A stretch of DNA of 61,957 nt from Planctomycetales bacterium. Lineage in GTDB: Bacteria > Planctomycetota > Planctomycetia > Pirellulales > S012-138. This document shows positions 1-61,957 of this stretch, in pieces; the stretch's first letter is position 1; every line of letters begins with the position of its first letter. The position numbers and the translations under genes were made by a program. Below the pieces are notes generated by a model. The model made no database searches. It worked only from the letters and a program-made list of their open reading frames with translations, and was not told the DNA's origin. The stretch is taken from the NCBI GenBank assembly GCA_015488215.1, contig WFOE01000107.1:1-61957 (forward strand). The letters are read 5' to 3'.

Positions 1-188
1 GCTTGCGACTTGCGCCGTGCGCCTTGCGCGAGGAGCTTCCGCCCCAGCGGAAATCGAAGCGTTCCTGTTCGTACTCGTGCTCGTCCTTGTCATTCGTAAT
101 CGGCAGCTCGTTATCGCTGCTTGAGAATCGGCCCTCGGCGAGCCGGAGGCGTCAACTTCCGGAGAAACGCGACGAGCAAGCGTTTCCC
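1..188 (+). repeat. Modular intergenic repeat locus A (truncated by window start): heptamer cassette - mini-hairpin - hexamer cassette - REP-like hairpin - spacer
   Basis: 1-30 gcttgcgacttgcgccgtgcgccttgcgcg matches 26018, 50011 and the reverse complement at 49109 and 61885. Mini-hairpin 32-45; TCGTRC hexamers ~68-101; REP-like GGCGAG-CCGGAGGC-GTCA-ACTTCCGG-AG at 137-164. Confidence 0.9.
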
Positions 189-350
189 GTTGTCAAGACA
201 ACGCCCCTAAGTACTCAGCCAATACTCTTTGAGCATACTCGGAGACGATTCTACTCGCCGGGGGATCACCCCTTCCGCATCTGCTCAAAAACGAATTGGT
301 AGCCACAGTGTTTCGAGCAAAAAGTCTCCCGGGCGCCACAAGTGGGTTTT

Positions 351-1202
351 TTATTCCTCTTCCAGCTTTTTCAACAGGCGGCCTAGGTATTCATGGGCTT
401 CCGCGGCGGCCCGGTCCGGCTGGTCGATATAGGGGTAAAGCTCCACGGTCAGCCAGCCCTGGTATCCGCTGTCGCGAATGGCCCGGAGCGTGGCTTCAAA
501 GTCAATGGCCCCGTGCCCGGGAATCAAATGCTGGTGGACCCGCGTGGCAGCGATGTCTTCCAGGTGATAGTGCTTCGTGTGCGCAGCCATTCGGGCCACC
601 CAGTCCTGCGGGTCCTGGCCCACGCAGTAGGCGTGTCCTATATCGAAGTTCAAGCCCACCCAGGGCGAATCGATTCGGGCAACAAACTCCTCGTATTGCT
701 CGAAGCGTTCGATGAGCAGTCCCGGCTCCGGCTCGATGAGCAGCAGCACCTGGACTTCTTCGGCCACTTCGACACAGGGCATCAGTTCGTCGTAGAACGT
801 GCGGGCGGCGTCGGCCCAGCTTTGCCCCGGCTCCAGCGGCCCGCCCGGCTCGGTGGTGATGTTCGGCGCACCCAGTTCCCGCGCCAGCCGCAGCGCCCGT
901 TTCGTATGCTCGCGGCGGATGGCCCGATAGTGCGGATGCTCAATCCAGGATGGGTGCCAGTACGGCTGCCGCGGATCGGCCACGGCGTTCATCATAAAGG
1001 CGTTGATATTGGAAATCTCAAGCCGGTGTTCTTCCAACGCGCGGCGGATTCGCTCCTTTTGCTCGGGCAGCAGTCCGGCGGGCCAAGCGTGGGGTACGTC
1101 GGCCAGCAGCTCGATTCCCTCGTAGCCGGCCTGGACAATGCGGCGGATGGTTTCCTCAATAGAAAAATTGAGATACGCGTTAGAACTGAAAGCCAGCTTC
1201 AT
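351..1202 (-). CDS. Sugar phosphate isomerase/epimerase, xylose-isomerase-like TIM barrel
   Basis: 283 aa ORF with GYEGIEL, LLIEPEP, NFDIGH, HYHLED, H..PGHGAIDF and VELY metal-binding motifs of the AP-endonuclease-2 barrel family. Confidence 0.85.
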   Translation of the reverse strand: MKLAFSSNAYLNFSIEETIRRIVQAGYEGIELLADVPHAWPAGLLPEQKERIRRALEEHRLEISNINAFMMNAVADPRQPYWHPSWIEHPHYRAIRREHTKRALRLARELGAPNITTEPGGPLEPGQSWADAARTFYDELMPCVEVAEEVQVLLLIEPEPGLLIERFEQYEEFVARIDSPWVGLNFDIGHAYCVGQDPQDWVARMAAHTKHYHLEDIAATRVHQHLIPGHGAIDFEATLRAIRDSGYQGWLTVELYPYIDQPDRAAAEAHEYLGRLLKKLEEE

Positions 1203-1278
1203 AAAATACCTCGACCGGCAGGCGCAACGGCGGATTGAAAACGGCGATTTTAGACGTTTGTTAGACGTTCATCAGAAA

Positions 1279-2379
1279 CTACCGTGAAACGGCGGCTCGT
1301 TTGACAAACTGAAGCATGAACTCGCGCAGCTTCTCCACGCCTTCGACCGGCATGGCATTGTAGATCGAAGCGCGAATCCCGCCCACGGAACGGTGTCCTT
1401 TGAGTTCCTTCAGACCCTGGGCGTCCGCTTCGGCCAGGAACGCCCGAGTCTGTTCCTCCGAAGGAAGGCGGAACGTCACGTTCATCAGCGAACGGCTTTC
1501 CGGGTCGGCGTGGCCGATGTAGAAGTCCGGGTACTGGTCCAGCACTTCGTAAAGCAACTGGGCCTTGGCCCGATTCCGCTGTTCCATCGCTTCCAGCGAG
1601 CCGACCTCTTCCAGCAGCCACCGGGTCACTAGCAGCACCACCCAGCAGGCGAACACCGGGGCGGTGTTCAGCAGCGAGCCGGCTTGAGCGTGCTGCCGGT
1701 AGTCGAGCATGGAGTGCAATCCCTCGGGCACCCGGTCCAGCAGCTCGTTGCGGATGATGACTACGGTTACCCCGGCCGGACCGGCGTTTTTCTGGGCGCA
1801 GGCGTAGATCAGCCCGAACCGGTCCACCTCGATGGGCCGGGAAAGAAAATCCGACGAGGCGTCGCACACCAGTGGGCCGCCACCGGGTGGGGGCTCGCGA
1901 AACTGTACGCCCTGGATCGTCTCGTTGGAGGTGAAGTGGACGTAGGCCGCCTCGGGCGAAAGCTCCAGCTCGTCCGGCTGCGGCACGCGACGGTAGTTGT
2001 GCTCCTTGCCGTCGTAGGCCACGTGGACCGTCCCCTCGCGGCGCGCCTCGACCACCGCCTTGTTGCCCCAGGAACCGGTGAGGATGTAGTCGGCCGGCAG
2101 TTTGCTTCCCCGCAGCAGGTTCATCGGCACCATGGAAAACTGAAGCCGGGAGCCGCCCTGGAGATAGAGCACCGTGTAGTCTTCGCCGAAGCGAAGCAGG
2201 CGGCGAAGATTGGCTGTCGTCTCTTCCAGCACCTGGGCGAACCACTCCGAACGGTGGCTCATCTCCAACGGAGAGATTCCAATCCCCTCCAGGGCCACTA
2301 GTTCCCGTTGGGCCTGTTGCAAAACCGGCAGGGGCAATACCGCCGGGCCGGGCGAAAACGTGTAAACGCCTTGGGCCAT
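1279..2379 (-). CDS. serC: Phosphoserine aminotransferase
   Basis: Start moved to MAQGVYTFSPGPAVLP, which has an AAGGA RBS. Motifs EMSHRS, LQGG, NETIQG, DASSD, ACAQKN (PLP lysine), GHRSVGGIRASIYNA. Confidence 0.97.
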   Translation of the reverse strand: MAQGVYTFSPGPAVLPLPVLQQAQRELVALEGIGISPLEMSHRSEWFAQVLEETTANLRRLLRFGEDYTVLYLQGGSRLQFSMVPMNLLRGSKLPADYILTGSWGNKAVVEARREGTVHVAYDGKEHNYRRVPQPDELELSPEAAYVHFTSNETIQGVQFREPPPGGGPLVCDASSDFLSRPIEVDRFGLIYACAQKNAGPAGVTVVIIRNELLDRVPEGLHSMLDYRQHAQAGSLLNTAPVFACWVVLLVTRWLLEEVGSLEAMEQRNRAKAQLLYEVLDQYPDFYIGHADPESRSLMNVTFRLPSEEQTRAFLAEADAQGLKELKGHRSVGGIRASIYNAMPVEGVEKLREFMLQFVKRAAVSR

Positions 2380-2684
2380 GGTTTGTTCCTTGGGCGTGAA
2401 GTTGCGGTGCCGGAACGGGGCGCCGCAGAGAAACTTCCCTGGTCGGCCGTCCACAATGCCCGAATTGTAAGCCGCCGCCTGCTGGCTGAAAAGCGGCTGT
2501 CCTGTGTGGGCGAACAGGGCGTTTGAACCCAGAACACCGGCGGCCAAACCCGAAGGCTACCGCCACCAGGCGATGGCCCGGCCACACCGAACGACGAGCT
2601 CTGTGAAGAAGCAAGCCGTCGAACCAACCGGCCGGAAGCCAGCGAAAACTCCGCTGGTCCGTCTTGGGAACGGCTGGGGAAATG

Positions 2685-4517
2685 TTATTCCCGCTCGATA
2701 GTCAGCACGACACTGCCGGAGTTGTCGCCCAATTGGGACCAGGCGTCGCGGCAACGAACGAACAGTTGGCCGGAGGCCGGAGCCGTCCAGGTGCCTTCGG
2801 CCCCCAGCTCGAACGGCTCGGAAAGCTGGAAGTTCTGAAACAACACGCCCACCAGGCGTCCTTGGCCGTCGGGACGCCCGTCGGCTGTGACCGCTTCCAG
2901 CGAGTCGATTTTCCAGGTGCCTGCGGCCCGATAGCGGTATCCTTCCCCAGCCTGGACCTTGACGCCGGTGGCTTGCCAGCCGGCTTTGGCCTTGACGGTC
3001 ACGGTGCGCCGGGCACCGATGCGCAAAGGACGGAACCGCGTTTTCCAGTCCCAGGCGACCAGGTCGGCCCGAAACCCATTGTCCACGTGTTTGACAAAGA
3101 AGTCGTATTCGAAAGAAATCTGCCGGGCCACGGGACCGTAGACGCTCTGGAAGCTCACGCCCGGCCGTCTGCTCATCAGCCCGATGCCCAGGGCGCGGAA
3201 ACGCGGGGCGTAGTTCGGGTTGTGCATCAGCAAGTAGCACAGCGCCCAACGCCAAGCGTAGGCTTGCCAGGAATCGCCGGTAATCTGCCCGGGGGCGACG
3301 ATTTCGGCAAGCGTTTTAGGCCGCGAGGTTTTTAGATAGGTAATCACCACCGGCGGCACGTCCACGGCCAGTTGGTTGGGTTTCCAATAGTGGCCCAATT
3401 CCGCAATTCCTTCGGCATACCAGGTGGGGCCCGTGGAACCGAAAGTCAACGCACAAAAGGCGTGTACGGCTTCGTGCTGGACCACTTCCGGATTGTCGCA
3501 GGAATAGACAATTGCCTGCACCTGGCTTCCCAGGGTGCGGTGGATGGTTACCCCTTCGCGGTTTCTGATTTTCAGAAAAGCCTCGGGCGGGAAGGTGTCC
3601 GCGGGCCATTGGGCAAGGTCGCGGACGACAAAGCAGCGAATCGGCTGCCGCGGGCGACGGCCGAAGTACTTGGCCAGCAGCCTGTACATGGTTTCCAGCC
3701 TATCCAGCAGGATGCGGACCTTTCGTTCCGAGATGTCGGTATGCAACAGGAAATGGGCCGAACGCACGTCGCGGGGCTTGCGCGGCGCGTCGGAATACCG
3801 GGCGTAACGGTCTTCGGCCTTGGTTCGTCCAGGAGCGGTGTCGCCGTCCTGGGGGGCCAGTTGCACATGGATGGACTTGACGACCCAATCCCCCGTGTCG
3901 AACTTCCACAACAGGGCTTGCAGCACGCGGTCTCCGGGCTTGACTCGCTCCAGGTCGGTCGCTTCCAGGTTGACGTGGGCGTCGCGTGCCAAACGAAACT
4001 TTAGTTGCCGCTTCCGGAACCAGGGATTGCGCGGCACTTGCAGCGTCAGCCCGGAACGCGTGTTGCGAACCACCGCGCCGGTGATGCGGTAGCGGTGGGT
4101 CTTCGTGTCTGCTACCGCTTCCAGACGTTTGACTTCCGGGGTGAGTTTCGGCTTCCAGGTGATTTGCCGCAGCGGCTGCCGGGGCGTTCCCGACCGGCTC
4201 AGCACCGCTTCGACGGTAACGACCATCCCGGGCCGAAGTTGCCGGGGAGCAATTTGTCCTGTGACGCGCACCTGGGATTCAAAGGCGATGACCCCGGCCG
4301 CAAGCGCCACCCCCCGGCGAGCGTCGGTTCCCACATGGCAGACGAACGTGTTGCCTTGGGCGTCGGCCAGTGTGATCCGGGTGGGACTGACAGCTCGCAC
4401 CACTCCGCCGTCCAACCGCGTCTGCTGGACGACGCGTACTGCGCGCTGGGCCGCGGCTGTTGCCAGCAGCGGCCCCAACAGAAGTACCACCACCTGCAAC
4501 CCCAATTTCCCATTCAT
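2685..4517 (-). CDS. Secreted multidomain protein with gluzincin-type metallopeptidase motif and C-terminal beta-sandwich (PA-IL/lectin-like)
   Basis: Signal peptide (LLLGPLLATAAA); QHEAVH (HExxH) followed by WYAEGIAE; C-terminal VKAKAGWQATGVKVQAGE...AAGTW...GRLVG...GQLFVRCRD. Confidence 0.65.
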   Translation of the reverse strand: MNGKLGLQVVVLLLGPLLATAAAQRAVRVVQQTRLDGGVVRAVSPTRITLADAQGNTFVCHVGTDARRGVALAAGVIAFESQVRVTGQIAPRQLRPGMVVTVEAVLSRSGTPRQPLRQITWKPKLTPEVKRLEAVADTKTHRYRITGAVVRNTRSGLTLQVPRNPWFRKRQLKFRLARDAHVNLEATDLERVKPGDRVLQALLWKFDTGDWVVKSIHVQLAPQDGDTAPGRTKAEDRYARYSDAPRKPRDVRSAHFLLHTDISERKVRILLDRLETMYRLLAKYFGRRPRQPIRCFVVRDLAQWPADTFPPEAFLKIRNREGVTIHRTLGSQVQAIVYSCDNPEVVQHEAVHAFCALTFGSTGPTWYAEGIAELGHYWKPNQLAVDVPPVVITYLKTSRPKTLAEIVAPGQITGDSWQAYAWRWALCYLLMHNPNYAPRFRALGIGLMSRRPGVSFQSVYGPVARQISFEYDFFVKHVDNGFRADLVAWDWKTRFRPLRIGARRTVTVKAKAGWQATGVKVQAGEGYRYRAAGTWKIDSLEAVTADGRPDGQGRLVGVLFQNFQLSEPFELGAEGTWTAPASGQLFVRCRDAWSQLGDNSGSVVLTIERE

Positions 4518-4691
4518 GGCGGTTCCTCCCTATCTTCCGGCCACCTTGCCCAGGGCAAGAAGCGGCAAGCTGCCACCGCGGGAGTTCCGGAATCTCTGCT
4601 GTTGACAGGTACAAGGCGCCGTCTGGATGGGAAAGGCACATTGCCCACCTTATTTCCACTGCGCGGCGGCGTTTGTCCCGCTGCTTGCCTG

Positions 4692-7600
4692 CTACTTGGC
4701 CCTTGGTTCCGGCGCCACCAACGGTTTGGATTCGCGAGAGGCCGCCGGAACCTCGGTCTGGATTGGCTGTGGAGTAAACACAATCCGGCGGCTGGCGGTT
4801 ACGGTGACGGTTCCATTATGCACATCGCCGAAAGCCTGGTAGCTGCTGACCGAACCGTCGAACTCCTGCTCGAAGACGAACTTCCCGGTGCGCCGGTCGA
4901 TGCAGGCCAGAGCGTGATAGGTGCTTCCGCGGCCCTGGCGCCGCCGGTAAATATGGCTGGCCAGCACCACCATCGGCATGGCCCACGGCTGATCCAGCAT
5001 CAGGCTATGGTTCTGCACCAGCGTGGACCAGAGGTGCTGTCCGGTGGTTCGCGAAAAACAGTGCAAGTATCCGTTAATCCGCACGCAGCGGCTCCCTCCG
5101 GGAATCGGGCTCACATAGCCGATCTCCTGGTTGTTCCGCATGCGGGAGTTGGCTACCACGAGCAACTGGTCTCCCTGCACCACGGCGTGCAGCTCCATCA
5201 GGGCACCGTGGAGCTCCACTTTCTGGTTAATGAACACTTCTCCCTGGGGGAGCTTGAGCACCTGAAGCTGACCGTTGGGAGCCAGCAGTGCCAAAAGCGA
5301 CTCGGTGAACTGAACCGCCTTGGTTCCGTTGGGCACGGTCCGTTTCCACAGGGTTTTGCCTTCGCGGGGGTCCAGCATTTCCAGGTCGATTTTGCCGGTG
5401 CGGTACTTCCACAGCACCAGTTGCGACCCGTGCGAAGCGACAATCCCCTGGAACCGATGGGGGAGCCTTACCCGCTTGATCAGCTTGCCGGTGGCCGTCT
5501 CCAGCAGCAGGGATTGTCCGCCCCCGGGCGGAATGACCACCAGGGTGCGGGCGTCGCCCAGCACGACGCTTCCGGCCGGGATGTGTTCGCGTTTCCAGAT
5601 CACTTTGCCGGTCAGAGGCTCCAGGGCCTGGAGCTCGCCGCCCACCTGGACGTGGACCTGATTGGGCAGCACAGGCCCCAGCAGCCCGACGGGACGCCCC
5701 AGGTTGTCGGTGGCGTAGCTGAACCGCTCGCCCCAAGGCGTGCCAATCATCTGGGTGCGGATGCCAAAGGGACGCACTTCGGATTGCGTGCGGAGGTCTT
5801 TTTTCCACAACAGCCGCCCGTTGCCCGTGATGCCGTCCACGGCGTAAAGCTGGTAACCCATCGAAAAGAGCACCAGATTGCCCAGAGCCCGAGCGCGCAT
5901 AATGGCCGGAGAGACGTATCCGGTGTTGGGCTGGCTGACCAGGGAGACTTTCCAGAGCGTGCGTCCGACTCCGTCCAAGCCGGTCAGCGTCCGGCGCTGG
6001 TGGTCGAACATCAGCACTCTGCCGGGCGAGGAATCGGAAAGCATCCGCACCGGAATGGCATAGAGCCGTTCAGTTACGGGGCGAGCCGCTCCCACGGCGG
6101 GCTTCCACCGCACGGGTTGGGGCGGTTCATCCGCGGCAATCCGGGCAGCCAACGGCGGAAGCGAAAACCGCCGCACCGCTTCCTCGACCGTCGTCCCGTC
6201 CTTGAGCGTTACCCCGGCGTATTCCCGCCGCAACCTGCGCAACTGCCAGGCGCATTGCAGCGGACGGCCGGCCTGGTGGAACAGTTGGGCCAGTTCCAGC
6301 AGGGCCTGGGCGGCCGTTGCCCTATCGGCCGATTGGGCCAGTTGGTGCAACAGCAGCTCGCGTTCCAGCGTGGCGCCCTGGTCTTGCAACTGCTTCAGCA
6401 GGGCGTCGCGGGCCCGGTCGGCCAAGGGGTGGAAGGCATACAGGGTCAAGAAGCGGGCCAGGGCCTCGTGATTCTCTTCGGCCAGAAAGCGTTGGAGCTG
6501 CTGCTGGACCTTGGCGTCCAGTTGCTGGCGTTGTTCCTCGGCGGCCTTCTGATACACGGCGGCCAGCCGCCAAGCCAGCCAGCGCTGTTGCCGCACCAGA
6601 GTGCCGTCGTTGGTGGGAATCAGCCCGTCCAGTCCCTCGCCCACCCGGGCCAGACGGTGGTACGTGTCGAACGCTTCGCTCCACTGTCCGACGTTTTCGT
6701 GGGCCGAAGCCAGCGTGAGCAGGAAACGCACTTTTTCTTCGGGAAAGACGAGCAACTGGCGGATCTGGTCGGTCAGCGACGCATACTTGCGGTAATCTTG
6801 CTCCAGCAGCTTCAGGCTGCTTTCCAGCAGCAGTTGCCGCACCAGCGGACTGGGTTCCTGCTTGTAAGCCCGGGCCAGTTCTTTTCTTGCCTGAGCCAGC
6901 TTTCCCTGGTCGATTAGCAGGGAGCCTTTCCAGGCCAAGGCTGCCGGGTCCTGGGGATGCTGCTGCAATCGACGCTGGACCCACTGCTGAAGCCATCGCT
7001 GCTGGTAGTAACAGTCCACAAACGCCGAGCCGACCGAAACGATGCTCCCGCGATAGGAAACCAGGTTGCCCAACCCCTGGCCGTGACGCAGCGTGTGCTG
7101 CATGGCGATCCGGCCTTCGGCCAGGTCCAGCACCAGCAACATTCCCCGGGAAAGAGGCAGCAGGTACCGCGTGCCGTCCAGAAGGCCGCGTCCAGAGGGG
7201 GAGTGGCCTTCCGGGTAGTTGATCGAGCGGAGCTGTTTGCCTTCGCGCAGCTCGAGCAGTCGGGCCGATTTGCTACCCACCACCAGCACGTGCTGGCCGT
7301 TCACGCCGCCCAGGTACAGCCCGTCCCCCCGGGGAGCTTTCCAACGCACTTTTCCTGAAAGAAGGTCCAAAGCCACCAGCTCATTGCTCTCCGGCGGGGT
7401 AAGCAGGACCAGGTCGCCGGCTACGATGGGCGTGGCGTCCAGCCAGCGGTCGCCCCGGTTGCCGTTGCGGTTCTGAATGACCTGGAACCCAAAGGGACGA
7501 CGGCGCAAGGTGCTGGGGCGCTGGTACACAAAGCCCCAGCGGAGGGAGCGGGTGGGCAGATCGATGGCCACCACAGCTCCGGCCGCCGTGGGACAGACGA

Positions 7601-9251
7601 GCACCCCGTCGGCATACGTAGGCGAAACCCCAGCGGTGCGCCGAATCAGGTCCAGGTTCAGGTCCTGTTCCACAACCACGAGGTGCTGGGACCAGAGCTT
7701 CTGCCCGCTGGCCGCATCCAGGGCAAACAGGCGGATTTCTCCCTTTTGTTCGCCAATGACGAACAGCGTTCCGTCAAGCGGTAGCGGCGGTCCCAGAAAA
7801 AACGTGCCGGCCAGAGGGAGGGCGTCCTGGTTTTCCGGCCCCCCGACTTCCCAGACCAGCTTGCCTTCCTGGGCCAGACTGCGAGCCTGCAACAGATTGT
7901 GGCTCGAACTGCCCGCGGCCATGGGACGACCGTTGGGAAGAAGAAAACGCGTCGTGTTGGCGAAATTGATTTGCGGCAAGGGGAGGTTCTGCACCAGATA
8001 GACCCGGCGCCCGTCGCTACTGAGCGTCCCGTAGTTCAAATCCTCGGATAACCGTCGCTGCAAGGCGGTCAACTGGGTGCCGGAGACGGCGTTGGAAGAA
8101 ACCAGCGCTCCGTTGGGCAGGCGCACCAGTCCTTCCATGGGACCGGCCTGGCCGGGAGCCGCTTGGGCTGTTTCTTCGGCCACTTGCCAGATGCGCTTGC
8201 CGGTCTGGAAGTCCACGGCCACCAGCCCTTCGGCCGTGCGGACCAGCACCTGGTCATCGACCACCAGCGCCTGCACCGCCGGGACGGTGGGCGTTTCCTG
8301 GGAAGGGTAGGGAGGCCGGTCGAGTTTTTCCAGCAATTCCGGGTCCGTGGTCAGCGGCACCCGCCAGCGAACGTCCGAAACCGGAATGTCCGCCGGGCTT
8401 TGGGCGTTGCGGGTCGGGTTGCCCCGGACCATCAGCCAGGAGTCCGGATGGCTGATCTCGGCCAAGGGAGTCTGCCCCTTGGGCAACAGCCGGGCAAACA
8501 GCTTTTCCGGATCACTGGGCAACGGTCGGGGGGCTTCTCCAGCCGAGGAGAGAACCAGCCGGTCGTACTCCTGCTGCAGGCGGTTGACCACCGCCACGGC
8601 ACGCTGCCGGTAGCCCAAGCGATACCAACACAAGGCCATCTGCAGTGACAGATCCGGCTCGAACTGGCTTCGGGCCGGACTTTGTTCCAAGCGGAGAAAC
8701 TGCACCAGGGCGGCGAGAGCCTGCCCTCGGGCTAGGTGCCACCGGCCCAACAGATAGGTGGCCCGATAGCCGGCCAGCGTGTGAAAGTAACGTCTGGAGG
8801 CTTCTTCCAGGGCCTCGATCCGGTTTTCGGCCAAGCCTTGTTGCAGCAGCCTCCGGGCGCTGGCCTCGAACTGGAGCCGATAGGCCTCCAGCCCTTCGCG
8901 GGGCAGGCGGCCGATGAGTTCCTGGGCCTCGCGTTTGAAGCTGGTCAGAGTCTGGCTTCCCCGGGCCGGCTGGAAGGAATCATCCGGGTGGTCCAGCACC
9001 TTCTGCAAGAACTGAATCGCTTCGGCGTAGCGTTTTTCTTCGAGCAGGTTTCGGGCCGTACGCATCCACTGCCGCAACGAGCGATCGGGCGGCACGAACA
9101 AGTGGTGTCCGGCCACTTCCGGGGCCAGGAACTTTTGCCTCTGCCCTTGCACGACTGCCTGATGCGGAGCCAGCGAGCCGCACAACAGGGCCGCCAGACC
9201 GAAAGCCAGCCACAGCGGCCGGCACGTCCAACCCAAGCGGTGGCAATTCAT
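4692..9251 (-). CDS. Giant exported PQQ-like beta-propeller repeat / TPR protein (BamB-like repeats)
   Basis: About 1520 aa from the ATG at 9251; signal peptide; repeated LVAVDFQTGKRIW, LFALDAASGQKLW and LVALDLLSGKVRW Trp-docking motifs in two propeller blocks separated by TPR-like helices. Confidence 0.85.
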   Translation of the reverse strand: MNCHRLGWTCRPLWLAFGLAALLCGSLAPHQAVVQGQRQKFLAPEVAGHHLFVPPDRSLRQWMRTARNLLEEKRYAEAIQFLQKVLDHPDDSFQPARGSQTLTSFKREAQELIGRLPREGLEAYRLQFEASARRLLQQGLAENRIEALEEASRRYFHTLAGYRATYLLGRWHLARGQALAALVQFLRLEQSPARSQFEPDLSLQMALCWYRLGYRQRAVAVVNRLQQEYDRLVLSSAGEAPRPLPSDPEKLFARLLPKGQTPLAEISHPDSWLMVRGNPTRNAQSPADIPVSDVRWRVPLTTDPELLEKLDRPPYPSQETPTVPAVQALVVDDQVLVRTAEGLVAVDFQTGKRIWQVAEETAQAAPGQAGPMEGLVRLPNGALVSSNAVSGTQLTALQRRLSEDLNYGTLSSDGRRVYLVQNLPLPQINFANTTRFLLPNGRPMAAGSSSHNLLQARSLAQEGKLVWEVGGPENQDALPLAGTFFLGPPLPLDGTLFVIGEQKGEIRLFALDAASGQKLWSQHLVVVEQDLNLDLIRRTAGVSPTYADGVLVCPTAAGAVVAIDLPTRSLRWGFVYQRPSTLRRRPFGFQVIQNRNGNRGDRWLDATPIVAGDLVLLTPPESNELVALDLLSGKVRWKAPRGDGLYLGGVNGQHVLVVGSKSARLLELREGKQLRSINYPEGHSPSGRGLLDGTRYLLPLSRGMLLVLDLAEGRIAMQHTLRHGQGLGNLVSYRGSIVSVGSAFVDCYYQQRWLQQWVQRRLQQHPQDPAALAWKGSLLIDQGKLAQARKELARAYKQEPSPLVRQLLLESSLKLLEQDYRKYASLTDQIRQLLVFPEEKVRFLLTLASAHENVGQWSEAFDTYHRLARVGEGLDGLIPTNDGTLVRQQRWLAWRLAAVYQKAAEEQRQQLDAKVQQQLQRFLAEENHEALARFLTLYAFHPLADRARDALLKQLQDQGATLERELLLHQLAQSADRATAAQALLELAQLFHQAGRPLQCAWQLRRLRREYAGVTLKDGTTVEEAVRRFSLPPLAARIAADEPPQPVRWKPAVGAARPVTERLYAIPVRMLSDSSPGRVLMFDHQRRTLTGLDGVGRTLWKVSLVSQPNTGYVSPAIMRARALGNLVLFSMGYQLYAVDGITGNGRLLWKKDLRTQSEVRPFGIRTQMIGTPWGERFSYATDNLGRPVGLLGPVLPNQVHVQVGGELQALEPLTGKVIWKREHIPAGSVVLGDARTLVVIPPGGGQSLLLETATGKLIKRVRLPHRFQGIVASHGSQLVLWKYRTGKIDLEMLDPREGKTLWKRTVPNGTKAVQFTESLLALLAPNGQLQVLKLPQGEVFINQKVELHGALMELHAVVQGDQLLVVANSRMRNNQEIGYVSPIPGGSRCVRINGYLHCFSRTTGQHLWSTLVQNHSLMLDQPWAMPMVVLASHIYRRRQGRGSTYHALACIDRRTGKFVFEQEFDGSVSSYQAFGDVHNGTVTVTASRRIVFTPQPIQTEVPAASRESKPLVAPEPRAK

Positions 9252-9643
9252 ACACTTGCTCCTGTCAAACCGACTCCCATGCCCCGGCGGTCCACTCGGC
9301 ACCCGAAAGATGTTCTGAAATCCACGGGGCTGTTCCCGCGCCCCGTGGCGAGGGTTCCTCGGACGCAACCTCGCCCGGCCCGGACTGGAGAAGACCCTGG
9401 TGAGCGAAAAGGACGATACCACACCACTTTTTGCATCCTAAGACAACGCTCGGCCCGGCACAAGCGAAACCGGAAACCGCCGTATTCTTGGTGGTAGCAG
9501 CCGGGAAAAAGTTCATTGTCTCCGTGTAAGTGTAGGTTTTGCCGCTTTTGCCTATACCCCAGCAGAGGGGGAGCTTGCGAAAAAGGAGGGGGCAAGTACC
9601 TGAAATGCGGCTTACCCCGAACGGGCAAACGAAAAACAGAGGG

Positions 9644-9672
9644 TTGACGCGGGAGACGGAAGGTGATAGATT
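9644..9672 (+). promoter_or_regulatory. Putative sigma70-type promoter for the 9725 gene
   Basis: TTGACG-N17-TAGATT with a TG extended -10 element, in an AT-richer divergent intergenic region. Confidence 0.5.
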
Positions 9673-9724
9673 TCAGTGGAAATTGAGAATCAGTATCAAT
9701 ATCGCTGGGTGGATGCTGCTCGCC

Positions 9725-10039
9725 ATGGCCAGTGAAACCTTGCTTGCCGTCCTGCCTGCTGAAGTTCCCACGGAACGGGTCACGCTCGTGCTTGTCCAAG
9801 AGGTAGCCGGTCCCTCCCAAGTGGTGCTTCGGCAAGAAAGCTGGTGCGAGAAGTTGGGCTGGTGCGTGCAAAAGACGATTCAAATGACCCCGCAGCAGGT
9901 TGGAGCCCTGCGAGTCGCCTTGGGCCAGGTGCCCACACGGCCGCAGACGGTGGCACGTGCGTTGGCCGGCCGAGCTGAGCCTTCTTCTCCCGCGACGATT
10001 CCCTTCCCGGGAGCGGCGGCACGGGCAGAAACCGCCTGA
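9725..10039 (+). CDS. Small hypothetical protein (about 104 aa)
   Basis: MASETLLAVL...LRQESWCEKLGWCVQKTIQMTPQQVGALRVALG; globular-looking core downstream of the promoter-like signal; start uncertain. Confidence 0.6.
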   Translation: MASETLLAVLPAEVPTERVTLVLVQEVAGPSQVVLRQESWCEKLGWCVQKTIQMTPQQVGALRVALGQVPTRPQTVARALAGRAEPSSPATIPFPGAAARAETA

Positions 10040-10252
10040 TTGTTGGGACCGCATCCGAGGTCCGGGTCTTTATTCTGTTTGCCAGGTTCTTCTGCCTGCC
10101 ACGGCTGGGAACGGTATGCGCCGTCCGGCCACCGGGGCACGGGCAAGCTCGGGGCGTGGAAGCTTCTAACAGCGTGTCACCAAACCTCCCGGCATCACTC
10201 CAGTCCTCGGGCGTGGCGATTCGCCCGGAAGTTTTGTGACTGCCATGAGGAA

Positions 10253-10330
10253 GGAGCTTCGGCTCCGAGGCGGGAATCCACGCCGATTCTTGCAAGGGGA
10301 GAGCCGTCTTTTTGCAACGGGAGAGCCGTC
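10253..10330 (+). repeat. Degenerate repeat locus B: mini-hairpin + linker + REP-leader remnant with ~19-bp direct duplication
   Basis: GGAGC-TTCG-GCTCC at 10253-10266, then cgccgattcttgca as at 50220; ttgcaa(g/c)gggagagccgtc at 10290 and 10312. Confidence 0.6.
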
Positions 10331-10664
10331 GCACTTTTCCCCCATCAGTCGCCCGAAGCAGCGGGCCCCAGCCCGTGGAACCGGCAAGTGGAAGCTGTTG
10401 CTTTCCGCCGGGCCTTCCGGCACGCCTGGCTTCCCTTGCTGCTGAGGCAAACTTGTGAAACGGTAAAAACTGCAATACCATGAAGGGGGCATTAGGACAG
10501 GGGCGAGGCCTTTCCCGAAAAGCCGCCAGCGGCGGGCATGCTCCCGCAAATCGGGTCAGGGAGCCGTTCTGGTGCCGTTTCGGGAACTGCCACAAGGGGC
10601 TGTCTCAAACGAAAAACCAAAAAACAACGCACCGATCCAAAGCTAGTCGAAAAAGGATGTGCCA

Positions 10665-11630
10665 ATGGCGGATCGTCCTTTGGCCTCGGTCACCGAGGAG
10701 CTGACCGGCTGGGCCTCGGCTCTGGAAAACAACATCGCCACTGTGGTCTGCGGCAAACGGGACGTCATCCGCAAATGTCTTGTCGCCTTGTTGGCGGGTG
10801 AGCACGTGCTTCTGGAAGACGTGCCGGGAGTGGGAAAAACGCTGCTGGCCCAATCTCTGGCCCGGAGCATCCACGCCCAGTTCAGTCGGATTCAGTTCAC
10901 GCCCGACCTGCTTCCCAGCGACATTGTGGGCAGCAGCGTTTTCAACCGGCAGACCAGCGAGTTTGTCTATTCGCCCGGCCCGGTGTTTGCCCACATCGTG
11001 CTGGCCGACGAGATCAATCGGGCTCCGCCCCGGACGCAAAGCGCCCTGTTGGAAGCGATGAACGAACAGCAGGTGACCGTGGACGGAATTACCCGTCCGC
11101 TTCCGCGCCCCTTTATGGTCATCGCCACGCAGAACCCGTTCGAGTTCGAAGGGACCTATCCTCTGCCGGAAAGCCAGTTGGACCGGTTTCTTTTGCGCAC
11201 CGAGATGGGGTACCCGGCCCGGGAAGACGAACGGCAAATCTTGCAGCGGCACCGGCAAGGGCCTCCCATCGAGCAACTGAAACCGGTGCTGGACTGCGAC
11301 CAGGTGGTCCGGCTTCAGCAGGCGGTGCGGGAAGTGAAAGTGGACGAGGGGATCTACGACTACTTGTTGGACATCGCCGCAGCCACCAGGAACTGCGAGG
11401 AGCTGCACGCCGGCGTCAGCCCACGCGGCGTGCTGGCCCTGTACCGCGCTGCGCAAGCCTTGGCGTTTCTGAACCACCGCGACTACGTGATTCCCGACGA
11501 CGTGAAGCAGTTGGCCGTGTCGGTGCTGGCCCATCGCGTCATTCCGCGTTCCTTCGGCGCGGAGGCGAGCCGAAAAATGGTCGAAGAGCTGATTCAACGA
11601 ATCCTGGAGGAGGTGCCCAGTCCCACTTGA
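10665..11630 (+). CDS. moxR: MoxR family AAA+ ATPase
   Basis: HVLLEDVPGVGKT (Walker A), RIQFTPDLLPSD, LADEINRAPPRTQSALLEAM, ATQNP, LPESQLDRF. Confidence 0.95.
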   Translation: MADRPLASVTEELTGWASALENNIATVVCGKRDVIRKCLVALLAGEHVLLEDVPGVGKTLLAQSLARSIHAQFSRIQFTPDLLPSDIVGSSVFNRQTSEFVYSPGPVFAHIVLADEINRAPPRTQSALLEAMNEQQVTVDGITRPLPRPFMVIATQNPFEFEGTYPLPESQLDRFLLRTEMGYPAREDERQILQRHRQGPPIEQLKPVLDCDQVVRLQQAVREVKVDEGIYDYLLDIAAATRNCEELHAGVSPRGVLALYRAAQALAFLNHRDYVIPDDVKQLAVSVLAHRVIPRSFGAEASRKMVEELIQRILEEVPSPT

Positions 11631-11700
11631 CAGAGTGAGCGCTTGCGACTGGGCAGGTGGCAAAGCGGACCGCAACGGTCGAAACCTTGAGGGAAGTTCC

Positions 11701-12951
11701 ATGTCAGCGCCCCGTTCACACCTTACGCCGATCGGCTGGTACTACTTGGTGTTGCTGTTGTGCATTCTGGCCGGGGCGATCTTGCAGCAGTTGAACCTGC
11801 TGATGCTGTTGTTTTCCTGCATGGTGTTTCCGTTGTTCTGGAACTGGCGGGTGAGTCGGCGTTCGGTGGCGGGGATTCGTGCTCAAAGGGACGTTCCCCA
11901 CCGCCTCGACGCCGGCACGACGTGTCGGACCAGCGTGCGGCTGCACAATTCCCGCCGCAGGGGAAGATGTTGGTCGATTCTGGTGCGCAACCGTCTGGTG
12001 CGGTTGGCACCGCGGCCAGCCGAACAGGTGGCCGTGGCTTGGGCTCCGCAGGTGCCCCCCCAGGAGGCCGTGAGAGCTTCCTCCCCTCCCTGGCGGTTGC
12101 CCCGCGGAATCTACCAGTGGCAGACGCTCCAGGTGGAAAGCTCTTTTCCGCTGGGGCTGGTTTCCAGCACGGTCAGTTACGAAGTCCATGAGCCGATGGT
12201 GGTGTTTCCGGCCCTGGGCCAGTTGACCCAGGCCTGGCGCACGCGGGGGGGACAGCAAGCTCGGCACGCCGGCGGTTCTCGGCGGTGGCAGAGTCCGCTG
12301 GAGGGAGAGTTTTTCGCGTTGCGGGATTTCCGGCCGGGAGACAATCGCCGCTGGATCCACTGGCGCAGCTCGGCCCGTCGGCAGGAGTTCGTCGTCCGGC
12401 AGTTCGAAGCGGCCGCTGCCCGAGGACTGTGTCTCGTGGTGGACTTGTGGACCCCGGAACCTGCGCCGCCGGACGGCTCCCCGGCGTGGGAACAAACGCT
12501 GGAGGACCTGCTCAGTTTTGCAGCCACGGTGCTGGAAGATCAGCATCGGCGGAGCGGCTCCGGGCTGCGGATGATTCTGGCTGCCGGCAAGCTGCAGCAA
12601 GCGGCCGGCCCGGCCCGGTCCGAAACGCTCTGGCAAGCCCTGGAGCTGCTGGCCGGAGCCTGGCCTTCGGCGGGAGACCCGCTGCGGCGAGCCACCTTGC
12701 CGGAAATCCGCAGCGCAAATGGCCACGAGGAACTGGTGGTCGTTTCCCTGGCTCCAGCCCGGATGCGCCGAAGCATGCTGCCCTGGCTAAGCCAGGGGGG
12801 AGGGGGTCCCTTGTGGGTGGACCCTGAAACGTTGCCTCGATTTTTCCAGTCGCCTCGGGAGATTCGGGAACCATCCCCCGAGTCGATTCCCTCCGCCGAG
12901 CAAAAGACAGCGCTTGTTCCGGCCATTTCATCCGGAGACGGAGCAGCATGA
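11701..12951 (+). CDS. DUF58 domain membrane protein (MoxR partner)
   Basis: N-terminal TMs; EFFALRDFRPGDNRRWIHWRSSAR...VRQFE signature; directly follows moxR. Confidence 0.88.
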   Translation: MSAPRSHLTPIGWYYLVLLLCILAGAILQQLNLLMLLFSCMVFPLFWNWRVSRRSVAGIRAQRDVPHRLDAGTTCRTSVRLHNSRRRGRCWSILVRNRLVRLAPRPAEQVAVAWAPQVPPQEAVRASSPPWRLPRGIYQWQTLQVESSFPLGLVSSTVSYEVHEPMVVFPALGQLTQAWRTRGGQQARHAGGSRRWQSPLEGEFFALRDFRPGDNRRWIHWRSSARRQEFVVRQFEAAAARGLCLVVDLWTPEPAPPDGSPAWEQTLEDLLSFAATVLEDQHRRSGSGLRMILAAGKLQQAAGPARSETLWQALELLAGAWPSAGDPLRRATLPEIRSANGHEELVVVSLAPARMRRSMLPWLSQGGGGPLWVDPETLPRFFQSPREIREPSPESIPSAEQKTALVPAISSGDGAA

Positions 12952-15194
12952 ACCTGCTTTTTGCGTTCCGCCTGGGTGTAGCCCTGATGGCCTGCCTGGG
13001 AGCACTGGCCCTGGGTACCGGCGAAAGCCCGTCTCGAGCGGTTCTGGTCACCATTCCCGTGTGCTTGGCCTCACTTTACCTTTGCGATGCGAAGCGGTAC
13101 CTGGTACTCGGCACAGGGGTGGCCAACGTGCTGGGCGTAGTGGCCATGTTTGCCGTTCTGAGGAACTTTCATCGGCTGGATCAGGACTTGCAACTCGTCG
13201 CTCTGGCCTACTTGTTAGTGGCCTTGCAGTGCATCTTGTTCTACCGTCCCAAAACACGCCGGCTGTACTGGATGCTGATCCTACTCAGTCTGGTGGAGTT
13301 TCAGGTTGCTTCCATCGTTCATGAGTCGATGCTGTTCGGCGGGCTGATTGTGGCCTACCTGGGCGTGGGGGTTGCGGTGCTGTGCATGTTTCACCTGATC
13401 GGCTGCCAGCAAGAAGCCGGATGGATGCCGGCGAGGTTCTGGCCTGCCTCGGCCCCTCAAGCCCCCCAGCAGGGTCGCTCTCCGGAATGTCGAACCAACC
13501 TGACTTGCCGACGAATCTTTCCCGCAACGATCCCGCATTTGCTGGGACTGGTTCTGGCAAGCCTGGCGACGGCTCCCCTGGTGTTTCTGCTGATGCCTCG
13601 CCACGATCTAAATCCCGTCTCGTGGCGTCCTGAGCGCACTCCTATGGGAGTTCCCGTCACCGGGTTCGGAGCCCAAGTTCGTTTGGGCGAGATCGGCCAG
13701 ATCATCCAGAACTCGCGGGAAGTGGCACGTATTCGTTTTGTCAATGCTACGACAGGACAACTCTATGAGTTGTCCGAGCCACCGTTACTGCAAGGGGTGA
13801 CCCTGTGGAACTATTACCGGGGAAACTGGTCGGCCCCGGGAATCTCGCCCACCCGTTCCAGGCAGGTGCCACCGCTAACAGGGACTTCCCGCGATGTGGT
13901 GCTGGTACAGATCCATCTCGAGCCGATGGTCAACTCGACCGTCGTCTTTTCTCCCCAACCGGCTTTCTGGGCGCCGGGCAACAAAGAACAGGTTTTCTAC
14001 GATCCGCTGCGAGGAGCCCTATTCCGGCGTGTGGAGGACGCGGACCGGGAGTTTCAGTGCCGGTTGTTCACCACGGCGTTTCGCCAAGGAAAGCTGCGAC
14101 GTTGTATTCCAGCCCACCCCCTCTCCCTGGGCCAGATGCGACGCTTGCTGCAACTGCCCCCGGGGAACAACTCCCTGGCCGGCGTGAAGCAGCTTGTTGC
14201 CCAGATTACCGAGCCGTTCGACGCGGAAGATTGGGTCGGGCGGGCGCGCGCCCTGGAAGCGTTCCTGAAAGACTCCGGCCGTTTCGCCTACACGCTCCAC
14301 CCGCCTGCACGGAATCCGGCCGTGGACCCAATCGAAGACTTTCTCTTGCGGCAACGGGCCGGACACTGCGAGTATTTCGCTTCGGCACTGGTATTGATGC
14401 TCCGGGCTGGCGGCATTCCGGCTCGCCTGGTCGTTGGGTTCAAGCCTTCGGAGTTCAACTCCGTGGGCGGCTACTACATCGTCCGGCAACAAGATGCCCA
14501 CACCTGGGTGCAAGCCTACATTCCCGGCGAGAAATTGCCCCGCGATATGGCCGCCGAGCTTCCGCCGGGTGCCTCGGGCGGCTGGCTCGTTCTGGATCCC
14601 ACGCCCGCCAGCGGGGAACAGCAGGTCGCCAACTCGTTCAATTGGAGTTCGCTGCTCAGCTTTGTACGCATGGCCTGGAACCAGTACATCGTCCGGATGG
14701 ACGCCAAACGGCAGCAGAATTTTCTGCTGGACCTGTTCGTCCACCGGGAAATTACCCCGGAAGGAACGAAATTTCGCCCCACGGTGGTTTCCCTTGTTCT
14801 GATGGGATTGGTTCTGTTCGGCGTGGTGTTCCGACTGGCTGGCCGGTGGAGAATCATCGGCAAGTTTGCTTCTGCATGGGGGTCGGTCCGGTCGAAACGG
14901 AGCCAACGTTCCACCCCGTCGTTTTATGAACGCCTGGAGCGTGTGCTGGCCCGGCGGCTGCAACTGCGGCGGGAAACGTCGCAGACTCCCCGTGAGTTTG
15001 CCCAACAAGCGGCCAGGCAGCTTCGCCAGGTGTTTCCGCAAAACGGCCTGGCCGACGTTCCCCGGCTGGTGGTCGAGCGTTACTATCAGGTCCGCTTCGG
15101 CCACCGTCCGTTGAGCGACCAGGAAAATCAACGCATGGAAGAACTCGTCTCCCGGCTGGACCTGGCGCTGCAAAACGGCAACGGAAACGCGTGA
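12948..15194 (+). CDS. Transglutaminase-like membrane protein (TgpA/DUF3488 + TGc + DUF4129)
   Basis: Multi-TM N-terminus; catalytic GHCEYFAS, DAHTWV and LDPTP; C-terminal TPREFA...YYQVRFG; ATGA overlap with the DUF58 gene. Confidence 0.9.
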   Translation: MNLLFAFRLGVALMACLGALALGTGESPSRAVLVTIPVCLASLYLCDAKRYLVLGTGVANVLGVVAMFAVLRNFHRLDQDLQLVALAYLLVALQCILFYRPKTRRLYWMLILLSLVEFQVASIVHESMLFGGLIVAYLGVGVAVLCMFHLIGCQQEAGWMPARFWPASAPQAPQQGRSPECRTNLTCRRIFPATIPHLLGLVLASLATAPLVFLLMPRHDLNPVSWRPERTPMGVPVTGFGAQVRLGEIGQIIQNSREVARIRFVNATTGQLYELSEPPLLQGVTLWNYYRGNWSAPGISPTRSRQVPPLTGTSRDVVLVQIHLEPMVNSTVVFSPQPAFWAPGNKEQVFYDPLRGALFRRVEDADREFQCRLFTTAFRQGKLRRCIPAHPLSLGQMRRLLQLPPGNNSLAGVKQLVAQITEPFDAEDWVGRARALEAFLKDSGRFAYTLHPPARNPAVDPIEDFLLRQRAGHCEYFASALVLMLRAGGIPARLVVGFKPSEFNSVGGYYIVRQQDAHTWVQAYIPGEKLPRDMAAELPPGASGGWLVLDPTPASGEQQVANSFNWSSLLSFVRMAWNQYIVRMDAKRQQNFLLDLFVHREITPEGTKFRPTVVSLVLMGLVLFGVVFRLAGRWRIIGKFASAWGSVRSKRSQRSTPSFYERLERVLARRLQLRRETSQTPREFAQQAARQLRQVFPQNGLADVPRLVVERYYQVRFGHRPLSDQENQRMEELVSRLDLALQNGNGNA

Positions 15195-15260
15195 TGCGGT
15201 TTCCGCTGTTTGTGAGGGTGGCTGCTTGGAGCACGGGGCCAGTGTTTCTCCGTCCGGCGT

Positions 15261-15698
15261 TCAATCCTCCGGCGGGCCTGCCGGACGGATGGGCACGGGC
15301 CGCCGCGGCCAGGATTCCAGATCGACGGCCACGTAGGTGATTTGGGCCTGGGTTACCACGAGCGTTTTCCCCTCCCGTTCCGTTTCGACGCTCACGCGAA
15401 CCGTAATCGAGGTTCTGCCCACGCGGATCACGTTCGTCCAGAAACTGACCACGTCGCCTACTAGCACCGCGTGGTGGAACTCCACCTGGTTCATGGCCAC
15501 GGTAACCAGCGGGGGAACCGGCCAGCCAGCTTGGGCCAGGGCGTGGGCTGCCCCGATCACGCCCGCCTGGTCGATATGGCTCAGCAGCACTCCGCCGAAG
15601 ATTGTTCCGTGAACGTTGGTGTCCTTGGGCATCATCATCACCCGCAGCGCCAGGTGCCGTTGGGCCATGGTTTCCGGCAACCGAGTAGTTTGACTCAT
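15261..15698 (-). CDS. Acyl-CoA thioesterase (hotdog fold, YciA-like)
   Basis: MMPKDTNVHGTIFGGVLLSHIDQAG, VGRTSITVRV, TYVAVD. Confidence 0.92.
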   Translation of the reverse strand: MSQTTRLPETMAQRHLALRVMMMPKDTNVHGTIFGGVLLSHIDQAGVIGAAHALAQAGWPVPPLVTVAMNQVEFHHAVLVGDVVSFWTNVIRVGRTSITVRVSVETEREGKTLVVTQAQITYVAVDLESWPRRPVPIRPAGPPED

Positions 15699-15998
15699 GG
15701 CAAGCGCTCCGCGGAGAGTTGCTGGATGAACGAGAAATAGAGAAATAGACCGCCGCTCCCTTTGTACCACACCCAATCGACCAGGGAGGAGGACCTTTGC
15801 CGGGAAAGAAAAGAGGGGCTCGCTCCAGCAGCGAGGGTCAGATTCGCAAACGTCGATGCCCATCGAGCTGCGCGGACGCAGCCTCCCAGCGCTGCTTTAA
15901 CTTCCCGCTGCGTTTGGTTCTGGGGACAGCTCGGGCGCGTGCGTTCCGCTGCAGGAACAAACGCCGCATCGGGCGCGCAAGCCCCCGCCCACAAGCGG

Positions 15999-17027
15999 CT
16001 AGGATTGCACGTCCTGGGGGCGAATACCGGCCAGGTCCTCGATTACTTTCTGCAACCCGAAGACCACACGAGCCAGCCGGTCCAGGTCCACTTTGTCGAT
16101 GGTGTCCTGGGGCGTGTGATAGTACGGGTAACGGAACGGAGCCGTGTCGGTAACCATCAGCGCCGGATAGCCGTGCTGCCAGAAAGACCAGTGATCGGAC
16201 CAGCCCACCCCGGAGATTGCTTCCGGAAGCGCCGCCGCTTCGGACGGGATGCGCCCATAGCGGCGGAACGTGCCCACGACCCGGGCCACCAGACTGCGGG
16301 AGCGCAGATTGCCCACAAAGCCGATGAAATTGCCTCGGGAAGGATAAAACAAGCTGAACGGCGGCGGATACTGCTGCGTGCCGGGTTCGTCCCGGTAGTA
16401 GCCCATCGTTTCCAGACTGAGCATGGCCACGATGTTCTCCTGGCGCTGGCGGCAGCGGCGGGCATAGCGGAACGAACCCATCGCTTCGGTGGAAAAATAC
16501 GGGGGTTCCTCGTTCACAAACAGAACGAACCGCAGCGTGCGGGCCGGCCGGGCTCGCCGGAACTGCTCGGCCAGAGCCAGCAGGGCGACCACGCCGGTGC
16601 CGTTGTCGTTGGCCGCCGGACAGCCAGGAACGGAATCATAATGGGCCCCCACCACCACGATCTGGTCCGGCTCATCGGTGCCGGGCAGCTCCACTTCCAG
16701 ATTTCGGCAGGCGACCCCGTCCACCTGGAACTCCTGCGGCTGCACCCGGTAGCCCATCTGTTCCAATTGCTGTTGGAGATACCCCGCCTGTTCCAAGGTT
16801 TCCGGTTCCTGGGTGCTGCGAGGGCCAATCTGCTCGGCCAGCACCTTCAGATGGCGTTCCATCCGCTGCCGGTAGCGGAGCTCCTGCTCGTTCAGCGGCG
16901 GCAACGGTCCTTGGAAGCTTTTGCCCGGAAAAAACATGGTGTACCACCCGCAACCGAACACCAGCAGGACAAGCGACCCGTACACGGCCAGCCGGAGGCG
17001 CCATCGCCGAGGTTTTCTGGGGGCCAA
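15999..17027 (-). CDS. M28 family peptidase (aminopeptidase)
   Basis: GAHYDS, ANDNGTG, NEEPP, SDHWSF and YHTPQD zinc ligands; N-terminal TM; start approximate (TTG). Confidence 0.88.
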   Translation of the reverse strand: MAPRKPRRWRLRLAVYGSLVLLVFGCGWYTMFFPGKSFQGPLPPLNEQELRYRQRMERHLKVLAEQIGPRSTQEPETLEQAGYLQQQLEQMGYRVQPQEFQVDGVACRNLEVELPGTDEPDQIVVVGAHYDSVPGCPAANDNGTGVVALLALAEQFRRARPARTLRFVLFVNEEPPYFSTEAMGSFRYARRCRQRQENIVAMLSLETMGYYRDEPGTQQYPPPFSLFYPSRGNFIGFVGNLRSRSLVARVVGTFRRYGRIPSEAAALPEAISGVGWSDHWSFWQHGYPALMVTDTAPFRYPYYHTPQDTIDKVDLDRLARVVFGLQKVIEDLAGIRPQDVQS

Positions 17028-17029
17028 GG

Positions 17030-18199
17030 TTACGATTCCCTGGAGGCAGCCGAACGGGGTTGCGTTCCTCCGCCACCGAGCAGAATGGCGGCCCAGCGCG
17101 TCTCGGGAAACTCGTACAGGTAGGTTTTCAGGATCGTGGTCAACGGCACCGAAAGCAACATCCCCACTGGGCCCAGCACCCAGCCCCAGAACACCAGCGA
17201 CAGAAACACCACCAGGGGGGAAAGTTCGAGCTTGTCGCCCAACAGCTTCGGTTCCACGGCGTAGCCAATCACTCCGTTGATGACCACGTAGCCAATCGCG
17301 GCATACAGGGCCACCTGGGGCCCCGGGTCGATAAGCGCCAGAGCCAACGCCGGCACCGCCGCCAGCACCGAGCCGATGTTGGGCACAAAATTGAACAAAA
17401 AGGCCAGGATGCCCCAGAGCAACGGATAATCCACATCCAGCACCCAGAGCCACAGCCAGACCAGCAGGCCGGTGGCCAGACTCAACAGGGTTTTGGTCGA
17501 AATGTAGCCTCGGATGTCTTGGCTCACCTTTTGCAACGCCTGCAGGCTTTTTTCCTGCCCGTGGGCGATTTGCAGGAGCTTGTCGGGAAAAGTGGAGGCT
17601 TCCAGCAGCATGAAGACTAGAATCACCAGCACCAGCAGCGTGTTGCTCAGCACACTGCCCAGGCTGGCAAGCATTCCGGCCAGCAGTTGCAGCCATCGCT
17701 GGGGCTGGACGGCTTGTTGGGCAAAGTTGTCGGGAAGGTTCACGTGGTGTTCTTCCAGCCAGGCGAAGAGCTGCTGTTTGTATTCGGCCAGCCGGTCCAG
17801 GTAGCCGCCGGGACGCTGCATGTTCCGGACGAAATGGTCGATGGAACTGGTGGCTACGGTGACCAGGAAAACCAGCACGCCGGTTACGATGACCACCACC
17901 AGCAGCAGCGCCAGCCAGGCAGGCAGGCCGCGTTCCTGCAACCAGTGCAGCGGCGGCGTGCACAAGATGGCCAGGAAGGCGGCAAACAGAAACGGGGCCA
18001 GGATTCCCTGCGCGTGTTGCAGCCCGGCCACCAACACCACCACGGCGGCCGCCCCGAGCAGAAAATGCAACACCCGGGGAGTGGAGTCGGCCCGAGCCGG
18101 ATCGGCCGCCCCCTGGCCGATGGGGGAGCCTTCCGGAACAGGGGACGAGGAACTTGTCGCCTCGGGCGTAGGTGCCGATTGCGAGTCGCCGCTTCCCAT
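17030..18199 (-). CDS. AI-2E family transporter
   Basis: Multi-TM; LAFLFNFVPNIGS, EPKLLG...LSPLVVFLSLVFWGWVLGPVGMLLSVPLT. Confidence 0.92.
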   Translation of the reverse strand: MGSGDSQSAPTPEATSSSSPVPEGSPIGQGAADPARADSTPRVLHFLLGAAAVVVLVAGLQHAQGILAPFLFAAFLAILCTPPLHWLQERGLPAWLALLLVVVIVTGVLVFLVTVATSSIDHFVRNMQRPGGYLDRLAEYKQQLFAWLEEHHVNLPDNFAQQAVQPQRWLQLLAGMLASLGSVLSNTLLVLVILVFMLLEASTFPDKLLQIAHGQEKSLQALQKVSQDIRGYISTKTLLSLATGLLVWLWLWVLDVDYPLLWGILAFLFNFVPNIGSVLAAVPALALALIDPGPQVALYAAIGYVVINGVIGYAVEPKLLGDKLELSPLVVFLSLVFWGWVLGPVGMLLSVPLTTILKTYLYEFPETRWAAILLGGGGTQPRSAASRES

Positions 18200-18519
18200 G
18201 GCATCCTCCGCAAGCGTTCGCCCCAAGAGTCGTTCTGTTTTCTAGCGAAAAGCGGTGCCGCTGGCAAATCGCACCGGGCCGAACGGTTGCCGGTTTCGCC
18301 TTTGCCGGCCAAAAGCGGCAAGAGCCGTTTTCCGCCCCGGCGGCGAGCCAGTGTCTGCATGTGGCACCGAAGCCGTTGCTTGACAACCCCCAGGGTGGCT
18401 TTCAGCATGAACCCAACCGGTTGCCGTTTTCTGCGGCGTTCGGCTGCTTGGCTTGCTCGGGCTTTTCCGGCCGCGGGCAGGTTCGTTTCCCCGCCCGTTT
18501 TACCACAAGGAACGCTTCG

Positions 18520-20733
18520 ATGACGCATCGCGTTTGCTCCCCTGGGAACTTTCCGCGGCGATGGATGTTGGTGGTTTGGGTTCTTTTGCTCGTGGGACTT
18601 GGCCCCGGGGGGCTTGCTTCGCGACCGGTCCTGGCCCAGCCGAAGCTGGAGTTTCCCGTCACCGCCCGGCGGGTGCTGTTCCTGGGTGATTCGATTACCC
18701 ATGCCAGCCTGTACGTGGCCTGGATCGACATGCAGTTGCGGCTCCAGGGGGCGGACCCGCTGCCGGAAGTGATTTCGCTGGGACTGAGCAGCGAAACCTG
18801 CTGCGGGCTGAGCGAGCCGGGCCACCCTTTCCCCCGGCCCAACGTGCACGAACGACTGGAACGAGCCCTGCGGCTCATCCGGCCCGACGTCGTGGTGGCC
18901 TGCTACGGGATGAACGACGGCATCTATCACCCGTTTTCGCCCAAGCGGTTTGCCGCCTACCAGCGGGGAATTCGCCAGTTGGTGGAAAAGGTCCACCAGA
19001 GTGGCGCCAAGGTGGTGCTGCTGACTCCTCCGCCGTTTGATCCCCAGCCGCTGCGGGCCAAGGGAGTGCTCAAGTCCGGCAAGGCCGGACCGCACGGCTA
19101 CCGGGGCATCTATGCCGACTACGACCAGGTGCTGGCCCGGTACGCCCGCTGGATTCTCCGCGGCGACCACGGAGCCGATTTGGTGGTGGATCTGCGCACG
19201 CCCTTGCTGGAGGAAGTCCGCCAGCAACGGAAAAAGAACCCGCAGTTCACCCTCTCGCCGGATGGGATTCATCCCAACGAGCAGGGACACCGCATCATGG
19301 CCGGGGCGGTGCTACGGGCCTGGGGCGTGGCCACCGAAATGGAACCCCCGCCGGGGCTCTGGCCCCTGGTGAAACAACGCACGCGGATGCTTCATGCCGC
19401 CTATTTGAGCGCCGTGGGACACAAACACCCGAGAATCAAGCCGGGGCTGCCGCTTGAAGAAGCCCTGGCCCGAGCCCGAAAACTGGACGAGCAAATCGCC
19501 CGACTCGTGGCCCAGGCCCGGCAAGTGCAAACCGGCAGCCGCCGCAGCTACGAAGGAACCATCTACCAGGTGCATTACCCGCCCACGCTTCGCCCGGGCC
19601 ACTTGCGTCTGGCGGTGGACTATTACGTGTGGATTCCCGACGGGGTGAAGCGCCTGCGTGGCGTGGTGGTGCACCAGCACGGATGCGGCCCGGGAGCGTC
19701 GCTGGGCGGACGCACGGCGGCCGACGACCTGCACTGGCAGGCCCTGGCCCGGCGTTGGGACTGTGCTCTCATGGGTTCCAGCTACGAGCCGCGCCGAGGG
19801 CTGAACTGCCGCCTGTGGTGCGACCCGCGGCAAGGCTCGGCCCGGCGGTTCCTCCAGGCCCTGGAAGACCTGGCCCGACAAAGCAAACACCCAGAACTGG
19901 CCCAGGTGCCCTGGTGTCTTTGGGGGCACTCGGGCGGGGCGTTCTGGTCCAGCTTGATGCAAACGCTTTACCCGCGGCGGATCGTGGCCATCTGGTTCCG
20001 GTCCGGCTCGGCGTATCTGGCCTGGGAAAAGGGGCAGATTCCCCGGCCCACGATCACCCCGGAGGCCCTAGCCGTGCCGATGATGGCCAACCCCGGAGCC
20101 AAGGAAAAAGACCACCGCCGGTTCCGCGGTGCCTGGGAAGGGCTTCGGGCCATGCGGGAGGAGTATTTGAAACGGGGAGCGGCGTTTTTCGGCTGGGCCC
20201 CCGACCCCCATTCGGCCCACGAATGCGGCGATTCCCGCTATCTGGCCATTCCGTATTTCGATTTCTGGCTCGCGCGGCGATTGCCCCGGCAGGAGGGCCA
20301 ACCGCTGCAAAAGGTAACGGCCGAGCACCTGCAACAATGGCAACGGCTGGTGGAACCCAAGCGGCAACAGTACGTCAAAGACGCCCGTGTGGCCGACGAC
20401 ACCCCACCACCAGCCCCGCTGTGGGTCAAGGCGAGACGCACGGCCGACGGGTCCGTGAAAATCACCTGGCTGGCCCGGGCCGACCTGGAAAGCGGATTGC
20501 GGCAGTTCGTCGTCCTGCGCGACGGCAAGCCTGTGGCCCGCGTGCCCGAAAAACCCCGCAATCGCTACGGGAGGCCGGTCTTCCAGGGGCTTTCCTATCA
20601 CGATACGCCCGAGCCGCCTTGGCCTCCGATGCAGTATGTGGACACCGATGCCCCGGCCGGGAAGATGCCCCGCTACGGCGTGCAGACGGTCAACACGCTA
20701 GGAGCGGTCTCGCCGGTGCGGGAGGCTCGTTGA
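18520..20733 (+). CDS. Secreted SGNH/GDSL hydrolase fused to an alpha/beta-hydrolase domain
   Basis: Signal peptide; FLGDSIT, GMND and DGIHP (SGNH), then HQHGCG and WGHSGGA (GxSxG) plus HECG; FN3-like tail. Confidence 0.85.
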   Translation: MTHRVCSPGNFPRRWMLVVWVLLLVGLGPGGLASRPVLAQPKLEFPVTARRVLFLGDSITHASLYVAWIDMQLRLQGADPLPEVISLGLSSETCCGLSEPGHPFPRPNVHERLERALRLIRPDVVVACYGMNDGIYHPFSPKRFAAYQRGIRQLVEKVHQSGAKVVLLTPPPFDPQPLRAKGVLKSGKAGPHGYRGIYADYDQVLARYARWILRGDHGADLVVDLRTPLLEEVRQQRKKNPQFTLSPDGIHPNEQGHRIMAGAVLRAWGVATEMEPPPGLWPLVKQRTRMLHAAYLSAVGHKHPRIKPGLPLEEALARARKLDEQIARLVAQARQVQTGSRRSYEGTIYQVHYPPTLRPGHLRLAVDYYVWIPDGVKRLRGVVVHQHGCGPGASLGGRTAADDLHWQALARRWDCALMGSSYEPRRGLNCRLWCDPRQGSARRFLQALEDLARQSKHPELAQVPWCLWGHSGGAFWSSLMQTLYPRRIVAIWFRSGSAYLAWEKGQIPRPTITPEALAVPMMANPGAKEKDHRRFRGAWEGLRAMREEYLKRGAAFFGWAPDPHSAHECGDSRYLAIPYFDFWLARRLPRQEGQPLQKVTAEHLQQWQRLVEPKRQQYVKDARVADDTPPPAPLWVKARRTADGSVKITWLARADLESGLRQFVVLRDGKPVARVPEKPRNRYGRPVFQGLSYHDTPEPPWPPMQYVDTDAPAGKMPRYGVQTVNTLGAVSPVREAR

Positions 20734-20963
20734 CGCGTCGGCCACATTTGGCCTCCAGCGTGCGGCGAAACCTGCCGCCCACTTGGATAAACGCCGCCGG
20801 TCGGTCACACTGAAGGCAAACGCCACCGCCGCGGTTCCAGATGGCAGGGGGGAGCACCCGGTTGGGCCTGGGCTACTGAATCTCGGATGCCCCGGCCCGT
20901 TCCAAGCCCGTCGGCGACCGGCCTCCGGACTGGTCCGACTTCAGCAAACCAGGAGCCCCAGCC

Positions 20964-23453
20964 ATGCCGCGCGATCCGGTCTGTGGGATGGAAGTTTCGG
21001 AAGACTCGCCCCACCGGCTCACCCGGGATGGGGAGACGTTCTACTTCTGCTGCTCCGGTTGCCTGGAAAAGTTCCAGCAGCAGGGCGAGCCGCAGTTGGT
21101 TTCCCTCGGGGGGGCTGCTCCTGCCGCCCAGCAGTCCTCTGCGGCCAAAGAGGGTTCCTGTTGCTGCGGCCACGGCGGCTCGGCTGCGGCGGTTCCGCGC
21201 ACCGGGCCGGCGGGTTCTTCGGCGGCGTACATCTGCCCCATGTGCCCGGGCGTCGAGTCGGACGAACCGGGCCCCTGCTCCGTGTGTGGGATGCCGCTTG
21301 AGCCGGTGCCGCAGATGCCGCTGCCGGAGACGATTTACACCTGTCCCATGCACCCGGAGGTGCAACAGCCCGGCCCGGGCACTTGCCCCAAGTGCGGCAT
21401 GGCTCTGGAACCGAAAGTCGTCGTCCCCCAGGAAACCGAAGACCCGCAGGTGGCCGACTTCCGCCGGCGGTTTTGGGTGGCGGTGGCCCTGGGAGTGCCG
21501 GTGCTGCTGGCGGCCATGCTGCCCATGGTGGGCGTTCCGTTTCCGGCCTGGTGGGAACGGGTCAATCCGTGGTTCCAACTGCTGCTTTCCACTCCGGTGG
21601 TGTTTTGGGCCGCCTGGCCCTTCTGGCAACGGACCTGGCAGGCGTTGCGCCTGGGCCAGGCCAACATGTTCACGCTCATCACCCTGGGCACTGCGGCGGC
21701 TTACTTTTACAGCGCTTGGGCCACGCTGCTTCCCCACTGGGTGCCTGAAGGGTTCTTGCACAACGGGCAGGTACCGATTTTCTTCGAAGCGGCTGTGACC
21801 ATCGTGGCCTTGGTGCTGCTGGGCCAACTGATGGAACACAAGGCCCGGCACGAAACCAGCGCAGCCATCCGCGAGCTGCTGGCTCTGGCCCCGCCCACGG
21901 CGCGGAAAATCGTCGACGGCCAGGAGCACGAAGTCCCCTTGAGCCAGGTGCAGCAAGGCGACCGCTTGCGCGTGCGCCCCGGCGACAAAGTGCCCGTGGA
22001 CGGCGTGGTGCTGGAGGGGCGCAGCCTGGTCGAAGAGTCGATGATTACCGGCGAGCCGCTGCCGGTGGAAAAAGGCCCCGGCGATCCGGTCATCGGCGGC
22101 ACGGTCAACCAGACCGGCACGTTTGTCATGGAAGCCCAGCGGGTGGGGCCGGAAACGATGCTGGCCCAGATCGTCCGCCTGGTGGCCGAAGCCCAACGGA
22201 GCCGCGCCCCCATCCAGCAACTGGCCGACCGGGTGGCCCAATTCTTCGTGCCGGCCGTGGTGGCCGTGGCGGTGGCGACGTTTGTGATTTGGGCCGCCGT
22301 GGGGCCGGACCCGGGCCGCCTGGGACTGGGGCTCATCTGCGCCGTTTCGGTGCTGATTATCGCCTGCCCCTGCGCCCTGGGGCTGGCCACGCCGGTGTCG
22401 CTCACCGTAGGGCTGGGCGTCGGCGCCCAGAACGGGGTGCTGATCCGCAATGCCGAAGTGCTCCAGCGGATGCGCCAGTTGGACACGCTGGTAATCGACA
22501 AAACCGGCACCATCACCGAAGGCAAACCTCGCCTGGTGGGAGTGCATCCCGCCGAAGGCATTTCCGAGGAAGAACTGCTCCGCCTGGCCGCTTCGGCCGA
22601 ACGGCACAGCGAACACCCGCTGGCCCAGGCCGTGGTGCAAGCCGCCCAAGAAAAACAGCTCCGGCTGGAAGAACCGCAGGAGTTCCAGGCCGTGGTGGGC
22701 CAGGGCGTGACGGCCCAGGTGGCCGGCCAGCAGCTCGTGGTGGGCAAGCCGGAATTGTTGCAATCCCGCGGCGTTCCGGTGCCCGAGCCCTGGCAGGAAA
22801 AAGCCCTCCAGTTGCAAAAGCAGGCCCAGACGGTCATCTACGCTGCCCGAGGTGAGCAGTTCCTGGGACTGCTTGCCGTAGCCGACCCGATCAAGCCGGG
22901 GGCCAAGGCGGCCATCGAACACCTGCACGCCCTGGGTTTTACCGTGGTGATGCTCACCGGAGACAATCCCCACACGGCCCAGGTGGTCGCCGGCCAGGTG
23001 GGAATCGACGAGTTCCACGCCGGTCTTTCGCCTGAAGACAAACTGCACCACGTGCGGCGGCTCAAAAGCCAAGGGCGCCGCGTGGCGATGGCCGGGGACG
23101 GGATTAACGACGCCCCGGCCCTGGCCGAAGCCGACGTGGGGATTGCCATGGGCACCGGCACCGACGTGGCTATCCAGGCGGCCGATGTGACGCTCATCAA
23201 GGGGGATCTGCGCGGGATTGTCCGCGCGGTGGCCTTGGCCGGGGCCATGATGCGCAACATCTACCAGAACCTGGTGCTGGCCTTCGCCTACAACGTGCTG
23301 GCCATCCCGCTGGCCGCCGGGGCGTTGTATCCGGTCTGGGGTGTGTTGCTGCGTCCCGAGGTAGCCGCCGCAGCCATGAGCATGAGTTCGCTCTCCGTGG
23401 TAGGCAACGCCCTGCGATTGCGCTGGGTCCGCCTGCCCCGGATTGAAGCATGA
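20964..23453 (+). CDS. copA: Cu(I)-translocating P1B-type ATPase with YHS and two CPM(C/H) metal-binding domains
   Basis: DPVCGM..YFCC, YICPMCP, YTCPMHP, TGEP, ACPCALG, DKTGT, SEHPL, GDGIND, YN and MSMSS. Confidence 0.95.
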
Positions 23454-23835
23454 GCCGGGCAAACGCGGAACCGGAAAGCACAGCCGAAAGGGGGGTGGGC
23501 GCACCGGAGAGAAACATCCGGGACCAAAAAACCGTTATGACTGTGCCATCCGAACCTGGGGGCGTGCGATTTTCCAAAACCCCCTGCCCCTTATTTTGGG
23601 GGAGGCGGTCAGGGCCGGCATCTTAAGCTACATCTTTAATGTTCCCCGATAGGGCGATTACCCCTTTTGCCCGCCCACACCCAAGCGCTGCGGTGTGTTT
23701 CCCGCAGAGCCGTTTTGTGTGTTGGTGCGTAGCTCCAGGAGTACGGCCACGGGGATCGCAGCACCGTTCGGGGCGTTGTGGCACGGACCTGTTGCCCGCG
23801 TGCGGTCAAGAGCGTGCACCAGGGAGACGGCATCC

Positions 23836-25893
23836 ATGAACCGCGCGGCAAAAGATATTCGTACGGAATCACCATCGGAACCGAAAGGTGCCGAATCTTG
23901 CTCGGCCACCCCGGCGACCGTGACGCCGGAGGTACCGCAGTCTCTGGCCGAATCACCTCCGGGGCAATTCTTGCGGCAGTTGCTGGAGGGCGTTTCTTCC
24001 TTGGTTCCACTTCGGGATGGCGCCGGCGGGGCGCAGGTGTGTCCGAAGGCCCTCAGCGCAGTGGACCGGATCAGCCCCCAAGCTGACGCCTGGCAGGTTC
24101 ATCGTTCGCAACAAGGTTCCCGATGCGAATGCATGGTGCTAGTGGCTCCGGAGAATCCCACCCTGACGCGCTGGGAACACGGTCAAACGCGGGTGCTGGA
24201 GCGGATCGCCCTGGGAGTGCCGCTGAGCGAGGTGCTGAGCGTACTGGTCGAAGAAGTGGAACGGCTCATCCCCCACTCCCACGCGGCGGTGCTGCTGCTG
24301 GACGAAACGGGCAAACAGTTCCGCCGTGGGGCGGCTCCCAGCCTGCCGGACCCGCTGGGCAAGTTGTTCGACGGGCTGAAAGTGGCTCCCGGCAACGGTT
24401 GCTGCGCTGCGGCGGCCACCAGCGGCGAGCGGGTGGTGGTACCGGACCTGGATTCCCATTCCTGTTGGACCCAACTGCGCCCGTTGGCACAGCAATTCGG
24501 CTTTTGTGCCAGTTGGTCTGAGCCGGTTTATTCCTCCACCGGCAAGTTCCTGGGCACGCTCACGGTGCTCCTGCGCCAGTCGGGTGTCGTGGAGCAACTG
24601 AATCGCCACTGGTTGGCCACGGCGGCCCACCTGGCCGGAATCGCCATCGAACGCGACCGCTCAGCCAAGGAGCTGATTCGAGCCAAGGAAGAGGCCGAAG
24701 CCTCCAGCCGGGCCAAGGCTCAGTTCCTGGCCAACATGAGCCATGAGATCCGCACGCCGATGACGGCTATCTTGGGATTTGCCGATCTGCTGCGGGAACA
24801 AGCGGCCGGAACGGCCCAGGCGGAACTGGCCGATACCATCTACCGCAACGCCAGCTACCTGCTGAAGATCATCAACGACATCCTTGATCTTTCCAAAATC
24901 GAAGCGGGCAAGATGCAACTGGACGTGCAGCAGGTGTGCCCGTTCCAGTTGCTGGAAGACGTCAAGGAGATGATGGCTCCTTCGGCCCGGGAAAAAGGCT
25001 TGGAGCTGAAACTCCAATTCCACACCCCCTTGCCGCCTGCCATTCGCACCGACCCTTACCGGCTGCGGCAGATTTTAATCAATCTGGTGGGCAACGCGAT
25101 CAAGTTCACCACTCGGGGATCGGTCCGGATGGCAGTGCAGTTGCTGAAAACCCCGTCCCGGCCCATGCTTGCCGTGGACGTCATCGACACGGGAGTAGGC
25201 ATCCCGGCCGATAAACTCCAGGCCATTTTTCAACCTTTCGTCCAGGCCGATTCCTCGACCACGCGGCGTTTCGGCGGCACGGGACTGGGGCTTTCCATCA
25301 GCTTGCACCTGGCCCATCTGCTGGGCGGAACAATCACTGTGGAAAGCACTCCCGGCCAGGGAAGTCGCTTCCGGCTGGAAGTGCCCCTCGGCCCGGTGGA
25401 CCTCGACCGTCTTGTCTGGTCTCCCCAGGCTCGTTCTGCCAAACAAAACAGCCCCGCTCACTCCGATGCACACGCCCCGTCGCAAATCCCCCGGCTGCAA
25501 GGTCATGTGCTTTTGGTAGAAGACGGGCCGGACAACCGCCGCCTGGTGGCCCACATCCTGACCAAGTACGGGATGCAAGTGACCACGGCCACACACGGAC
25601 AAGAAGCCCTGGAGCTGTTCGACCGCTACTGGCAACGGGACCAAACGCCCCCGTTCGACCTGGTGCTACTGGATATGCAGATGCCGGTGATGGACGGCTA
25701 CACCACGGCCGCGGAGCTTCGGCGGCGCGGGTGGGCCGGGCCGGTGGTGGCCCTGACCGCGTTTGCCATGGCCCAAGACCGCCAAAAGTGCCTCCAGGCC
25801 GGCTGCGATGAATATCTGACCAAGCCGATTGACAAGGAAAAACTGCTGGCCACACTGACCCGATTTCTGCAGCCGGCCACTAGCCAAAGCTAA
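23836..25893 (+). CDS. Hybrid sensor histidine kinase (GAF-HisKA-HATPase-REC)
   Basis: GAF (GAAPSLP..SWSEPV), FLANMSHEIRTPM, NLVGNAIKFT, DTGVGI, GGTGLGL, LLDMQMPVMDG, KPI; start uncertain. Confidence 0.93.
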   Translation: MNRAAKDIRTESPSEPKGAESCSATPATVTPEVPQSLAESPPGQFLRQLLEGVSSLVPLRDGAGGAQVCPKALSAVDRISPQADAWQVHRSQQGSRCECMVLVAPENPTLTRWEHGQTRVLERIALGVPLSEVLSVLVEEVERLIPHSHAAVLLLDETGKQFRRGAAPSLPDPLGKLFDGLKVAPGNGCCAAAATSGERVVVPDLDSHSCWTQLRPLAQQFGFCASWSEPVYSSTGKFLGTLTVLLRQSGVVEQLNRHWLATAAHLAGIAIERDRSAKELIRAKEEAEASSRAKAQFLANMSHEIRTPMTAILGFADLLREQAAGTAQAELADTIYRNASYLLKIINDILDLSKIEAGKMQLDVQQVCPFQLLEDVKEMMAPSAREKGLELKLQFHTPLPPAIRTDPYRLRQILINLVGNAIKFTTRGSVRMAVQLLKTPSRPMLAVDVIDTGVGIPADKLQAIFQPFVQADSSTTRRFGGTGLGLSISLHLAHLLGGTITVESTPGQGSRFRLEVPLGPVDLDRLVWSPQARSAKQNSPAHSDAHAPSQIPRLQGHVLLVEDGPDNRRLVAHILTKYGMQVTTATHGQEALELFDRYWQRDQTPPFDLVLLDMQMPVMDGYTTAAELRRRGWAGPVVALTAFAMAQDRQKCLQAGCDEYLTKPIDKEKLLATLTRFLQPATSQS

Positions 25894-25959
25894 GCGGGTA
25901 ACAATTGCCCTTTGAGCAAGCCCAGGTGGCGGAGCTCGGGACATCGGACAAACCGCCGG

Positions 25960-26283
25960 CTTGAGGGCGTGGGGGCTTGGGGGGATGAGGCGCTGCTCCA
26001 GCACCGGGCGGGAAGGGGCTTGCGGCTTGCGCCGTGCGCCTTGCGCGAGGAGCTTCCGTTCCAGCGGGAAAGCACGCGTTCGTGCTCCTAATCGTACTCG
26101 TACTCGGAAGCGCGAGCTTGATCTTGTCGCTAATCGCGAATCGGCGAGCCGGGAGCTTTAAACGAAGGGGGGAGGCGTCGAGGCTTGGAAGCGTGGGGGG
26201 ACGGGGGCAGGAGCTTCCGCTCCGATGCAAGAGTAAACGCTGGATTCTCGCACTCGGCGAGCCGCCAGCTTTAGCTGGCGGAG
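25960..26283 (+). repeat. Modular intergenic repeat locus C, between convergent genes
   Basis: Order: octamer cassette; heptamer cassette 26018-26047; hairpin 26049; hexamer cassette 26079-26107; half-REP 26143-26160; octamer cassette; hairpin 26210; full REP 26256-26283. Confidence 0.92.
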
Positions 26284-26379
26284 GAGAAACACCAGTAAGC
26301 GATTTTCACCGGCTCCTCCCTTTTGGCGCCCTTCGGCGCGAAAGCACCGGCGTTTGCCGCAAGCCGCCACCACTCGGGC

Positions 26380-26412
26380 AAAACAAAAGTCCCTGCGCAG
26401 CAGCGCAGGGAC
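26380..26412 (-). terminator. Intrinsic terminator of the DUF1080 gene
   Basis: Perfect 10-bp stem gtccctgcgc-agca-gcgcagggac, followed on the minus strand by ttttgtttt. Confidence 0.75.
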
Positions 26413-26440
26413 CGGGATTGCTCGTGTCGAAAGCGGCCGT

Positions 26441-27811
26441 CTAGTCGAGTTCTTTGATGTAAATGTTGGCGAACTCAATCGGGTCGCCGTGGTGTTGCAA
26501 GGCGATTGGCCCCTTGGGCTTCACGCCGGGCAGTCGGGCGCCGTCCAGCACCTTCTTGCCGTTCAGGATGACGGTGAGCCGGTCGCCTTTCATGGTGATG
26601 ATGAAGCGGTTCCACTGTCCCGGCGGGTTGTCGGCCTTCACCTTGGGGGTGACTCCGGCCCGCACTTCCGGCGGCATCCGCCGGTCCATGCGGTAGCCAT
26701 ACACCTCACCGGACCCGATGGGCCAGCACCAGATGTTCACCTGGCTCTTGGAACTGCCGCGCAGGTAAATGCCGCTGTCGCCGTAGTCGTCGATCTCGAT
26801 GCGGATTTCCTTGCCGTTTTTGTCCTTGGCGTGGGTACCATCGGGCAGCACCTTGGGCACCAGACGCTTATGGGGCTTCTTGCGGACAAAGCGCCAATCG
26901 ACCACCAGCGTGAAGTCCTTGTATTCCTTCTCGCTCCACAGGTTCTTGTCTTTGGCCGTGCTCTTGCCGTCGTAGTGGAGCACGTGGTCCCGGGGTTGCC
27001 AGTGGCCCAGGTGGCCCGGGTCCTGCTTCCAGCCGCTCAGGTCGCGGCGATTGTAAAGGGGAACAAACCCGGTGGCGTCGAAAGCCACTTGCTCCGGTTT
27101 GGGATTGGTGGAAGGCAGTTCCTTGATGCGGATGTTGCGGAAGTGGACTTCCGAACCCTCGGCTTCCAAGCAGATGTAGCCTTTGCGCGGAGTGCAGTTG
27201 TAGCCGCCGGAGACGACCTTGCCGTTTACCGCAAGCGTGACCCGGCCGTCCTTACACACCAGGCGATAGTGGTTCCAGTGGCCGGCCCCTTTGCAGCGAT
27301 TTTCGCTGGGCAGGCAACGCATCCATCCAGCCGGGTGGGGGCGGTCCGGTGTCATCGATGCTCCCTGGATGGCGAATACGTCGCCCTGGCTGGTATAGAC
27401 CACCGTCTCCTTGCCGTTAATTTTCTGCTTGCCGGTGCGGCCCACCATCACCTGAACTTCAATCGAACGCGGATACACCCGCCCGGGAGCCGGCAGCCCG
27501 TCGGCCCAGATGAACAGCCCGGCGTTCCCCTTCGGGTCCAGGTGTTTCCATTCCAGTTCCAGGATGAAGTTTTCGTACATCTTTTCGGTGCGGATGAACC
27601 CGCTGGGCTTGCCGGTGCAGACGATTACGCCGTCGCGAACCTGGAAGGTGTCCGGGTAGCAGTTGACGTTGACCCAGCCGGAAAGGTCTTTGCCGTTGAA
27701 CAGAGGGACGAACCCTTCCTCGCCCCGGGCGGTCTGCTGGTGGGCATGCAACCACACCGTGGCGGCGACAAACACAAGCCATCCGGCCAAATAGACGAAG
27801 GCACGCTTCAT
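26441..27811 (-). CDS. Secreted tandem DUF1080 (3-keto-disaccharide hydrolase-like) protein
   Basis: Signal peptide; two domains beginning GFVPLFNGKDLSGW and GFVPLYNRRDLSGW, ending GYICLEAEG..FRNIRIKEL and GPIALQHHG..FANIYIKEL. Confidence 0.9.
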   Translation of the reverse strand: MKRAFVYLAGWLVFVAATVWLHAHQQTARGEEGFVPLFNGKDLSGWVNVNCYPDTFQVRDGVIVCTGKPSGFIRTEKMYENFILELEWKHLDPKGNAGLFIWADGLPAPGRVYPRSIEVQVMVGRTGKQKINGKETVVYTSQGDVFAIQGASMTPDRPHPAGWMRCLPSENRCKGAGHWNHYRLVCKDGRVTLAVNGKVVSGGYNCTPRKGYICLEAEGSEVHFRNIRIKELPSTNPKPEQVAFDATGFVPLYNRRDLSGWKQDPGHLGHWQPRDHVLHYDGKSTAKDKNLWSEKEYKDFTLVVDWRFVRKKPHKRLVPKVLPDGTHAKDKNGKEIRIEIDDYGDSGIYLRGSSKSQVNIWCWPIGSGEVYGYRMDRRMPPEVRAGVTPKVKADNPPGQWNRFIITMKGDRLTVILNGKKVLDGARLPGVKPKGPIALQHHGDPIEFANIYIKELD

Positions 27812-28055
27812 GGCAGGGGAATCCTCGCAAGCAGGTGGTTCCGTTGGTTTCCTTGGCTTTCCTCCGGGGAGGAGAAAAACCACTTCCCGGCTATGCTCTC
27901 TACTTTGAGCGGACCGCGCTGCGATTGCAAGCGCCGGGACACATCGGGTCCGAGCGGCTTGCCGGAGGGGCACTTCGGTTTTCCCGAAAGCGCGGCCCCC
28001 CTATAATCGACGGCGCCTGGAAGTTCCACTTCCCCCGTCCTCGGATGTCCCAGCC

Positions 28056-28520
28056 ATGACCGAACGCAAGCCGCGCATTCTGATTGCCGACGACAACGCC
28101 ACCAACGTCGAGTTGCTGGAAGCCTATCTGGCCGAGCTGGATTGCGAGATCGAAGTGGCCGTCGATGGCCGCGACACGCTGGCCAAAGTGCAGCAGTTCC
28201 AGCCCGACTTGATCCTGCTGGATATCATGATGCCCAAGCTTAGCGGCTTTGAGGTCTGCCAGCAGATCAAACAGGACCCCAACACCAAGAACATCATGGT
28301 GCTGATGGTAACCGCGCTCAACGAGCTGGGCGACATCGAACGGGCCGTGGCCGCCGGGACCGACGACTTCCTGAGCAAGCCGGTCAACAAAGTGGAGCTG
28401 CTCAAACGCGTGGAAAACATGCTCCGGCTGCGCCACGTGACCGACGAGCTGGAACGCCTGCGCCGCTATATCCAGGCCATGGAAGAACAAGCCGGCCCCC
28501 TGCCCGGCCGGAGCGGATAA
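28056..28520 (+). CDS. Response regulator (REC domain + short helical tail)
   Basis: ILIADDN, LLDIMMP, VTA, FLSKPV. Confidence 0.93.
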   Translation: MTERKPRILIADDNATNVELLEAYLAELDCEIEVAVDGRDTLAKVQQFQPDLILLDIMMPKLSGFEVCQQIKQDPNTKNIMVLMVTALNELGDIERAVAAGTDDFLSKPVNKVELLKRVENMLRLRHVTDELERLRRYIQAMEEQAGPLPGRSG

Positions 28521-28743
28521 CCCAAGCTACGAACCGCAAACGCCGGCGGAAAGCCTACAAGGGGGAAGAACGCCCGAGTGCGCCCGCCTGCCACACCCGA
28601 GGGCAGGCTGGGCCGAAGTTTCCCAAACCGGCCCGCCGGGGACTGCGCGGCTTTGGCGGCAGACCAGCCGCTCAGGCGCACGTGCCGTCCCGGCGGCGAA
28701 TCCGGGGCAGGTGAATCCCTTCAACCGGAACAGGAGTCGCACC

Positions 28744-29859
28744 GTGATTGTTGGCGTTCCCATGGAAATCAAGACCGACGAGTACCGCGTGGCCATTCTG
28801 CCCGTGGGCGTGGAAGAGCTGGTGCGGGCGGGCCACCAGGTCATCATCCAGGCCGGGGCGGGACTCGGCTCGGGGATTGCCGATCACGAGTACTTGGAAC
28901 ACGGGGCCAAACTGGTCGCTTCCGGTGAGGACATCTACGCCCAGGCCGACTTGGTGCTCAAAGTCAAGGAGCCGCTGCCGCAGGAGTATCCGCTCATCCG
29001 GCCCGGCCAGGTGATCTTCACCTACCTGCACCTGGCCGCCGACCGCCAGTTGACCGAAGCGCTGTTGCAAAGCGGCTGCGTGGCCCTGGCCTACGAGACC
29101 TTGCAGGACGACCAGGGGCACCTGCCGCTGCTTACGCCCATGAGCGAAGTGGCCGGGCGAATGAGCGTCCAGGAAGGCGCCAAATACCTGGAACGGCCTC
29201 AGATGGGCCGTGGCATCCTGCTGGGCGGCGTGCCCGGCGTGGCTCCGGCCCACATTACAATCCTGGGCGGCGGCGTGGTCGGGGCCAACGCAGCGAAGGT
29301 GGCCGCGGGCTTCGGGGCCGACATCTGCGTGCTGGACATCAACATGGAACGGCTCCGCTATCTAGACGACGTGATGCCGGCCAACGTGAACGTGCTTTAC
29401 AGCGACCGGCACACCATCCGCGAGCAGCTTCGCTTGGCCGATCTGGTCATCGGCGCGGTGCTCATCCCCGGGGCCAAAGCCCCCAAGCTCATTCGGCGAC
29501 AGGACCTGCGGCTGATGAAGCCGGGAAGCGTCATCATCGACGTGGCCATCGACCAGGGCGGCTGCGTGGAAACCAGTCGGCCCACCACCCACAGCAATCC
29601 CACCTACATCGTGGATCAGGTGCTGCACTACTGCGTGACGAACATGCCCGGCGCGGTGGGCCGCACCAGCACCTACGCCCTGTGCAACGTCACGCTCCCC
29701 TGGGTGATGGAACTGGTACGCCGCGGCGTGGAAGAAGCGATTCGCCAGGTCCGGCCACTGGCTCGGGCGGTGAACGTTTACAAGGGAGAACTGACCAACC
29801 GGGCCGTGGCCCAGGCCCTGGGACTCCCCTACAGCCCTACGCTGGAAGCCTACCAATAA
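28744..29859 (+). CDS. ald: Alanine dehydrogenase
   Basis: (M)[52 protein letters not shown]; GGAG RBS before the GTG. Confidence 0.96.
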
Positions 29860-29923
29860 ACCTTGGCGGCAAGCCTCTGGCCGGGCGGCTCTTTCCTGGC
29901 AGTGCCCCATTCCCACCGCGGCG

Positions 29924-32900
29924 CTACTCCAGTGCCGCGGCTTGTTGCTGGAACAGGCGGTCGAACCGTCGGCGGACCTCGGCGGTGCATTCATGCACCT
30001 GCCGGCGGAATTGCTCCGGCTCTTTGTAACCCAGCAGCGAAGCGACCCGGCGGAGCTGCTCTTCGGCCTGCGGCAACTGGTCGTGCGAGGCCAGATTGAG
30101 CAGTTGCAGCCGCGATTCCACGCGCCGCAGCAGCAGATAGCTTTCCCGCCAGAAGCGGGCGTCTTCTTCCGCCATCAGGCCCAACTCGTGCAGCCGTTGC
30201 AACGCTTCCAGCGTGTTGGCAACGCGCAGCTCGGGATACTGCGCCATGTGGCACAGTTGCAGCATCTGCACGGCGAACTCCACGTCAACGATTCCGCCCG
30301 GCCCGCGCTTGATGTTTTCGGCCGAAGCGGTCTGTTGCAGCTTCATCCGCATCTGGTAGATGCTCTCCACGTCCTGCCGTCCCAGCGGCTTGACGGTCAT
30401 CGCTTCCAGCACGGCCTGTTCGGCCGCCTGGGCGGCTCGTTCGTCGGGCGAAAGCACCCGGGCCTTGCAAAGCGCCTGGCGTTCCCAAAGCTGCCCTTCG
30501 CCTCGCTGGAAGTAGCGGCGGAACTCGGCAAGCGAGGTGGCCAGTGCGCCGCTGCGTCCGGTAGGCCGCAGTCGGGCGTCCACTTCGTACAGCCGGCCGT
30601 AGGGCCCCAGGTAGGTCATCGTCTTGATGACCCGCGAACCCAGCTCGCTGAAAAAGTGCTGGTTGGTCGTGGAGCCGCCGCCGCGAGTGGCCGCCTGGGT
30701 GTGGCCTTCGCCGGCGTAGAGGAACACCAGGTCCACGTCGCTGTGGTAGTTCATTTCCCGCCCGCCGAACTTGCCCATGGCCAGCACCACCCAGGGGCAC
30801 GGCCCTCCCGCGTGCTGAGGCACGCCCAGCCGAGGCACCAACTGCTGCCAGCAATGGTGGATCACTTGCTCCAGACAGACCTGGGCCACGTCGCTCAAGC
30901 AGGCTGTTACCCGGGGCAGGCTCTCCTTGTCCATCACGTCCCGCACGCCCACTTGCAGGTGCTTGGCGTTTTTGAAGCTGTGCAGGATGGGGTCCAGGTC
31001 TTCGGCCCCCCGGGTCAGTTCGGCCAGCTCGTGCCGCATCCCTTCCAACTCCGGCAGCCGGTCCAGCAGCAGGCTGTCCAGCAGCTCGTCGATCATGCCC
31101 GGGTTGCTGATCAGGATGCTGCACAGGTAGGGGCTGGAAGCGCAGAGCTTCACATACAGTTGCAAGCTGGGTGGGTTGAAGCTGAACAGCTCCCACAGCA
31201 CGCCCTTGCCCCCCAGCGAATCGCTCACCTGCTCAAGCGTAATCAGCGTGGCGTCCGGGTCGGGCGTTTGCGAAATGGCCTTGAGCAACTGTGGGGCAAT
31301 CGAAGCCAGAAAATGCCGGCAGCGGCGCGTGGAGAGGAACGGAATCCGCTCCGTGGCCAGGCCCATCAGGTGGTGGTACGCCTGCTGGGGGTCCTTGAAC
31401 CCGTAAGGGCCCAGCACCTGCTGGATGGTTTCCCGGCTGGGCTCGGGGTCCAGTACCAGGTCCACCTCGGGAGTGCTTTCCCGGTCGTCGGCAAAGGCGT
31501 CGTGCAGCAGGTGGTTGAGTATCTTCCGGTTCAGTTCCGTGGCCTGGGCGTACATCCGCCGGAAGGCATCCAGGGCCGATTCCCGGGGCGTGTCCTCGAA
31601 TCCCACCCGCAGGGCCAGTTTGCGCAGCTCTTGTTCGTCCTGGGGCAGTTCGTGGGTTTGTAGATCGAACATGATTTGCAAGCGGTGCTCGATCTTGCGC
31701 AGGAAACGGTAATTGGTTTCCAGCACGGTGCGTTCCTGGTGGGTCAGGCAGCCCACGTGCTCCAGGCGGTCGATGGCCGTCAGGGTGTTGGTGGTGCGCA
31801 GCTCGGGCAGGTCGCCTCCGTTGAGCAACTGGAGAAACTGGATGACGAACTCGATGTCCCGAATCCCGCCCACGCCCGTCTTGACGTTCGAAGCGTCCTT
31901 GCCCCGGGCGGCCGTGTGGCGTTCGATCCGCCGCTTCAGGGCCTTGATGTCGGCAATGTCGGCAATGCCCAGGTAGCGCCGATAGACCCACGGCTCCAGC
32001 TCCTGAAGGTACTGGGCCCCGAAGTCCAGATCGCCCGCTACGGCCCGGGCCTTCACGTAAGCCTGGCGTTCCCAGGTGCGGCCTTTCACGTCGTAGTAGT
32101 GCCGGGCGTGGTCCCAACTGACCACCAGCGGGCCCTGGTTTCCCTCGGGCCGCAGCCGCATATCGACCCGGTAGGCCTGGCCCAGTTCGGTGCGGGTGGT
32201 GAGCAGTTCCAGCAGCCAGCGGCCCAATCGGTTGAAAAACTCCTGGTTGGACCAGGGGCGCGGGCCGTCGGTTTTGCCCTCCCCTTCGTAAACGAAGATA
32301 AGGTCGATGTCGCTGGAATAGTTCAGCTCCACCCCGCCCAGTTTGCCCATGCCCAGCACGACGAATCGGGCCGGGCGCCCGTTGGGCAGCCGGGGCACGC
32401 CTCGGGCGGCCTGAAGCTGTCCCCGGGCCCAGGCCACGGCCGCCTCCAGAATCGCGTCGGCCACGTAGGAAATCTGCGCCGTGACCGTCTCCAGCGGCTG
32501 TTCCTGGATGATCTCCCCGTAGGCAATCCGCAGCGTCTCCCGTTGCTTGAACCGCCGCAGAGCCCGCATCACCAGTTGCTGGTCCTGCAGGGCCAGCACT
32601 TCGGCCGTCAGTTCGTCCACCAGGCTCTGGCGGCTCACCGGGCGCCCTTGGGTCATCCGCAGCAGGTCGAACGCCTCGGGGTCCAGCACCAGGATGTCGC
32701 TCAGGTACTGGCTGACCGAAAAAATCTGCAGCAGCGGAGGGAACGAATCCGGATCCCGTTCCAGCAGGGCCACCAGTCCCAGCGGGTTGCGGCTGTTGGA
32801 AATGAAGCGTTCCAGGTTGTTCAGAGCCATGTCCGGGTCGCTGAGCCGCGGCAGATGCTTTTCCAGCTCGGTGGCCAGGTAGGCCAGCAGGTCCAGCGGC

Positions 32901-33034
32901 ACCCCGGCGTGGGCTATGCCCAACAGGTTGGCTTGGGCTCGGGCCGGCTCCTTCAAGCCCCAGCGGCGCAGGGGTTCGGCGGCCTGTTCGGGCTGCTGGA
33001 GCCAGCGGTGGATCTGTTGGGGAGAGATTGCCAC
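29924..33034 (-). CDS. glnE: Glutamine synthetase adenylyltransferase/adenylyl-removing enzyme
   Basis: Two nucleotidyltransferase domains (GMGKLGGVELNYSSDIDL..DMRLRPEG; AMGKFGGREMNYHSDVDL..DARLRPTG), WERQA twice; start approximate. Confidence 0.95.
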   Translation of the reverse strand: MAISPQQIHRWLQQPEQAAEPLRRWGLKEPARAQANLLGIAHAGVPLDLLAYLATELEKHLPRLSDPDMALNNLERFISNSRNPLGLVALLERDPDSFPPLLQIFSVSQYLSDILVLDPEAFDLLRMTQGRPVSRQSLVDELTAEVLALQDQQLVMRALRRFKQRETLRIAYGEIIQEQPLETVTAQISYVADAILEAAVAWARGQLQAARGVPRLPNGRPARFVVLGMGKLGGVELNYSSDIDLIFVYEGEGKTDGPRPWSNQEFFNRLGRWLLELLTTRTELGQAYRVDMRLRPEGNQGPLVVSWDHARHYYDVKGRTWERQAYVKARAVAGDLDFGAQYLQELEPWVYRRYLGIADIADIKALKRRIERHTAARGKDASNVKTGVGGIRDIEFVIQFLQLLNGGDLPELRTTNTLTAIDRLEHVGCLTHQERTVLETNYRFLRKIEHRLQIMFDLQTHELPQDEQELRKLALRVGFEDTPRESALDAFRRMYAQATELNRKILNHLLHDAFADDRESTPEVDLVLDPEPSRETIQQVLGPYGFKDPQQAYHHLMGLATERIPFLSTRRCRHFLASIAPQLLKAISQTPDPDATLITLEQVSDSLGGKGVLWELFSFNPPSLQLYVKLCASSPYLCSILISNPGMIDELLDSLLLDRLPELEGMRHELAELTRGAEDLDPILHSFKNAKHLQVGVRDVMDKESLPRVTACLSDVAQVCLEQVIHHCWQQLVPRLGVPQHAGGPCPWVVLAMGKFGGREMNYHSDVDLVFLYAGEGHTQAATRGGGSTTNQHFFSELGSRVIKTMTYLGPYGRLYEVDARLRPTGRSGALATSLAEFRRYFQRGEGQLWERQALCKARVLSPDERAAQAAEQAVLEAMTVKPLGRQDVESIYQMRMKLQQTASAENIKRGPGGIVDVEFAVQMLQLCHMAQYPELRVANTLEALQRLHELGLMAEEDARFWRESYLLLRRVESRLQLLNLASHDQLPQAEEQLRRVASLLGYKEPEQFRRQVHECTAEVRRRFDRLFQQQAAALE

Positions 33035-33250
33035 GGGAATGCCAAACGCGCAGGCAAGCGACAGCGGGAAAACCGGCGATCCATCCGGCGGCCCTTGGGG
33101 CCGGCGGGACTCTTGCCAGTTTGAAGCCGCCATACCGGCCTGGCAAGTCCCGCCGCGGCCCGCCCACGCGGCGGATTGGAGACCGCCGTGCCGGTTGATA
33201 CACTGGGACACTGCCCTCCCTGCTGGTTCCCTCCTGGAGATAACAACACG

Positions 33251-34297
33251 ATGCGAGGTTTACCGCTGGTTCTGAGCTTCGTTTTGCTGACCGTTCTGAG
33301 CTGGGGCGTTTACGGCCCCGTGTTGCACCACGGGCAGATGGCCATGGGCCTGCCCGACCCGGCCACCGGAAAACTGGTGCCCAGCCGCTGGCTCCCGTTC
33401 ATCTGCGTGGGGCTGGCCTACTTCCTGATTGCCGTGGTCGTGCCCTGGGTGAAGCTGATGGTCTGGGGAGAACGCGGCCGCTGGTCCGCCCGCGGCGCCA
33501 CCTACAGTCTGATCGCCGGCGCGGTCGGGGCACTGGGCGCGTTGGGCGTGATTCTGGCTTTCAACTTCGGCGGCAGCCCGCTCTACGTGATGCCGCTCAT
33601 CTTCGGCGGAGCCCCGGTGGTCAACACCGTCTTCAGCATGGTCCTGAGTAAAACATACCGCCGGGTTCGCTTGCCGTTTCTCGTGGGGCTGACCCTGGTG
33701 GTAGTAGGAGCGGCGCTGGTGCTCATCTATAAGCCCACCGGCGGCGGACCCGCAGGGCGCCAGGCCCAGTTCTGGCCGGTAGCCCTTTCGGTGCTGATGA
33801 CGATGGTCTGCTGGGGAGCTTACGGTCCGGTGCTGCACATCGGCCAGGCGGCCATGCAGGGGAGCCGCATGCGGCCGTTTATGTGCGTGGGTTTGGCTTA
33901 CTTTCTGATTGCGGTGCTCATTCCCCTGGGGATTCTTCAGCTTCAGGGCCAGCCCGATGGGCGGTGGACCGCCGACGGCACAGCCTGGTCGCTGGCGGCC
34001 GGGGCGGCCGGAGCCCTGGGCGCCTTGGGCGTGATTCTGGCTTTCGATTTCGGCGGCAAGCCGGTTTACGTCATGCCGTTGGTCTTCGGCGGGGCGCCGG
34101 TGGTCAACACGCTCACCGGCACGGTGGAAGCGGCCCTGGGTGGCAAGCCGCTTCAGTTCCAGGCGTTGTTCCTGGCCGGTCTGGCGGCGGTAATCGCCGG
34201 GGCGGTGATGGTGCTGGTGTTTGCCCCTCGCCCCGCGCCGCACAAGACGGCCGAGGAGGTCGCCCCCGAGGGAAGCCCGCAACCGGCCTCCGGCTAA
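33251..34297 (+). CDS. Duplicated 5+5 TM membrane protein (DMT/EamA-like)
   Basis: Two near-identical halves: WG(V/A)[47 protein letters not shown]; GGAG RBS. Confidence 0.8.
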
Positions 34298-34350
34298 GCC
34301 CTCCCGAGGGCCGCAGGCTGACGCGGCACGTTTGCGAAAGGGTCGGACGC

Positions 34351-34728
34351 ATGGACCTGCCCGAGCTGATGCAACGGTTCGACGACCAGTTGAGCCACGT
34401 GTGGATGGTGCGCACGTTCCTCAAACACAGCGACGAAGCCGAAGAAGACGAGGACGTGCAGCAGGTGTACCGCACGCTTTACGACTTCATGCACGCCCTG
34501 GGCCCCGCGTTGCAGGCGGGGGATGCCCGGCGGTATTTTCACCTGGCGGGCAAGAAGTTCGGCAAGTTGACGCAGGCGGTGGAACTGTTCCTGGAGGTGC
34601 AGCCGGAAGTTTCCGCCCACATGAACTTCCAGATGGCCGCCCGCAGCCTCGCGCTTGCCCACCGGGAACTGAAACGGTTGCTGGAACAAGCTCAGGAAAT
34701 CCTTGCCGTCAAAGGACAGGCCCAATGA
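34351..34728 (+). CDS. Hypothetical all-helical protein (125 aa)
   Basis: [33 protein letters not shown]...[13 protein letters not shown]; good coding bias; ATGA overlap with queF. Confidence 0.75.
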
Positions 34729-35093
34729 ACTCTCCGGCAAAAGATTTCGCTTCGGTGCTGGAAACCTTTCCCAACCCGGCCCCGCAGCGCGACTACCAGA
34801 TTCGCATCGTCTGCCCGGAGTTCACCTCCGTCTGCCCGCGCACCGGCCAACCGGACTTCGGTACGCTCGTGTTCACCTACGTGCCGGACCAACTCTGCGT
34901 AGAATTGAAGAGTTTGAAACTGTACTTACAACAGTTTCGCAACGAGGGGATTTTCTACGAGGCGGTGACCAATCGGATTCTGGACGACCTGGTCGGCGTG
35001 CTGCACCCGCGGTGGATGAAGCTGCTGGCCCGGTTCCGCCCTCGCGGCGGAATTACCACCAGCGTGCTGGCCTGCTATCCACGAGAAAAATAG
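34725..35093 (+). CDS. queF: NADPH-dependent 7-cyano-7-deazaguanine (preQ0) reductase, short type
   Basis: [16 protein letters not shown] (catalytic Cys/Asp), VELKSLKLY QueF motif, F.PRGGI. Confidence 0.95.
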
Positions 35094-35199
35094 CCTGTCG
35101 GAGTTCCGCCCTGATAGCAGGATTTGCCAAGGGGGGAATGCGGTGGGAACATGCCGGCCAGGAAAACTCTGCCCGGGTGGCAGAAACACTCAAGAAAGA

Positions 35200-35227
35200 T
35201 TGACCCGATTGGCCGAAACTTTATAAT
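35200..35227 (+). promoter_or_regulatory. Putative sigma70 promoter of the ispE-spoVG operon
   Basis: TTGACC-N16-TATAAT, near-consensus hexamers that are rare at this GC content. Confidence 0.6.
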
Positions 35228-35393
35228 CGGGACCGTGCTCTTAACGAACACGTCTCTCTTGTTCTTTTCCATGACACTGGGCATCAAAACCAAGGCGGCC
35301 GGCGCTGCCAAGGTTTTCTCCCTCTGCAGTCCGTTCTTGTAGTGGTGCCTTTGTCCCCTCTGGCACGAAACGGCTCGGGTTCGGGATGTCTCG

Positions 35394-36305
35394 ATGAAAC
35401 GAGTAAAACTCTTGGAAAAAGTCGTTGTTCATACTCCGGCGAAACTGAATCTGTACCTGCGAGTGCTCGGAAAACGCAGCGACGGTTTCCATGAAATAGA
35501 AACCTTGATTTGCCCCGTGTCCCTGTTCGATACCCTGGTCGTTCAGTCTGGCCGCACGGAAGACCGGCTTTCGGTCGCTTGGGCGGCCGGTGGCACGATT
35601 GAGGAAAAGGACAAGCTCGTTATTTCGACCTGGAATCCAAACAATCTGATTGTTCGCGCCGTGGAATTGTTCCGCGCGCAAACGGGTGTCAGCCGGCCGG
35701 TGGAAATCCGTTTGATCAAGCGGGTACCGGCTCGGGCCGGCTTGGGCGGCGGTTCTAGCGACGCCGCCGCAGTGCTTCGGGCACTGAACCAGTTATATGA
35801 ACTCCGCCTGCCTACGGCACAGTTGGCCGATTGGGCGGCGAAACTGGGCAGCGACGTGCCGGGTTTTCTTTACACGGGGCTTTGCCTGTGTCGTGGCCGC
35901 GGCGAGCTTGTTCAGCCACTGGGCTGGACGCCCCGGCTCGATGCGGTCGTGGTGTTTCCTCACTGTGGACTCGCAACTGCGGAGGTCTATCGTCACTGGC
36001 AGGAGTCGGAGCAAGGGGAGGGGCCCGAGGTTCGGGAAGCTGTCCGCGCCTGGGGCCGAGCGAGCGCCGCAGCCTGGGTCCGAGGGTTGTTCAATTCCCT
36101 GGAACCGGCGGCCTTGCGCCTCTGTCCCCGATTGCAACGCTTGAAATCGCACCTGGAGAGCCGGGGGTTACGGGCAGGACAGCTCAGCGGGAGCGGCTCG
36201 GCTTACTTCGTCCTGTGTGCAAATCGTCTTCAGGCACGACGCCTGGCCCGGCGATTGGCTGCCGAAGGATGGGGAAGCTGCTGGGCCGTCAGCACCACGG
36301 TCTAA
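35394..36305 (+). CDS. ispE: 4-diphosphocytidyl-2-C-methyl-D-erythritol kinase
   Basis: PAKLNLYL...[35 protein letters not shown]. Confidence 0.93.
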
Positions 36306-36336
36306 GCTGCGCTGGAAGGGAAAGGGAGGTGACACC

Positions 36337-36867
36337 GTGCGCATCACCGAAGTGCGAATCAAGCTCATGGAAGACCCCAGCGAACGATTAATGGCCTTCT
36401 GTAGCATCACGCTGGACGACTGCTTCGTGGTGCGGGACTTGAAAATCATCCAGGGACAATCCGGCCCCTTTGTGGCCATGCCTAGCCGCAAGATCATGGC
36501 CCATTGCCCCAGCTGCGGTTGCAAAAACCATCTCAGAGCCAACTACTGCAACCAATGCGGCCGGAGGCTCCCCCAGGAAACCGTCCCGCAGGACGAACAG
36601 GGCCGAGTGCGGCTCTATGCCGACATCGCCCATCCGATCAATTCCGCCTGCCGGGAACAAATCCAGCAGGCGGTTATCCAAGCCTACGAGCAAGAGCTGA
36701 AAAAAGCCCAACAGCCGGGATACGTCTCCAGCTACGAAGACATGGACCTGCCGGCTCCGGGACCGCACATCGCCCCGGGACGCAAGCCCTCCTCTTCGAC
36801 AGCTCAGCCGCGGACTTCGCTCAATACGACCGACTCCCCAGCCGAAGAAGGCCCCCCAGCCGGCTAG
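36337..36867 (+). CDS. spoVG: SpoVG family nucleic-acid-binding protein with zinc-ribbon insertion
   Basis: GGAGG RBS; (M)[34 protein letters not shown] + CPSC..CNQC insert + [10 protein letters not shown]. Confidence 0.9.
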
Positions 36868-36954
36868 TTCCCGTTCCGACGCTTTCCCTGGCGCCAGCGG
36901 CGCGTTTCAATAGGGGCGTTCCCTAATGGCGTGTCGTGTGTGGAACGTCCCGAC

Positions 36955-37377
36955 ATGAACAACATGAACTATCAGGAACACGAACAGCCCATCGCCGTGG
37001 CCGTGGTGGTGCAAGGGGACCGGGTGCTGGTGGGCCGGCGAGGCGACCGGGGACCGCTTCCCGGTCGGGCGGAGTTCCCCGGCGGAAAAATCCGTCCCGG
37101 CGAATCGCCCGAGCAGGCCGCCCAGCGCGAATGTCTGGAAGAAACCGGCCTCCAGGTGCAGGTGCTGCGCACGCTTCAGGTGCTCCGGCACCGCTATCCG
37201 CACGGCCTGCTCCGGCTCCACTTTCTGCTGGCCCGAACGCTTCCCGGCCAAGGGGCTCCCCGAGGAGGATTCTCCTGGGTACCTTGCGAGCAGTTGCCCG
37301 GGCTCGACTTTCCCGAAGCCAACGCCGCCGTGGTCCAGTGGCTGGTGCAACACATGGCCACGTGCCCTGAATGGTGA
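36955..37377 (+). CDS. MutT/NUDIX hydrolase
   Basis: EFPGGKIRPGESPEQAAQRECLEETG Nudix box; FPEAN C-terminus of 8-oxo-dGTPase type. Confidence 0.88.
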   Translation: MNNMNYQEHEQPIAVAVVVQGDRVLVGRRGDRGPLPGRAEFPGGKIRPGESPEQAAQRECLEETGLQVQVLRTLQVLRHRYPHGLLRLHFLLARTLPGQGAPRGGFSWVPCEQLPGLDFPEANAAVVQWLVQHMATCPEW

Positions 37378-37386
37378 AAGCCGACC

Positions 37387-37884
37387 GTGCCCCCAGGTGA
37401 ATCATCCGAACTGAAAGTCATCTCTGGCGGGCAGACCGGCGTGGACCGAGCCGCGTTGGACGCGGCCCTCCAAGCTGGTTTGGCCATCGGCGGCTGGTGT
37501 CCGCGAGGGCGCCGGGCTGAAGACGGCTCCGTGCCGGCCCGGTATCCGTTGCAGGAAACCCCCTCGTTCGGCTACGAGCAGCGCACGCGGCGCAATGTGC
37601 AGCAGGCCGACGCCACGCTCATCCTGGCCCGAGGCCCTCTGAGCGGCGGCACGCTGCAAACCCTGCACTTCGCCCAGCGGGAAGAAAAGCCGGTGCGGGT
37701 GGTGCAGTTGCCCCGTTCGGCAGGCTGGGACGAAACGCTCCAGTGGCTGCTGCAACACCAGGTGCACGTGCTCAACGTGGCCGGTCCCCGGGAAAGCAAC
37801 GCCCCGGGCATCGGCCGCCAGGCCCGGGAGTGGCTGTTTCCCCTGTTCTTGCTCTGGAAAGAACGAGCCGCAGCCCGGGAATAG
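37387..37884 (+). CDS. Putative molybdenum-cofactor-carrier / SLOG family protein
   Basis: KVISGGQTGVDRAALD, GGWCPRGRRAEDG, RTRRNV..ADATL, LNVAGPRES. Confidence 0.88.
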   Translation: MPPGESSELKVISGGQTGVDRAALDAALQAGLAIGGWCPRGRRAEDGSVPARYPLQETPSFGYEQRTRRNVQQADATLILARGPLSGGTLQTLHFAQREEKPVRVVQLPRSAGWDETLQWLLQHQVHVLNVAGPRESNAPGIGRQAREWLFPLFLLWKERAAARE

Positions 37885-37926
37885 ACTTCCGTTGTCCCGT
37901 ATTCCATGGCACGGCTACAGCCACGG

Positions 37927-38316
37927 GGAGCTGCCGTTCCCGGAAGTCTTGGGTCTTGCGTTCTGGGGCCTGAGCAGGAGCTACCGCTCCGCAGGTCTTG
38001 CGTCTTGCGTCCTGGGTCTTGAGCAAGGTGCTTCCGCACCAGGCAGGAATTGCGCTGATACTTGCAACCGGCGTGGAGCTTCCGCTCCAGCGGAAAAACA
38101 AGCGTTCGTACTCCTAATCGTACTCGTGCTCGTGCTCGTGCTCGGAAACGCCATCTTGATCTTGTGGCTAATCGCGAATCGACAACCGGCGAGCCGCTGA
38201 CTTCCGTCGGCGGAGGTGACTCCCACCACAGCCACAGGTTGCTCCCGCACCGAAGCAAGAACAATCGCCAATTCGTGCAATCAGGCAACCGGCGAGTCCG
38301 AGCTTAGCTCGGGGAG
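37927..38316 (+). repeat. Modular intergenic repeat locus D
   Basis: Mini-hairpins at 37927, 37977, 38027, 38075 and 38237; G(G/C)GTCTT heptamer cassettes at 37946 and 37994; hexamer cassette 38105-38145; REPs 38188-38215 and 38291-38316. Confidence 0.92.
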
Positions 38317-38559
38317 AATGGAAGCCACCCACTTTCGTCGGCAAGGTCGGTACTGCTTCCCGGGAACAAAAGCACAAACCGGCCGGAGAAACTTCGCCTT
38401 GATCCGGAGTTGCGGGTTCCCTATGATTCGCCCCGGCGCAGTCTCCCGCGCCCGCGTTGCGCGCCGATTGCGCCCGCTGCCGGCACGGGCCGTGCCGGCC
38501 GGACCCAGCCCCGCTGCGTTTGGCAAGGATTGCCCGCTCCCCGACAGGACCCGGCACGG

Positions 38560-41500
38560 ATGCGCACCTTGTGGCGGATGTTCAAATGGCTTCTGGCCCT
38601 GGGGCTTACCGCCCTGGTGGTGGGGCTGGTGCTCTGGCACACGATGGCCGACCAGAAGCTCCGCGCCTGGGTCCAACAGCGGCTGCAACGGGCCTACCCG
38701 GAGCTGGCGGTCCAGATCGGCTCGGTCCGGTTGGAACGCCGGCGGCTGGTCATCTCGGAACTGAAGCTGTCGCTGCCGCAGCAGCAAGAAGCGGCGCCGG
38801 TGCTGGCAATCGAGGAGTTGGAGCTACGGACCGACTTGACCTGGCAACAACTGCTGCGGGGCGACGTAACCGTGCAGGAGGTGGTGATTCGCGGTCCGCG
38901 GCTGCGAGCCGTCCGTCTGGCCGACGGAAGCTGGTCCATCCAGCGGCTGTGGCCCCTTCCCCGATTCTCCAAGAAACAACGCACGCTCCGAGGCCGCATC
39001 GAATCCGGACGGTTGGAGCTGGTGGACCCCAGTGCCCCGGGCACGGCACGGTTTCGGGTGCTTGATTTTCAAGGGGAGTTTGTGCGCCGGGTGCCCGAGC
39101 AGGGACCGCCGCAGTTTACGCTCACCGGCACGGCCCTGGCCGAGCATGTGCGACAGGTGCGGTTCGCCGTGGCCGTGGTCCCACAACAGAAAAGCTGGTC
39201 GCTTCAGGCCCGGGTGCAGCGGCTGGAAGTCACGCCGGAGCTGCTCGCCGCCCTGCCCCGGGAATTGCAACAGCAGTTGGGCCAGGTGCCGGTGATTCGT
39301 TTCCTGGCCGAAGCGCAGTTGCGGGCCGATTATCACCCGCGGCGGGCCGAACCGCTTCAGTTCCAACTGCAAGGGAGCTTTTCCCGCGGCATGCTCGATC
39401 ATCCCCGCCTGCCCTTCCCACTGCGAGAGATTGCCGGCCGTTTCGAGTGCACTCAGCGGCAACTCGTGCTGCGGCAGGTAGAGGCCCGAAGTCGCGACAC
39501 CCGCTTGAAGCTCGACGTGGTGCTGCACGGGCTCCAGCCCGGAGCCCCCGCGGAAGTTACTCTGCAAGCGGAAAACCTGCCGGTGGACCGGCAATTGCTC
39601 CAGGGAGCCCCCGGCCCCCTGGCGGGACTGTGGCCGCGTTTCCGCCCTCAGGGGCCGGTCAATCTCCAGGCCACGCTCAGCTACCGCCAGGGGCAATGGC
39701 GGGCCGAACAGGCCGACGTGCAGTGCCTAGGCCTGCGGTTCGTCTATCATCGGCTGCCGTATCCGGTGGCACAGGCCACCGGCACGATACGCCTCCGCGG
39801 TCGGCGTCTGGAACTGGACCTGCAAGGGCTGGCCGGGGGCGAGCCGGTGCGGATTGTCTCCCAGGTGGAAAACCCCGGACCGGAGTTCGTCGGCTGGGTG
39901 CGGGTGCAAGGGAACCGCATTCCTGTGGACCCGCAGTTGATTGCCGCCTTGCCATCCCGGAGCCGTGAAGTGCTGCAGCGGCTTCGCCCGCGGGGGACTA
40001 TCTCTTTCCAGAGCCGGTTCTACCGGGAGCGAGCCGGAGGTCCCCTGAACCGCCAGACCACCGTAAGCCTGAACCAGTGCTCGATTCGCTTCGATAAGTT
40101 CCCTTACCGCGTGGAGAACATCCGCGGCACGCTCAAACAGCAGGGGCGAAACTGGACCTTTCACAACTTGCAAGGTTCGCACGGACGTTGCCGAATCAGC
40201 GGTCGGGGACAGTTGCAAGTGGCCGATGACCACTCCGCGGTGTTCGAGCTGGAACTGACCGCACTGGCCCTGCCGCTGGATGAGGAGCTGCGCGCGGCCC
40301 TGCCGCCGAAAGTGCAACGGCTGTGGACGCAGCTCCGGCCGCACGGGCTGGTGGACGCCACGGCCCAACTGCGGTTCCACACTCCCGCCAAAAAGCTCGA
40401 TTTGACCGTGGAGCTGGAACCGGTCGGGCGGACTGTTTCCATCGAACCGGTGCCGTTTCCCTACCGGCTGGAATCGCTGGAAGGAAAGCTCGTCTACCGG
40501 AACGGGCATGCCCAATGGCAGGAGCTTCGGGCCGTGCATGGACCGGCGCGCATCCAGACCCAAGGCACGGCCGAAGCACTGCCCGGCGACGGCTGGCGGT
40601 TGCAGTTTTCGCGGTTTGTGGCCGAGCAGGTGACGGTGGATCGCCACCTGCGCGAAGCGCTTCCGCCGGTGCTTCGCCAACTGGCGCTAAAGCTCCGGCC
40701 CAACCGGCCGTTTATCGTCCGGGGCACCTGGTCGCTGGAACACCAGCCCCAGCGGACCGCCCCCTGGAAAAGCACCTGGGACGTGGAGCTGTTCTTGCAG
40801 CAGATGAACCTGCACCTGGGCGTGCTGGTGGAGAACATCCACGGTTCGGTGCGGCTGCAAGGCACCTGGGACGGCACCCGGTTGCACAGCCGCGGCCGGC
40901 TCGACTTGCAAAACGCCGTGTACCAGGGGTGGCAGTTCACCCAGGTGCGCGGCCCGCTGGAGCTGTTCAACGACCGCGTGTTGCTGGGGGCTCCTACGGC
41001 CGCCACCATTCAGCCAGGCAAGCTGCCGCACGTGACAGCCCAGTTCTACGGTGGCACGCTTTGGGGGGACGGCTGGGCCACCTGGGGAGCCGAGCCCCGC
41101 TTCGCTTTGCGCGTGCGAGGTCAGAACGTGCTGCTGGAGCGCCTGGCCCGGGAAGCCTTCCAGGGCAGGCAGCATCTTTCGGGCAAGTGTCACGGGGAGC
41201 TGGAATTGCGGGGCACGGACCGCGGGCTGCCTTCGCTAGTAGGCCGGGGATACATCCAACTGCGCGAAGCCGACGTGTACCAGTTGCCGCTGCTGGTGGC
41301 CATGCTCAAGGTGCTGCAATTGCAACTGCCCAGCACCACGGCGTTCACCACCAGCGACATCCGCTTCCGTCTGCAGGGAAGCCATATTTATCTCGACCGG
41401 ATCGACTTTGCCGGCGATGCCATTTCGCTGGTGGGAGCCGGCGAGATGAACCTGGACAAACAGGTGCGGCTGGTGTTCCGGGCCGAAGTGGGGCGGAGCG

Positions 41501-41739
41501 ATCGCCGCATTCCGCTGGTGGGCGAGCTTATCGGAGCCACCTCGCAACAGATTCTGCGGCTGTACGTGGACGGCCCGTTGGACAATCCCCGCATCCGCTC
41601 CGAGCCGTTCCCGCTGGTGGGCGACACGCTGGAACAGATTCAAGCCGGGCTGGAGCGATTGCCGGGCATGCAGCCGGTCTCACCGGCTCCGCGGGTTCCG
41701 CTTCAGCAAGGAAGCCCGTTTCCTCGCATTCGCTACTGA
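38560..41739 (+). CDS. AsmA-like (AsmA/TamB/YhdP superfamily) envelope protein
   Basis: Single N-terminal TM, about 1060 aa rich in beta-strands with internal repeats (RLPFPL/RLPYPV/KFPYRV/PFPYRL), and an AsmA-like C-terminus (LVGRGYIQL..ISLVGAGEM..VDGPLDNP). Confidence 0.8.
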   Translation: MRTLWRMFKWLLALGLTALVVGLVLWHTMADQKLRAWVQQRLQRAYPELAVQIGSVRLERRRLVISELKLSLPQQQEAAPVLAIEELELRTDLTWQQLLRGDVTVQEVVIRGPRLRAVRLADGSWSIQRLWPLPRFSKKQRTLRGRIESGRLELVDPSAPGTARFRVLDFQGEFVRRVPEQGPPQFTLTGTALAEHVRQVRFAVAVVPQQKSWSLQARVQRLEVTPELLAALPRELQQQLGQVPVIRFLAEAQLRADYHPRRAEPLQFQLQGSFSRGMLDHPRLPFPLREIAGRFECTQRQLVLRQVEARSRDTRLKLDVVLHGLQPGAPAEVTLQAENLPVDRQLLQGAPGPLAGLWPRFRPQGPVNLQATLSYRQGQWRAEQADVQCLGLRFVYHRLPYPVAQATGTIRLRGRRLELDLQGLAGGEPVRIVSQVENPGPEFVGWVRVQGNRIPVDPQLIAALPSRSREVLQRLRPRGTISFQSRFYRERAGGPLNRQTTVSLNQCSIRFDKFPYRVENIRGTLKQQGRNWTFHNLQGSHGRCRISGRGQLQVADDHSAVFELELTALALPLDEELRAALPPKVQRLWTQLRPHGLVDATAQLRFHTPAKKLDLTVELEPVGRTVSIEPVPFPYRLESLEGKLVYRNGHAQWQELRAVHGPARIQTQGTAEALPGDGWRLQFSRFVAEQVTVDRHLREALPPVLRQLALKLRPNRPFIVRGTWSLEHQPQRTAPWKSTWDVELFLQQMNLHLGVLVENIHGSVRLQGTWDGTRLHSRGRLDLQNAVYQGWQFTQVRGPLELFNDRVLLGAPTAATIQPGKLPHVTAQFYGGTLWGDGWATWGAEPRFALRVRGQNVLLERLAREAFQGRQHLSGKCHGELELRGTDRGLPSLVGRGYIQLREADVYQLPLLVAMLKVLQLQLPSTTAFTTSDIRFRLQGSHIYLDRIDFAGDAISLVGAGEMNLDKQVRLVFRAEVGRSDRRIPLVGELIGATSQQILRLYVDGPLDNPRIRSEPFPLVGDTLEQIQAGLERLPGMQPVSPAPRVPLQQGSPFPRIRY

Positions 41740-41814
41740 ATCGGAGAGGTCGTCTGCGCTGCCGAAAGCACGGGGGGCCGTCGTGCGTTCCAGACCGCAG
41801 TGTTCCTGCGCCGA

Positions 41815-42423
41815 CTACCCGGCCGAAGGCTTCTTCCACCACGTGGGCAGCGACCAGCCGGGCAAGCGGATGCGGAACCAGGAGCGCTTTTCCTCTGCGG
41901 CTCCGGAGGCCCGCACCCAGCTTGGACGACTGCCTCGGAGCACGGGTGCCTGGGGCCGCGCGGCCACCTGCGAAAGCAGCGGCAGCCGGGCAGGGGTTCG
42001 GGCCGTGCCGTCGGCTTGGGCAGGCGGGGGCGGGACCGGCGCTTGCGGCTGGGACTCCTCGACCTGCTCTGGGACGGGCTCTTCCACCTGCTCGGGAATC
42101 GGCGCAAGCGGCACTTCCTGACAGCAGCCTGCATGGCACCGATGCAACTTGGGCAGCCAGCCCAACGTAATGCCGCAGTGAACCTTCTGCCAGAAGCGGC
42201 GCCAGTGAGCGTAATGGGCGGCCCGCTCCGCACAATAGCCGGCCCACAGCCCCGGACTGCGGCACGGATCGCACGCGCAAGCTCCGGGCGTGGCAAACCA
42301 GGGGTCGTGTGCCGCGGGAGCAAAACCGGGCTCGGCCAGGGGCAGTTCCGCGGCCGAGCCACCGCCGGCTGGTGCGGCGGCCCACAACACTCCGGCCAAC
42401 ATTCCGACGATTGCCGCTTTCAT
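41815..42423 (-). CDS. Hypothetical secreted Cys-rich / Pro-rich protein
   Basis: MKAAIVGMLAGVLWAAAPAGG signal; CACDPC..LWAGYC..C..CHAGCC; PEQVEE tandem repeat. Confidence 0.55.
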   Translation of the reverse strand: MKAAIVGMLAGVLWAAAPAGGGSAAELPLAEPGFAPAAHDPWFATPGACACDPCRSPGLWAGYCAERAAHYAHWRRFWQKVHCGITLGWLPKLHRCHAGCCQEVPLAPIPEQVEEPVPEQVEESQPQAPVPPPPAQADGTARTPARLPLLSQVAARPQAPVLRGSRPSWVRASGAAEEKRSWFRIRLPGWSLPTWWKKPSAG

Positions 42424-42704
42424 CGTGGGGCTCCTGTACCACTGGCAAGGGGGAAAGCTCAGCACCGCTCCGGCTCGACGGCGGGAGCAAGCTCCGCTGG
42501 GGGAGATTTTGCCCACTCTGGCTAATCAACCATGCCCGCGCTGTTGCCAAAGGCAAACACAATTTGTCGATTTTCGGCAACAGGGTGCGTTTCGCCCGGG
42601 GGAAGAATCCCTACAATCGGCACCACAGTCCTTCGGTTGCTTGTTTGAGACGGTAAAGAACCCTCCTAAGTGGCTACTGAGCAGAAGCGGATGGCGTGGT
42701 CCCC

Positions 42705-42974
42705 GGCGAGCCGCCAGCTTTGCGAGCCGCCAGCTTTAGCTGGCGGAGGGCGGCACGGTGGTCGTCGACTGGGTGCTTCCGCACCGAAGGGCGTGGGGGC
42801 TTGGAGGCTTGGGGGCTTGAGGCGGAGCTTCCGCTCCGATGGGAGAATAAGCGCCAATTCCTGCAACCGGCGAGCCGGGGACTTTAGTTCCCGGAGGCAA
42901 ACAACGCGCAAGCGTTTTTCTCCGGACCTCCCCGGACTGAAGTCCGGGGCTCGCCATGAAGTCCGGGGCTCGCC
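42705..42974 (+). repeat. Modular intergenic repeat locus E
   Basis: Half + full REP 42705-42748; hairpins 42772 and 42824 around a GGGGCTTG octamer cassette; inverted REP doublet 42869-42896 / 42928-42955; half-REP duplicate 42957-42974. Confidence 0.93.
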
Positions 42975-43032
42975 GAAGCGCCGGCAGAGCCGTGTGCTGA
43001 TTTGCTCAAAAACTATTGCTCAGGTACTTGGC

Positions 43033-43962
43033 ATGACCTCTTGGGAACCGTTTGCCTGGCTGGCCGTGGCGTTCCTGGCGGCTGCCTGCGGCCTGACGCT
43101 TGCCGCCCGGGGCAAGCTCCGGGACACCACGTTGCTTTGGCCGTGGGTCTGGGCCGTACCGGTTCCGGCCGTTTGGGCCGGGGTGGTGTTGTGGGCCGTA
43201 ACGAACCGCCCTCCGGCCGAAGCCGTCTTGCCCTGGCGCTACGCCGCCGGGGTGTTTTCCCTGGCTCCGGCCATCAGTCTGCTGGGCGTGCGCCGCCCGC
43301 ATCATCGCGCCTGGCAGTGGGTCGTTCTGTCGCTGGTAGGCGTGTTGTTTCTCCCGCTGGGGCACTGGGCCTTGGGAGGCGGCTTTTCAGGGCTGCGGCT
43401 GCACTGGCTCTGGCAGAGTTTTTTGCTGGTGTTGCTGACTCTGGGATGGCTTCACTACGGATGGACGCCCCATGCTCCGGCGGCCCTGCTAGTCGTGGTG
43501 GCGCAAGGGCTGTGGCTGTTTCCGGTGTTGGGTCCGCGGTCCTGGCACGCCGCTGGGTGGTTGGACCACCTGGGCGGGATGGCTCTGGCTTCGCTATTGC
43601 TAGGTGCGGCCGTGGCGTGGAGCTGGCTGCGAACCGGGCGAAGTGCGGGCAGGTCCTGCTCCTCGTCCGGCGTCCCTGGCCTTCTTGGCGGCGTTGAACG
43701 GTTGCTTTGTGATTTTCGCTTGTGGTTTGGCGATTTCTGGTTCCAGCGGTTACGCTGGCAGGTGATGTTGGCCGCTCAACGCGCCGGCTGGCCCGTGACG
43801 ATTACTCCCACGGGCCGTTTGATTGTGGAACGCACGGCGGCCGAGTCGGGGGGATGGGAGCAAGCTTTGCAAACCGGCGTCGAACAGTTCCTCAGGCGGT
43901 TCGTCGGCCGAGAGTGGATCCAGCGACGCGTTTCCCCGCACGAGAACCAGGCGCCCCGATGA
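43033..43962 (+). CDS. Hypothetical polytopic membrane protein
   Basis: 7-8 hydrophobic segments; LLGVRRPHHRAWQWVVLSL; ATGA overlap with the phosphatase gene. Confidence 0.7.
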   Translation: MTSWEPFAWLAVAFLAAACGLTLAARGKLRDTTLLWPWVWAVPVPAVWAGVVLWAVTNRPPAEAVLPWRYAAGVFSLAPAISLLGVRRPHHRAWQWVVLSLVGVLFLPLGHWALGGGFSGLRLHWLWQSFLLVLLTLGWLHYGWTPHAPAALLVVVAQGLWLFPVLGPRSWHAAGWLDHLGGMALASLLLGAAVAWSWLRTGRSAGRSCSSSGVPGLLGGVERLLCDFRLWFGDFWFQRLRWQVMLAAQRAGWPVTITPTGRLIVERTAAESGGWEQALQTGVEQFLRRFVGREWIQRRVSPHENQAPR

Positions 43963-45269
43963 CCCAACCCCAACTGCTTGTCCCCGGCGATCTGGAGCTG
44001 CTGCACCGCCAGCGCCAGGCCCTGCAACGCTTGTTGGAACTGACCGGCACGCTGGCCCACCAGGTCCACCTGGACCAGACGCTGGAGAGCATCACGCAAC
44101 TGGCCTGCCAGGCGCTGGATTGCGAACGGGCCACGCTCTACCAGTACGATCCGGACCGGCAGGAGCTGGTCAGCCGGGCCGCCACGGAGCTGGAAATCCC
44201 GGAAATCCGCCACCGCCTGGGCGAAGGCATCTCCGGCTACGTGGCCCAGACCCGCCAGGTACTGCACGTGCCCGATGTGCATCGCGACCCTCGCTGGAGC
44301 GACCAGGTAGACCGCCGCACCGGGTTTCAGACCCGGTGTGTGCTAGCCGCCCCGATTGTCTCGCCCCGGGGCCAGTTGCTGGGCGTGTTGCAGGTGTTGA
44401 ACAAGCGAGGCTGCTCCTTCGAGCCGTTCGATGAGCAGTTGATTACCGCCTTCTGCCAGCACGCGGCCACGGCGTTAGAGCGGGCCCAGATGATCCAGGA
44501 AATGCGGCGTCAGGAAGCCGTGCAAGCCTCGCTGGAAGTGGCTCGCACGGTGCAGCGCTCGTTCATGCCCAAGCAACTCCCCCGCCTGCCCGGTTACGAG
44601 CTGGTCTATTGGTGGTATCCCCACCAGCACGTGGGCGGTGATTATCTGGACATCATCCCCTTGTCGGAAGAAAAAACGCTGCTGGTCATGGCCGACGTAA
44701 GCGGGCATGGGCTGGGACCGGCCCTGTTGATGGCTTCGGTTCGGGCGGCGCTTCGGGCTCTGGTAACCCAACACCACCGGCCGGACGAGCTGCTTATGCT
44801 ACTGAACCGCTCGCTGGCGGCCGACTTGCAAGATGGTCGTTTCGTCACCATGGTATTGGCCGTGTTGGACGTGCGAACCAACCAGGTGGAGTTTGCCAAC
44901 GCCGGGCACGGACCGGCGCTGCACTACCGGGCTGCCGAAGACCGTTTCGACGTGCTCGAAGCGACCGGATTGCCCCTGGGTGTGATGGAGGACGTCCCCT
45001 ACGAGACAGGTCCCCCGTGCCACATGGCCCCCGGCGACTTGCTGCTGCTTTGTACCGACGGGATCGTCGAAGCCCAAAACACCCAGGGCAAGGAGTTCAA
45101 ACTCGCCGGGCTCAAGCAGCTCATTCGCCAGACGGCTCCCCAGGGCGTCCGGGCCGTGGTGGACCAGATTGCAGAGCGGATGCGGGACTACTTCGTGGAC
45201 GAACAGCCGCAGGACGACCTGACCGTGCTGGCCCTCGGCCGTCTGGCGGATGCGGCTGGTGGGCCGTAG
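43959..45269 (+). CDS. GAF + SpoIIE/RsbU PP2C-type phosphatase
   Basis: GAF (GEGISGYVA..DRRTGFQTRCVLAAPI..QVLNK); VGGDYLD, ADVSGHG, NAGH, TDGIVE, QDDLT. Confidence 0.93.
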   Translation: MTQPQLLVPGDLELLHRQRQALQRLLELTGTLAHQVHLDQTLESITQLACQALDCERATLYQYDPDRQELVSRAATELEIPEIRHRLGEGISGYVAQTRQVLHVPDVHRDPRWSDQVDRRTGFQTRCVLAAPIVSPRGQLLGVLQVLNKRGCSFEPFDEQLITAFCQHAATALERAQMIQEMRRQEAVQASLEVARTVQRSFMPKQLPRLPGYELVYWWYPHQHVGGDYLDIIPLSEEKTLLVMADVSGHGLGPALLMASVRAALRALVTQHHRPDELLMLLNRSLAADLQDGRFVTMVLAVLDVRTNQVEFANAGHGPALHYRAAEDRFDVLEATGLPLGVMEDVPYETGPPCHMAPGDLLLLCTDGIVEAQNTQGKEFKLAGLKQLIRQTAPQGVRAVVDQIAERMRDYFVDEQPQDDLTVLALGRLADAAGGP

Positions 45270-45309
45270 CAACCGGCCGGTCCGGCCCTCTGCTGAAGAA
45301 AGACTTGCC

Positions 45310-47043
45310 ATGAACCAATCCAACCGCGTTGACGAAGAACGCCAACTGTTGCTCCAGGCCCAGCAACGCGGCCCGTTGGCCACGCTTGCCGCCTGGGTGC
45401 GTCTTTCCGGCCCGGGGTGGCTGCAAAGCGCGATTACTCTGGGGGGCGGCTCGCTGGCCAGCAGTCTTTACCTGGGCGTGCTGGCCGGCGTGGGCCTGCT
45501 GTGGCTGCAACCGCTGGCGATGGCCTTGGGCATCGTCATGCTGGGGGCCATCGGCTACGTGACGCTCTCCACGGGACAGCGACCGTTCCGGGCCATCAAC
45601 CAATATGTAAACCCGGTGCTGGGCTGGAGCTGGGCCCTGGCCTCCCTGGCGGCCAGCATGGTCTGGTGCCTGCCGCAGTTTTCGCTGGCCACCGGCGTGT
45701 TGCAACAGAACCTGGCCCCAGGGCTGCTGGGACCCGAGGGCCCCCTGGGCGATACGGCCGCCAAGGGACTCATCGCCGCCGTAATCCTGGTGGTGACGGT
45801 GGCCATCACCTGGAGCTACGATTCGGGCCGCTGGGGCATCCGGCTCTACGAGCTGGTGCTCAAGCTGATGGTGGGCCTGATTGTGGTCTGCTTCGTGGGC
45901 GTGGTTTGGGTGCTCCGCAGCCAGTTGGACTGGGGAGAGATTGGGGCCGGGTTTATCCCCGACCTGCGCCGCATCTTCCAACCGGCCCCCGCCTTGCAGC
46001 CTTTGCTGGACCAGATTGCCGAACCGGGCCGAAGCTACTGGGTGCGGCAGATTGTCGCGGCCGGACGCGATACGCTGGTCAGCGCCGCAGCCACGGCCGT
46101 GGGAATCAACATGACGTTTCTGTTCCCTTACTCGCTCCTGCGCCGCGGCTGGACGCGAGAGTTCCGCGGCCTGGCCATCTTCGACCTGGCCACGGGGATG
46201 TTCATCCCCTTTGTGCTGGCCACCAGTTGCGTCATCATTGCCGCGGCCGCCCGATTCCACGGACAGCCGGTCCCAGGACTGGTGGCCGAAGACCGCACCG
46301 CGCCAGGCCGCAAGCCTTCCCCGGCCGAGCAGCGGGAGTATCGCTCGCTGCTGCTGGGCCGCTTGGCCCAGGACCTGCCCGAGGAAGAACTGGCCCGGTT
46401 GAAGCAAAACCCCGCTGCTCTGGAGCAGCGGCTGCGCCAGCTTCCGCTGGCTGAACGCCGCCTGGCCGCCACGCTGGTGAAACGGGACGCCTACGCCCTG
46501 GCCCAATCGCTGGCCGAGCTGGTCGGGCGGCAGGGGGCGCACTGGATTTTCGGGCTGGGGGTGCTGGGGATGACCCTCTCCACGATTACGCTGCTGATGC
46601 TCATCTCCGGGTTTGTCGTCTGCGAGATGTTCGATCTGCCCCAGGGCGGCTGGTCGCACCGGCTCGGCTCGCTGTTGGCGGGCGTGGGTGCGTTGGGGCC
46701 GTTTATCTGGGGCAAGGCGTCGTTTTACCTGGCAGTGCCGACTTCGGTGTTCGGTTTCATCTTGTTGCCGATTGCGTACCTGACGTTTTTCTTTCTGATG
46801 AACCAACCTCGGCTGCTGGGAGACGACATGCCCCGGGGATTCCGCCGCCTGGTGTGGAACCTGCTCATGGGCGTGGCCGCCACGGTAGCCACGGTGGCCA
46901 GCGTAACGATGGTCTGGGTCAAAGCGGGTCGGTGGGGGATTGCGGCCGTGGTGGGGCTGGTCCTGCTGGCCCTGGTGGTGCAGGTGGCCAGGCGAGGCCG
47001 CCCGATTCCGCCCCCTGCGGCCCAGGAAGAAACCTCCTCGTAG
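45310..47043 (+). CDS. NRAMP-like divalent metal cation transporter
   Basis: SGPGWLQSAITLGGGS, AVGINMTFLFPY; about 11-12 TMs. Confidence 0.8.
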   Translation: MNQSNRVDEERQLLLQAQQRGPLATLAAWVRLSGPGWLQSAITLGGGSLASSLYLGVLAGVGLLWLQPLAMALGIVMLGAIGYVTLSTGQRPFRAINQYVNPVLGWSWALASLAASMVWCLPQFSLATGVLQQNLAPGLLGPEGPLGDTAAKGLIAAVILVVTVAITWSYDSGRWGIRLYELVLKLMVGLIVVCFVGVVWVLRSQLDWGEIGAGFIPDLRRIFQPAPALQPLLDQIAEPGRSYWVRQIVAAGRDTLVSAAATAVGINMTFLFPYSLLRRGWTREFRGLAIFDLATGMFIPFVLATSCVIIAAAARFHGQPVPGLVAEDRTAPGRKPSPAEQREYRSLLLGRLAQDLPEEELARLKQNPAALEQRLRQLPLAERRLAATLVKRDAYALAQSLAELVGRQGAHWIFGLGVLGMTLSTITLLMLISGFVVCEMFDLPQGGWSHRLGSLLAGVGALGPFIWGKASFYLAVPTSVFGFILLPIAYLTFFFLMNQPRLLGDDMPRGFRRLVWNLLMGVAATVATVASVTMVWVKAGRWGIAAVVGLVLLALVVQVARRGRPIPPPAAQEETSS

Positions 47044-47077
47044 CCGTTTCCCGTGCCTGGTCGTCGAAGGTGCTGCC

Positions 47078-47878
47078 ATGCAACTTGTTCCCGTGGCCGA
47101 TACGCAACTGGCCGTGCTCCAGCAAGGAGAAGGTCCCCCGGTGCTGCTGGTGCACGGGTTTCCGCTGGACCATTCCATGTGGAAGTACCAAATCGAACAT
47201 CTGGCTCGTACCCATCGGGTCATCGCCCCGGACTTGCGCGGGCTGGGGCAAAGTCCCGTGGCCGGATCGCCCGTGACGATGGAACGCTTTGCCGACGATT
47301 TGGCCTTGCTGCTTGAGGCCCTGGGGGTGCAGCAGCCCGTGCTTTACTTGGGGCTTTCTATGGGCGGCTATATCGCCTGGGAGATGCTGCGCCGCCACCG
47401 GCAGCGACTGCGCGGGCTGGTGCTTTGCGACACCAAAGCCCAGGCCGACACGCCCGAAGCAGCCCAGGCACGCCGCCAGATGGCCGAAACAATCCTCCGC
47501 CAAGGGATGCAGCCGCTAGAGCAAGCGATGCGGCAAAAGCTCTGGGCCCCCCACAGCACCACCCGGCGCGATGAGGACCTGGAACATGTGCAGCAGGTTA
47601 TCGCCCGGACCAATCCCCGAGGAGCCGCCGCGGCCCTGCTGGGCATGGCCCAACGAGCCGACGCCACGGAGTTGCTCCCCCGGATCGACTTGCCGGTGCT
47701 GGTCGTCTGCGGGGAGCAGGACGTGCTTTCCCCGCCGGAACAGATGGAAGCGATGGCCCGGGCCATTCCCGGTGCCCACTTTGCGCTGATTCCTCAGGCT
47801 GGCCACATGGCCCCGCTGGAAAACCCTGCAGAGGTCAACGCCCGGTTGGACCGCTTCGTGCAGTCGCTAGATAACTGA
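47078..47878 (+). CDS. Alpha/beta hydrolase (3-oxoadipate enol-lactonase-like)
   Basis: LVHGFP, DLRGLG, GLSMGG nucleophile, GEQD, AGHMAPLE. Confidence 0.92.
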   Translation: MQLVPVADTQLAVLQQGEGPPVLLVHGFPLDHSMWKYQIEHLARTHRVIAPDLRGLGQSPVAGSPVTMERFADDLALLLEALGVQQPVLYLGLSMGGYIAWEMLRRHRQRLRGLVLCDTKAQADTPEAAQARRQMAETILRQGMQPLEQAMRQKLWAPHSTTRRDEDLEHVQQVIARTNPRGAAAALLGMAQRADATELLPRIDLPVLVVCGEQDVLSPPEQMEAMARAIPGAHFALIPQAGHMAPLENPAEVNARLDRFVQSLDN

Positions 47879-48004
47879 CCGCCGAAATACCACTGCCACA
47901 GAGACAATCCGGTTGGCATCCGGGGGCGGATGGAAAACAATGACTTGCCGGAACCCTTTACCGGCATCGCCGCCAGCCGGACGAACCCGTTTGAAGGAAC
48001 TCCG

Positions 48005-48835
48005 ATGATCCCGCTTTACGACAACATCCCCTCGCGCACTACGCCGTGGGTCAACTACCTGATTGTGGCGCTGACCACCCTGGTGTTCGGCTTGCAATTG
48101 CTGGACCAGTACAACGACAACCGCTGGCAACTGGTCGAACGGTTCGGCATGGTGCCGCAGCGGGTGTTGCACCCGGGCACGACCGTGGTGATGGATGTGC
48201 CGCAAGTGGTCGCCACGCCCCTGGGGCCGCGGGTGGTACGGGTGCAGAAGGTCATCCCGCCAGCGGCGGTGCCGGAGTGGCTGACTCTGCTAACCTGCAT
48301 CTTTTTGCACGGGGGGTGGATGCACTTTCTGGGCAATATGTGGTTTCTCTACATCTTCGGGGACAACGTAGAAGACCGCCTGGGCCACGCTGGGTTTTTG
48401 ATCTTCTACCTGGCAAGCGGCGTGTTGGCCAGCGCGGCCCATCTGGCAGCCAATCCGGATTCGCCGGTACCCACCATCGGCGCCAGCGGAGCAATCGCCG
48501 GGGTGATGGGAGCCTATTTCATCTTTTATCCCAAGGCCCAGGTCGTCGCCCTGATTCCGTTGTTTTTCATCTTCTATTCGGTGGTGCTGCCGGCGCCGGT
48601 GTTTTTGGGCTTTTGGTTCTTCATTCAGTTCTTTCAAGGGATTGGTTCGATTACCGCGGGCCAAAGCGGCGGTGTGGCCTGGTGGGCCCATATTGGCGGG
48701 TTCGTCGTGGGGATGCTGGTGGCCCGCTCGCTCATCCCCACCCGGCTGACTCGTCCGCCGGTAACAGAGCGCCGCCCCGGAACCGAACGCATCGGTATCT
48801 ACCGCTACCGCCCGCGGTATCCCATGGGCCCATAG
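48005..48835 (+). CDS. Rhomboid family intramembrane serine protease
   Basis: MIPLYDNIP, FLHGGWMHFLGNM, GDNVED, IGASG, WAHIGG. Confidence 0.95.
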   Translation: MIPLYDNIPSRTTPWVNYLIVALTTLVFGLQLLDQYNDNRWQLVERFGMVPQRVLHPGTTVVMDVPQVVATPLGPRVVRVQKVIPPAAVPEWLTLLTCIFLHGGWMHFLGNMWFLYIFGDNVEDRLGHAGFLIFYLASGVLASAAHLAANPDSPVPTIGASGAIAGVMGAYFIFYPKAQVVALIPLFFIFYSVVLPAPVFLGFWFFIQFFQGIGSITAGQSGGVAWWAHIGGFVVGMLVARSLIPTRLTRPPVTERRPGTERIGIYRYRPRYPMGP

Positions 48836-48888
48836 GAAGTCAACCGGTAGAGTCTTTCAGCGCCGGCGGACGCTGATGTTCCGCACCT

Positions 48889-49236
48889 AGCGAGCCCCGG
48901 ACTTCAGTCCGGGGAGAGCCGATTGAAAGAAAAGGCTTTTTCTTGCGGTGGTGCGGAAGCACCAATCGCCGACGGCCGTGCCGTCCTCCGCCAGCTAAAG
49001 CTGGCGGCTCGCCGTTTGCGAAAATCAGCGATTGTTCTCGCATTGGTGCGGAAGCGCCTCGCTCAAGACCCAAGACGCAAGACCCAAGACCTGTAGAGCA
49101 AAAGCTCCCGCGCAACAGCGCACGGCGCAAGCCGCAAGCCGATTCCCGCCCAGCGAGCCCCGGACTTCAGTCCGGGGAGACAAGAAGAAACGCTTTTGGT
49201 AAGTTTTTCTCCGGGAGCTGAAGCTCCCGGCTCGCC
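48889..49236 (-). repeat. Modular intergenic repeat locus F, between convergent genes
   Basis: REPs at 48889(+), 48986(-), 49152(+) and 49209(-); hairpins 48950, 49045 and 49095; CAAGAC(C/G) heptamers 49061-49091; GCGCAAG heptamers 49109-49140. Confidence 0.93.
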
Positions 49237-49276
49237 GGTTTGACACGTCGGGGCGGTCGGTCCCCCGTGACCGAGG

Positions 49277-49825
49277 CTACTTTTTCGGCGGGCGATAGGC
49301 CACGAGGCGCTGGGGGTTGGTTTCCAGCGTGGGTCCCCCGATCAACTCGATGCAGTACGGTATGGCCGGAAACACCGCATCGAGACACTCGGCAATCGCC
49401 CGCGGTTGGCCCGGCAGGTTCACAATCAGTGTGTTGCCTCGGGTGCCGGCCGTCTGGCGGGAGAGGATGGCCGTGGGCACTTTTTCCAGCGAGACTTTGC
49501 GCATCAGCTCGCCGAAGCCCGGCAACAGCTTTTCGCAAACCGCTTCGGTCGCCTCGGGCGTGATGTCCCGGGGAGCAGGTCCCGTGCCGCCCGTGGTAAC
49601 CACCAGCGCACAGCGGTGCTGGTCGCACAGTTCCACCAGCGTTTGTTCCAGCACAGGCCGCTCGTCGGGGACGATTCGCCGCAGGGGTTCCCAGGGGGTG
49701 AGCAGCACCTGTTGCAGGTACTCCACGATGGCCGGGCCGCTGCGGTCTTCGTACTGGCCCTCGCTGGCCCGATCCGAAGCGGTCACAATCCCAATCCGTA
49801 CCGTGGTGGAACTATCCTGGTTCAT
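49277..49825 (-). CDS. mog: Molybdopterin adenylyltransferase
   Basis: IGIVTASDRAS.GQYEDRSG, TTGGTGPAPRDITPEAT, LPGFGELMR, AILSRQTAG, NLPGQP, AIPYC. Confidence 0.96.
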   Translation of the reverse strand: MNQDSSTTVRIGIVTASDRASEGQYEDRSGPAIVEYLQQVLLTPWEPLRRIVPDERPVLEQTLVELCDQHRCALVVTTGGTGPAPRDITPEATEAVCEKLLPGFGELMRKVSLEKVPTAILSRQTAGTRGNTLIVNLPGQPRAIAECLDAVFPAIPYCIELIGGPTLETNPQRLVAYRPPKK

Positions 49826-49939
49826 CTAGGGCCGTCCGAAACACGAGAGGGAACCACGATTCTCTGAAACCCATCTCTGAAACCCACGCTGCTCATTGTG
49901 TCCCTGTCGGGGCAAAGCAACAAGCCTGCAGCGGAGAAA

Positions 49940-50264
49940 GGGCTTGGGGGAGTAAGGGGATGAAGCCGTGGGGACGTGGAGGGGGTGCTTCCGCTCCGGG
50001 GCGAGAATCGGCTTGCGGCTTGCGCCGTGCGCCTTGCGCGGTGCTTCCGCACCAGCGGGAAAAACGCTCGCACTCGTGCTCGTACTCGTAATCGTAATCG
50101 GCAGCTCGTTAACGGCAATCGCGAATCGGCAACCGGCGAGCCGCCGACTTGGAGAGGTCTTGCGTCTTGGGTCGTGTGTCTTGAGCAGGTGCTTCCGCAC
50201 CGATGCGAGAAGAAAGAATCGCCGATTCTTGCACTCGGCGAGCCGGAAGTTTCACTGCCCAGAG
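49940..50264 (+). repeat. Modular intergenic repeat locus G (contains all four tandem cassettes)
   Basis: Octamer cassette; hairpin 49984; GCTTGCG cassette 50010; hairpin 50040; hexamers 50067-50101; half-REP 50135-50150; GCGTCTT cassette 50156; hairpin 50188; degenerate REP 50237-50264. Confidence 0.92.
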
Positions 50265-50278
50265 ATAGGGGAGAGCCG

Positions 50279-51220
50279 TCAACTGCCCGAGGCGGTGCGG
50301 CTCGAATGCGGATGGGCCGCCTGGTAGGCGCGGAGCAACTGGGCCGTGGAGACGTGCGTATAAATCTGTGTGGTGGCCAGGCTCTTGTGGCCCAGCAGTT
50401 CCTGCACGCTGCGGATGTCCGCTCCGGCATCCAGCAGATGCGTAGCGAAGCTGTGCCGCAGCGTATGGGGCGAGGTACGCCGGTCCAGTCCGGTGATTTT
50501 GAGGTACTTTTCCAGCATCCGGGCCACGCTGCGGGTGGTGAGCCGCCGGCCAAAGCGATTGACAAACACCGGGGCAGCGGGTCCCTGGGGCACGTCCGGG
50601 GCCAGCGTGCGCACCTTCAGGTAATCCCGCAGGGCCTGCTGGGCGTAGGAACCCAAAGGAGCCAAGCGTTCGCGGCGTCCCTTGCCGCGCACGCGAAGCA
50701 ACGAACCGGCGAAGTCCAGGTCGCCGTCGTTCAGTCCGACCACTTCGCTCACGCGCAAGCCCGCCGAATACATCACTTCCAGGATGGCCCGATCCCGGAG
50801 TCCCAGCGGCGTGTCGGTCGGAGGAGCTTCCAGCAGTCGGGCCACCTCCTCGGTGGAGAGGAAGTGGGGCAGTTTGCGCTGCGGCCGGGGATTGCGCAGC
50901 GCCTTGGCCGGGTTCGTGCGGCACCAGCCTTGCAGAATCGCGTAGCGGAAGAAGCTACGCACCGCGGCCAATCGCCGGGCGATGGTCGAGCGAGCGTAGT
51001 GTTGCTCGTGCAACTGGCCCAGGTAGCCGCGCAAGTCCACCGCCGTAATCTGATCCACCGCGGGCTCCTGACCGAATTGCTGGGTAAGGTAGTCCAGCAG
51101 ATGGGTCAGGTCTTCGCGATAGCTTTTCACCGTCAATTGGGAAGCGTTCCGCTGGGCGGCCAGAAACTGCAAAAACCGCCCTGTGGCTTCTTGCAGCGCA
51201 GGGGCACTTGCCGTGGACAT
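50279..51220 (-). CDS. xerC: Tyrosine recombinase XerC
   Basis: TVKSYREDL, RRLAAVRSFF, RDRAILE.MYSAGLRVSE, GKGRRER, HTLRHSFATHLL, LLGH, TQIYTH catalytic residues. Confidence 0.88.
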   Translation of the reverse strand: MSTASAPALQEATGRFLQFLAAQRNASQLTVKSYREDLTHLLDYLTQQFGQEPAVDQITAVDLRGYLGQLHEQHYARSTIARRLAAVRSFFRYAILQGWCRTNPAKALRNPRPQRKLPHFLSTEEVARLLEAPPTDTPLGLRDRAILEVMYSAGLRVSEVVGLNDGDLDFAGSLLRVRGKGRRERLAPLGSYAQQALRDYLKVRTLAPDVPQGPAAPVFVNRFGRRLTTRSVARMLEKYLKITGLDRRTSPHTLRHSFATHLLDAGADIRSVQELLGHKSLATTQIYTHVSTAQLLRAYQAAHPHSSRTASGS

Positions 51221-51251
51221 GGCCCGGACTCCCCAGGGGGCACGGGCCCGC

Positions 51252-51497
51252 TTAGAGCAGCTCGTCTTCGGGCGGGAGCACGGCCTTGATGCGCGAAGGG
51301 GGCGCAGCGGGCTTGGGCTCGCTGCGGCGAATCTTCTGGCTCAGCACCGCGGCGTCGTACCAGGTGAGACTCAGTTCCGGGTTGGACGCATAGCGGCCCA
51401 GCACCCGCAGCACTTCCCGGCGGTTCTCGTCGTTGTAGAGAAAGATGTAGCGTTCCTTCCCTTTGACCAGGGCCAGGACGTTGATGTCTTGTTGCAC
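51252..51497 (-). CDS. Small hypothetical protein (81 aa)
   Basis: GGAGG RBS before the GTG; DINVLALVKGKERYIFLY..LGRYASNPELSLTWYDAAVLSQKIR. Confidence 0.8.
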   Translation of the reverse strand: MQQDINVLALVKGKERYIFLYNDENRREVLRVLGRYASNPELSLTWYDAAVLSQKIRRSEPKPAAPPSRIKAVLPPEDELL

Positions 51498-51590
51498 CGT
51501 GGGAATCCTCCATCCTGGAAAACCGGCACCTGCTTGGCAGCGGACGGGCCGTGTCGCTTCCTTGCGCCGGCCGGGCCGCCCTATGGGTGC

Positions 51591-52685
51591 TTATCGGTCC
51601 CCGGGCCACTGCCACACCACTTGAGTTTTGCCTGCTCCGCCGCGAGCGGTGAGCATTTCGTAAATGTGCAACCGACAGCAGAAACGAATGAAATCATCGC
51701 TACGTTGCAAATAACCCATCCAATCGCCAAAGCGGGCCTCTTTTCGCAGGGCGTAGTAGTTCTTCAGCGCCTGGACCACGCGGGGATCGTTCCCCTGATA
51801 GACGGCCACGTGCTTGAGCACCGGTTCGGTGCTGGGCACGCAGGGGCCGCTTGCTCCCCGGGGAGGGCAACCGGGGCCGGGACACCCCGGGCCGGACTGC
51901 GCAGTCGGGAAGGCACTGGTAGCAGCCGCCGCCTGCCGCGTGGCGGCAAAGGCACCGGTCTGCTTGGTTTGGTTCGCACCAGGCGAGGGCGGCGTTTGCG
52001 TTTTCGAGCCTTGCGGTTCGGGGGCCGGAAGAGCCGCCGCCGGGGCGGACTTTTCCCCGGTGGCAGCTTGCGGCTCGGGTAGCGGTTCTGGTGGTGGGAC
52101 GCGCGGGCCCTGGGGCGTTTGCCGGTTCATCGCTTTCCGGGCCTGGGCGAAGGCGGCTTCGTAGCGTAGCCGCTTGGGGATGTGTTCCGCTTGCGGCGTT
52201 CCCCAGGGCAGGCCGTAGCCGGGCGGGATGGGCTGAAAACATTCGTTGGCCGCGTACCATTCCACCACCAGCCCGCAACGCGGCGGGTAATACGGAGAAA
52301 AGTCCGTCACGGCTCCCACCACCACGGCGTCCACTTCCAGCAGTTGGGCCAGCCGCCGGGCGTCCTCGGGTCGGGCCAGCGAGAGCCGATGTTCCCGGAT
52401 CATGCGTTCCACTACGCCGATGGGAACCACCTCGTAGCCGGGCACGGATTGCAGCTCGTGATAGTAGGCCAGGGCGAACTGGCGGCCATCGACCCACGGC
52501 TCGGTGGTCAGGTTGAAAAACGGGGCCACGGCCACTTTGTGGATTTGCGGAAAGGGATTGAACACCTGCGGCTGATGAACCGGCTGGGGCAGAACCTCGC
52601 AACCGGCTCCGGCAAGCGAAAGCACCGTCGCCAGCAGGGCGGCCACCGCGGGGAATTCAGGCTTGGGGAATCGAGGCGGCGTCAT
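51591..52685 (-). CDS. Putative lipoprotein (CsgG/TolB-N-like alpha/beta domain, Pro-rich insert)
   Basis: Lipobox LAGAGC; KVAVAPFFNLT, VDAVVVGAVTDF. Confidence 0.75.
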   Translation of the reverse strand: MTPPRFPKPEFPAVAALLATVLSLAGAGCEVLPQPVHQPQVFNPFPQIHKVAVAPFFNLTTEPWVDGRQFALAYYHELQSVPGYEVVPIGVVERMIREHRLSLARPEDARRLAQLLEVDAVVVGAVTDFSPYYPPRCGLVVEWYAANECFQPIPPGYGLPWGTPQAEHIPKRLRYEAAFAQARKAMNRQTPQGPRVPPPEPLPEPQAATGEKSAPAAALPAPEPQGSKTQTPPSPGANQTKQTGAFAATRQAAAATSAFPTAQSGPGCPGPGCPPRGASGPCVPSTEPVLKHVAVYQGNDPRVVQALKNYYALRKEARFGDWMGYLQRSDDFIRFCCRLHIYEMLTARGGAGKTQVVWQWPGDR

Positions 52686-53108
52686 CGGGCAACTCGGACC
52701 GCCGACAATAGGGGACAGTTGGCATCACACCCCGGGCCGTTTCCGCCGCCTGGGCGCAAGACGGCGGCGAGGGCACTCCGGCCCGATGGGCAAAATCGGC
52801 ACAATCGCCGCAGGCGGTAAAGTTTTTCCGGTCGAAAAAGTTTGCCGAGTCGTTGGCGGCGGAAAGGGGAGCTTTTTCCAGGGACAAGTTCACCGGCCCG
52901 AAAGTGCCTGTTATCCAGCAAAATGGCAAAAAAACTTGCCTCCCGCATAACCGGCATCCGAAATGAAACACAGATGCTTTGCCGTAATCGCGGGGAGGCA
53001 CGCTGCAGCCGGATCGGACCTGCCCTGGGAATCCGGCCCGGCGGGTGGAATCGCCTTCCTCGCCTCGCCGAACTCCGACCTGAAAACCAGAATCCAGGGA
53101 GGGAACCC

Positions 53109-53801
53109 ATGCGACGCTTGATCTTGGCCGTTGCCCTTGTGGCCCTCGCCGCCGTCCAGGCGGTCGCCGGTCCGCGCGATCAGCAGATCGCCGAACAACT
53201 GGCCCAGAGCCTCAAGAACTCCGGCACCCTCAAAGGCTATGCCATCGCGGTCAAGTATCGCGACGGCACCGCCCGGCTGGACGGCTGGGTGCGCAACCGC
53301 CAGCAGATGGAAGAGGCGGTGCGCATCATCCAGCGGTCGCCGCAAGTGGAACGAGTCATCAACCGCCTGGCGATTCGGGAAAACCCGGGCACGCCGCCGG
53401 CGGCGCTGAAGACCCAAGGGACCCAGGCTGCGCCGCGCCCGCTGCTGCGGCAAGTCGGCTATCCGCGGACCCGAAGTGCGGTGCATCGCACCGGCGCCTA
53501 TCAGCAGCAGGCTCAGGGGATGCCCGTGCCGGAATACCGCCCGGTGGGAACGGGACCGGCCCCGGCGATTTACGATCATCCGAACCTGCCTCCGTACGCC
53601 TGGCCCACCTACGCCGCGTATCCCAACTATGCGGCCCTGACCTACCCGAAGCAGTACAGCCCGACGGCCTGGCCCTACATCGGCCCGTTCTACCCCTACC
53701 CGCAGGTGCCGCTGGGCTGGCGGAAAGTGACGCTGGAATGGGACGACGGTTGGTGGTTCCTGGACTTTTCCGACGACCGGCGCCACGTGCTGCCGCGGTG
53801 A
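53109..53801 (+). CDS. Exported BON-domain protein with Tyr/Pro/Trp-rich C-terminal domain
   Basis: Signal peptide; DQQIAEQL..IAVKYRDGTARLDGWV..VERVINRL (BON); YDHPNLPPYAWPTYAAYPNY...WRKVTLEWDDGWWFLDF. Confidence 0.85.
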   Translation: MRRLILAVALVALAAVQAVAGPRDQQIAEQLAQSLKNSGTLKGYAIAVKYRDGTARLDGWVRNRQQMEEAVRIIQRSPQVERVINRLAIRENPGTPPAALKTQGTQAAPRPLLRQVGYPRTRSAVHRTGAYQQQAQGMPVPEYRPVGTGPAPAIYDHPNLPPYAWPTYAAYPNYAALTYPKQYSPTAWPYIGPFYPYPQVPLGWRKVTLEWDDGWWFLDFSDDRRHVLPR

Positions 53802-53822
53802 GCATGGGTTCGAGCTGACAAA

Positions 53823-53866
53823 GCTCCCTCGCATCTTCCCGAAGCGGATGCGAGGGAGTTTTCTTT
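53823..53866 (+). terminator. Intrinsic terminator after the BON gene
   Basis: 12-bp stem ctccctcgcatc...gatgcgagggag followed by ttttcttt. Confidence 0.75.
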
Positions 53867-54071
53867 ACCCCCTGGCCGGCCGCTGCTACCGCTAGCACCC
53901 GCCCAGGGGAAGTTTCTTTCCCAGGAGAAAATCGCCGAACAACCGGAAAAACCTGCAAGATCGTCGCCACCGGAGGCGATATGAAAGGTAGTCCCGCCGC
54001 CGGAGGGCAGCGGGACGTGGTCCGAAACCAAGAAGCTTCTCCAGTCCGTACCCCAGACTGAGGAACGGCAC

Positions 54072-54650
54072 ATGTCGGTCAAGTCCACCCTGTGGAGCGG
54101 ATTGCTGCTGGCGGCTCTGGTCGCCGGAAGCGGGTGCCAGGTAGCGTATGGTCCGGGACAATTGCAGGGACTCCATACGATCCCCATCCCGCTGTCCCCC
54201 TACTTCCAAAAGCTCCAGGAAAACCGCTTCTGGGAAAAGGAGCGGTACAACCGCGTAGCCATTCTGGGGCCGATCACTTCCGGCGGACCGCCCCGGGCGC
54301 TGGACCCGCCCAGTTGGGACGAGATCGTCCGGGCGTTGCCCTCGGTCGAAGGGGGCATCCCCTTCCTGCACGAAGTGCAGCGGAACAACGTCCGGATCGT
54401 CATCGAGCCGATCGGCGAATCGGTCGATCCGCCTCGCTTCTATCCGATGATTGGCTGGGCCCAACTGCACCACGCCCACTACAAGTGCACCGTCTACTAC
54501 ACCGAAGTGACCCGGGTGGGCTGGCCGATCCCTTATACCACGCGGGACGAAGACGCTTCGGAAGTCATCTATATCGACCACGACCACTTCCACCTGGTGG
54601 GCAACGTGGATGGCGGACCCACTTCGCACTATCAGCAGCACCCGCACTAG
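54072..54650 (+). CDS. Putative lipoprotein of unknown function
   Basis: GAGGA RBS; lipobox LVAGSGC; PIPLSPYFQ, DPPS..E, DPPRFYP.IG.AQLHHAHYKC, YIDHDHFH. Confidence 0.8.
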   Translation: MSVKSTLWSGLLLAALVAGSGCQVAYGPGQLQGLHTIPIPLSPYFQKLQENRFWEKERYNRVAILGPITSGGPPRALDPPSWDEIVRALPSVEGGIPFLHEVQRNNVRIVIEPIGESVDPPRFYPMIGWAQLHHAHYKCTVYYTEVTRVGWPIPYTTRDEDASEVIYIDHDHFHLVGNVDGGPTSHYQQHPH

Positions 54651-57600
54651 TCAGGCGACAAAGCCTGCCCCGCGCCGCACCGAACCCGGTGCGGCGTTCG
54701 GCTTTGCGCCGGCAAACACCCGGGGGTGGGTATCCTCGCCCCGAGCAACAGGCTGGCTGGCCGTGTTAGTGCTTGTGGGGCTTGTTCTGTTGGCCGGGCC
54801 CCTGAAGGCCGAAACGCCTCGGGAGGAAGCGACGCTGGCCGCCGAGGACACCTGGCGGGCGGCCGTGGCCCATTACCGTCACGGTCGCTGGCAACTGGCC
54901 GTGGTCGAACTGCAAGAGCTGGTGGAAAAACACCCGCGGTGGCCCGGTGTGGCCCAGGCCCAGTTCCTGCTGGGCGAAGCCCAAACCCAACTGCGACAGT
55001 ACGCCCTGGCCGAGCAAGCCTTTCGCCGCTGCTTGCAGCAGCCGGGGCTGCCCGACCGCTGGCGACGCCGCTGCACGTTCCGCTTGGGCGAGCTGGCTTT
55101 CTTCCAGGGCAAATGGGAACCTGCCCGAAAACTCCTCGCCCAGTTCGTTCAGGAAGCCAAGGACGATCCGTGGCTGGCGCAAGCCCACTGGCTGCTTGCC
55201 CAACTGGAGCAGCAACAGGGCCGGCTGGCCCGGGCCCAAGAGCATTTGCAGCGGTTGATCGAACAGTTTCCGCAAAGCCCGCTTCAGGACAGGGCCCGTG
55301 TGGCCCTGGCTGAAATCCTCCTCCGGCAAGGTCAGGAAGAAAAAGCCCTCCGCTACCTGGAAGCCGTAGCGGACAAACCTCGCAGCGAGGCGAAGTACCG
55401 GGCGCGGTTCCTGCTGGGGCGGCAACATTTTCTCCGCGGGCGGTACGAGGATGCCACGGCCCAGTTCCGCACCCTGCTTGCCCAGAAAGACCTGCCCCCA
55501 GGTTGGAAAAACGCCGCCCGGCTGGCCCTGGCCCGCTCGCTGCTTGCCGCCGGACGGCTCGACCCGGCCGCCGAGCTGCTAAAGGACCTGAGCAAAGAAG
55601 AACCTCCCCTGGGCTGGGAAGCCCGTTACTGGACAACCCATCTGCTGCGCAAGCACAGCAAGCTGCTCGAAGCGCAACGCCTGCTGGTTCAACTGGCCCG
55701 AGAACTGCAACAGGCCCGCAACACCGCTCGGGAAACCCATCGGGAGAACCGCGACCCTTCTCCGGACCGTAGCGAGTCGGACCCGGGAGCCGAGCCGCTT
55801 TCTATCTCCCCAGCCCGATGCTGGTACGAAGCCGCCGTGCTGGCCCACAAGACCGACCGCCGCCGCCAGGCCCGGGCGTGGTATCAGCAAGCAGCCGCCT
55901 CAGCCGGGGCGGACGAGCCTTGGGCGGCCCAAGCCTACTGGGGACTCTTGCGCCTGGCCACCGCCGAGCAGGACCAGCAAGCAGCCACCGCCGCTTGGAA
56001 GAAGCTGCTGGCCGAGCACAAACACCATGCGGACCTCCTGCGCCGGGCGCTGTGGCACCTGGGGCGTTTTCTGCTCCAGCAGCGGCAGTACCAGCAAACG
56101 TTGCGGCTGGTTGCCGAAGCCGAAAAATCGCTCGGGACGCAGTTGACCTGGCAGGCAGAGGCTCTGCGGGGGTTGGCCCTTTGCGGGCTGGGGCGTTACG
56201 CCGAGTCGGCTGCCCAGTTGCAAAAGCTGGTGGCGAAGCAGCCTGGCGCGAAGGCCGGTTCTTCCCCGGATGGCGTCTCCCAGGAGCAGATTCCAACGGA
56301 GATCCAGGCCGAGCTGTGGTACACCCTCGGCGTGTGTCATCTGGAACAGGGACGCTGGTCCCAGGCGACCGAAGCGTTCGCTCGGGCCATCGAGCTTGCT
56401 CCCTTGGCTCCGGTGGCCGCCCAGGCGCTGGCCGCCCAGGCGCTCGCGCAGACCCATCGGGGACAAGAGGAAGCAAGCCGCCGGTTGGTCGAACAACTGC
56501 TGGCCCAATTCCCCCAAGCTACGGAAGCGCTGCCTTGGATTCTGCGGCTTGCGCATCGGTACTACGAAACCCGGCGCTGGCCGGAAGCCGCTCGGTGCTA
56601 CCGCCTGGCACTTCGTTCCCCGCAGCCTGAAGAACAACTGGCTGCCCGATCCGGTCTGGCTTGGTCGCTTTGGGAACAAGGGGAGCTGGAACGCGCCTTG
56701 GACCAGTTCCTGCTGGTAGCCAAAGGTAAGCAGGTGGATTCCGCCCTGGCGGCCGAAGCGCTTTACATGGCCGGGCTCATCTGTCATCGCACCGAACGGT
56801 CCCAGCAAGCCCTCCGGCACTGGCAGCGTCTGATACAGGAGTTTCCCGGCTCGGAACACGCCCCCCAGGCGTTACTTGCCGCCGGGGAGGTGCTGGAACG
56901 GCTGGGCCGACCGAAACAGGCTTTAGAACACTACCAGAAACTGCTCGAGCAATACCCCAAGGCTCCCCAGCGCCCCGCGGCCCTGTTCAACGCCGCCTGG
57001 GTGGCTTGGGAACAAAACCGGCCCTGGCAAGCCCTGGAACTGATGGAACAGTTGGCCCGACGGTGGCCCGACCACTTGCTCTGGCCCCAGGCCGCCTTGC
57101 AACTGGCCTACTGGTTCCACACCCAAGGGCAGCGGGAAAAGGGGGCCGCTTGGGCTTCGCGGCTGGTGCGGCGTCCCGAGTGTCCCGACCGATACCGCGC
57201 CCAGGCCGCTTATCTGCTGGGCCGCATCGCCATCGAGCAGGAGAACTGGGCCGAAGTCCACCGCTGGATGGAAGCGGCCGCCCGAATGGCACCGGAAGAA
57301 AAAACCCGTCGCCAGGCCCGGTTCTGGGTCTGCGAAGCACTTTACCGCCAGGGACACTACGGCCGGGCCGCCGAGCAGATTGAACAGCTCCTCGGCCAAC
57401 TGCACCAGAAGGAGCTGCCCTGGATTGCCACGCTGCGGCTGCGGCAGGCCCAATGCCTGCTGCGGCAAAAGAAGTGGCGTCAGGCTCTCCGGACGGCCCA
57501 AGCCGCACTGGAACAACACCCGCAGTTTCCCCAGGCTTACGAGCTGCACTACGTCCGCGGCCGGGCACTGATGGCCCTGGCCGAGTTTGACCAGGCCCGA

Positions 57601-57936
57601 GCTGCTTTCCTCCGCGTGATCCATTCCGCCGGGGCCGCCGGCACGCAACGGGCAGCCGCCGCCCAGTGGATGATTGGGGAAACCTACTTCCACCAGCGCA
57701 ACTACCGCGAAGCCCTCCGGCACTATCTGCGGGTGGATGTCCTCTATCCCCACTGCCAAAGCTGGCAAGCTGCGGCACTTTTGCAGGCTGGGAAATGCTA
57801 CGAGAAGCTGGGGCAACCAGACAAGGCCTCGGAACTCTATTTGCGCATCGTGCGGTTGCCGGACGATTCTCCTTACAAGGACCAGGCTGCCCAACAGCTT
57901 CGGGCTCTGCGCAACCAGGAAACGGCCGTTCGCTAA
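54610..57936 (+). CDS. Large exported tetratricopeptide-repeat protein (YbgF/CpoB-like repeats)
   Basis: Signal-like hydrophobic stretch ending PLKA; many TPR units (LIEQFPQSP, LIQEFPGSEHAPQALL, LLEQYPKAP, AALLQAGKCYEKLG); start uncertain. Confidence 0.88.
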   Translation: MADPLRTISSTRTSQATKPAPRRTEPGAAFGFAPANTRGWVSSPRATGWLAVLVLVGLVLLAGPLKAETPREEATLAAEDTWRAAVAHYRHGRWQLAVVELQELVEKHPRWPGVAQAQFLLGEAQTQLRQYALAEQAFRRCLQQPGLPDRWRRRCTFRLGELAFFQGKWEPARKLLAQFVQEAKDDPWLAQAHWLLAQLEQQQGRLARAQEHLQRLIEQFPQSPLQDRARVALAEILLRQGQEEKALRYLEAVADKPRSEAKYRARFLLGRQHFLRGRYEDATAQFRTLLAQKDLPPGWKNAARLALARSLLAAGRLDPAAELLKDLSKEEPPLGWEARYWTTHLLRKHSKLLEAQRLLVQLARELQQARNTARETHRENRDPSPDRSESDPGAEPLSISPARCWYEAAVLAHKTDRRRQARAWYQQAAASAGADEPWAAQAYWGLLRLATAEQDQQAATAAWKKLLAEHKHHADLLRRALWHLGRFLLQQRQYQQTLRLVAEAEKSLGTQLTWQAEALRGLALCGLGRYAESAAQLQKLVAKQPGAKAGSSPDGVSQEQIPTEIQAELWYTLGVCHLEQGRWSQATEAFARAIELAPLAPVAAQALAAQALAQTHRGQEEASRRLVEQLLAQFPQATEALPWILRLAHRYYETRRWPEAARCYRLALRSPQPEEQLAARSGLAWSLWEQGELERALDQFLLVAKGKQVDSALAAEALYMAGLICHRTERSQQALRHWQRLIQEFPGSEHAPQALLAAGEVLERLGRPKQALEHYQKLLEQYPKAPQRPAALFNAAWVAWEQNRPWQALELMEQLARRWPDHLLWPQAALQLAYWFHTQGQREKGAAWASRLVRRPECPDRYRAQAAYLLGRIAIEQENWAEVHRWMEAAARMAPEEKTRRQARFWVCEALYRQGHYGRAAEQIEQLLGQLHQKELPWIATLRLRQAQCLLRQKKWRQALRTAQAALEQHPQFPQAYELHYVRGRALMALAEFDQARAAFLRVIHSAGAAGTQRAAAAQWMIGETYFHQRNYREALRHYLRVDVLYPHCQSWQAAALLQAGKCYEKLGQPDKASELYLRIVRLPDDSPYKDQAAQQLRALRNQETAVR

Positions 57937-57998
57937 ACGGGCCGGTGCAGCCTGGGCACACTTCCCCGAACGGTTCCCCAACTCCCAAGAGGGCCACG

Positions 57999-58850
57999 AT
58001 GCACCCGTTGGACGCTCTCCGGCCAAATCGAGGCCTTGCCGCCCAAGCGCCATTGCTGCTGGTTCTGCTCGCCTGGGCCGTGCTGAGCCTGGGGCAGCAA
58101 GCAGCCGCCCAAGAAACTGCGGCTGCCGCCGACCAGCCCCCGGCCAGCGCCGCTGGTACCCAGACGTTGATCCCTCAGGAGCGCAGCCTGCTGGAAGTAA
58201 TTCGCAGCGGCGGCGTGCTGATGGTGCCGATTCTGGCCTGTTCGGTGCTGACGCTGGTGTTCGTATTGGAACGGCTGGTGAGCCTGCGGCGAGGGAATGT
58301 CATCCCCCGCCCGTTTGTGAAACGGTTCCTGCTTCAGTTGGAACAGGGCCAGCTCGACCCGGAGCAGGCCCTGGAACTTTGCCAGCAGAATCGCAGTCCC
58401 GTGGCGGAACTGTTCGCCGCGGCGGTGCGTAAATGGGGCCGTCCCTCGGTCGAGGTGGAACAGGCCCTGATCGACGCCGGGGAACGGATTACCAACCACC
58501 TGCGCAAATATCTGCGCGTGCTTAACGCCGTGGCCACCGTCTGCCCGCTGTTGGGATTGCTGGGCACGGTGATGGGCATGATCGAAGCCTTCCAGTCCAT
58601 CGCCACCAACATGGCCCTGGGCCGGCCCGAGCTGCTGGCCGAAGGAATTAGCAAAGCCCTGGTCACCACGGCCGCGGGGCTTTCGGTGGCCATTCCGGCC
58701 CTGATTGCCTACCTGTACTTCGTCAGCCGCGTGGATCGCCTGGTGATGGAAATGGACGCCCTGGGCCAGGAAGTGGTGGAACTGGTGGCCGGAGACGCCC
58801 CGCGCCAGCCGGCCCGTTCCACGGCCAAACGCAAAGCCCGAGCCGCCTGA
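57999..58850 (+). CDS. exbB: MotA/TolQ/ExbB proton channel subunit
   Basis: SGGVLMVPI, ATVCPLLGLLGTVMGMIEAF, LAEGISKALVTTAAGLSVAIPA. Confidence 0.93.
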   Translation: MHPLDALRPNRGLAAQAPLLLVLLAWAVLSLGQQAAAQETAAAADQPPASAAGTQTLIPQERSLLEVIRSGGVLMVPILACSVLTLVFVLERLVSLRRGNVIPRPFVKRFLLQLEQGQLDPEQALELCQQNRSPVAELFAAAVRKWGRPSVEVEQALIDAGERITNHLRKYLRVLNAVATVCPLLGLLGTVMGMIEAFQSIATNMALGRPELLAEGISKALVTTAAGLSVAIPALIAYLYFVSRVDRLVMEMDALGQEVVELVAGDAPRQPARSTAKRKARAA

Positions 58851-58873
58851 CCCGCTCAAAAAACCGAACTGCC

Positions 58874-59293
58874 ATGCCGCTGAAAACGCATCGGGACGAA
58901 CTCCCTTCGCTGAACCTGACGCCGATGATCGATATCGTGTTCCTGCTGATCATTTTTTTCATGGTCAGCACTTCGTTTTCGCAGATGGAACGCGACATCC
59001 GGCTCCAGGTTCCGCGGGTGAAAAGCACCGGCCCGCTCACCCCCGCCCCGGAAAAAAAAGTCATCAACGTCTATCGCGACGGGCGGATTACCCTCGACGG
59101 ACAACCCGTCACCCTGGAAGAACTCCAGCGGCGGCTGCGCCACGCCCGAAAACTCTACCCCGACCAGGGCGTGGTAATCCGCGGCGACGGGCAAGGCACT
59201 TTCCAGCGCGTGGCCGAGGTGCTGGATAGCTGCCGCCAGGCGGGCCTAAAGGAACTGGCCGTCTCCGTGCAACCCATCCGCATAAGGAAGTAA
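58874..59293 (+). CDS. exbD: ExbD/TolR subunit
   Basis: LNLTPMIDIVFLLIIFFMV with the essential TM Asp; VVIRGD..F..V..VLD.C..AGL. Confidence 0.94.
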   Translation: MPLKTHRDELPSLNLTPMIDIVFLLIIFFMVSTSFSQMERDIRLQVPRVKSTGPLTPAPEKKVINVYRDGRITLDGQPVTLEELQRRLRHARKLYPDQGVVIRGDGQGTFQRVAEVLDSCRQAGLKELAVSVQPIRIRK

Positions 59294-59300
59294 CCCGGCA

Positions 59301-61442
59301 ATGCTCGTCGCCGTAGCTGTTCCGGCTTCGGTGCCCCTGTGGCTGTGGGTCATCTGGGCCCTATTGGGCCTGGTGAGCCTGGCGTTGCTGGTCGTGTTGC
59401 TTACTCCCTGGGGGCGTTCGCGGCCGCTGCGCAAATGCGTGCTAATTTCGCTGATGGTCCACGCGCTGCTGCTGACCTATGCGGCCACGGTGAAGATTCT
59501 GAGCGGCTACCGCGGCGTCCCGCAGGAAGAGATGGCCATTCGCATCGTGGACATTTCGACCGAACCGGAACCAGAATCCGCTCGGCAACCAGGCGAGCCG
59601 CAGCCCTGGGAACAGATGGACGAACCCCCGCCGCAGTTGCCCGCGGACATGCCCCGGCGCGAAGTGCCCCCGGCCGCAGAACCCGGTGCACCGGAGCGTC
59701 GGGCCGCGGAGCGGCAAGGCGCTAAGAGAACTCCCGTTCCGCCAGCTCCGGCGGCGAAGGAAACTTCCCCGGAAGAACCTCCTCCGCCGAAGGAATTGCC
59801 GCTGGCCGAACCCGTGCCGAAGCGCCCCGTCGCCTCGGCCCCCGCCCAGGCCACTCAGGCGCCGCAAGTGTCGGAGCCCAAGCGGCCGGCTCAGCCACCG
59901 GAGCTTCAGACGCCCAAGGAAGCCTTGCCCGGGCCGCCGCCCCACCGGGCCCGGCTGGAACCTTCCCCCGGCCAAGCCGCCGTGGTGCAACAGCACCCCG
60001 GGCCGGTGCTACCGGAGCTGAAGACTTCTCCGGAAGCGGAGCTGCTCCAGGGGCAGCTTCCCGCCGGCGGAAGCGAGTTGCCCGTTCCCCGATTCGACGC
60101 CCCGGGACCGCAGGCCCCCAGCGCTGCCGAACTGGTGCAGCAACACCGGCCGGAACGCTCCCCCCCAGCGACACCTCGACTCATCCGGCGCCGCAAGCCA
60201 GCGGCGATTGCCCAGGGAGAACCGGAGCCTGAACCCTCGGCCGATGAGCTCAAGCCGCTTCGGCCACTTGTGCCGGTACGGCTGGAACGCCCCGAGCAGG
60301 AGCCGCTCGCTGGGAAAGCCTCCCCGCTGGATGCTTCGCTTGCCCTGCGGACCGACCCCCAGCGGATGCAGCGCGTGCTGGAACAAGGCGGCAACGAAAA
60401 GACCGAGCAGGCGATTCAGTTGGCCCTGGCCTGGCTGGCCGCCCAACAGCAGCCCGACGGAAGCTGGTCTGCCACCGCTCATGGCGGAGGGCGCGATTTG
60501 CGCACGCTGGGCCAGGCTCGGCCCAAGGCCGGCACCCGAGCCGAAACGGGCATCACCGGGCTGGTGTTGCTGGCGTTTCTGGGAGCCGGACACACGCACG
60601 CTCGCGGGCCTTACAAGCAGAACATCGCCCGAGGGTTGGACTACTTGCTTGCTCAGCAGGACCGCAGCAGCGGCTCGCTCTCGGGCCGCGCCACGCTTTA
60701 CGCGGCCATGTATTGCCACGGCATGGCCACGCTGGCCCTGGCCGAAAGCTACCTGATGACCGGCGATCCCCGGTTGAAAGAACCGCTGCGGCGGGCCGTC
60801 GGCTACACGCTGAAAGCCCAACACCCCTACACCGGCGGTTGGCGCTACCGGGTCGGCGACGCCCTGGGGGACACCAGCCAGTTGGGCTGGCAGTTGATGG
60901 TGCTGCACTGTGGTCGCATGGCCCGAGTGCAGGATAGCCCCCTGGCGTGGCAGCGGGCCGGGTGGTTTCTGCGCTCGGTTTCTTCCGGCCGCCGCGGAGG
61001 GCTGGCCGCTTACCAGGTGGGCCATCGCCCCTCCCCGACGATGACCGCCGAGGCCCTCTTTTGCCGCGTGCTGCTGGGCACTCCGGCCGACGACCCGGCC
61101 TTGCAAGAAGCGGCCGACTATCTCATGGACCACCTGCCCCGACAAACCGAGCCGAACTTCTACTACTGGTACTACGGCACGCTAGGGCTGTATCACTTGC
61201 AGGACGAACACTGGCGGCGGTGGAACCAGACGCTGGTGCGGACCCTGCTGGCCCTGCAAGAACAGCACGGTCCCCAGCGTGGGAGCTGGACTGCCCGTTC
61301 GGCCTGGGGAGGCTACGGCGGTCGGGCCTTTACGACCGCGCTGGCCGTCATGTCGCTGGAAGTCTATTACCGCTACGTGCCGGCTTATGCTCAGGCCCCG
61401 GGCAAACGGGCCGCCCGAGGGCCCGGCCTGCTGCGGCGCTAG
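59301..61442 (+). CDS. Membrane-anchored TonB/TolA-like protein (SxxxH TM, Pro-rich linker) with C-terminal prenyltransferase/squalene-cyclase-like alpha/alpha barrel
   Basis: TM2 LISLMVHALLL; about 260 aa Pro/Glu-rich linker; QW repeats WLAAQQQPDGSW, YLLAQQDRSSG, LKAQHPYTGGWRY and LLALQEQHGPQRGSW; YYWYYGT. Confidence 0.85.
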   Translation: MLVAVAVPASVPLWLWVIWALLGLVSLALLVVLLTPWGRSRPLRKCVLISLMVHALLLTYAATVKILSGYRGVPQEEMAIRIVDISTEPEPESARQPGEPQPWEQMDEPPPQLPADMPRREVPPAAEPGAPERRAAERQGAKRTPVPPAPAAKETSPEEPPPPKELPLAEPVPKRPVASAPAQATQAPQVSEPKRPAQPPELQTPKEALPGPPPHRARLEPSPGQAAVVQQHPGPVLPELKTSPEAELLQGQLPAGGSELPVPRFDAPGPQAPSAAELVQQHRPERSPPATPRLIRRRKPAAIAQGEPEPEPSADELKPLRPLVPVRLERPEQEPLAGKASPLDASLALRTDPQRMQRVLEQGGNEKTEQAIQLALAWLAAQQQPDGSWSATAHGGGRDLRTLGQARPKAGTRAETGITGLVLLAFLGAGHTHARGPYKQNIARGLDYLLAQQDRSSGSLSGRATLYAAMYCHGMATLALAESYLMTGDPRLKEPLRRAVGYTLKAQHPYTGGWRYRVGDALGDTSQLGWQLMVLHCGRMARVQDSPLAWQRAGWFLRSVSSGRRGGLAAYQVGHRPSPTMTAEALFCRVLLGTPADDPALQEAADYLMDHLPRQTEPNFYYWYYGTLGLYHLQDEHWRRWNQTLVRTLLALQEQHGPQRGSWTARSAWGGYGGRAFTTALAVMSLEVYYRYVPAYAQAPGKRAARGPGLLRR

Positions 61443-61612
61443 CACGTGCCGGAGAAGAGGCTCCCCTTCGGCAACGTCGGGACTGAGCTTCCTGCTTGTG
61501 TACCGTAAAGCCCGGGTAAAGTATCCAGCCAGGGGGCTTTGCGTACATGGGCAGATGATTCGCCCGGTGATTCGACTTCCCGTTAGTGTGTGTTCGGTTT
61601 GTTTTTGCCACT

Positions 61613-61957
61613 GGCAAGCCCCGGACTTCGGTTCGGGGAGATGAGAGGAAACGGTCTTTTGTGACTTTTCTCCGGGAGCTAACACTCACGGCTCGCCGAG
61701 TGCCGATTGCGACTCTACACGCTCGTTTATTCTTGCCTCGGAGCGGAAGCTCCCAGTGGTCACGGCCCGGCCGCCTCCGCCGACTGAAGTCGGCGGCTCG
61801 CTGAGTGCGATGAGCGATAACGAGCTGCCGATTCCGAATCGAGTACGAGCACGAGCGTTTGTTTTCCGCTGGTGCGGGAGCACCCGCGCAAGGCGCACGG
61901 CGCAAGCCGCAAGCCTATCCTCGCCCGGAGCGGAAGCTCCCCTCCAAGCCCCCACAC
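61613..61957 (-). repeat. Modular intergenic repeat locus H (truncated by window end)
   Basis: Inverted REP doublet 61613/61670; hairpin 61740; REP 61775; hexamers ~61828-61857; hairpin 61871; heptamer cassette 61885-61915; hairpin 61927; octamer cassette 61941-end. Confidence 0.92.

Follow-up and report, generated by a model that had tools for sequence, protein, structure and literature searches.

The repeats described here are probably a genus-restricted, highly amplified family of non-coding mosaics of the REP/BIME type, spread by a mechanism that we infer to combine Y1-RAYT transposition with tandem duplication. The family is a more elaborate relative of the enterobacterial REP/BIME repeats. 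The window, that is, the whole stretch of 61,957 nt that was analysed, is an entire contig with both ends inside such loci. Its initial annotation had proposed eight dispersed loci built from a small kit of hairpins, linkers and short-period cassettes; reading all eight directly, we found the proposed parts in each, in orders that match apart from degenerate copies, and the reading as a dispersed mosaic family that includes a second hairpin and a small linker kit is supported. Hairpin H (GGWGCTTCCGCWCC, at most one mismatch) matches 18 times in the window against 0.31 expected, always within the eight loci, and 0 of 100 dinucleotide shuffles reached 18. The pattern of the REP-like hairpin R (GCGAGCC-N16-GGAG, at most one mismatch) matches 22 times against 4.16 expected, a number likewise reached in 0 of 100 shuffles; 15 of these matches lie in the loci, and the seven in coding sequence are read as chance.

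H, 14 nt long, folds into a hairpin with a stem of 5 bp and the loop TTCC, and is always positioned downstream of a cassette of 6-8-nt periodicity (a, c or d) or of X, an additional recurrent module formed by a small palindrome between R and H. R spans 27 nt, made up of the foot GCGAG, a stem of 8 bp (CC......), a loop of 4 nt and AG, and occurs in both directions about equally. These two hairpins are the constrained cores of the mosaic loci, and their stems carry clear compensatory changes. Positions 3 and 12 of H pair as A-T in 286 copies and T-A in 186, with A-A in 20 and T-T in 19; the R stem has at least nine variants, every one perfectly complementary, and in 120 equal-length units five stem columns hold two pair types each and are at least 97% paired (for example CG 72 / GC 46 and AU 69 / GC 44). 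R copies also form 169 convergent R-R' doublets (spacer mode 30 nt); as the two copies usually differ in stem, a doublet branches instead of folding into one long hairpin. The linker rules proposed for the window hold genome-wide: after H, AGCGGAAAA leads to b hexamers (consensus of 62 copies), GGGCGAGAAT leads to a (H to a, mean 57), and NNNGCAAGAA...TTCTTGC leads to R (L3 to R, 207). The 31-nt L3 linker, which contains a recurrent inverted repeat, is only ~70% identical between copies, marking the copies as old. All four cassettes had been taken for microsatellites, which suits b (3-7 hexamers) and d (3-7 octamers), whose unit number varies, whereas a and c are fixed blocks of four 7-nt units (four in 118 of 177 copies of c) that align with each other at 70-73% (family D3).

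Loci A to E and G are read on the plus strand, and F and H on the minus strand. Locus A (1-188), truncated on its 5' side by the contig end, runs a, H (32-45), L1, b hexamers (68-85) and R (138-164). Locus B (10253-10330) is a short decayed copy, with an H carrying one mismatch (10253-10266), a linker, an L3-like inverted repeat and two degenerate R feet (GAGAGCCG). Locus C (25956-26283) comprises d (25956-25987), L2, a (26018-26047), H (26049-26062), L1 and b (26079-26108), followed by half R (26144-26170), d (26172-26211), H (26210-26223), L3 (26227-26251) and R (26257-26283). In locus D (37927-38316), an H-like copy (37927-37940), c, H (37977-37990), c (37994-38021), H (38027-38040) and an L3-like stretch precede H (38075-38088), L1, seven b hexamers (38105-38146), R (38189-38215), an X-like module, a degenerate H, L3 (38255-38278) and a degenerate R. 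Locus E (42705-42974) is made of half R, R (42722-42748), X, H (42772-42785), d (42788-42819), H (42824-42837), L3, R (42870-42896), a palindromic spacer, R' (42928-42954) and half R'; its R/R' doublet has a branched fold as single-stranded DNA, with z -3.48 for the whole locus. Locus F (48889-49236) starts with an R-R' doublet (49153-49235), L2, a (49117-49139), c (49064-49091) and H (49045-49058) and continues with L3, R (48986-49012), X (48971-48985), H (48950-48963), L3 and R' (48890-48916). Locus G (49939-50264) reads d (49939-49962), H (49984-49997), L2, a (50011-50040), H (50040-50053), L1, b (50067-50096), half R, c (50156-50183), H (50188-50201), L3 (50208-50232) and a degenerate R (50238-50264). 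Locus H (61613-61957) opens with a d truncated by the contig end, then H (61927-61940), L2, a (61892-61914), H (61871-61884), L1, b, R (61775-61801), an X-like module, H (61740-61753), an L3-like linker, R (61670-61696), a spacer and R' (61614-61640). An independent tokenisation, whose thresholds missed or added degenerate copies, gave A a-H-L1-b-R; B H-L2-L3; C d-a-H-L1-b-d-H-L3-R; D H-H-c-H-L3-H-L1-b-R; E R-H-d-H-L3-R-R'; F(-) R-R'-a-c-H-L3-R-x-H-L3-R'; G d-H-L2-a-H-L1-b-c-H-L3; and H(-) H-L2-a-H-L1-R-H-L2-R-R'.

The assembly to which the window belongs, a fragmented MAG of 4.29 Mb in 303 contigs (96.5% complete), holds about 850-980 copies of H and about 800 of R. Exact H copies number 511; allowing one mismatch raises this to 845, where a shuffled genome gives 28. 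A perfect 8-bp stem is found in 424 R copies, and a, b and c occur 263, 115 and 177 times against 0 in shuffled regions. The family is very abundant outside the window: multi-module loci number 505, or one per 8.5 kb, and they cover at least 2.4% of the assembly (2.44%). H or R lies within 300 bp of 202 of the 606 contig ends. Between 96 and 99% of copies are intergenic (H 813/845, strict R 421/424), and loci occupy 96 of 343 convergent, 213 of 1329 tandem and 46 of 460 divergent gaps, at a median distance of 61 nt from the stop codon and 157 nt from the start codon. In tandem gaps H is co-oriented with the flanking genes in 128 cases against 42, a bias seen again in a second MAG sample (29 against 11). 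Because the copies are stop-proximal and co-oriented with transcription, these patterns point to co-transcription into 3' untranslated regions, where the copies may be tolerated or used as RNA or DNA hairpins, as known for REPs.

Among 331 genomes searched, H is confined to one genus, whose three species hold 511 (the window's genome), 1035 and 28 copies; each of the 328 other genomes holds seven at most, and R-like hairpins are also present, in low numbers, elsewhere in the order. In the three species of the genus, one orthologous gap differs in both the architecture and the orientation of its repeats. The three-species comparison yielded no definable empty-versus-filled site, since synteny is poor, and contigs from other samples break at the loci. 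The suggestion that the family is possibly undescribed agrees with the lack of any Rfam family at gathering score for the loci and of a description in the literature searched; the R part is not wholly without precedent, given the general mention of hairpins near planctomycete class 3 Y1 genes in Quentin et al. 2018 (PMC6006769). Mobilisation in trans by a RAYT, which the initial annotation had also proposed, is unsupported for the window's genome, because its assembly contains no Y1/RAYT match by PF01797, by NF047646 at E ≤ 0.1 or by tblastn with the sister species' two proteins. A Y1/RAYT homologue was not found in G001 either, so that two of the three species with the elements yielded no RAYT gene.

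The link between the repeats and Y1 transposases comes only from G002, the copy-richest sister species, which has five Y1 hits, with genes lying mostly among H/R modules; the exception, L001, has no R or H within 3.2 kb. The single-copy P0002 scores above the NCBIfam RAYT cut-off (82.9 against 80 bits) and sits between 239-bp repeats (231 identical) of an H-containing block; these flanks are direct, not inverted, which differs from the classical REPtron layout. The P0001-type gene in L002 has R hairpins in inverted orientation on both sides, and its protein carries the NHVH and W[TA] signatures. In the second MAG sample, 94 of 309 R copies belong to a subfamily with a GGTT tail, the one that flanks the G002 Y1 genes; the window's genome, which also lacks that Y1 gene, has 0 among its 522. 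Because the repeats occupy so many gaps, the flanking in G002 could be partly chance. Environmental relatives of P0002 (n=80, at most 62% identity) had no R or H nearby, and RAYT-type loci from G023 (3 of 7 hits), G010 (3 of 7) and G024 (2 of 9) had no flanking R-type hairpins.

Modules are ordered by a grammar that includes tandem duplication; they are not freely shuffled, and they do not follow a single collinear consensus. The genome-wide bigram table shows a cassette leading to H, then H to L3 and R, to L1, b and R, or to L2 and a, and R leading in turn to R', to X and H, or to the next cassette. Cassette-H-L3-R is the unit seen most often and is constant in length (n=230, identical in 120), and tandem arrays have 96-bp and 171-bp units. 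The early notion of shuffled modules goes too far. Architectures are many (361 distinct strings among 383 loci), but one order is strongly preferred: the best-fitting, d-c-a-b-x, accommodates 139 of 227 loci with at least two cassettes, where shuffling cassettes within loci gives a mean of 70 (maximum 92), and H copies share one direction in 367 of 383 loci (mixed in 16). This preferred order is also compatible with descent from a single composite master element of ~350 bp, laid out roughly (d or c)-H-a-H-b-R-(c or x)-H-L3-R-R', which would have been amplified whole like a MITE and diversified by internal deletion, truncation and tandem concatenation rather than from independent modules. Window loci C, G and H are nearly collinear, loci have blocks of up to ~340 bp in common (90-96% identity), and recombination would delete between directly repeated H copies. 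We nevertheless find such an origin rather improbable, as 88 of the 227 loci fit no single order, 42 loci repeat a cassette type, and H, preceded by a, c, d or x, leads to L1, L2 or L3 in many combinations (a-H-L1 55 times, a-H-L3 95 times). Homology between near-identical blocks stops at module edges, beyond which other cassettes follow (d and c being swapped), R stands without other modules in 100 loci, R-like hairpins occur without H in other genera, and an unsystematic look at whole loci saw no terminal inverted repeats or target duplications around them.

It is also conceivable, though unlikely, that the loci are structured sequences with a host function. They might serve as mRNA-protecting or mRNA-processing 3'-UTR hairpins, as punctuation of transcription or translation, or as DNA sites for protein binding; duplication and gene conversion would account for most of their spread and selection for their persistence, and no transposase would be required now. 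The compensatory changes in hairpins beside a poorly conserved L3, the 75% co-orientation in tandem gaps, the bias to gene 3' ends and convergent gaps, and the missing RAYT genes would all suit this. The loci, however, match no Rfam family and are not terminator-like in a consensus scan, R shows no preferred orientation, and locus G, folded whole as RNA, gains no stability over its shuffles (z -0.41). R-stem mismatches, at 40 G-T against 26 A-C (p 0.11), lack the significant G-T excess that an RNA-only constraint predicts, and the ~37-fold copy-number difference between congeners (28 against 1035) is more in keeping with selfish spread than with a conserved role in the host. That the mosaics are chimeric or collapsed repeats from metagenome assembly or binning is scarcely credible. 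The source is admittedly a fragmented MAG with one third of its contig ends within these repeats, and contigs from other runs aligned to the window give ~100-fold summed depth in repeat bins. Yet loci lie inside long contigs with ordinary genes on either side, the modules recur in assemblies of two other species and in a separately deposited MAG, unique flanks reach the locus edges in contigs from four runs and two studies, and misassembly cannot create compensatory stem changes.

BIMEs are mosaics whose linkers follow a small number of conserved motifs, and the present loci share with the enterobacterial REP/BIME repeats extragenic palindromes clustered in mosaics, a limited linker set and tandem unit amplification. 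In enterobacterial BIMEs, REPs alternate in orientation, whereas the second hairpin here is polar and gene-co-oriented; the window's genome moreover has no RAYT gene, and we know of no counterpart in BIMEs to the 6-8-nt-periodic cassettes and the 14-nt hairpin. The BOX elements of Streptococcus pneumoniae are intergenic, modular boxA-boxB(n)-boxC repeats with one order, about a hundred copies and stable secondary structures, and by description are alike in having few module types, a fixed order and one module of variable copy number; to our knowledge they include no REP-like hairpin families with covarying stems and have no RAYT link. According to PMC2817692 and PMC6006769, REP/BIME repeats are extragenic palindromes, short and rich in GC, which number in the hundreds and lie at the 3' side of transcription units, and PMC3733652 gives REP feet as GTAG or CGTC, neither of which is the GCGAG of R. 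REPINs and their RAYTs, in Pseudomonas and others, resemble this system in their inverted doublets with a short spacer, in a single-copy RAYT amid repeats, as in G002, and in large copy-number differences between related species; here, however, the doublets have unlike stems, most R copies belong to larger H-containing units, and direct repeats of a composite block lie on either side of the G002 RAYT. The available text on class 3 TnpA-Y1 (Quentin et al. 2018, PMC6006769) places these proteins mainly in Planctomycetes and Acidobacteria, with several flanking hairpins and up to ~600 copies per genome. The P0001-type protein shares their signatures and flanking hairpins, its tyrosine motif YIRAQH fits YV[VI][AENY]EQ only partly, the reported foot is CnGA against GCGAG in R, and that text contains no cassette mosaic or second hairpin.

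We therefore favour a REP/BIME-type family whose units would first have been seeded and spread as single-stranded hairpins, serving as substrates for Y1 (HUH) transposases of the RAYT type supplied in trans. Tandem duplication and deletion between H or R copies repeated in the same direction would then have diversified them. Length variation would come from slippage within b and d, and new units would join beside old ones, and together these steps could yield polar arrays with many architectures. Because the assembly holds no such transposase, the copies in the window's genome are either moved by a gene missing from the assembly or relics; if they are relics, selection keeps the hairpins and the linkers drift.

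All eight intergenic mosaic loci of the window (A to H) contain the modules assigned to them by the initial annotation, and an independent tokenisation agrees with the module orders save for degenerate copies. Clustering of repeat families in the window recovers the same pieces and aligns two of the short periodic cassettes, a and c, at 70-73%, which makes them divergent forms of a single 4 x 7-nt block. The window contains 18 copies of the 14-nt hairpin H (GGWGCTTCCGCWCC, at most one mismatch), all of them within the eight loci; only 0.31 copies are expected in the window, and none of 100 shuffles gave 18; the pattern of the 27-nt REP-like hairpin R occurs 22 times against 4.16 expected, with 15 copies inside the loci. 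Across the assembly (GCA_015488215.1, hereafter G000; 4,288,523 bp in 303 contigs, 64% GC, estimated completeness 96.5%) there are 511 exact copies of H, 845 with at most one mismatch as against 28 in the shuffled genome, and 424 copies of R with a perfect 8-bp stem after GCGAG. A module census of 482,634 bp around anchors, compared with the same regions shuffled, counted 981 H (4 shuffled), 823 R (37), 263 a (0), 115 b (0), 177 c (0), 206 d (31) and 165 copies of the small palindrome X (6). Multi-module loci number 505, or one per 8.5 kb, with a median span of 174 bp and a maximum of 707 bp. Adding the single-module loci brings the coverage to 104.8 kb, which equals 2.44% of the assembly; of its non-coding DNA, as left by a crude gene model, the loci make up about 13%. 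Both ends of the window fall within repeat loci, and a copy of H or R lies within 300 bp of 202 of the 606 contig ends of the assembly. The repeat family is thus one of the main reasons why the assembly breaks, and the copy numbers given here are minimum values. Contigs from four DNA runs (Logan) matching window positions 36900-51300 likewise end at locus edges without any spanning a locus, and the joints in their mapping are repeat matches across loci.

The evidence for constraint on the hairpins themselves is strong. H consists of a 5-bp stem with a TTCC loop, and at its third stem pair 286 copies have A-T and 186 have T-A, compared with 20 that have A-A and 19 that have T-T; in the mismatch counts of H, a subfamily whose first base is A predominates. 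R comprises a GCGAG foot, an 8-bp stem beginning with CC, a 4-nt loop (TTCA 197, TTTA 125, GTCA 57) and AG, and its stem occurs in at least nine sequence variants, each perfectly self-complementary. Among 120 units of equal length made of cassette, H, the linker L3 and R, five stem columns carry two pair types in similar numbers while remaining at least 97% paired, and the columns of the 5' foot, G(G)CGAG, are 88-99% conserved. Mismatches in the R stem (40 G-T vs 26 A-C, p 0.11) are compatible with constraint at either the DNA or the RNA level. Larger structures were also considered. Convergent doublets of R and its inverted copy R' number 169, with a modal spacer of 30 nt that is itself palindromic (GGAGAAAAA...TTTTTCTCC), and in locus E, folded as single-stranded DNA (z -3.48), the doublet forms a branched structure. 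The RNA fold of the whole of locus G is no more stable than those of shuffled sequences (z -0.41); it is the local hairpins alone that matter, not folding of the whole locus. The inverted repeat in L3 is paired in 63-92% of copies compared with 38-46% for slid partners, and a search for compensatory association among copies found none; X also pairs above slid controls, with only weak compensatory association. L3 and X were consequently dropped as proven structures, their pairing above slid controls coming without convincing compensatory change.

The modules are joined according to a syntax. A cassette or X nearly always has H as its next module (a 237, d 128, c 115, X 74), and H is succeeded by L3 (350), by b via the linker L1 (98), by R (83), by a via the linker L2 (57), by d (50) or by c (39). 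H with one left neighbour takes several right ones (after a, L3 in 95 cases and L1 in 55). After L3 comes R (207) or R' (49), after b comes R (44), and after R comes R' (127), H (79), X (78) or another R (39). The resulting loci are highly diverse: the 383 loci with at least four tokens yield 361 distinct token strings. H is co-oriented in 367 of these 383 and present in both orientations in 16. Module order is not free, however, as the shuffled kit of the initial annotation would have it: the single order d-c-a-b-x fits 139 of the 227 loci with at least two cassettes, whereas within-locus shuffles of the cassettes fit it in 70 loci on average and in 92 at most. The opposite case, in which all copies are collinear fragments of one long consensus, also disagrees with the data, given the diversity of strings and the 88 of 227 loci that depart from the best order; a cassette type is repeated in 42 loci. 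A MITE would have one consensus surrounded by terminal inverted repeats and target-site duplications; on the same counts no single consensus emerges for this family, and no empty site could be defined for it. The module syntax is therefore a grammar of hairpin-ended units, standing between a shuffled kit and a single collinear consensus.

The behaviour of whole units is part of this grammar. We identified 230 cassette-H-L3-R units, of which 120 have exactly equal length, and tandem arrays of whole units occur both in G000 (three 96-bp units of X-H-L3-R on contig C8) and in a sister species, G002 (three units of 171 bp). Blocks common to different loci at 90-96% identity stop at module edges, and beyond the edge of one such block one copy continues with a d cassette, the other with a c cassette. 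Within cassettes, the number of repeat units ranges from 3 to 7 for b and d and is mostly four for c. Judging from this anatomy, the loci would have diversified through duplication and deletion between repeated hairpins, together with slippage. A 90-bp tandem array of 2.6 units at G000:C49:9331-9560, in which H alternates with inverted H, may represent a repeat insertion inside a gene or at a gene end; it begins directly after a coding sequence resembling helicase motif VI (WQQAGRAGR). A similar array of alternating H and inverted H, with an 88-bp period, is present on contig C389 of the other sister species, G001. The 171-bp unit on contig C73 of G002 (locus L015, 900-1550) has an extra GC hairpin (CCCCCCGC-TT-GCGCGGGGGG) between a and d, and no such module was seen in the window.

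Genes were called with our own crude model of ORFs and codon use, which gives 2966 genes and 81% coding sequence; by this model, 813 of the 845 H copies with at most one mismatch and 421 of the 424 strict R copies are intergenic. Of the gaps between genes, 343 are convergent and 96 of these contain loci; the figures are 213 of 1329 for tandem and 46 of 460 for divergent gaps. The median distance of the loci is 61 nt from a stop codon (24% lie within 20 nt) vs 157 nt from a called start. In tandem gaps, H-bearing loci are oriented with the genes in 128 cases and against them in 42 (p 3e-11), and a second MAG, sampled over 408 kb, repeats the bias (29 vs 11); in convergent gaps the orientations are split 40/44. 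GC skew yielded no usable signal of replication strand: H orientation correlates with contig skew at rho 0.16 (p 0.24), and skew itself fails to follow gene strand in G000 (rho 0.04). From position and orientation only, we infer that the loci act as transcribed 3'-UTR hairpins. Terminators were rejected: a consensus scan of 14.4 kb gave 21 sites compared with 12.3 expected, one of them in a locus.

Other repeats were noticed in the same sequences. Loci A and E are each followed closely downstream (window 282-292 and 43003-43013) by another dispersed motif, CTGCTCAAAAAC-N-A-TTG...CTTAG, which recurs on contigs C1, C25, C30, C32 and others of G000. Its 11-nt core, with at most one mismatch allowed, has 208 matches in the genome, of which 95 are intergenic. 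Only 40 of 89 downstream genes share its orientation, and on contigs C52 and C84 the motif is within a duplicated block adjoining a repeat locus. The predicted gene at 33250-34297 contains a 167-nt direct repeat (33476-33642 and 33959-34125, 77% identity, 483 bp apart), which is probably an internal domain duplication.

The repeats have expanded specifically in this genus. Exact H occurs 511 times in G000 and 1035 and 28 times in its two congeners, at most three times in 28 further relatives and at most seven times in 300 other genomes of the phylum. The R-type pattern, with 418, 1065 and 29 copies in the genus, also reaches 49 and 10 copies outside it, in two further families of the order; elsewhere it has at most nine copies, and controls give at most five. 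R is therefore the older and more widespread component, H and the cassettes being a genus-level elaboration. A scan of the sequence collection for H followed by L3 returned, among the matches listed, 80 of 81 from one MAG, and a Pirellulales MAG unrelated to G000-G002 contains a lone, isolated H-like site (L084). The complete genome G023, which belongs to a different family of the order, has 49 copies of inverted doublets that resemble R (GGCGAGCCGG.AGCGT.AGCG.CCGGAG; the single unit is not a perfect hairpin), and they flank ordinary genes, as at locus L116 (G023:C1:123300-125700); one gene flanked in this way was considered as a transposase and rejected, as it resembles a Cu/Zn superoxide dismutase. 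Within the genus, DNA searches of window 24500-27800 and 36900-51300 against G001 and G002 gave no clean empty site that could be set against a filled one; the flanking genes lie on separate contigs there, at 65-87% identity, and the gap of locus G is the only comparable one. This gap contains d-H-a-H-b-R-c-H-L3-R in G000, a short a-like-H...R' in G001, and three tandem 171-bp units in opposite orientation in G002, implying extensive turnover since speciation.

The initial annotation had envisaged mobilisation in trans and a Y1/HUH gene flanked by the modules. No such gene is found in G000; the sister species G002 has five Y1 genes. In G000, an assembly 96.5% complete that breaks at repeats, no Y1/RAYT gene matched PF01797 (E at most 0.01) or NF047646 (E at most 0.1), the best tblastn hit to the G002 protein P0001 had an E value of 1.1, and a protein search with P0002, also of G002, returned nothing; in G001, too, no Y1/RAYT gene was found. 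A search for a hidden mobiliser among 46 single genes lying between loci less than 2 kb apart in G000 revealed none that recur among themselves, and two of the 46 belong to large paralogous families. The five Y1 genes of G002 are one P0002 and four of the P0001 type. P0002 is single-copy, carries the motifs PDHIH, WQ and YVRWNPV, exceeds the cut-off of the NCBIfam model for REP-associated tyrosine transposases (82.9 vs 80 bits), and its gene is bracketed by two direct copies of a composite block that contains H, the copies being identical at 231 of 239 positions. Downstream, this gene has a small A-run/T-run hairpin of its own. P0001-type proteins have NHVH, WT and YIRAQH and score 50 bits against the same model. 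One P0001-type gene (locus L002) has R hairpins on both sides, direct upstream and inverted downstream, and one of the five Y1 loci is without R or H nearby. Copies of R adjoining P0001-type genes bear a GGTT tail, and this subfamily, which contributes 94 of the 309 copies of R in the sample of the second MAG but none of the 522 in G000, tracks the presence or absence of the gene. Both gene types (L005 1426-1890 and L002 1450-2010) have a GC content of 51-53% vs 65% for the genome, the reference being the 408-kb MAG sample that we assume to represent G002; this composition suggests a foreign origin or unusual constraints. Given how dense the repeats are, their flanking of the G002 genes is weak evidence of a link. 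A metagenome scan with P0002 retrieved 80 loci at no more than 62% identity, none flanked by R or H and four with sporadic single pattern matches, and no R hairpins flank RAYT-type genes at six sampled loci of the genomes G023, G010 and G024. Mobilisation of the units by Y1 transposases is what we infer.

How the system relates to known ones depends on how strictly the classes are drawn. A CRISPR array can be ruled out, as it would have identical repeats and unique spacers, whereas here the sequences between hairpins are modules recurring at hundreds of loci. Rfam gave no match at the gathering score over the whole window on both strands. R is a short stem-loop palindrome, and R and H are both extragenic and high in copy number, as in REPs. 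According to Di Nocera et al. 2013 (PMC3733652), REPs bear a conserved tetranucleotide foot that is unpaired and reads GTAG or CGTC; the foot of R is conserved but differs in sequence, G(G)CGAG. A cognate RAYT flanked by the repeats in the same genome is present in G002 but not found in G000. R-R' doublets match REPINs, which consist of two inverted REPs with a short conserved spacer, and as in BIMEs the mosaic has few linkers (L1, L2, L3 and X, with fixed neighbours) and a variable number of units, including tandem arrays. In BIMEs the REPs alternate in orientation, as R does in its doublets (R leads to R' 127 times), but R also leads to R 39 times, and H is co-oriented in 367 of 383 loci. 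The polar second hairpin, the periodic cassettes and the transcription-aligned orientation set the G000 system apart in kind from described BIMEs. Strict membership in the REP/BIME class thus fails on two tested points, the foot and the RAYT in G000. The defining behaviour is nevertheless there: covarying palindromes with a foot, hundreds of extragenic copies, inverted doublets and linker mosaics, as well as tandem amplification, lineage-specific expansion and RAYT-type genes among the repeats of the richest congener. GTAG-tagged REPs are reported from the PVC group (Di Nocera et al. 2013, PMC3733652), and Planctomycetes class 3 Y1 genes are described as surrounded by hairpins with a CnGA foot, P0001-type proteins sharing two of the three class 3 signatures given there (Quentin et al. 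2018, PMC6006769). The initial annotation had considered the system possibly undescribed, and we found no description of the mosaic in searches of the literature on RAYT/REP/BIME and on intergenic repeats in Planctomycetes and Rhodopirellula.

A more radical reading, to which we give rather little credence, is that H-units (periodic cassette, 14-nt hairpin and L3) form a second kind of hairpin element, separate from REPs and previously unrecognised. These units are strictly polar, form head-to-tail arrays, are oriented with transcription, and flank the canonical RAYT of G002 as direct repeats. If this were true, strand-specific copy-out/paste-in of the IS200/IS605 type would add units beside existing hairpins or, alternatively, an RNA-level function would select their orientation; either way, the loci would be a two-hairpin, two-transposase mosaic pairing R with a class-3-like Y1 gene and H with a canonical RAYT.

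To our knowledge, work on REP/BIME systems has been confined almost entirely to Proteobacteria. A REP/BIME-like assignment of the family widens their scope to Planctomycetota and to a richer syntax, in which fixed connectors join two covarying hairpins and periodic cassettes. The family also accounts for the fragmented assemblies in this lineage, a third of contig ends being inside repeats. With 28, 511 and 1035 copies of H in three congeners and RAYT-type genes found only in the richest, the genus bears on whether such repeats persist and keep their structure after loss of the transposase, and their marked orientation relative to transcription makes them well suited to telling selfish spread apart from use by the host.

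Follow-up and report, generated by a model that had tools for sequence, protein, structure and literature searches.

Hairpin repeats in a Planctomycetales genome as probable REP-type elements of class 3 Y1 HUH transposases

Hairpin copies, doublets and their setting

The window, i.e. the whole 61957-nt stretch of contig that was analysed, contains 13 full copies of a short hairpin with the consensus (G/A)GCGAG, 8-bp stem, 4-nt loop, 8-bp stem and AG, counted with at most one leader mismatch and at least 7/8 pairs, together with two truncated copies. All 11 coordinates listed in an earlier sequence-only reading do hold a copy, but its count of 'about 15' full copies comes down to 13, two of which (137, + strand, and 61670, − strand) lie beyond its list. 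The features are as follows.

137..164, + strand: hairpin GGCGAG-CCGGAGGC-GTCA-ACTTCCGG-AG, 7/8 pairs, 137 nt from the contig end
26256..26283, + strand: single copy, stem CCGCCAGC/GCTGGCGG, loop TTTA, convergent genes on either side
38188..38215, + strand: single copy, stem CCGCTGAC/GTCGGCGG, one T.G wobble, loop TTCC
42705-42721, + strand: truncated copy (leader, 5' arm and partial loop)
42721-42748, + strand: full copy, stem CCGCCAGC, abutting the truncated copy
42869..42955: heterotypic doublet, 31-nt spacer
42869-42896, + strand: its B-type arm, CCGGGGAC/GTTCCCGG, one G.T
42928-42955, − strand: its A-type arm, CCCCGGAC/GTCCGGGG
42958-42974: truncated copy, a partial duplicate of the neighbouring A arm
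48889..49013: heterotypic doublet of the long (69-nt) spacer class
48889-48916, + strand: its A arm
48950-48963: GGTGCGGAAGCACC module inside the 69-nt spacer
48986-49013, − strand: its B arm, CCGCCAGC
49014..49151: linker joining two doublets, made of other repeated modules, including CAAGACCCAAGAC-type repeats and GCGCAAGCCGCAAG
49045-49058: linker module GGTGCGGAAGCGCC
49152..49236: heterotypic doublet, 29-nt spacer
49152-49179, + strand: its A arm
49209-49236, − strand: its B arm, CCGGGAGC
61613..61697: doublet near the contig end, 29-nt spacer
61613-61640, + strand: its arm with leader GGCAAG, CCCCGGAC/GTTCGGGG, one G.T
61670-61697, − strand: its arm CCGTGAGT/GCTCCCGG, 7/8 pairs
61775..61802, − strand: copy AGCGAG-CCGCCGAC-TTCA-GTCGGCGG-AG, 155 nt from the contig end

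The linker at 49014..49151 and its adjoining arm recur as many composite copies of ~150 nt, with 79-84% identity, in the congeneric genome G002. Folded as single-stranded DNA, the doublet at 49152..49236 gives two separate hairpins, the leaders of which pair with each other. A loose pattern, GCGAG-N20-AG, matched the window 24 times, compared with 12.3 ± 3.4 in 100 shuffles (largest value 20), and about half of these loose matches are chance.

Across the genome (4.29 Mb), a regular expression allowing at most one defect retrieved 652 copies, 643 of them intergenic, and the strict pattern GGCGAGCC-N16-GGAG retrieved 418, compared with none for the same pattern read backwards. Leader and trailer conservation was assessed on 481 perfect CGAG-led hairpins, in which position −5 is G in 462, position −6 is G or A (373 and 74 respectively), +1 is A in 470 and +2 is G in 464; the foot GCGAG is present in 481/481 by construction of the selection. 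At least eight stem types occur side by side, mostly with TTCA or TTTA loops, and the hairpins are followed on their 3' side by purines with no T run. Convergent-gene gaps hold 123 copies and divergent ones 31 (baselines 469 and 509), an approx. fourfold difference.

Neighbouring copies in '+−' arrangement number 167 genome-wide, with spacer modes of ~30, ~40 and ~67-72 nt. In 111 of 152 doublets the two arms differ in type (CCC- and CCG-type), CCCCGGAC arms being partnered with CCG-type arms, and the spacer families recur, so that inverted types alternate around a few linker classes in a BIME-like mosaic; other planctomycete genomes have homotypic doublets. No two of the 111 A/B doublets are identical, and their A arms are 94-97% alike compared with 53-77% for the spacers. 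Arms that are more alike than spacers, in doublets that all differ, argue against recent copying and for selection acting on hairpins where they stand; a purely selfish model would have no need of such selection. Doublet orientation matches that of the neighbouring genes (35 versus 10) and shows no association with GC skew (Fisher p = 0.53), so orientation tracks genes and gives no sign of a link with the replication strand.

Covariation of the stem and the strand on which it folds

The sequence-only reading had proposed that the stem covaries freely within a fixed frame, and that covariation should be checked on all copies. Within the genome we used 418 copies chosen by their flanks and the outer CC/GG, which left six inner pairs free. 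Of these inner pair cells, 94.2% are Watson-Crick, compared with 59.7% (maximum 62.8%) in 500 shuffles, and all six inner pairs are Watson-Crick in 325/418 copies. Two common complementary states are seen at five inner pairs, e.g. GC 239 and CG 141 at pair 3; the states at pair 6 are GC 251 and AT 144. Together with the leader and trailer counts above, these states confirm that leader and trailing AG are kept while the inner pairs swap.

The cross-genome alignment (A2) comprised 88 distinct rows, from 79 locus rows chosen by GGCGAG and a KTNA loop only and 12 window rows chosen with their pairing known. In it 92.8% of cells are paired, compared with 68.3% when shuffled and 34-49% when slid, both-sided changes occur in 174 cells compared with 58.5 ± 8.1 (0/500 shuffles), and covariation is found in 7/8 pairs. 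These data clearly show that conservation lies in the structure and not in the sequence of the stem; the proposed covariation is thus strong both within this genome and across genomes.

Pairing on the leader strand holds in the three wobble copies that the earlier reading had named (38188, 42869 and 61613). Its wider claim, that the structure is selected on one single strand, agrees well with the family as a whole, where G.T/T.G wobbles outnumber A.C/C.A mismatches by 46 to 10 in A2, but is weak in this genome, where the excess (54 versus 38) is not significant (binomial p = 0.12). By analogy with IS608 and TnpA_REP, CGAG may act as the guide; family-wide, conservation of the foot is limited to GAG, usually with a C two bases before.

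A Y1 gene in relatives and in this assembly

The same reading had asked for a transposase or HUH gene flanked by the hairpin. In G002, with 1065 strict copies, there are four paralogous Y1-like genes and a fragment, the paralogues sharing only 45-53% protein identity. A GCGAG scan placed hairpins beside three of the four, and a looser GAG-foot scan found one at the fourth (L043, foot CAAGAG). We then considered 79 homologous loci, mostly from Planctomycetota, in which an inward GAG-footed 8-4-8 hairpin was sought within 300 nt. Such hairpins are present upstream in 52, downstream in 47, on both sides in 40 and on either side in 59, with reversed-sequence controls of 8 and 6. Selection by leader and loop alone gave 170 matches in 45 loci, 137 of them paired 8/8, compared with six in the reversed control, none of which had six or more pairs.

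The encoded proteins match PF01797 (Y1_Tnp) with 23.3-36.2 bits in 6/6 cases (cut-off 23), the match beginning only at residue ~65. Across 66 sequences H99, W140, Y161 and Q165 are invariant, as are T9, T11, Y13, G14, W16, P18, G19 and G23 in the N-terminal part, and conservation is 90% or more at H101, W139 and T141; alignment A1 displays N-H-[VF]-H and WWT motifs. The tyrosine motif reads YVLH[ER]Q in G023 and G024 and is one residue shorter in the G002 copies. An AlphaFold model (pLDDT 86.1) retrieved 2xm3, 4er8 and 2vih with Foldseek at E ~1e-4 and target TM values of 0.49-0.68, the best PDB folds being ISDra2 TnpA, TnpA_REP (4er8) and IS608 TnpA. The sequence profile matched 2f4f at 2.6e-6 and ISDra2 at 4.5e-5, and TnpA_REP was not among the matches listed. 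Scores for the NCBIfam models REP_Tyr_transpos (32.6-41.8 bits) and transpos_IS200 (19.7-26.5 bits) lie below their cut-offs of 80 and 55 respectively.

The gene was not found in the present assembly (96.5% complete), either by profile searches with PF01797 (E up to 10) and NF047646 (E up to 1) or by tblastn of the G002 proteins, and the best hit of a clade HMM in six frames, at 14.5 bits, lay within an alternative frame of another gene. The expected association therefore stands for G002 and for 59/79 loci, but not for the genome's own assembly, in which the Y1 gene is either lost or unassembled. It was likewise not found in G001, so that strict copies and genes number 1065 and 4 in G002, 418 and 0 here and 29 and 0 in G001. 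In sequencing run X2, a 536-nt contig matches a G002 Y1 gene along 159 nt, of which 30 differ, indicating that a related gene is present in a sister sample.

At one locus orthologous between this genome (G000) and G002, with flanking genes at 89% and 91% nucleotide identity, G002 carries an A-type hairpin (+), a Y1 gene and a B-type hairpin (−), and this genome an A-type hairpin (+), a 29-nt spacer and a B-type hairpin (−) identical to that of G002. Five orthologous segments of G001 have no hairpin, and G002 has other stem types at matching places; these differences are hairpin turnover.

Interpretation and known systems

Given the strong covariation and the flanking Y1_Tnp genes, the REP-like hairpin of a Y1 HUH enzyme foreseen in the sequence-only reading holds, and the hairpins are very probably REP-type elements of 'class 3' Y1 HUH transposases (TnpA-Y1). 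The family adds a large new case to a known type of selfish or semi-domesticated DNA. By analogy with IS608, ISDra2 and TnpA_REP, the Y1 enzyme would bind the hairpin formed by the leader strand once the DNA is single-stranded, the foot bases would guide placement of the cut, and the tyrosine would cut and rejoin; such reactions would spread hairpin units and doublets, themselves probably gene-less derivatives of a unit consisting of the gene and two hairpins. In this genome the population looks old, with hairpins maintained by selection. That the enzyme has truly been lost, with ~650 hairpins kept by purifying selection as oriented heterotypic doublets at gene ends, seems doubtful to us. If so, the host would have co-opted a population of class 3 REPs for signalling at the structural or RNA level, and the G000/G002 orthologous locus would capture a gene-bearing unit on its way to becoming a gene-less doublet.

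It is quite unlikely that the hairpins are now immobile host elements, useful at gene ends in mRNA 3' protection, transcription insulation or nucleoid-protein binding. The missing gene, the excess in convergent gaps, the orientation of doublets with flanking genes and the conservation of arms over spacers in doublets that all differ fit this explanation. However, relatives clearly tie the origin of the family to a Y1 gene, so a host role could only be a later layer; 0/7 hairpins in 42500-49400 score as intrinsic terminators, and purines follow each of them; no single site is conserved, since orthologous sites differ among congeners; and the sister sample holds a related gene. Highly improbable, in our view, is that the hairpins are ends of autonomous IS200/IS605-type elements with MITE-like deletion derivatives rather than products of a single-locus 'REPtron'. 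The profile matches to solved IS200/IS605 transposases and the several gene copies in G002 point that way, and class 3 is placed between IS and REPtron by Quentin et al. 2018 (BMC Genomics 19:475, PMC6006769). Against it, the divergence of the G002 paralogues indicates no recent IS burst, REP_Tyr_transpos outscores the IS200 TnpA model (both below cut-off), hundreds of gene-less units face 0-5 genes, and no TnpB was found above cut-off in this genome, where PF07282 gave one match at 21 bits (26.3 required). An artefact of assembly or a random accumulation of GC-rich palindromes, suggested by the random half of the loose window matches and by contigs often ending in hairpin repeats (124/606 ends within 300 nt), has next to no chance of being correct and is refuted by the reversed-pattern and other controls, the same family being present in independent assemblies and the repeats being covered in all four sequencing runs examined.

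To our knowledge, no branch of the IS200/RAYT superfamily has been studied less than the class 3 Y1 enzymes. With hundreds to more than 1000 copies per 4-Mb genome and an invariant foot, the genus offers a natural data set; its stem variants, all still pairing, are suited to finding the features that the enzyme reads (shape, foot, loop), and three related genomes with 4, 0 and 0 genes bear on the question of whether a REP population can persist after its enzyme is gone. The repeats also break short-read assemblies and may hide the enzyme gene from bins.

The E. coli REP/BIME elements of TnpA_REP, as Ton-Hoang and Messing are each said to have described in 2012, are intergenic palindromes with a conserved 5' tetranucleotide at the foot. 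BIMEs are inverted mosaics of two REP types with few linker classes, a GT[AG]G foot and a class 2 enzyme. The present family resembles them in being intergenic, foot-led and arranged in inverted two-type mosaics, with a Y1 HUH enzyme of the same fold (4er8), but differs in its GCGAG foot and in the REP_Tyr_transpos score. In Pseudomonas, the REPIN/RAYT unit reportedly (Bertels and Rainey, 2011) consists of a pair of inverted REPs separated by a short spacer. REPINs are thought to derive from RAYT-flanking hairpins, and their arms are alike and can form one long hairpin. The inverted doublet as a unit is shared, and the G000/G002 orthologous locus fits such a derivation; in contrast, most doublets here have unlike arms that fold separately. 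IS200/IS605 elements (IS608, ISDra2) provide the best sequence and fold matches to the Y1 protein, and their subterminal ssDNA hairpins have a guide of 4 nt on the 5' side of the foot (PMC6006769), but here we found hundreds of gene-less hairpins and neither complete IS copies nor a tnpB that reaches its cut-off. Neither CGAG nor GGCGAG appears as a term in the main text of Di Nocera 2013.

The closest match is with class 3, the genes of which are flanked by hairpins and for which, according to PMC6006769, few intact examples were then available and experiments were called for. Table S1 gives CCGAG-CCGCGACC-GTAA-GGGAGCGG, ACGAG-CCGGAAGC-GTGA-GCGACGG and CAGAG-CCGCGACC-GTTA-GGGAGCG, the published foot is CnGA, and stems have an internal 2x2 mismatch ('atypical secondary structures'). 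From this source we draw several differences: helices here are mostly perfect 8-bp ones, although G023, G024, G232 and G234 carry the mismatched type (CCGGGAGC...GCGACCGG); TTCA and TTTA loops, multiple stem types and unlike-arm doublets prevail; the foot is GCGAG; and the gene is missing from the assembly. Shared with class 3 are a foot whose final GAG abuts the 5' side of the stem, the 8-4-8 geometry, GTNA loops in most relatives, high copy numbers in certain hosts (Solibacter usitatus has about 600; PMC6006769) and Planctomycetes as main host phylum. The published motifs (Table 1: NHVH, W[TA], Y----Q), in a class whose proteins include ADG69454.1 and ABJ83664.1, correspond to the HUH, WWT and Y...Q motifs and conserved N-terminus seen here, and several hairpin copies surround the gene in the relatives only. 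The class 3 entry of Planctomyces limnophilus is nearly the hairpin sequence of G023, G232 and G234, and it is on these protein motifs and this near-identity of hairpins that the probable assignment to class 3 rests.

Hairpin copies in the window and in the genome

Every copy that the sequence-only reading had listed was found in the window where it had been placed, and the repeat itself was confirmed by our scan; the full copies, counted there as approximately 15, number 13 when no more than one leader mismatch is allowed and seven or more of the eight stem pairs are required, and there are two truncated ones besides:

42705-42721, truncated hairpin copy
42958-42974, truncated hairpin copy

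All 13 full copies are intergenic according to our crude gene calls, and hairpin copies are present at both ends of the window contig. The loose pattern GCGAG-N20-AG gave 24 matches in the window compared with 12.3 ± 3.4 in shuffled sequences, indicating that roughly half of the loose-pattern matches, but not the hairpin copies, are due to chance. A search of the whole window against Rfam at gathering thresholds gave no match. The cumulative GC skew of the window climbs to about 54 kb and falls thereafter, a possible change of replication strand.

In the genome under study, G000 (4.29 Mb in 303 contigs, 64% GC, rated 96.5% complete), we counted 652 hairpins by regular expression with one defect allowed, 643 of them outside the crude gene calls (n=3143, covering 82% of the genome) and 236 past the last gene of a contig. 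Convergent gene gaps held 123 copies and divergent gaps 31 (baselines of 469 and 509 respectively), a four-fold difference. A hairpin also lies at most 300 nt from 124 of the 606 contig ends, which indicates that the repeats break the assembly.

The covariation that had been proposed for the stem proved strong, both within G000 and across genomes (see below). Within G000 it was assessed on 418 copies chosen by their flanks and outer CC/GG only, which avoids selecting for pairing. Watson-Crick pairs made up 94.2% of the cells at the six inner positions; shuffling the 3′ arms among copies lowered this share to 59.7% (maximum 62.8%). Full pairing was seen in 325 of these copies. Two common complementary states occur at each of five inner pairs, and pairing is perfect in all eight of the commonest stem types, which have between 6 and 101 copies. 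As the copies of a repeat family are non-independent, what is shown is that the helix is retained in each successful subfamily, and the counts do not represent numbers of events.

Doublets and neighbouring repeats

Neighbouring copies in G000 are mostly convergent, with their AG ends face to face (167 pairs), and the spacers of these pairs cluster near 30, 40 and 67-72 nt. A CCC-type arm (mostly CCCCGGAC) is joined to a CCG-type arm in 111 of the 152 doublets with a spacer below 80 nt, and the doublet spacers can be grouped into a small number of families that recur. Folded as ssDNA, the arms of a doublet form separate hairpins and its two leaders pair together. Each of these 111 A/B doublets differs from all the others. 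For the three length classes seen most often, likeness between copies was 94-97% in the A arm, 77-81% in the B arm (which comprises several types) and 53-77% in the spacer, the last perhaps understated by our equal-length alignment.

The same gaps in G000 hold other modules, namely GGTGCGGAAGCACC (308 copies), CAAGACCCAAGAC (252 copies when one mismatch is allowed, 141 lying at most 200 nt from a hairpin) and GGCGCAAGCCGCAAG (205 copies), so that hairpins and modules form a mosaic in the manner of the E. coli BIMEs. A second small hairpin module, GGTGC-GGAA-GCACC, lacks the GCGAG foot and has 308 copies (at most one mismatch), 219 of which are near GCGAG hairpins, and purine- or pyrimidine-biased short repeats (CTTGGGGGCTTGGAGGC... 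and the complement CAAGACCCAAGACGCAAGACC) recur next to hairpins in the window and genome-wide. Their positions in the window are:

48950-48963 and 49045-49058, GGTGC-GGAA-GCACC module
42795-42830 and 49066-49093, purine/pyrimidine-biased repeats

The surroundings of 481 copies were inspected for a conserved target site, and the information was at background within approximately 8 nt upstream of the leader, the sole signal being a C at position −7 in 348 copies. Doublet orientation showed no link with local GC skew as a marker of replication strand (Fisher p = 0.53, with a weak skew and short contigs); with respect to the flanking genes it was 35 to 10.

The Y1 gene and its hairpins

The gene of a Y1 enzyme was sought in the G000 assembly with the Y1_Tnp domain (PF01797, E up to 10), with NF047646 (REP_Tyr_transpos), by tblastn and with a clade HMM built from 66 of the 79 locus proteins described below, and none was found by any of these searches. 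The best clade-HMM match (14.5 bits, contig C106) falls inside another gene, read in an alternative frame, and was rejected as chance. For the TnpB domain (PF07282), G000 gave nothing above the cut-off and one sub-threshold zinc-ribbon-like match. The suggestion that the hairpin flanks such a gene had no gene to apply to in the G000 assembly and was borne out in four other genomes (G002, G012, G023 and G024) and at 59 of the 79 loci.

Among 30 relatives scanned, the same-genus genomes G002 and G001 contained 1065 and 29 hairpin-pattern copies respectively; G023, a single 6.06-Mb contig from another family, had 49 copies, which belong to a mismatched type, and G024 had 10. G002 encodes four Y1-like paralogues and one fragment, and GCGAG hairpins directly adjoin three of the four. 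The fourth (locus L043, contig C879) was without hairpins in the GCGAG scan and showed CAAGAG-footed flankers in a GAG-foot scan, with the stems CCCCCGAC and CCCCGCAC; as this foot is not GGCGAG, the foot varies among paralogues of one genome. The homologues in G012, G023 and G024 are likewise hairpin-flanked, each with its own stems. At three further G002 loci (L112, L114 and L118) we observed stems unseen among the common G000 types (CCGCGTGC/GCACGCGG, CCCCGGGC, CCGCCGGC and CCCACGGC), some followed by TT rather than AG. Another G002 locus (L014, contig C477, approximately 1930-2390) carries a different, shorter Y1-like gene (MPDHIHLF ... YVRWNPVRHRL) with a weak PF01797 match, with GCGAG hairpins in front of it and the direct repeat GCGAG-GTGCGCGG-CTTTAG-CCGTGGGA on either side; it may represent a second enzyme type on related repeats.

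A Y1 gene lying between such repeats would end up on a very short contig. Contigs of the four sequencing runs that contain the window (X1-X4) were compared at 80% likeness with a G002 stretch (L012:1600-4240), whose conserved gene and repeats they covered; cover of its two Y1 genes was nil in X1 and next to nil in X3 and X4, and uncovered parts carry no weight. One X2 contig, 536 nt long, matched the G002 Y1 gene over 159 nt, with different letters at 30 positions (approximately 81% identity); its depth of 17.6 is near the 21.3 of the contig that covers the neighbouring conserved gene. This gives a weak hint of a related Y1 gene in a sister sample.

One G002 Y1 gene sits between two conserved genes, which by our own reading of their motifs look like the putative iron-sulfur and flavoprotein subunits of succinate dehydrogenase/fumarate reductase. 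Their G000 orthologues (89% and 91% nucleotide identity) lie on one contig, 336 nt apart compared with 1038 nt in G002. The two loci are arranged as follows:

G002, + strand, A-type hairpin overlapping the stop codon, then the Y1 gene on the opposite strand
G002, − strand, B-type hairpin CCGCCGAC, 23 nt before the start codon of the Y1 gene
G000, A-type hairpin (+), 29-nt spacer, B-type hairpin (−) identical with that of G002

The same module follows downstream of the B-type hairpin in both genomes. The left part of the global MAFFT alignment was misplaced, and we used the right anchor (B arm plus module) and the raw sequences. The G000 doublet occupies the place of the gene-bearing unit of G002, by either loss or gain. 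Doublets may be gene-less derivatives of the gene-bearing unit, an idea that predicts a doublet at such a site. Five G001 segments orthologous to window genes contain no hairpins, and G002 has other stem types than G000 at matching gene ends. The picture is one of turnover between species without a recent burst in G000, in which selection or lineage sorting keeps the hairpins intact.

A survey covering a single genome of each species yielded 491 relatives, the majority in Planctomycetota assemblies, and 79 loci were kept. An inward-pointing GAG-footed 8-4-8 hairpin was present within 300 nt upstream at 52, downstream at 47, on both sides at 40 and on either side at 59 loci, compared with 8 and 6 loci in reversed-sequence controls; outward-pointing hairpins were also frequent (32 and 32 loci) because doublets are present at these loci too. 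With GGCGAG and a KTNA loop as the sole criterion, we obtained 170 matches at 45 loci, 137 paired at 8/8 and 21 at 7/8 positions, compared with six matches, none with at least six pairs, in the reversed control. In an alignment of 79 distinct rows of this kind and 12 window copies, the latter picked knowing their pairing, 92.8% of cells were paired (68.3% shuffled, 34-49% slid), both sides had changed in 174 cells compared with 58.5 ± 8.1, and seven of the eight pairs covaried. Leader-strand wobbles outnumbered A.C/C.A by 46 to 10, mainly because a G.T recurs at pair 2 across many genomes; this agrees with a structure that is read on that strand. The preference for wobbles on the leader strand is clear family-wide and weak inside G000 (54 to 38, p = 0.12).

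When 200 genomes of the phylum were sampled, a large excess over control was found only in G000 and G203, the latter a member of the same class with 147 pattern matches compared with 10. Four other gene-bearing genomes gave approximately 229, 93, 35 and 30 matches (controls 15, 20, 14 and 28) and their doublets are homotypic; a fifth showed no hairpin pattern above control.

Interpretation and comparison with known systems

The G000 hairpins are very probably REP-type elements of a class 3 Y1 system. The Y1 proteins pass Pfam Y1_Tnp narrowly (23-36 bits, cut-off 23), contain N-H-V-H, WWT and Y...Q motifs and a conserved N-terminal WxLTxTTYGTWLPGD, and their structure model from 66 sequences (pLDDT 86.1) has ISDra2 TnpA, TnpA_REP (4er8) and IS608 TnpA as its top PDB matches. 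A host role, added or replacing, would accord with the missing gene in the G000 assembly, with arms that are better conserved than spacers, with the bias of copies to gene 3′ ends and with an orientation that follows the flanking genes; however, none of seven hairpins was an intrinsic terminator in a simple scan, and we consider such a role improbable as the main present-day explanation. It is harder still to believe that these are ordinary IS200/IS605 ends: although the sequence profile of the Y1 proteins matches IS200-type transposases, their score for the NCBIfam REP-associated tyrosine transposase exceeds that for IS200 TnpA, both being under cut-off. Chance or artefact can practically be dismissed, as the strict pattern GGCGAGCC-N16-GGAG occurs 418 times in G000 and its backwards form not once.

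On this reading, the hairpins belong to a kind that is already known. Quentin et al. (2018, PMC6006769) describe class 3 TnpA-Y1 as rare and found mainly in Planctomycetes, Acidobacteria and Proteobacteria. In their description the motifs are NHVH, W[TA] and a Y motif that includes Q, the conserved part of the N-terminus is longer, and Solibacter usitatus has up to approximately 600 copies. The class 3 rows of their Table S1 have the same geometry as the G000 hairpins, with a GAG-ending foot and two 8-nt arms, which in these rows enclose a GTNA loop, and the Planctomyces limnophilus row is near-identical with the sequence in G023 and two further genomes compared, G232 and G234. In Di Nocera 2013, REPs are sorted by GTAG and CGTC tags, and CGAG is absent from the main text. 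Unlike the class 3 rows, which carry an internal 2×2 mismatch, G000 has perfect stems, and to these it adds TTCA/TTTA loops, many coexisting stem types, heterotypic doublets and a very high density.

Follow-up and report, generated by a model that had tools for sequence, protein, structure and literature searches.

The window analysed here is the whole of contig WFOE01000107.1 (positions 1 to 61,957 of the forward strand, 61,957 nucleotides; C107 among the contigs of the genome) from the Planctomycetales bacterium assembly GCA_015488215.1. It carries four co-oriented genes in the order TPR, ExbB, ExbD and toroid-headed transducer, separated by intergenic gaps of 62, 23 and 7 bp (Table 1). The first-pass annotation of this DNA had described these four genes with the same spacing, and the ORF coordinates agree with it, but it overlooked two genes lying upstream on the same strand, one for a lipoprotein and one for a secreted BON-domain protein. 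The 3′ end of the lipoprotein gene overlaps the start of the TPR gene by 41 nt. The ORF of the BON protein opens at 52842, with the ATG at 53109, ahead of a signal peptide, as its probable start.

Table 1. Genes of the cluster and features of the 713-aa protein, with positions in the window
Feature	Position	Strand	Basis or remark
BON-domain secreted protein	53109..53801	+	Pfam BON, E 3.3e-12; associated gene, outside the finding
Lipoprotein, 192 aa	54072..54650	+	matches no known family; associated gene, outside the finding
TPR protein, 1108 aa, N-terminal hydrophobic anchor	54610..57936	+	many TPR Pfam families
ExbB/TolQ-family proton-channel subunit, 283 aa from ATG, N-terminal signal-like segment	57999..58850	+	PF01618 (MotA_ExbB), E 7.5e-31
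ExbD/TolR-family subunit, 139 aa, single copy	58874..59293	+	PF02472, E 5.2e-32
Toroid-headed TonB-like protein, 713 aa	59301..61442	+	homologues and structure model
Two-helix membrane hairpin (TM1 13-34, basic loop 35-46, TM2 47-68)	59337..59504	+	model, loop charge
S50-L-M-V-H54, SxxxH predicted motor-docking motif	59448..59462	+	homologue conservation
M78-AIRIV-D84, D-box / motor-box-like strand	59532..59552	+	pattern scan; 28 residues past S50
Disordered Pro/Ala/Glu-rich linker, 276 residues (69-344)	59505..60332	+	composition, low pLDDT
(alpha/alpha)6 toroid domain, residues 345-697	60333..61391	+	model and fold matches

Ion-driven 5:2 motors power flagella, gliding, TonB-dependent import and the Tol-Pal system. 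The two motor subunits encoded here lean towards the last of these, as both scored higher with the TolQ/TolR models than with the ExbB/ExbD models; the scores of the ExbB subunit against the TolQ and ExbB equivalog models were both under their cut-offs. Residues T190 and T224 of ExbB are conserved in 73 of 73 homologues, and 75 of the 76 aligned rows have the transmembrane Asp20 of ExbD (58931–58933), while the other has a gap at this column. By analogy with the solved Ton and Tol motors, the two proteins would assemble into a proton-driven inner-membrane motor, with a pentamer of ExbB around a dimer of ExbD. The TPR protein matches the ybgF-type TPR model TIGR02795 in six stretches (220.8 bits), and this large protein may act as a periplasmic scaffold.

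The association between the toroid gene and the motor genes is also seen in related loci. Among the 80 closest loci, exbD lies directly upstream of the toroid gene in 74 of 74, and both exbB and exbD lie upstream of it in 63 of 63, so that the co-occurrence with exbBD on which the earlier proposal depended is seen at every locus counted. In 35 of 45 loci, the gene immediately preceding exbB encodes a TPR protein. When the best toroid gene was taken from each of five further complete genomes of the class, the 6.5 kb upstream contained no detectable exbB or exbD in two of the five; one of these two toroid genes adjoins gyrB. On the downstream side, tatA follows the toroid gene in 39 of the 68 loci having at least 1 kb of sequence there, and is absent from this position in the closest relative (L001). 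It is often found beside the cassette without being one of its core members. Searches of the phylum and the class using the N-terminal 80 or 350 residues as queries were too insensitive, missing one family (f3) in which full-length orthologues are present, and the tallies obtained from them were not used.

The 713-aa protein has 558 homologues at E ≤ 1e-3 among the 8000 candidates scored, and its relatives occur in the genomes of at least 600 species. The motif counts given below rest on 120 listed homologues that share 31–96% identity with it. The predicted structure has helices at residues 13–34 and 42–68, and the S-L-M-V-H string reported in the first-pass annotation does fall in the second transmembrane segment. 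Loss of SxxxH among the homologues had been named beforehand as an outcome that could refute the proposal; S50 and H54 are both kept in 119 of the 120 (the remaining one, P0118, has AxxxH), and both are invariant in alignment A1. Because the Ser and His are fixed while the neighbouring positions of the helix vary, this conservation goes beyond chance. Of the four residues of the SHLS motif only the S and the H are kept, the position at +11 being Ala in 97 of 119 homologues and that at +15 being Lys, Gln or Arg.

The loop between the two helices, predicted to lie on the cytoplasmic side, has the sequence TPWGRSRPLRKC (residues 35–46), and it is highly conserved among the homologues, with the consensus TRWGQSRPLRKC. 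It is also markedly basic, with 3.87 K+R and 0.07 D+E per 13 residues, compared with 0.90 and 1.43 K+R in the two flanks. A cytoplasmic barrel would have contradicted the earlier proposal, and this distribution of charge, with a basic loop between non-basic flanks, instead argues that the toroid is periplasmic, as predicted from the sequence.

Beyond the second helix lies a candidate D-box-like strand, as far from the anchor as would be expected from TonB. The published D-box pattern (PMC10907165) is matched in 33 of the 120 homologues, against 6.7 expected from shuffled sequences, and is absent from the other 87; a relaxed form of the pattern is matched in 35 of the 120, against 4.1 expected. 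The strand is embedded in the start of a long disordered region. Earlier described as a Pro/Glu-rich linker of about 260 residues, this region was found to be slightly longer and rich in Ala as well, with 64 Pro (24%), 35 Ala and 34 Glu among the 270 residues from 70 to 339, and pLDDT was under 50 across most of residues 78–338 of the model. The linker also contains a PWE motif (59604–59612), whose tryptophan, W103, is at least 90% conserved.

The C-terminal domain, which had been read from the sequence as a QW-repeat barrel resembling terpene cyclases, was modelled as an (alpha/alpha)6 toroid with pLDDT mostly above 90. It carries QW-like repeats of the type A-L-x-W-L-x-x-x-Q-x-x-D-G-S-W, and its nearest structural relatives are indeed class II terpene cyclases: the top Foldseek match was the single-domain 8paj (E 7e-5), and both 8paj and squalene-hopene cyclase 1gsz reached a Z score of 25.6 over 289–294 aligned residues (289 for 1gsz, with an rmsd of 3.0). 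The identity at the sequence level is 16–17%. In the Pfam profile search of the 713-aa protein neither TonB_C nor vWA was matched, and the only cyclase match was a borderline one to SQHop_cyclase_C (26.6 bits, with the cut-off at 26.1; residues 360–456). The source records of two of the 120 listed relatives carry the name “squalene--hopene cyclase”, so it could be asked if the gene encodes a genuine squalene-hopene cyclase. We consider this highly improbable, since the NCBIfam hopene_cyclase model (TIGR01507) gave 27.6 bits where the cut-off is 431.1, and TIGR01787 likewise failed, with 24.8 against 322.7; the protein has one toroid, not two; and a periplasmic location at the end of a long tether is predicted for the domain.

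The general-acid motif of class II terpene cyclases is DxDD. No D.DD string is present in the 713-aa protein, and five of the 120 homologues have one in their last 380 residues; the comparison is a plain string scan because the whole-genome profile search found no true squalene-hopene cyclase above cut-off in the host, to which the acid motif could have been aligned. In its fold the toroid is derived from the class II terpene cyclases, without their acid motif, and the protein that carries it is neither a cyclase nor a member of the TonB family. The recurrent naming of toroid-headed genes as squalene-hopene cyclases is a mis-annotation that these results correct. In the Protein Atlas, both the 713-aa protein and the lipoprotein fall in “hypothetical protein” clusters of Planctomycetota.

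A toroid of this kind is more likely to be a binding module or another enzyme than a cyclase. The fold by itself names no family, because the (alpha/alpha)6 toroids of glycoside hydrolases, and with them those of epimerases and lyases, reach Z scores of 20–23, near those of the terpene cyclases. These matches are compatible with a second alternative, in which the toroid would be a membrane-tethered periplasmic enzyme, acting for example on a glycan, on peptidoglycan or on an isoprenoid lipid, while the motor would control its opening or its position, or would be linked to it by nothing more than a common operon, and pulling on an outer-membrane partner is not the point. Weak Pec_lyase Pfam matches, present in the protein and its paralogues, also speak for an enzyme, as do the 44 invariant columns of the toroid, many of them polar and including acidic, His and aromatic residues (among them H433, H473, E482, D489, R515, D524 and E584). 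We nevertheless regard this alternative as unlikely. The toroid showed none of the catalytic motifs of named families, and its search against the sequences of solved structures found no relative (best E 0.44). Furthermore, the SxxxH helix, the candidate D-box-like strand and the Pro-rich arm would be superfluous for an enzyme, yet they are conserved together with exbBD.

The two upstream genes bear on a third explanation. In the lipoprotein, the lipobox cysteine is Cys22 (54135–54137), and a signal peptide followed by a Cys was present in 33 of 33 homologues examined. Its alignment (A2) has a mean column identity of 61%, with H133, H134, D169, H172 and H174 invariant. Neither a Pfam family nor an OmpA-like peptidoglycan-binding domain was matched, and the fold search, with a best Z of 4.6, gave no assignment. 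The gene lies in the cluster at 27 of the 45 loci with at least 7 kb of upstream sequence, and 118 of the 121 genomes of the class were found to encode the protein. In a sample of 301 genomes from the phylum it was found in 17, all from three families (f1–f3); the 284 genomes without a match come from other families. In 19 of 26 related loci, the lipoprotein gene is preceded by a gene for a BON homologue whose end lies no more than 900 nt away, and such a homologue is also found in four of the six genomes in which the lipoprotein is unlinked to the motor. The lipoprotein and the BON protein, both widely conserved in the class, would be part of the functional neighbourhood of the motor cassette.

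From this conservation, the whole cluster could be seen as a planctomycetial counterpart of Tol-Pal, in which the toroid arm would engage the lipoprotein, alongside the BON and TPR proteins, and thereby tether the outer membrane or remodel it as the cells grow and bud. A search of the host genome, which is 96.5% complete, found no TolB_N, and the leaning of the motor subunits towards TolQ/TolR, the ybgF/CpoB-type repeats of the TPR protein, and the overlap between the lipoprotein and TPR genes all fit such a system. On the other hand, the pair of lipoprotein and BON genes is distant from the motor in many genomes (about 50 kb in G190 and megabases in G043), and the lipoprotein is not of the OmpA-like, peptidoglycan-binding kind; a complex prediction of the toroid (residues 340–713, A1) with the mature lipoprotein (23–192, A2), run without controls, gave ipSAE values of 0.00 and 0.00, under the mark, and carries no weight either way. 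We give this explanation little credence.

Other transducers were found elsewhere in the host genome. A second, paralogous operon on contig C255 has the order TPR (1085)–ExbB–ExbD–toroid (1374), and three orphan toroid-headed SxxxH anchors are encoded at sites where no motor genes adjoin them. The single-helix paralogues have long N-terminal regions ahead of the same motif, in one case with CxxC pairs, and one soluble paralogue has an RR-containing signal peptide; both features fit a periplasmic toroid. A canonical TonB is encoded on C147 (TonB_C E 3.7e-15), and there are vWA-type transducers on C55 and C11. The same W-I/L-x-S-x-x-x-H helix is borne by this TonB and by the vWA protein of C55, which adjoins exbB-exbD-exbD, and this provides an internal control for the motif. 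Whole-genome searches located Plug domains only on C40 and C31, corresponding to two TonB-dependent-type receptors, and OmpA-like domains only on C231 and C70. With no TolB_N detected in the genome, these locations bear out the earlier remark that no TonB-dependent receptor, tolB or pal is adjacent to the cluster. The first-pass annotation had overlooked the second operon, the orphan anchors, the canonical TonB and the two receptors.

From these paralogues, together with the architecture and fold of the protein, its conserved motif, its synteny and the conserved residues of the motor, we conclude that the 713-aa protein is probably a periplasmic force transducer of the TonB/TolA class that bears a different, non-TonB head. 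The second transmembrane helix would dock on the motor through S50 and H54, and the periplasmic dimer of ExbD would capture the beta-prone MAIRIVD segment (residues 78–84) just outside the membrane. The proline-rich linker would then cross the periplasm, allowing the C-terminal toroid to grip a partner or ligand in the region of the cell wall or outer membrane. As the first-pass annotation suggested, the motor might in this way energize the toroid, perhaps for the handling of lipids, hopanoids or macromolecules. Weighing against this reading are the loss of the distal Leu and Ser of SHLS, the lack of the strict D-box pattern in most homologues, the hairpin form of the anchor, the polar invariant columns that would also fit an enzyme, the toroid genes of two further genomes with no motor detected upstream, and the three orphans.

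More speculatively, and with a low probability, the proton-driven envelope motors of Planctomycetia might have toroid-headed TonB-like arms as their chief output. Such arms would be a family of interchangeable grippers, here with two encoded in operons and three as orphans that perhaps share motors. Alongside a His-rich lipoprotein specific to the class, the BON protein and giant TPR scaffolds, they might replace Tol-Pal in these FtsZ-less budding bacteria, or else power uptake across the outer membrane, the toroid being a catalytically dead terpene-cyclase barrel re-used to hold, under load, a lipid, a glycan or the tail of a protein. Planctomycetes are unusual in their periplasm, division and uptake, and the cassette offers a concrete genetic handle on their envelope energetics.

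Compared with known systems, the protein is like TonB in its SxxxH helix, possibly in its candidate D-box-like strand about 28 residues past the Ser, in its Pro-rich, predicted periplasmic linker, and in the position of its gene right after exbB-exbD. Unlike TonB, it is without a TonB_C domain and has no receptor gene nearby; and, unlike both TonB and TolA, it is anchored by a hairpin of two helices whose predicted cytoplasmic loop is highly conserved. With TolA, and with Tol-Pal including CpoB (YbgF), the cluster shares a TolQ/TolR-leaning motor, an SxxxH anchor, a ybgF-type TPR partner and a lipoprotein. It differs from Tol-Pal in that the genome yielded no TolB, the lipoprotein is of another kind than OmpA-like Pal and the head is a toroid, and from CpoB in the size of the TPR protein, which has 1108 residues against the 263 positions of the model NF008068. 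From the class II terpene cyclases, which it resembles in fold and in its QW-like repeats, the head is set apart by low identity, by the missing DxDD, by a family score far under the cut-off and by its predicted periplasmic tether.

Motor-driven force transducers with a vWA head have been proposed for bacteria of the PVC group and others (Mol Biol Evol 2025, PMC12204202). They have a helix with a Ser/His docking motif, a motor box in a disordered region and a proline-rich linker, and in PVC bacteria they are encoded behind TPR and tolQ/tolR-like genes. The protein of the window shares with them the Ser/His helix, the disordered region, the Pro-rich linker, the replacement of the TonB head by another globular fold, and the placement of its gene. 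Because this near-identical design, behind TPR-tolQ-tolR, is already published, the motor class is less distinct than the first-pass annotation had claimed when it proposed a distinct Ton/Tol-class motor. In the literature searched, no description of the toroid-headed form was found; the supplements of PMC12204202 might list other head types. With respect to the vWA type, the arm described here differs in its head, an (alpha/alpha)6 toroid with no match to vWA; in having one exbD/tolR gene in place of a heterologous pair; in its two-helix hairpin anchor with a conserved cytoplasmic loop; and in its linker, of about 276 residues against about 100. With an (alpha/alpha)6 toroid carried by an arm of such length, the cassette would provide a second type of non-TonB head, beside the vWA type proposed in 2025.

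The first-pass annotation had described a cluster of four co-oriented genes separated by gaps of 62, 23, and 7 bp, which was borne out by the ORF coordinates (Table), but it had overlooked the lipoprotein and BON-domain genes that precede them. Six stretches of ybgF/CpoB-type repeats (TIGR02795, 220.8 bits) were found within the TPR protein. The two motor subunits scored higher with the TolQ and TolR equivalog models than with those of ExbB and ExbD, and neither reached any of the curated equivalog cut-offs. Contig C107, which is the entire window, ends in a dispersed repeat, and this probably explains why the assembly stops 515 nt beyond the toroid gene. More than 40 copies of this repeat (72–92% identity) occur genome-wide, and several other contigs also end in one (e.g., C5:1–194, C74:97–1, C303, and C211).

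Table. Position and main attributes of the genes, motifs, and loci considered
Feature	Position	Strand	Description
BON-domain protein gene	C107:53109–53801		Upstream of lipoprotein gene
Lipoprotein gene	C107:54072–54650		41-nt overlap with TPR gene
TPR protein gene	C107:54610–57936	+	1108 aa, built of TPR repeats
ExbB/TolQ-family gene	C107:57999–58850	+	MotA_ExbB, E 7.5e-31
ExbD/TolR-family gene	C107:58874–59293	+	ExbD, E 5.2e-32
Toroid protein gene	C107:59301–61442	+	713 aa
Inter-helix loop	C107:59403–59438		Consensus TRWGQSRPLRKC
SxxxH motif	C107:59448–59462		S50-L-M-V-H54
PWE motif	C107:59604–59612		Includes W103
Large envelope protein	C107:38560–41739		YhdP/DUF748-like; weak matches, below cut-offs
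Tyrosine recombinase	C107:50279–51220	−	XerC/D type
Pro-rich protein	C107:51591–52685		364 aa, without Pfam family; recurs only in closest relative (L001)
Dispersed repeat	C107:61651–61957		About 200–300 bp; inverted copy at 49968–50150
exbB locus	C107		Lipoprotein, TPR, ExbB, ExbD, toroid protein (713 aa)
exbB locus	C255 (L088 7575–16431)	−	TPR (1085 aa), ExbB, ExbD, toroid protein (1374 aa); paralogous operon
exbB locus	C55 (L089)		vWA protein, TPR-like, ExbB, ExbD, ExbD
exbB locus	C43 (L090)		TPR (1592 aa), ExbB, ExbD, ExbD
exbB locus	C97 (L091)		exbB-exbD-exbD; upstream, 737-aa HEAT-repeat protein; downstream, 1136-aa PQQ/BamB-like beta-propeller protein
Soluble toroid paralogue	C158:12010–13131		374 aa
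Tandem tatA genes	C161:18694–19855		Three copies

The AlphaFold2 model of the 713-aa protein, which rests on 65 aligned sequences, consists of a helical hairpin (residues 13–34 and 42–68), a disordered stretch (78–338), and a confident all-helical domain (345–697). The SLMVH motif noticed earlier in the second helix was found in place, and the linker is indeed rich in Pro and Glu, with 64 Pro, 35 Ala, and 34 Glu among the 270 residues from 70 to 339. A homologue search returned 558 sequences at E ≤ 1e-3 among the 8000 scored, and the motif statistics refer to the 120 listed. Organism labels, where given, are all planctomycetal, and the proteins are unnamed or "hypothetical" except for two named "squalene--hopene cyclase," which is a mis-naming. 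Ser and His four residues apart were conserved in 119 of the 120, the exception having Ala for Ser, while the residues around them in the helix are variously L, V, I, or F. The inter-helix loop (TPWGRSRPLRKC in the window) is better conserved than the anchor helices themselves. Of the classical SHLS motif, the second half is lost, the family having Ala at +11 and a polar residue at +15. About 28 residues past the Ser lies a beta-prone alternating segment, MAIRIVD in the window and, for example, MRVTFVD, ITVTLVS, or VQVTLVE in relatives. The D-box pattern as published (PMC10907165) occurred in 33 of the 120 homologues versus 6.7 expected from shuffles of the same segments. The linker is variable apart from the PWE motif, whose W103 is conserved to at least 90%. 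As an internal control, the canonical TonB of this genome (C147, TonB_C E 3.7e-15) carries the same W-I-A-S-x-x-x-H helix, and so does the vWA protein adjoining exbB-exbD-exbD on C55.

Coupling to the motor was evaluated by synteny. A pattern scan with one genome per species detected a relative in at least 600 genomes, and the best 80 loci, all with planctomycetal record titles, were translated into stop-to-stop ORFs and searched with the proteins of the window. Among these closer relatives (32–55% identity), for which the figures hold, exbD was directly upstream on the same strand in 74/74 loci with at least 600 nt of upstream DNA, and both exbB and exbD were in 63/63 loci with at least 1700 nt, as the proposed association with exbBD had predicted. 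The TPR gene directly preceded exbB on the same strand in 35 of the 45 loci with at least 7 kb. The transmembrane Asp of ExbD (D20 in the window) was kept in 75 of 76 aligned rows, the other being a gap, and T190 and T224 of ExbB in 73/73 aligned neighbours; their E. coli counterparts are the Asp that binds protons and the ring of Thr residues, respectively, which is in line with PMC12204202. In further complete genomes from other families of the class, the best toroid gene lies 1.3–1.7 kb behind exbB-exbD(-exbD) in three of five; neither gene was detected within 6.5 kb upstream in the other two, in one of which gyrB adjoins the toroid gene. Downstream of the toroid gene, 39 of 68 loci have a tatA-like gene, but the closest relative (L001) has none there. 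Many relatives (e.g., loci L002, L003, and L078) have two or three such genes in tandem, and the genome of the window has a tandem array of three tatA genes on a different contig.

The periplasmic location proposed for the barrel is favoured by the charge of the loop, which averages 3.87 Lys+Arg and 0.07 Asp+Glu per 13 residues, versus 0.90 Lys+Arg per 14 residues before the first helix and 1.43 per 15 after the second. Because the loop is basic, the positive-inside rule would place it in the cytoplasm and both ends of the protein, including the toroid, in the periplasm. The N-terminal layouts of the paralogues agree with such a placement: three have a long region ahead of a single SxxxH helix, one of them with CxxC pairs, while the paralogue of 374 aa is soluble, with a Tat-like signal peptide that contains RR but with no anchor.

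The C-terminal domain is an (alpha/alpha)6 toroid in the model, and the terpene-cyclase-like barrel recognized from the sequence holds as a fold. In a VIA-align search of 48,161 chains, the squalene-hopene cyclase 1gsz came first (Z 25.6, rmsd 3.0, 289 aligned), tied with 8paj, a cyclase of one domain (Z 25.6). Next came drimenyl diphosphate synthase (24.1), oxidosqualene cyclase (23.4), AprG (23.3), glycoside hydrolase and epimerase toroids (20–23), and prenyltransferase beta subunits (about 19). Foldseek agreed weakly (8paj, E 7e-5). The only family match was a borderline SQHop_cyclase_C (26.6 versus a cut-off of 26.1 bits). That the protein is itself a cyclase was rejected: the hopene-cyclase model gave 27.6 versus a cut-off of 431.1, there is a single toroid, and a string scan found no D.DD in the window protein and one in only 5 of 120 relatives. 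The 44 invariant columns of the toroid alignment could reflect either a pocket for a specific ligand or an active site.

In each of the 33 lipoprotein homologues examined, the signal peptide ends in Cys. The highly conserved family (mean column identity 61%) retrieved no Pfam match, and its model did not clearly resemble any known fold (best Z 4.6). The invariant H133, H134, D169, H172, and H174, together with E164 and the near-invariant C139, suggest a metal site. The gene belongs to the cluster at 27 of the 45 loci, directly before exbB where the TPR gene is absent, and the protein was found in 118 of 121 sampled class genomes (115/116 of the high-quality ones). In the phylum sample of 301 genomes it was matched in 17, all from families f1–f3, while the remaining 284, from other families, gave no match. 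The BON-domain gene precedes it in 19 of 26 loci, and does so too in 4 of the 6 genomes in which these two genes are remote from the motor. Complex prediction gave no supported contact between toroid and lipoprotein, a result that counts neither way.

The 4.29-Mb assembly (96.5% complete) has five exbB loci (Table). The SxxxH helix is joined once to TonB_C (C147), twice to vWA-type domains (C55 and C11, locus L103), and to toroids on C107, C88, C236, and C16. The last three (L093, L094, and L095) encode orphan toroid proteins of 528–698 aa, each with one SxxxH helix, and exbBD was not found near any of them; that on C16 comes after gyrA and has N-terminal CxxC pairs. The anchor helix of the C255 protein has AxxxH, not SxxxH, and proteins of about 1240–1470 aa in other families of the phylum matched an N-terminal query. 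The reported absence of an adjacent TonB-dependent receptor, tolB, or pal stands, as the two receptors with a Plug domain and the two OmpA-like proteins are encoded elsewhere and a whole-genome search found no TolB_N. Toroid domains of the window type (E ≤ 1e-40) occur in at least 197 of the 301 phylum-sample genomes, a floor set by a stricter first look, and full-length orthologues (E ≤ 1e-72) in at least 67 of 121 class genomes, also a floor, with families f107 and f111 under the threshold.

In its front half, the 713-aa protein shows the features looked for in a TonB/TolA-type transducer, namely the docking motif, the motor genes, a candidate motor box, and a long proline-rich arm, and comparative evidence supports the proposed mechanism well at the motor end. 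We consider it probable that the protein is a force transducer of this type. While the front half fits TonB and TolA, the head lacks their family feature, and the protein would therefore work like them without belonging to their family.

The toroid-headed cassette is thus a genuine module under conservation, and it varies a type of machine that was proposed only recently. Full-text literature searches found no toroid-headed form. The claim of a distinct Ton/Tol-class motor is weakened by a similar cassette already published: the nearest system is a vWA-headed transducer of PVC bacteria (PMC12204202), encoded behind TPR, tolQ-like, and paired tolR-like genes, which the C55 cluster resembles. 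Compared with that description, the cassette of the window has a toroid as its head fold, a single exbD gene instead of the pair, an anchor that forms a hairpin around a conserved, predicted cytoplasmic loop, and a much longer linker.
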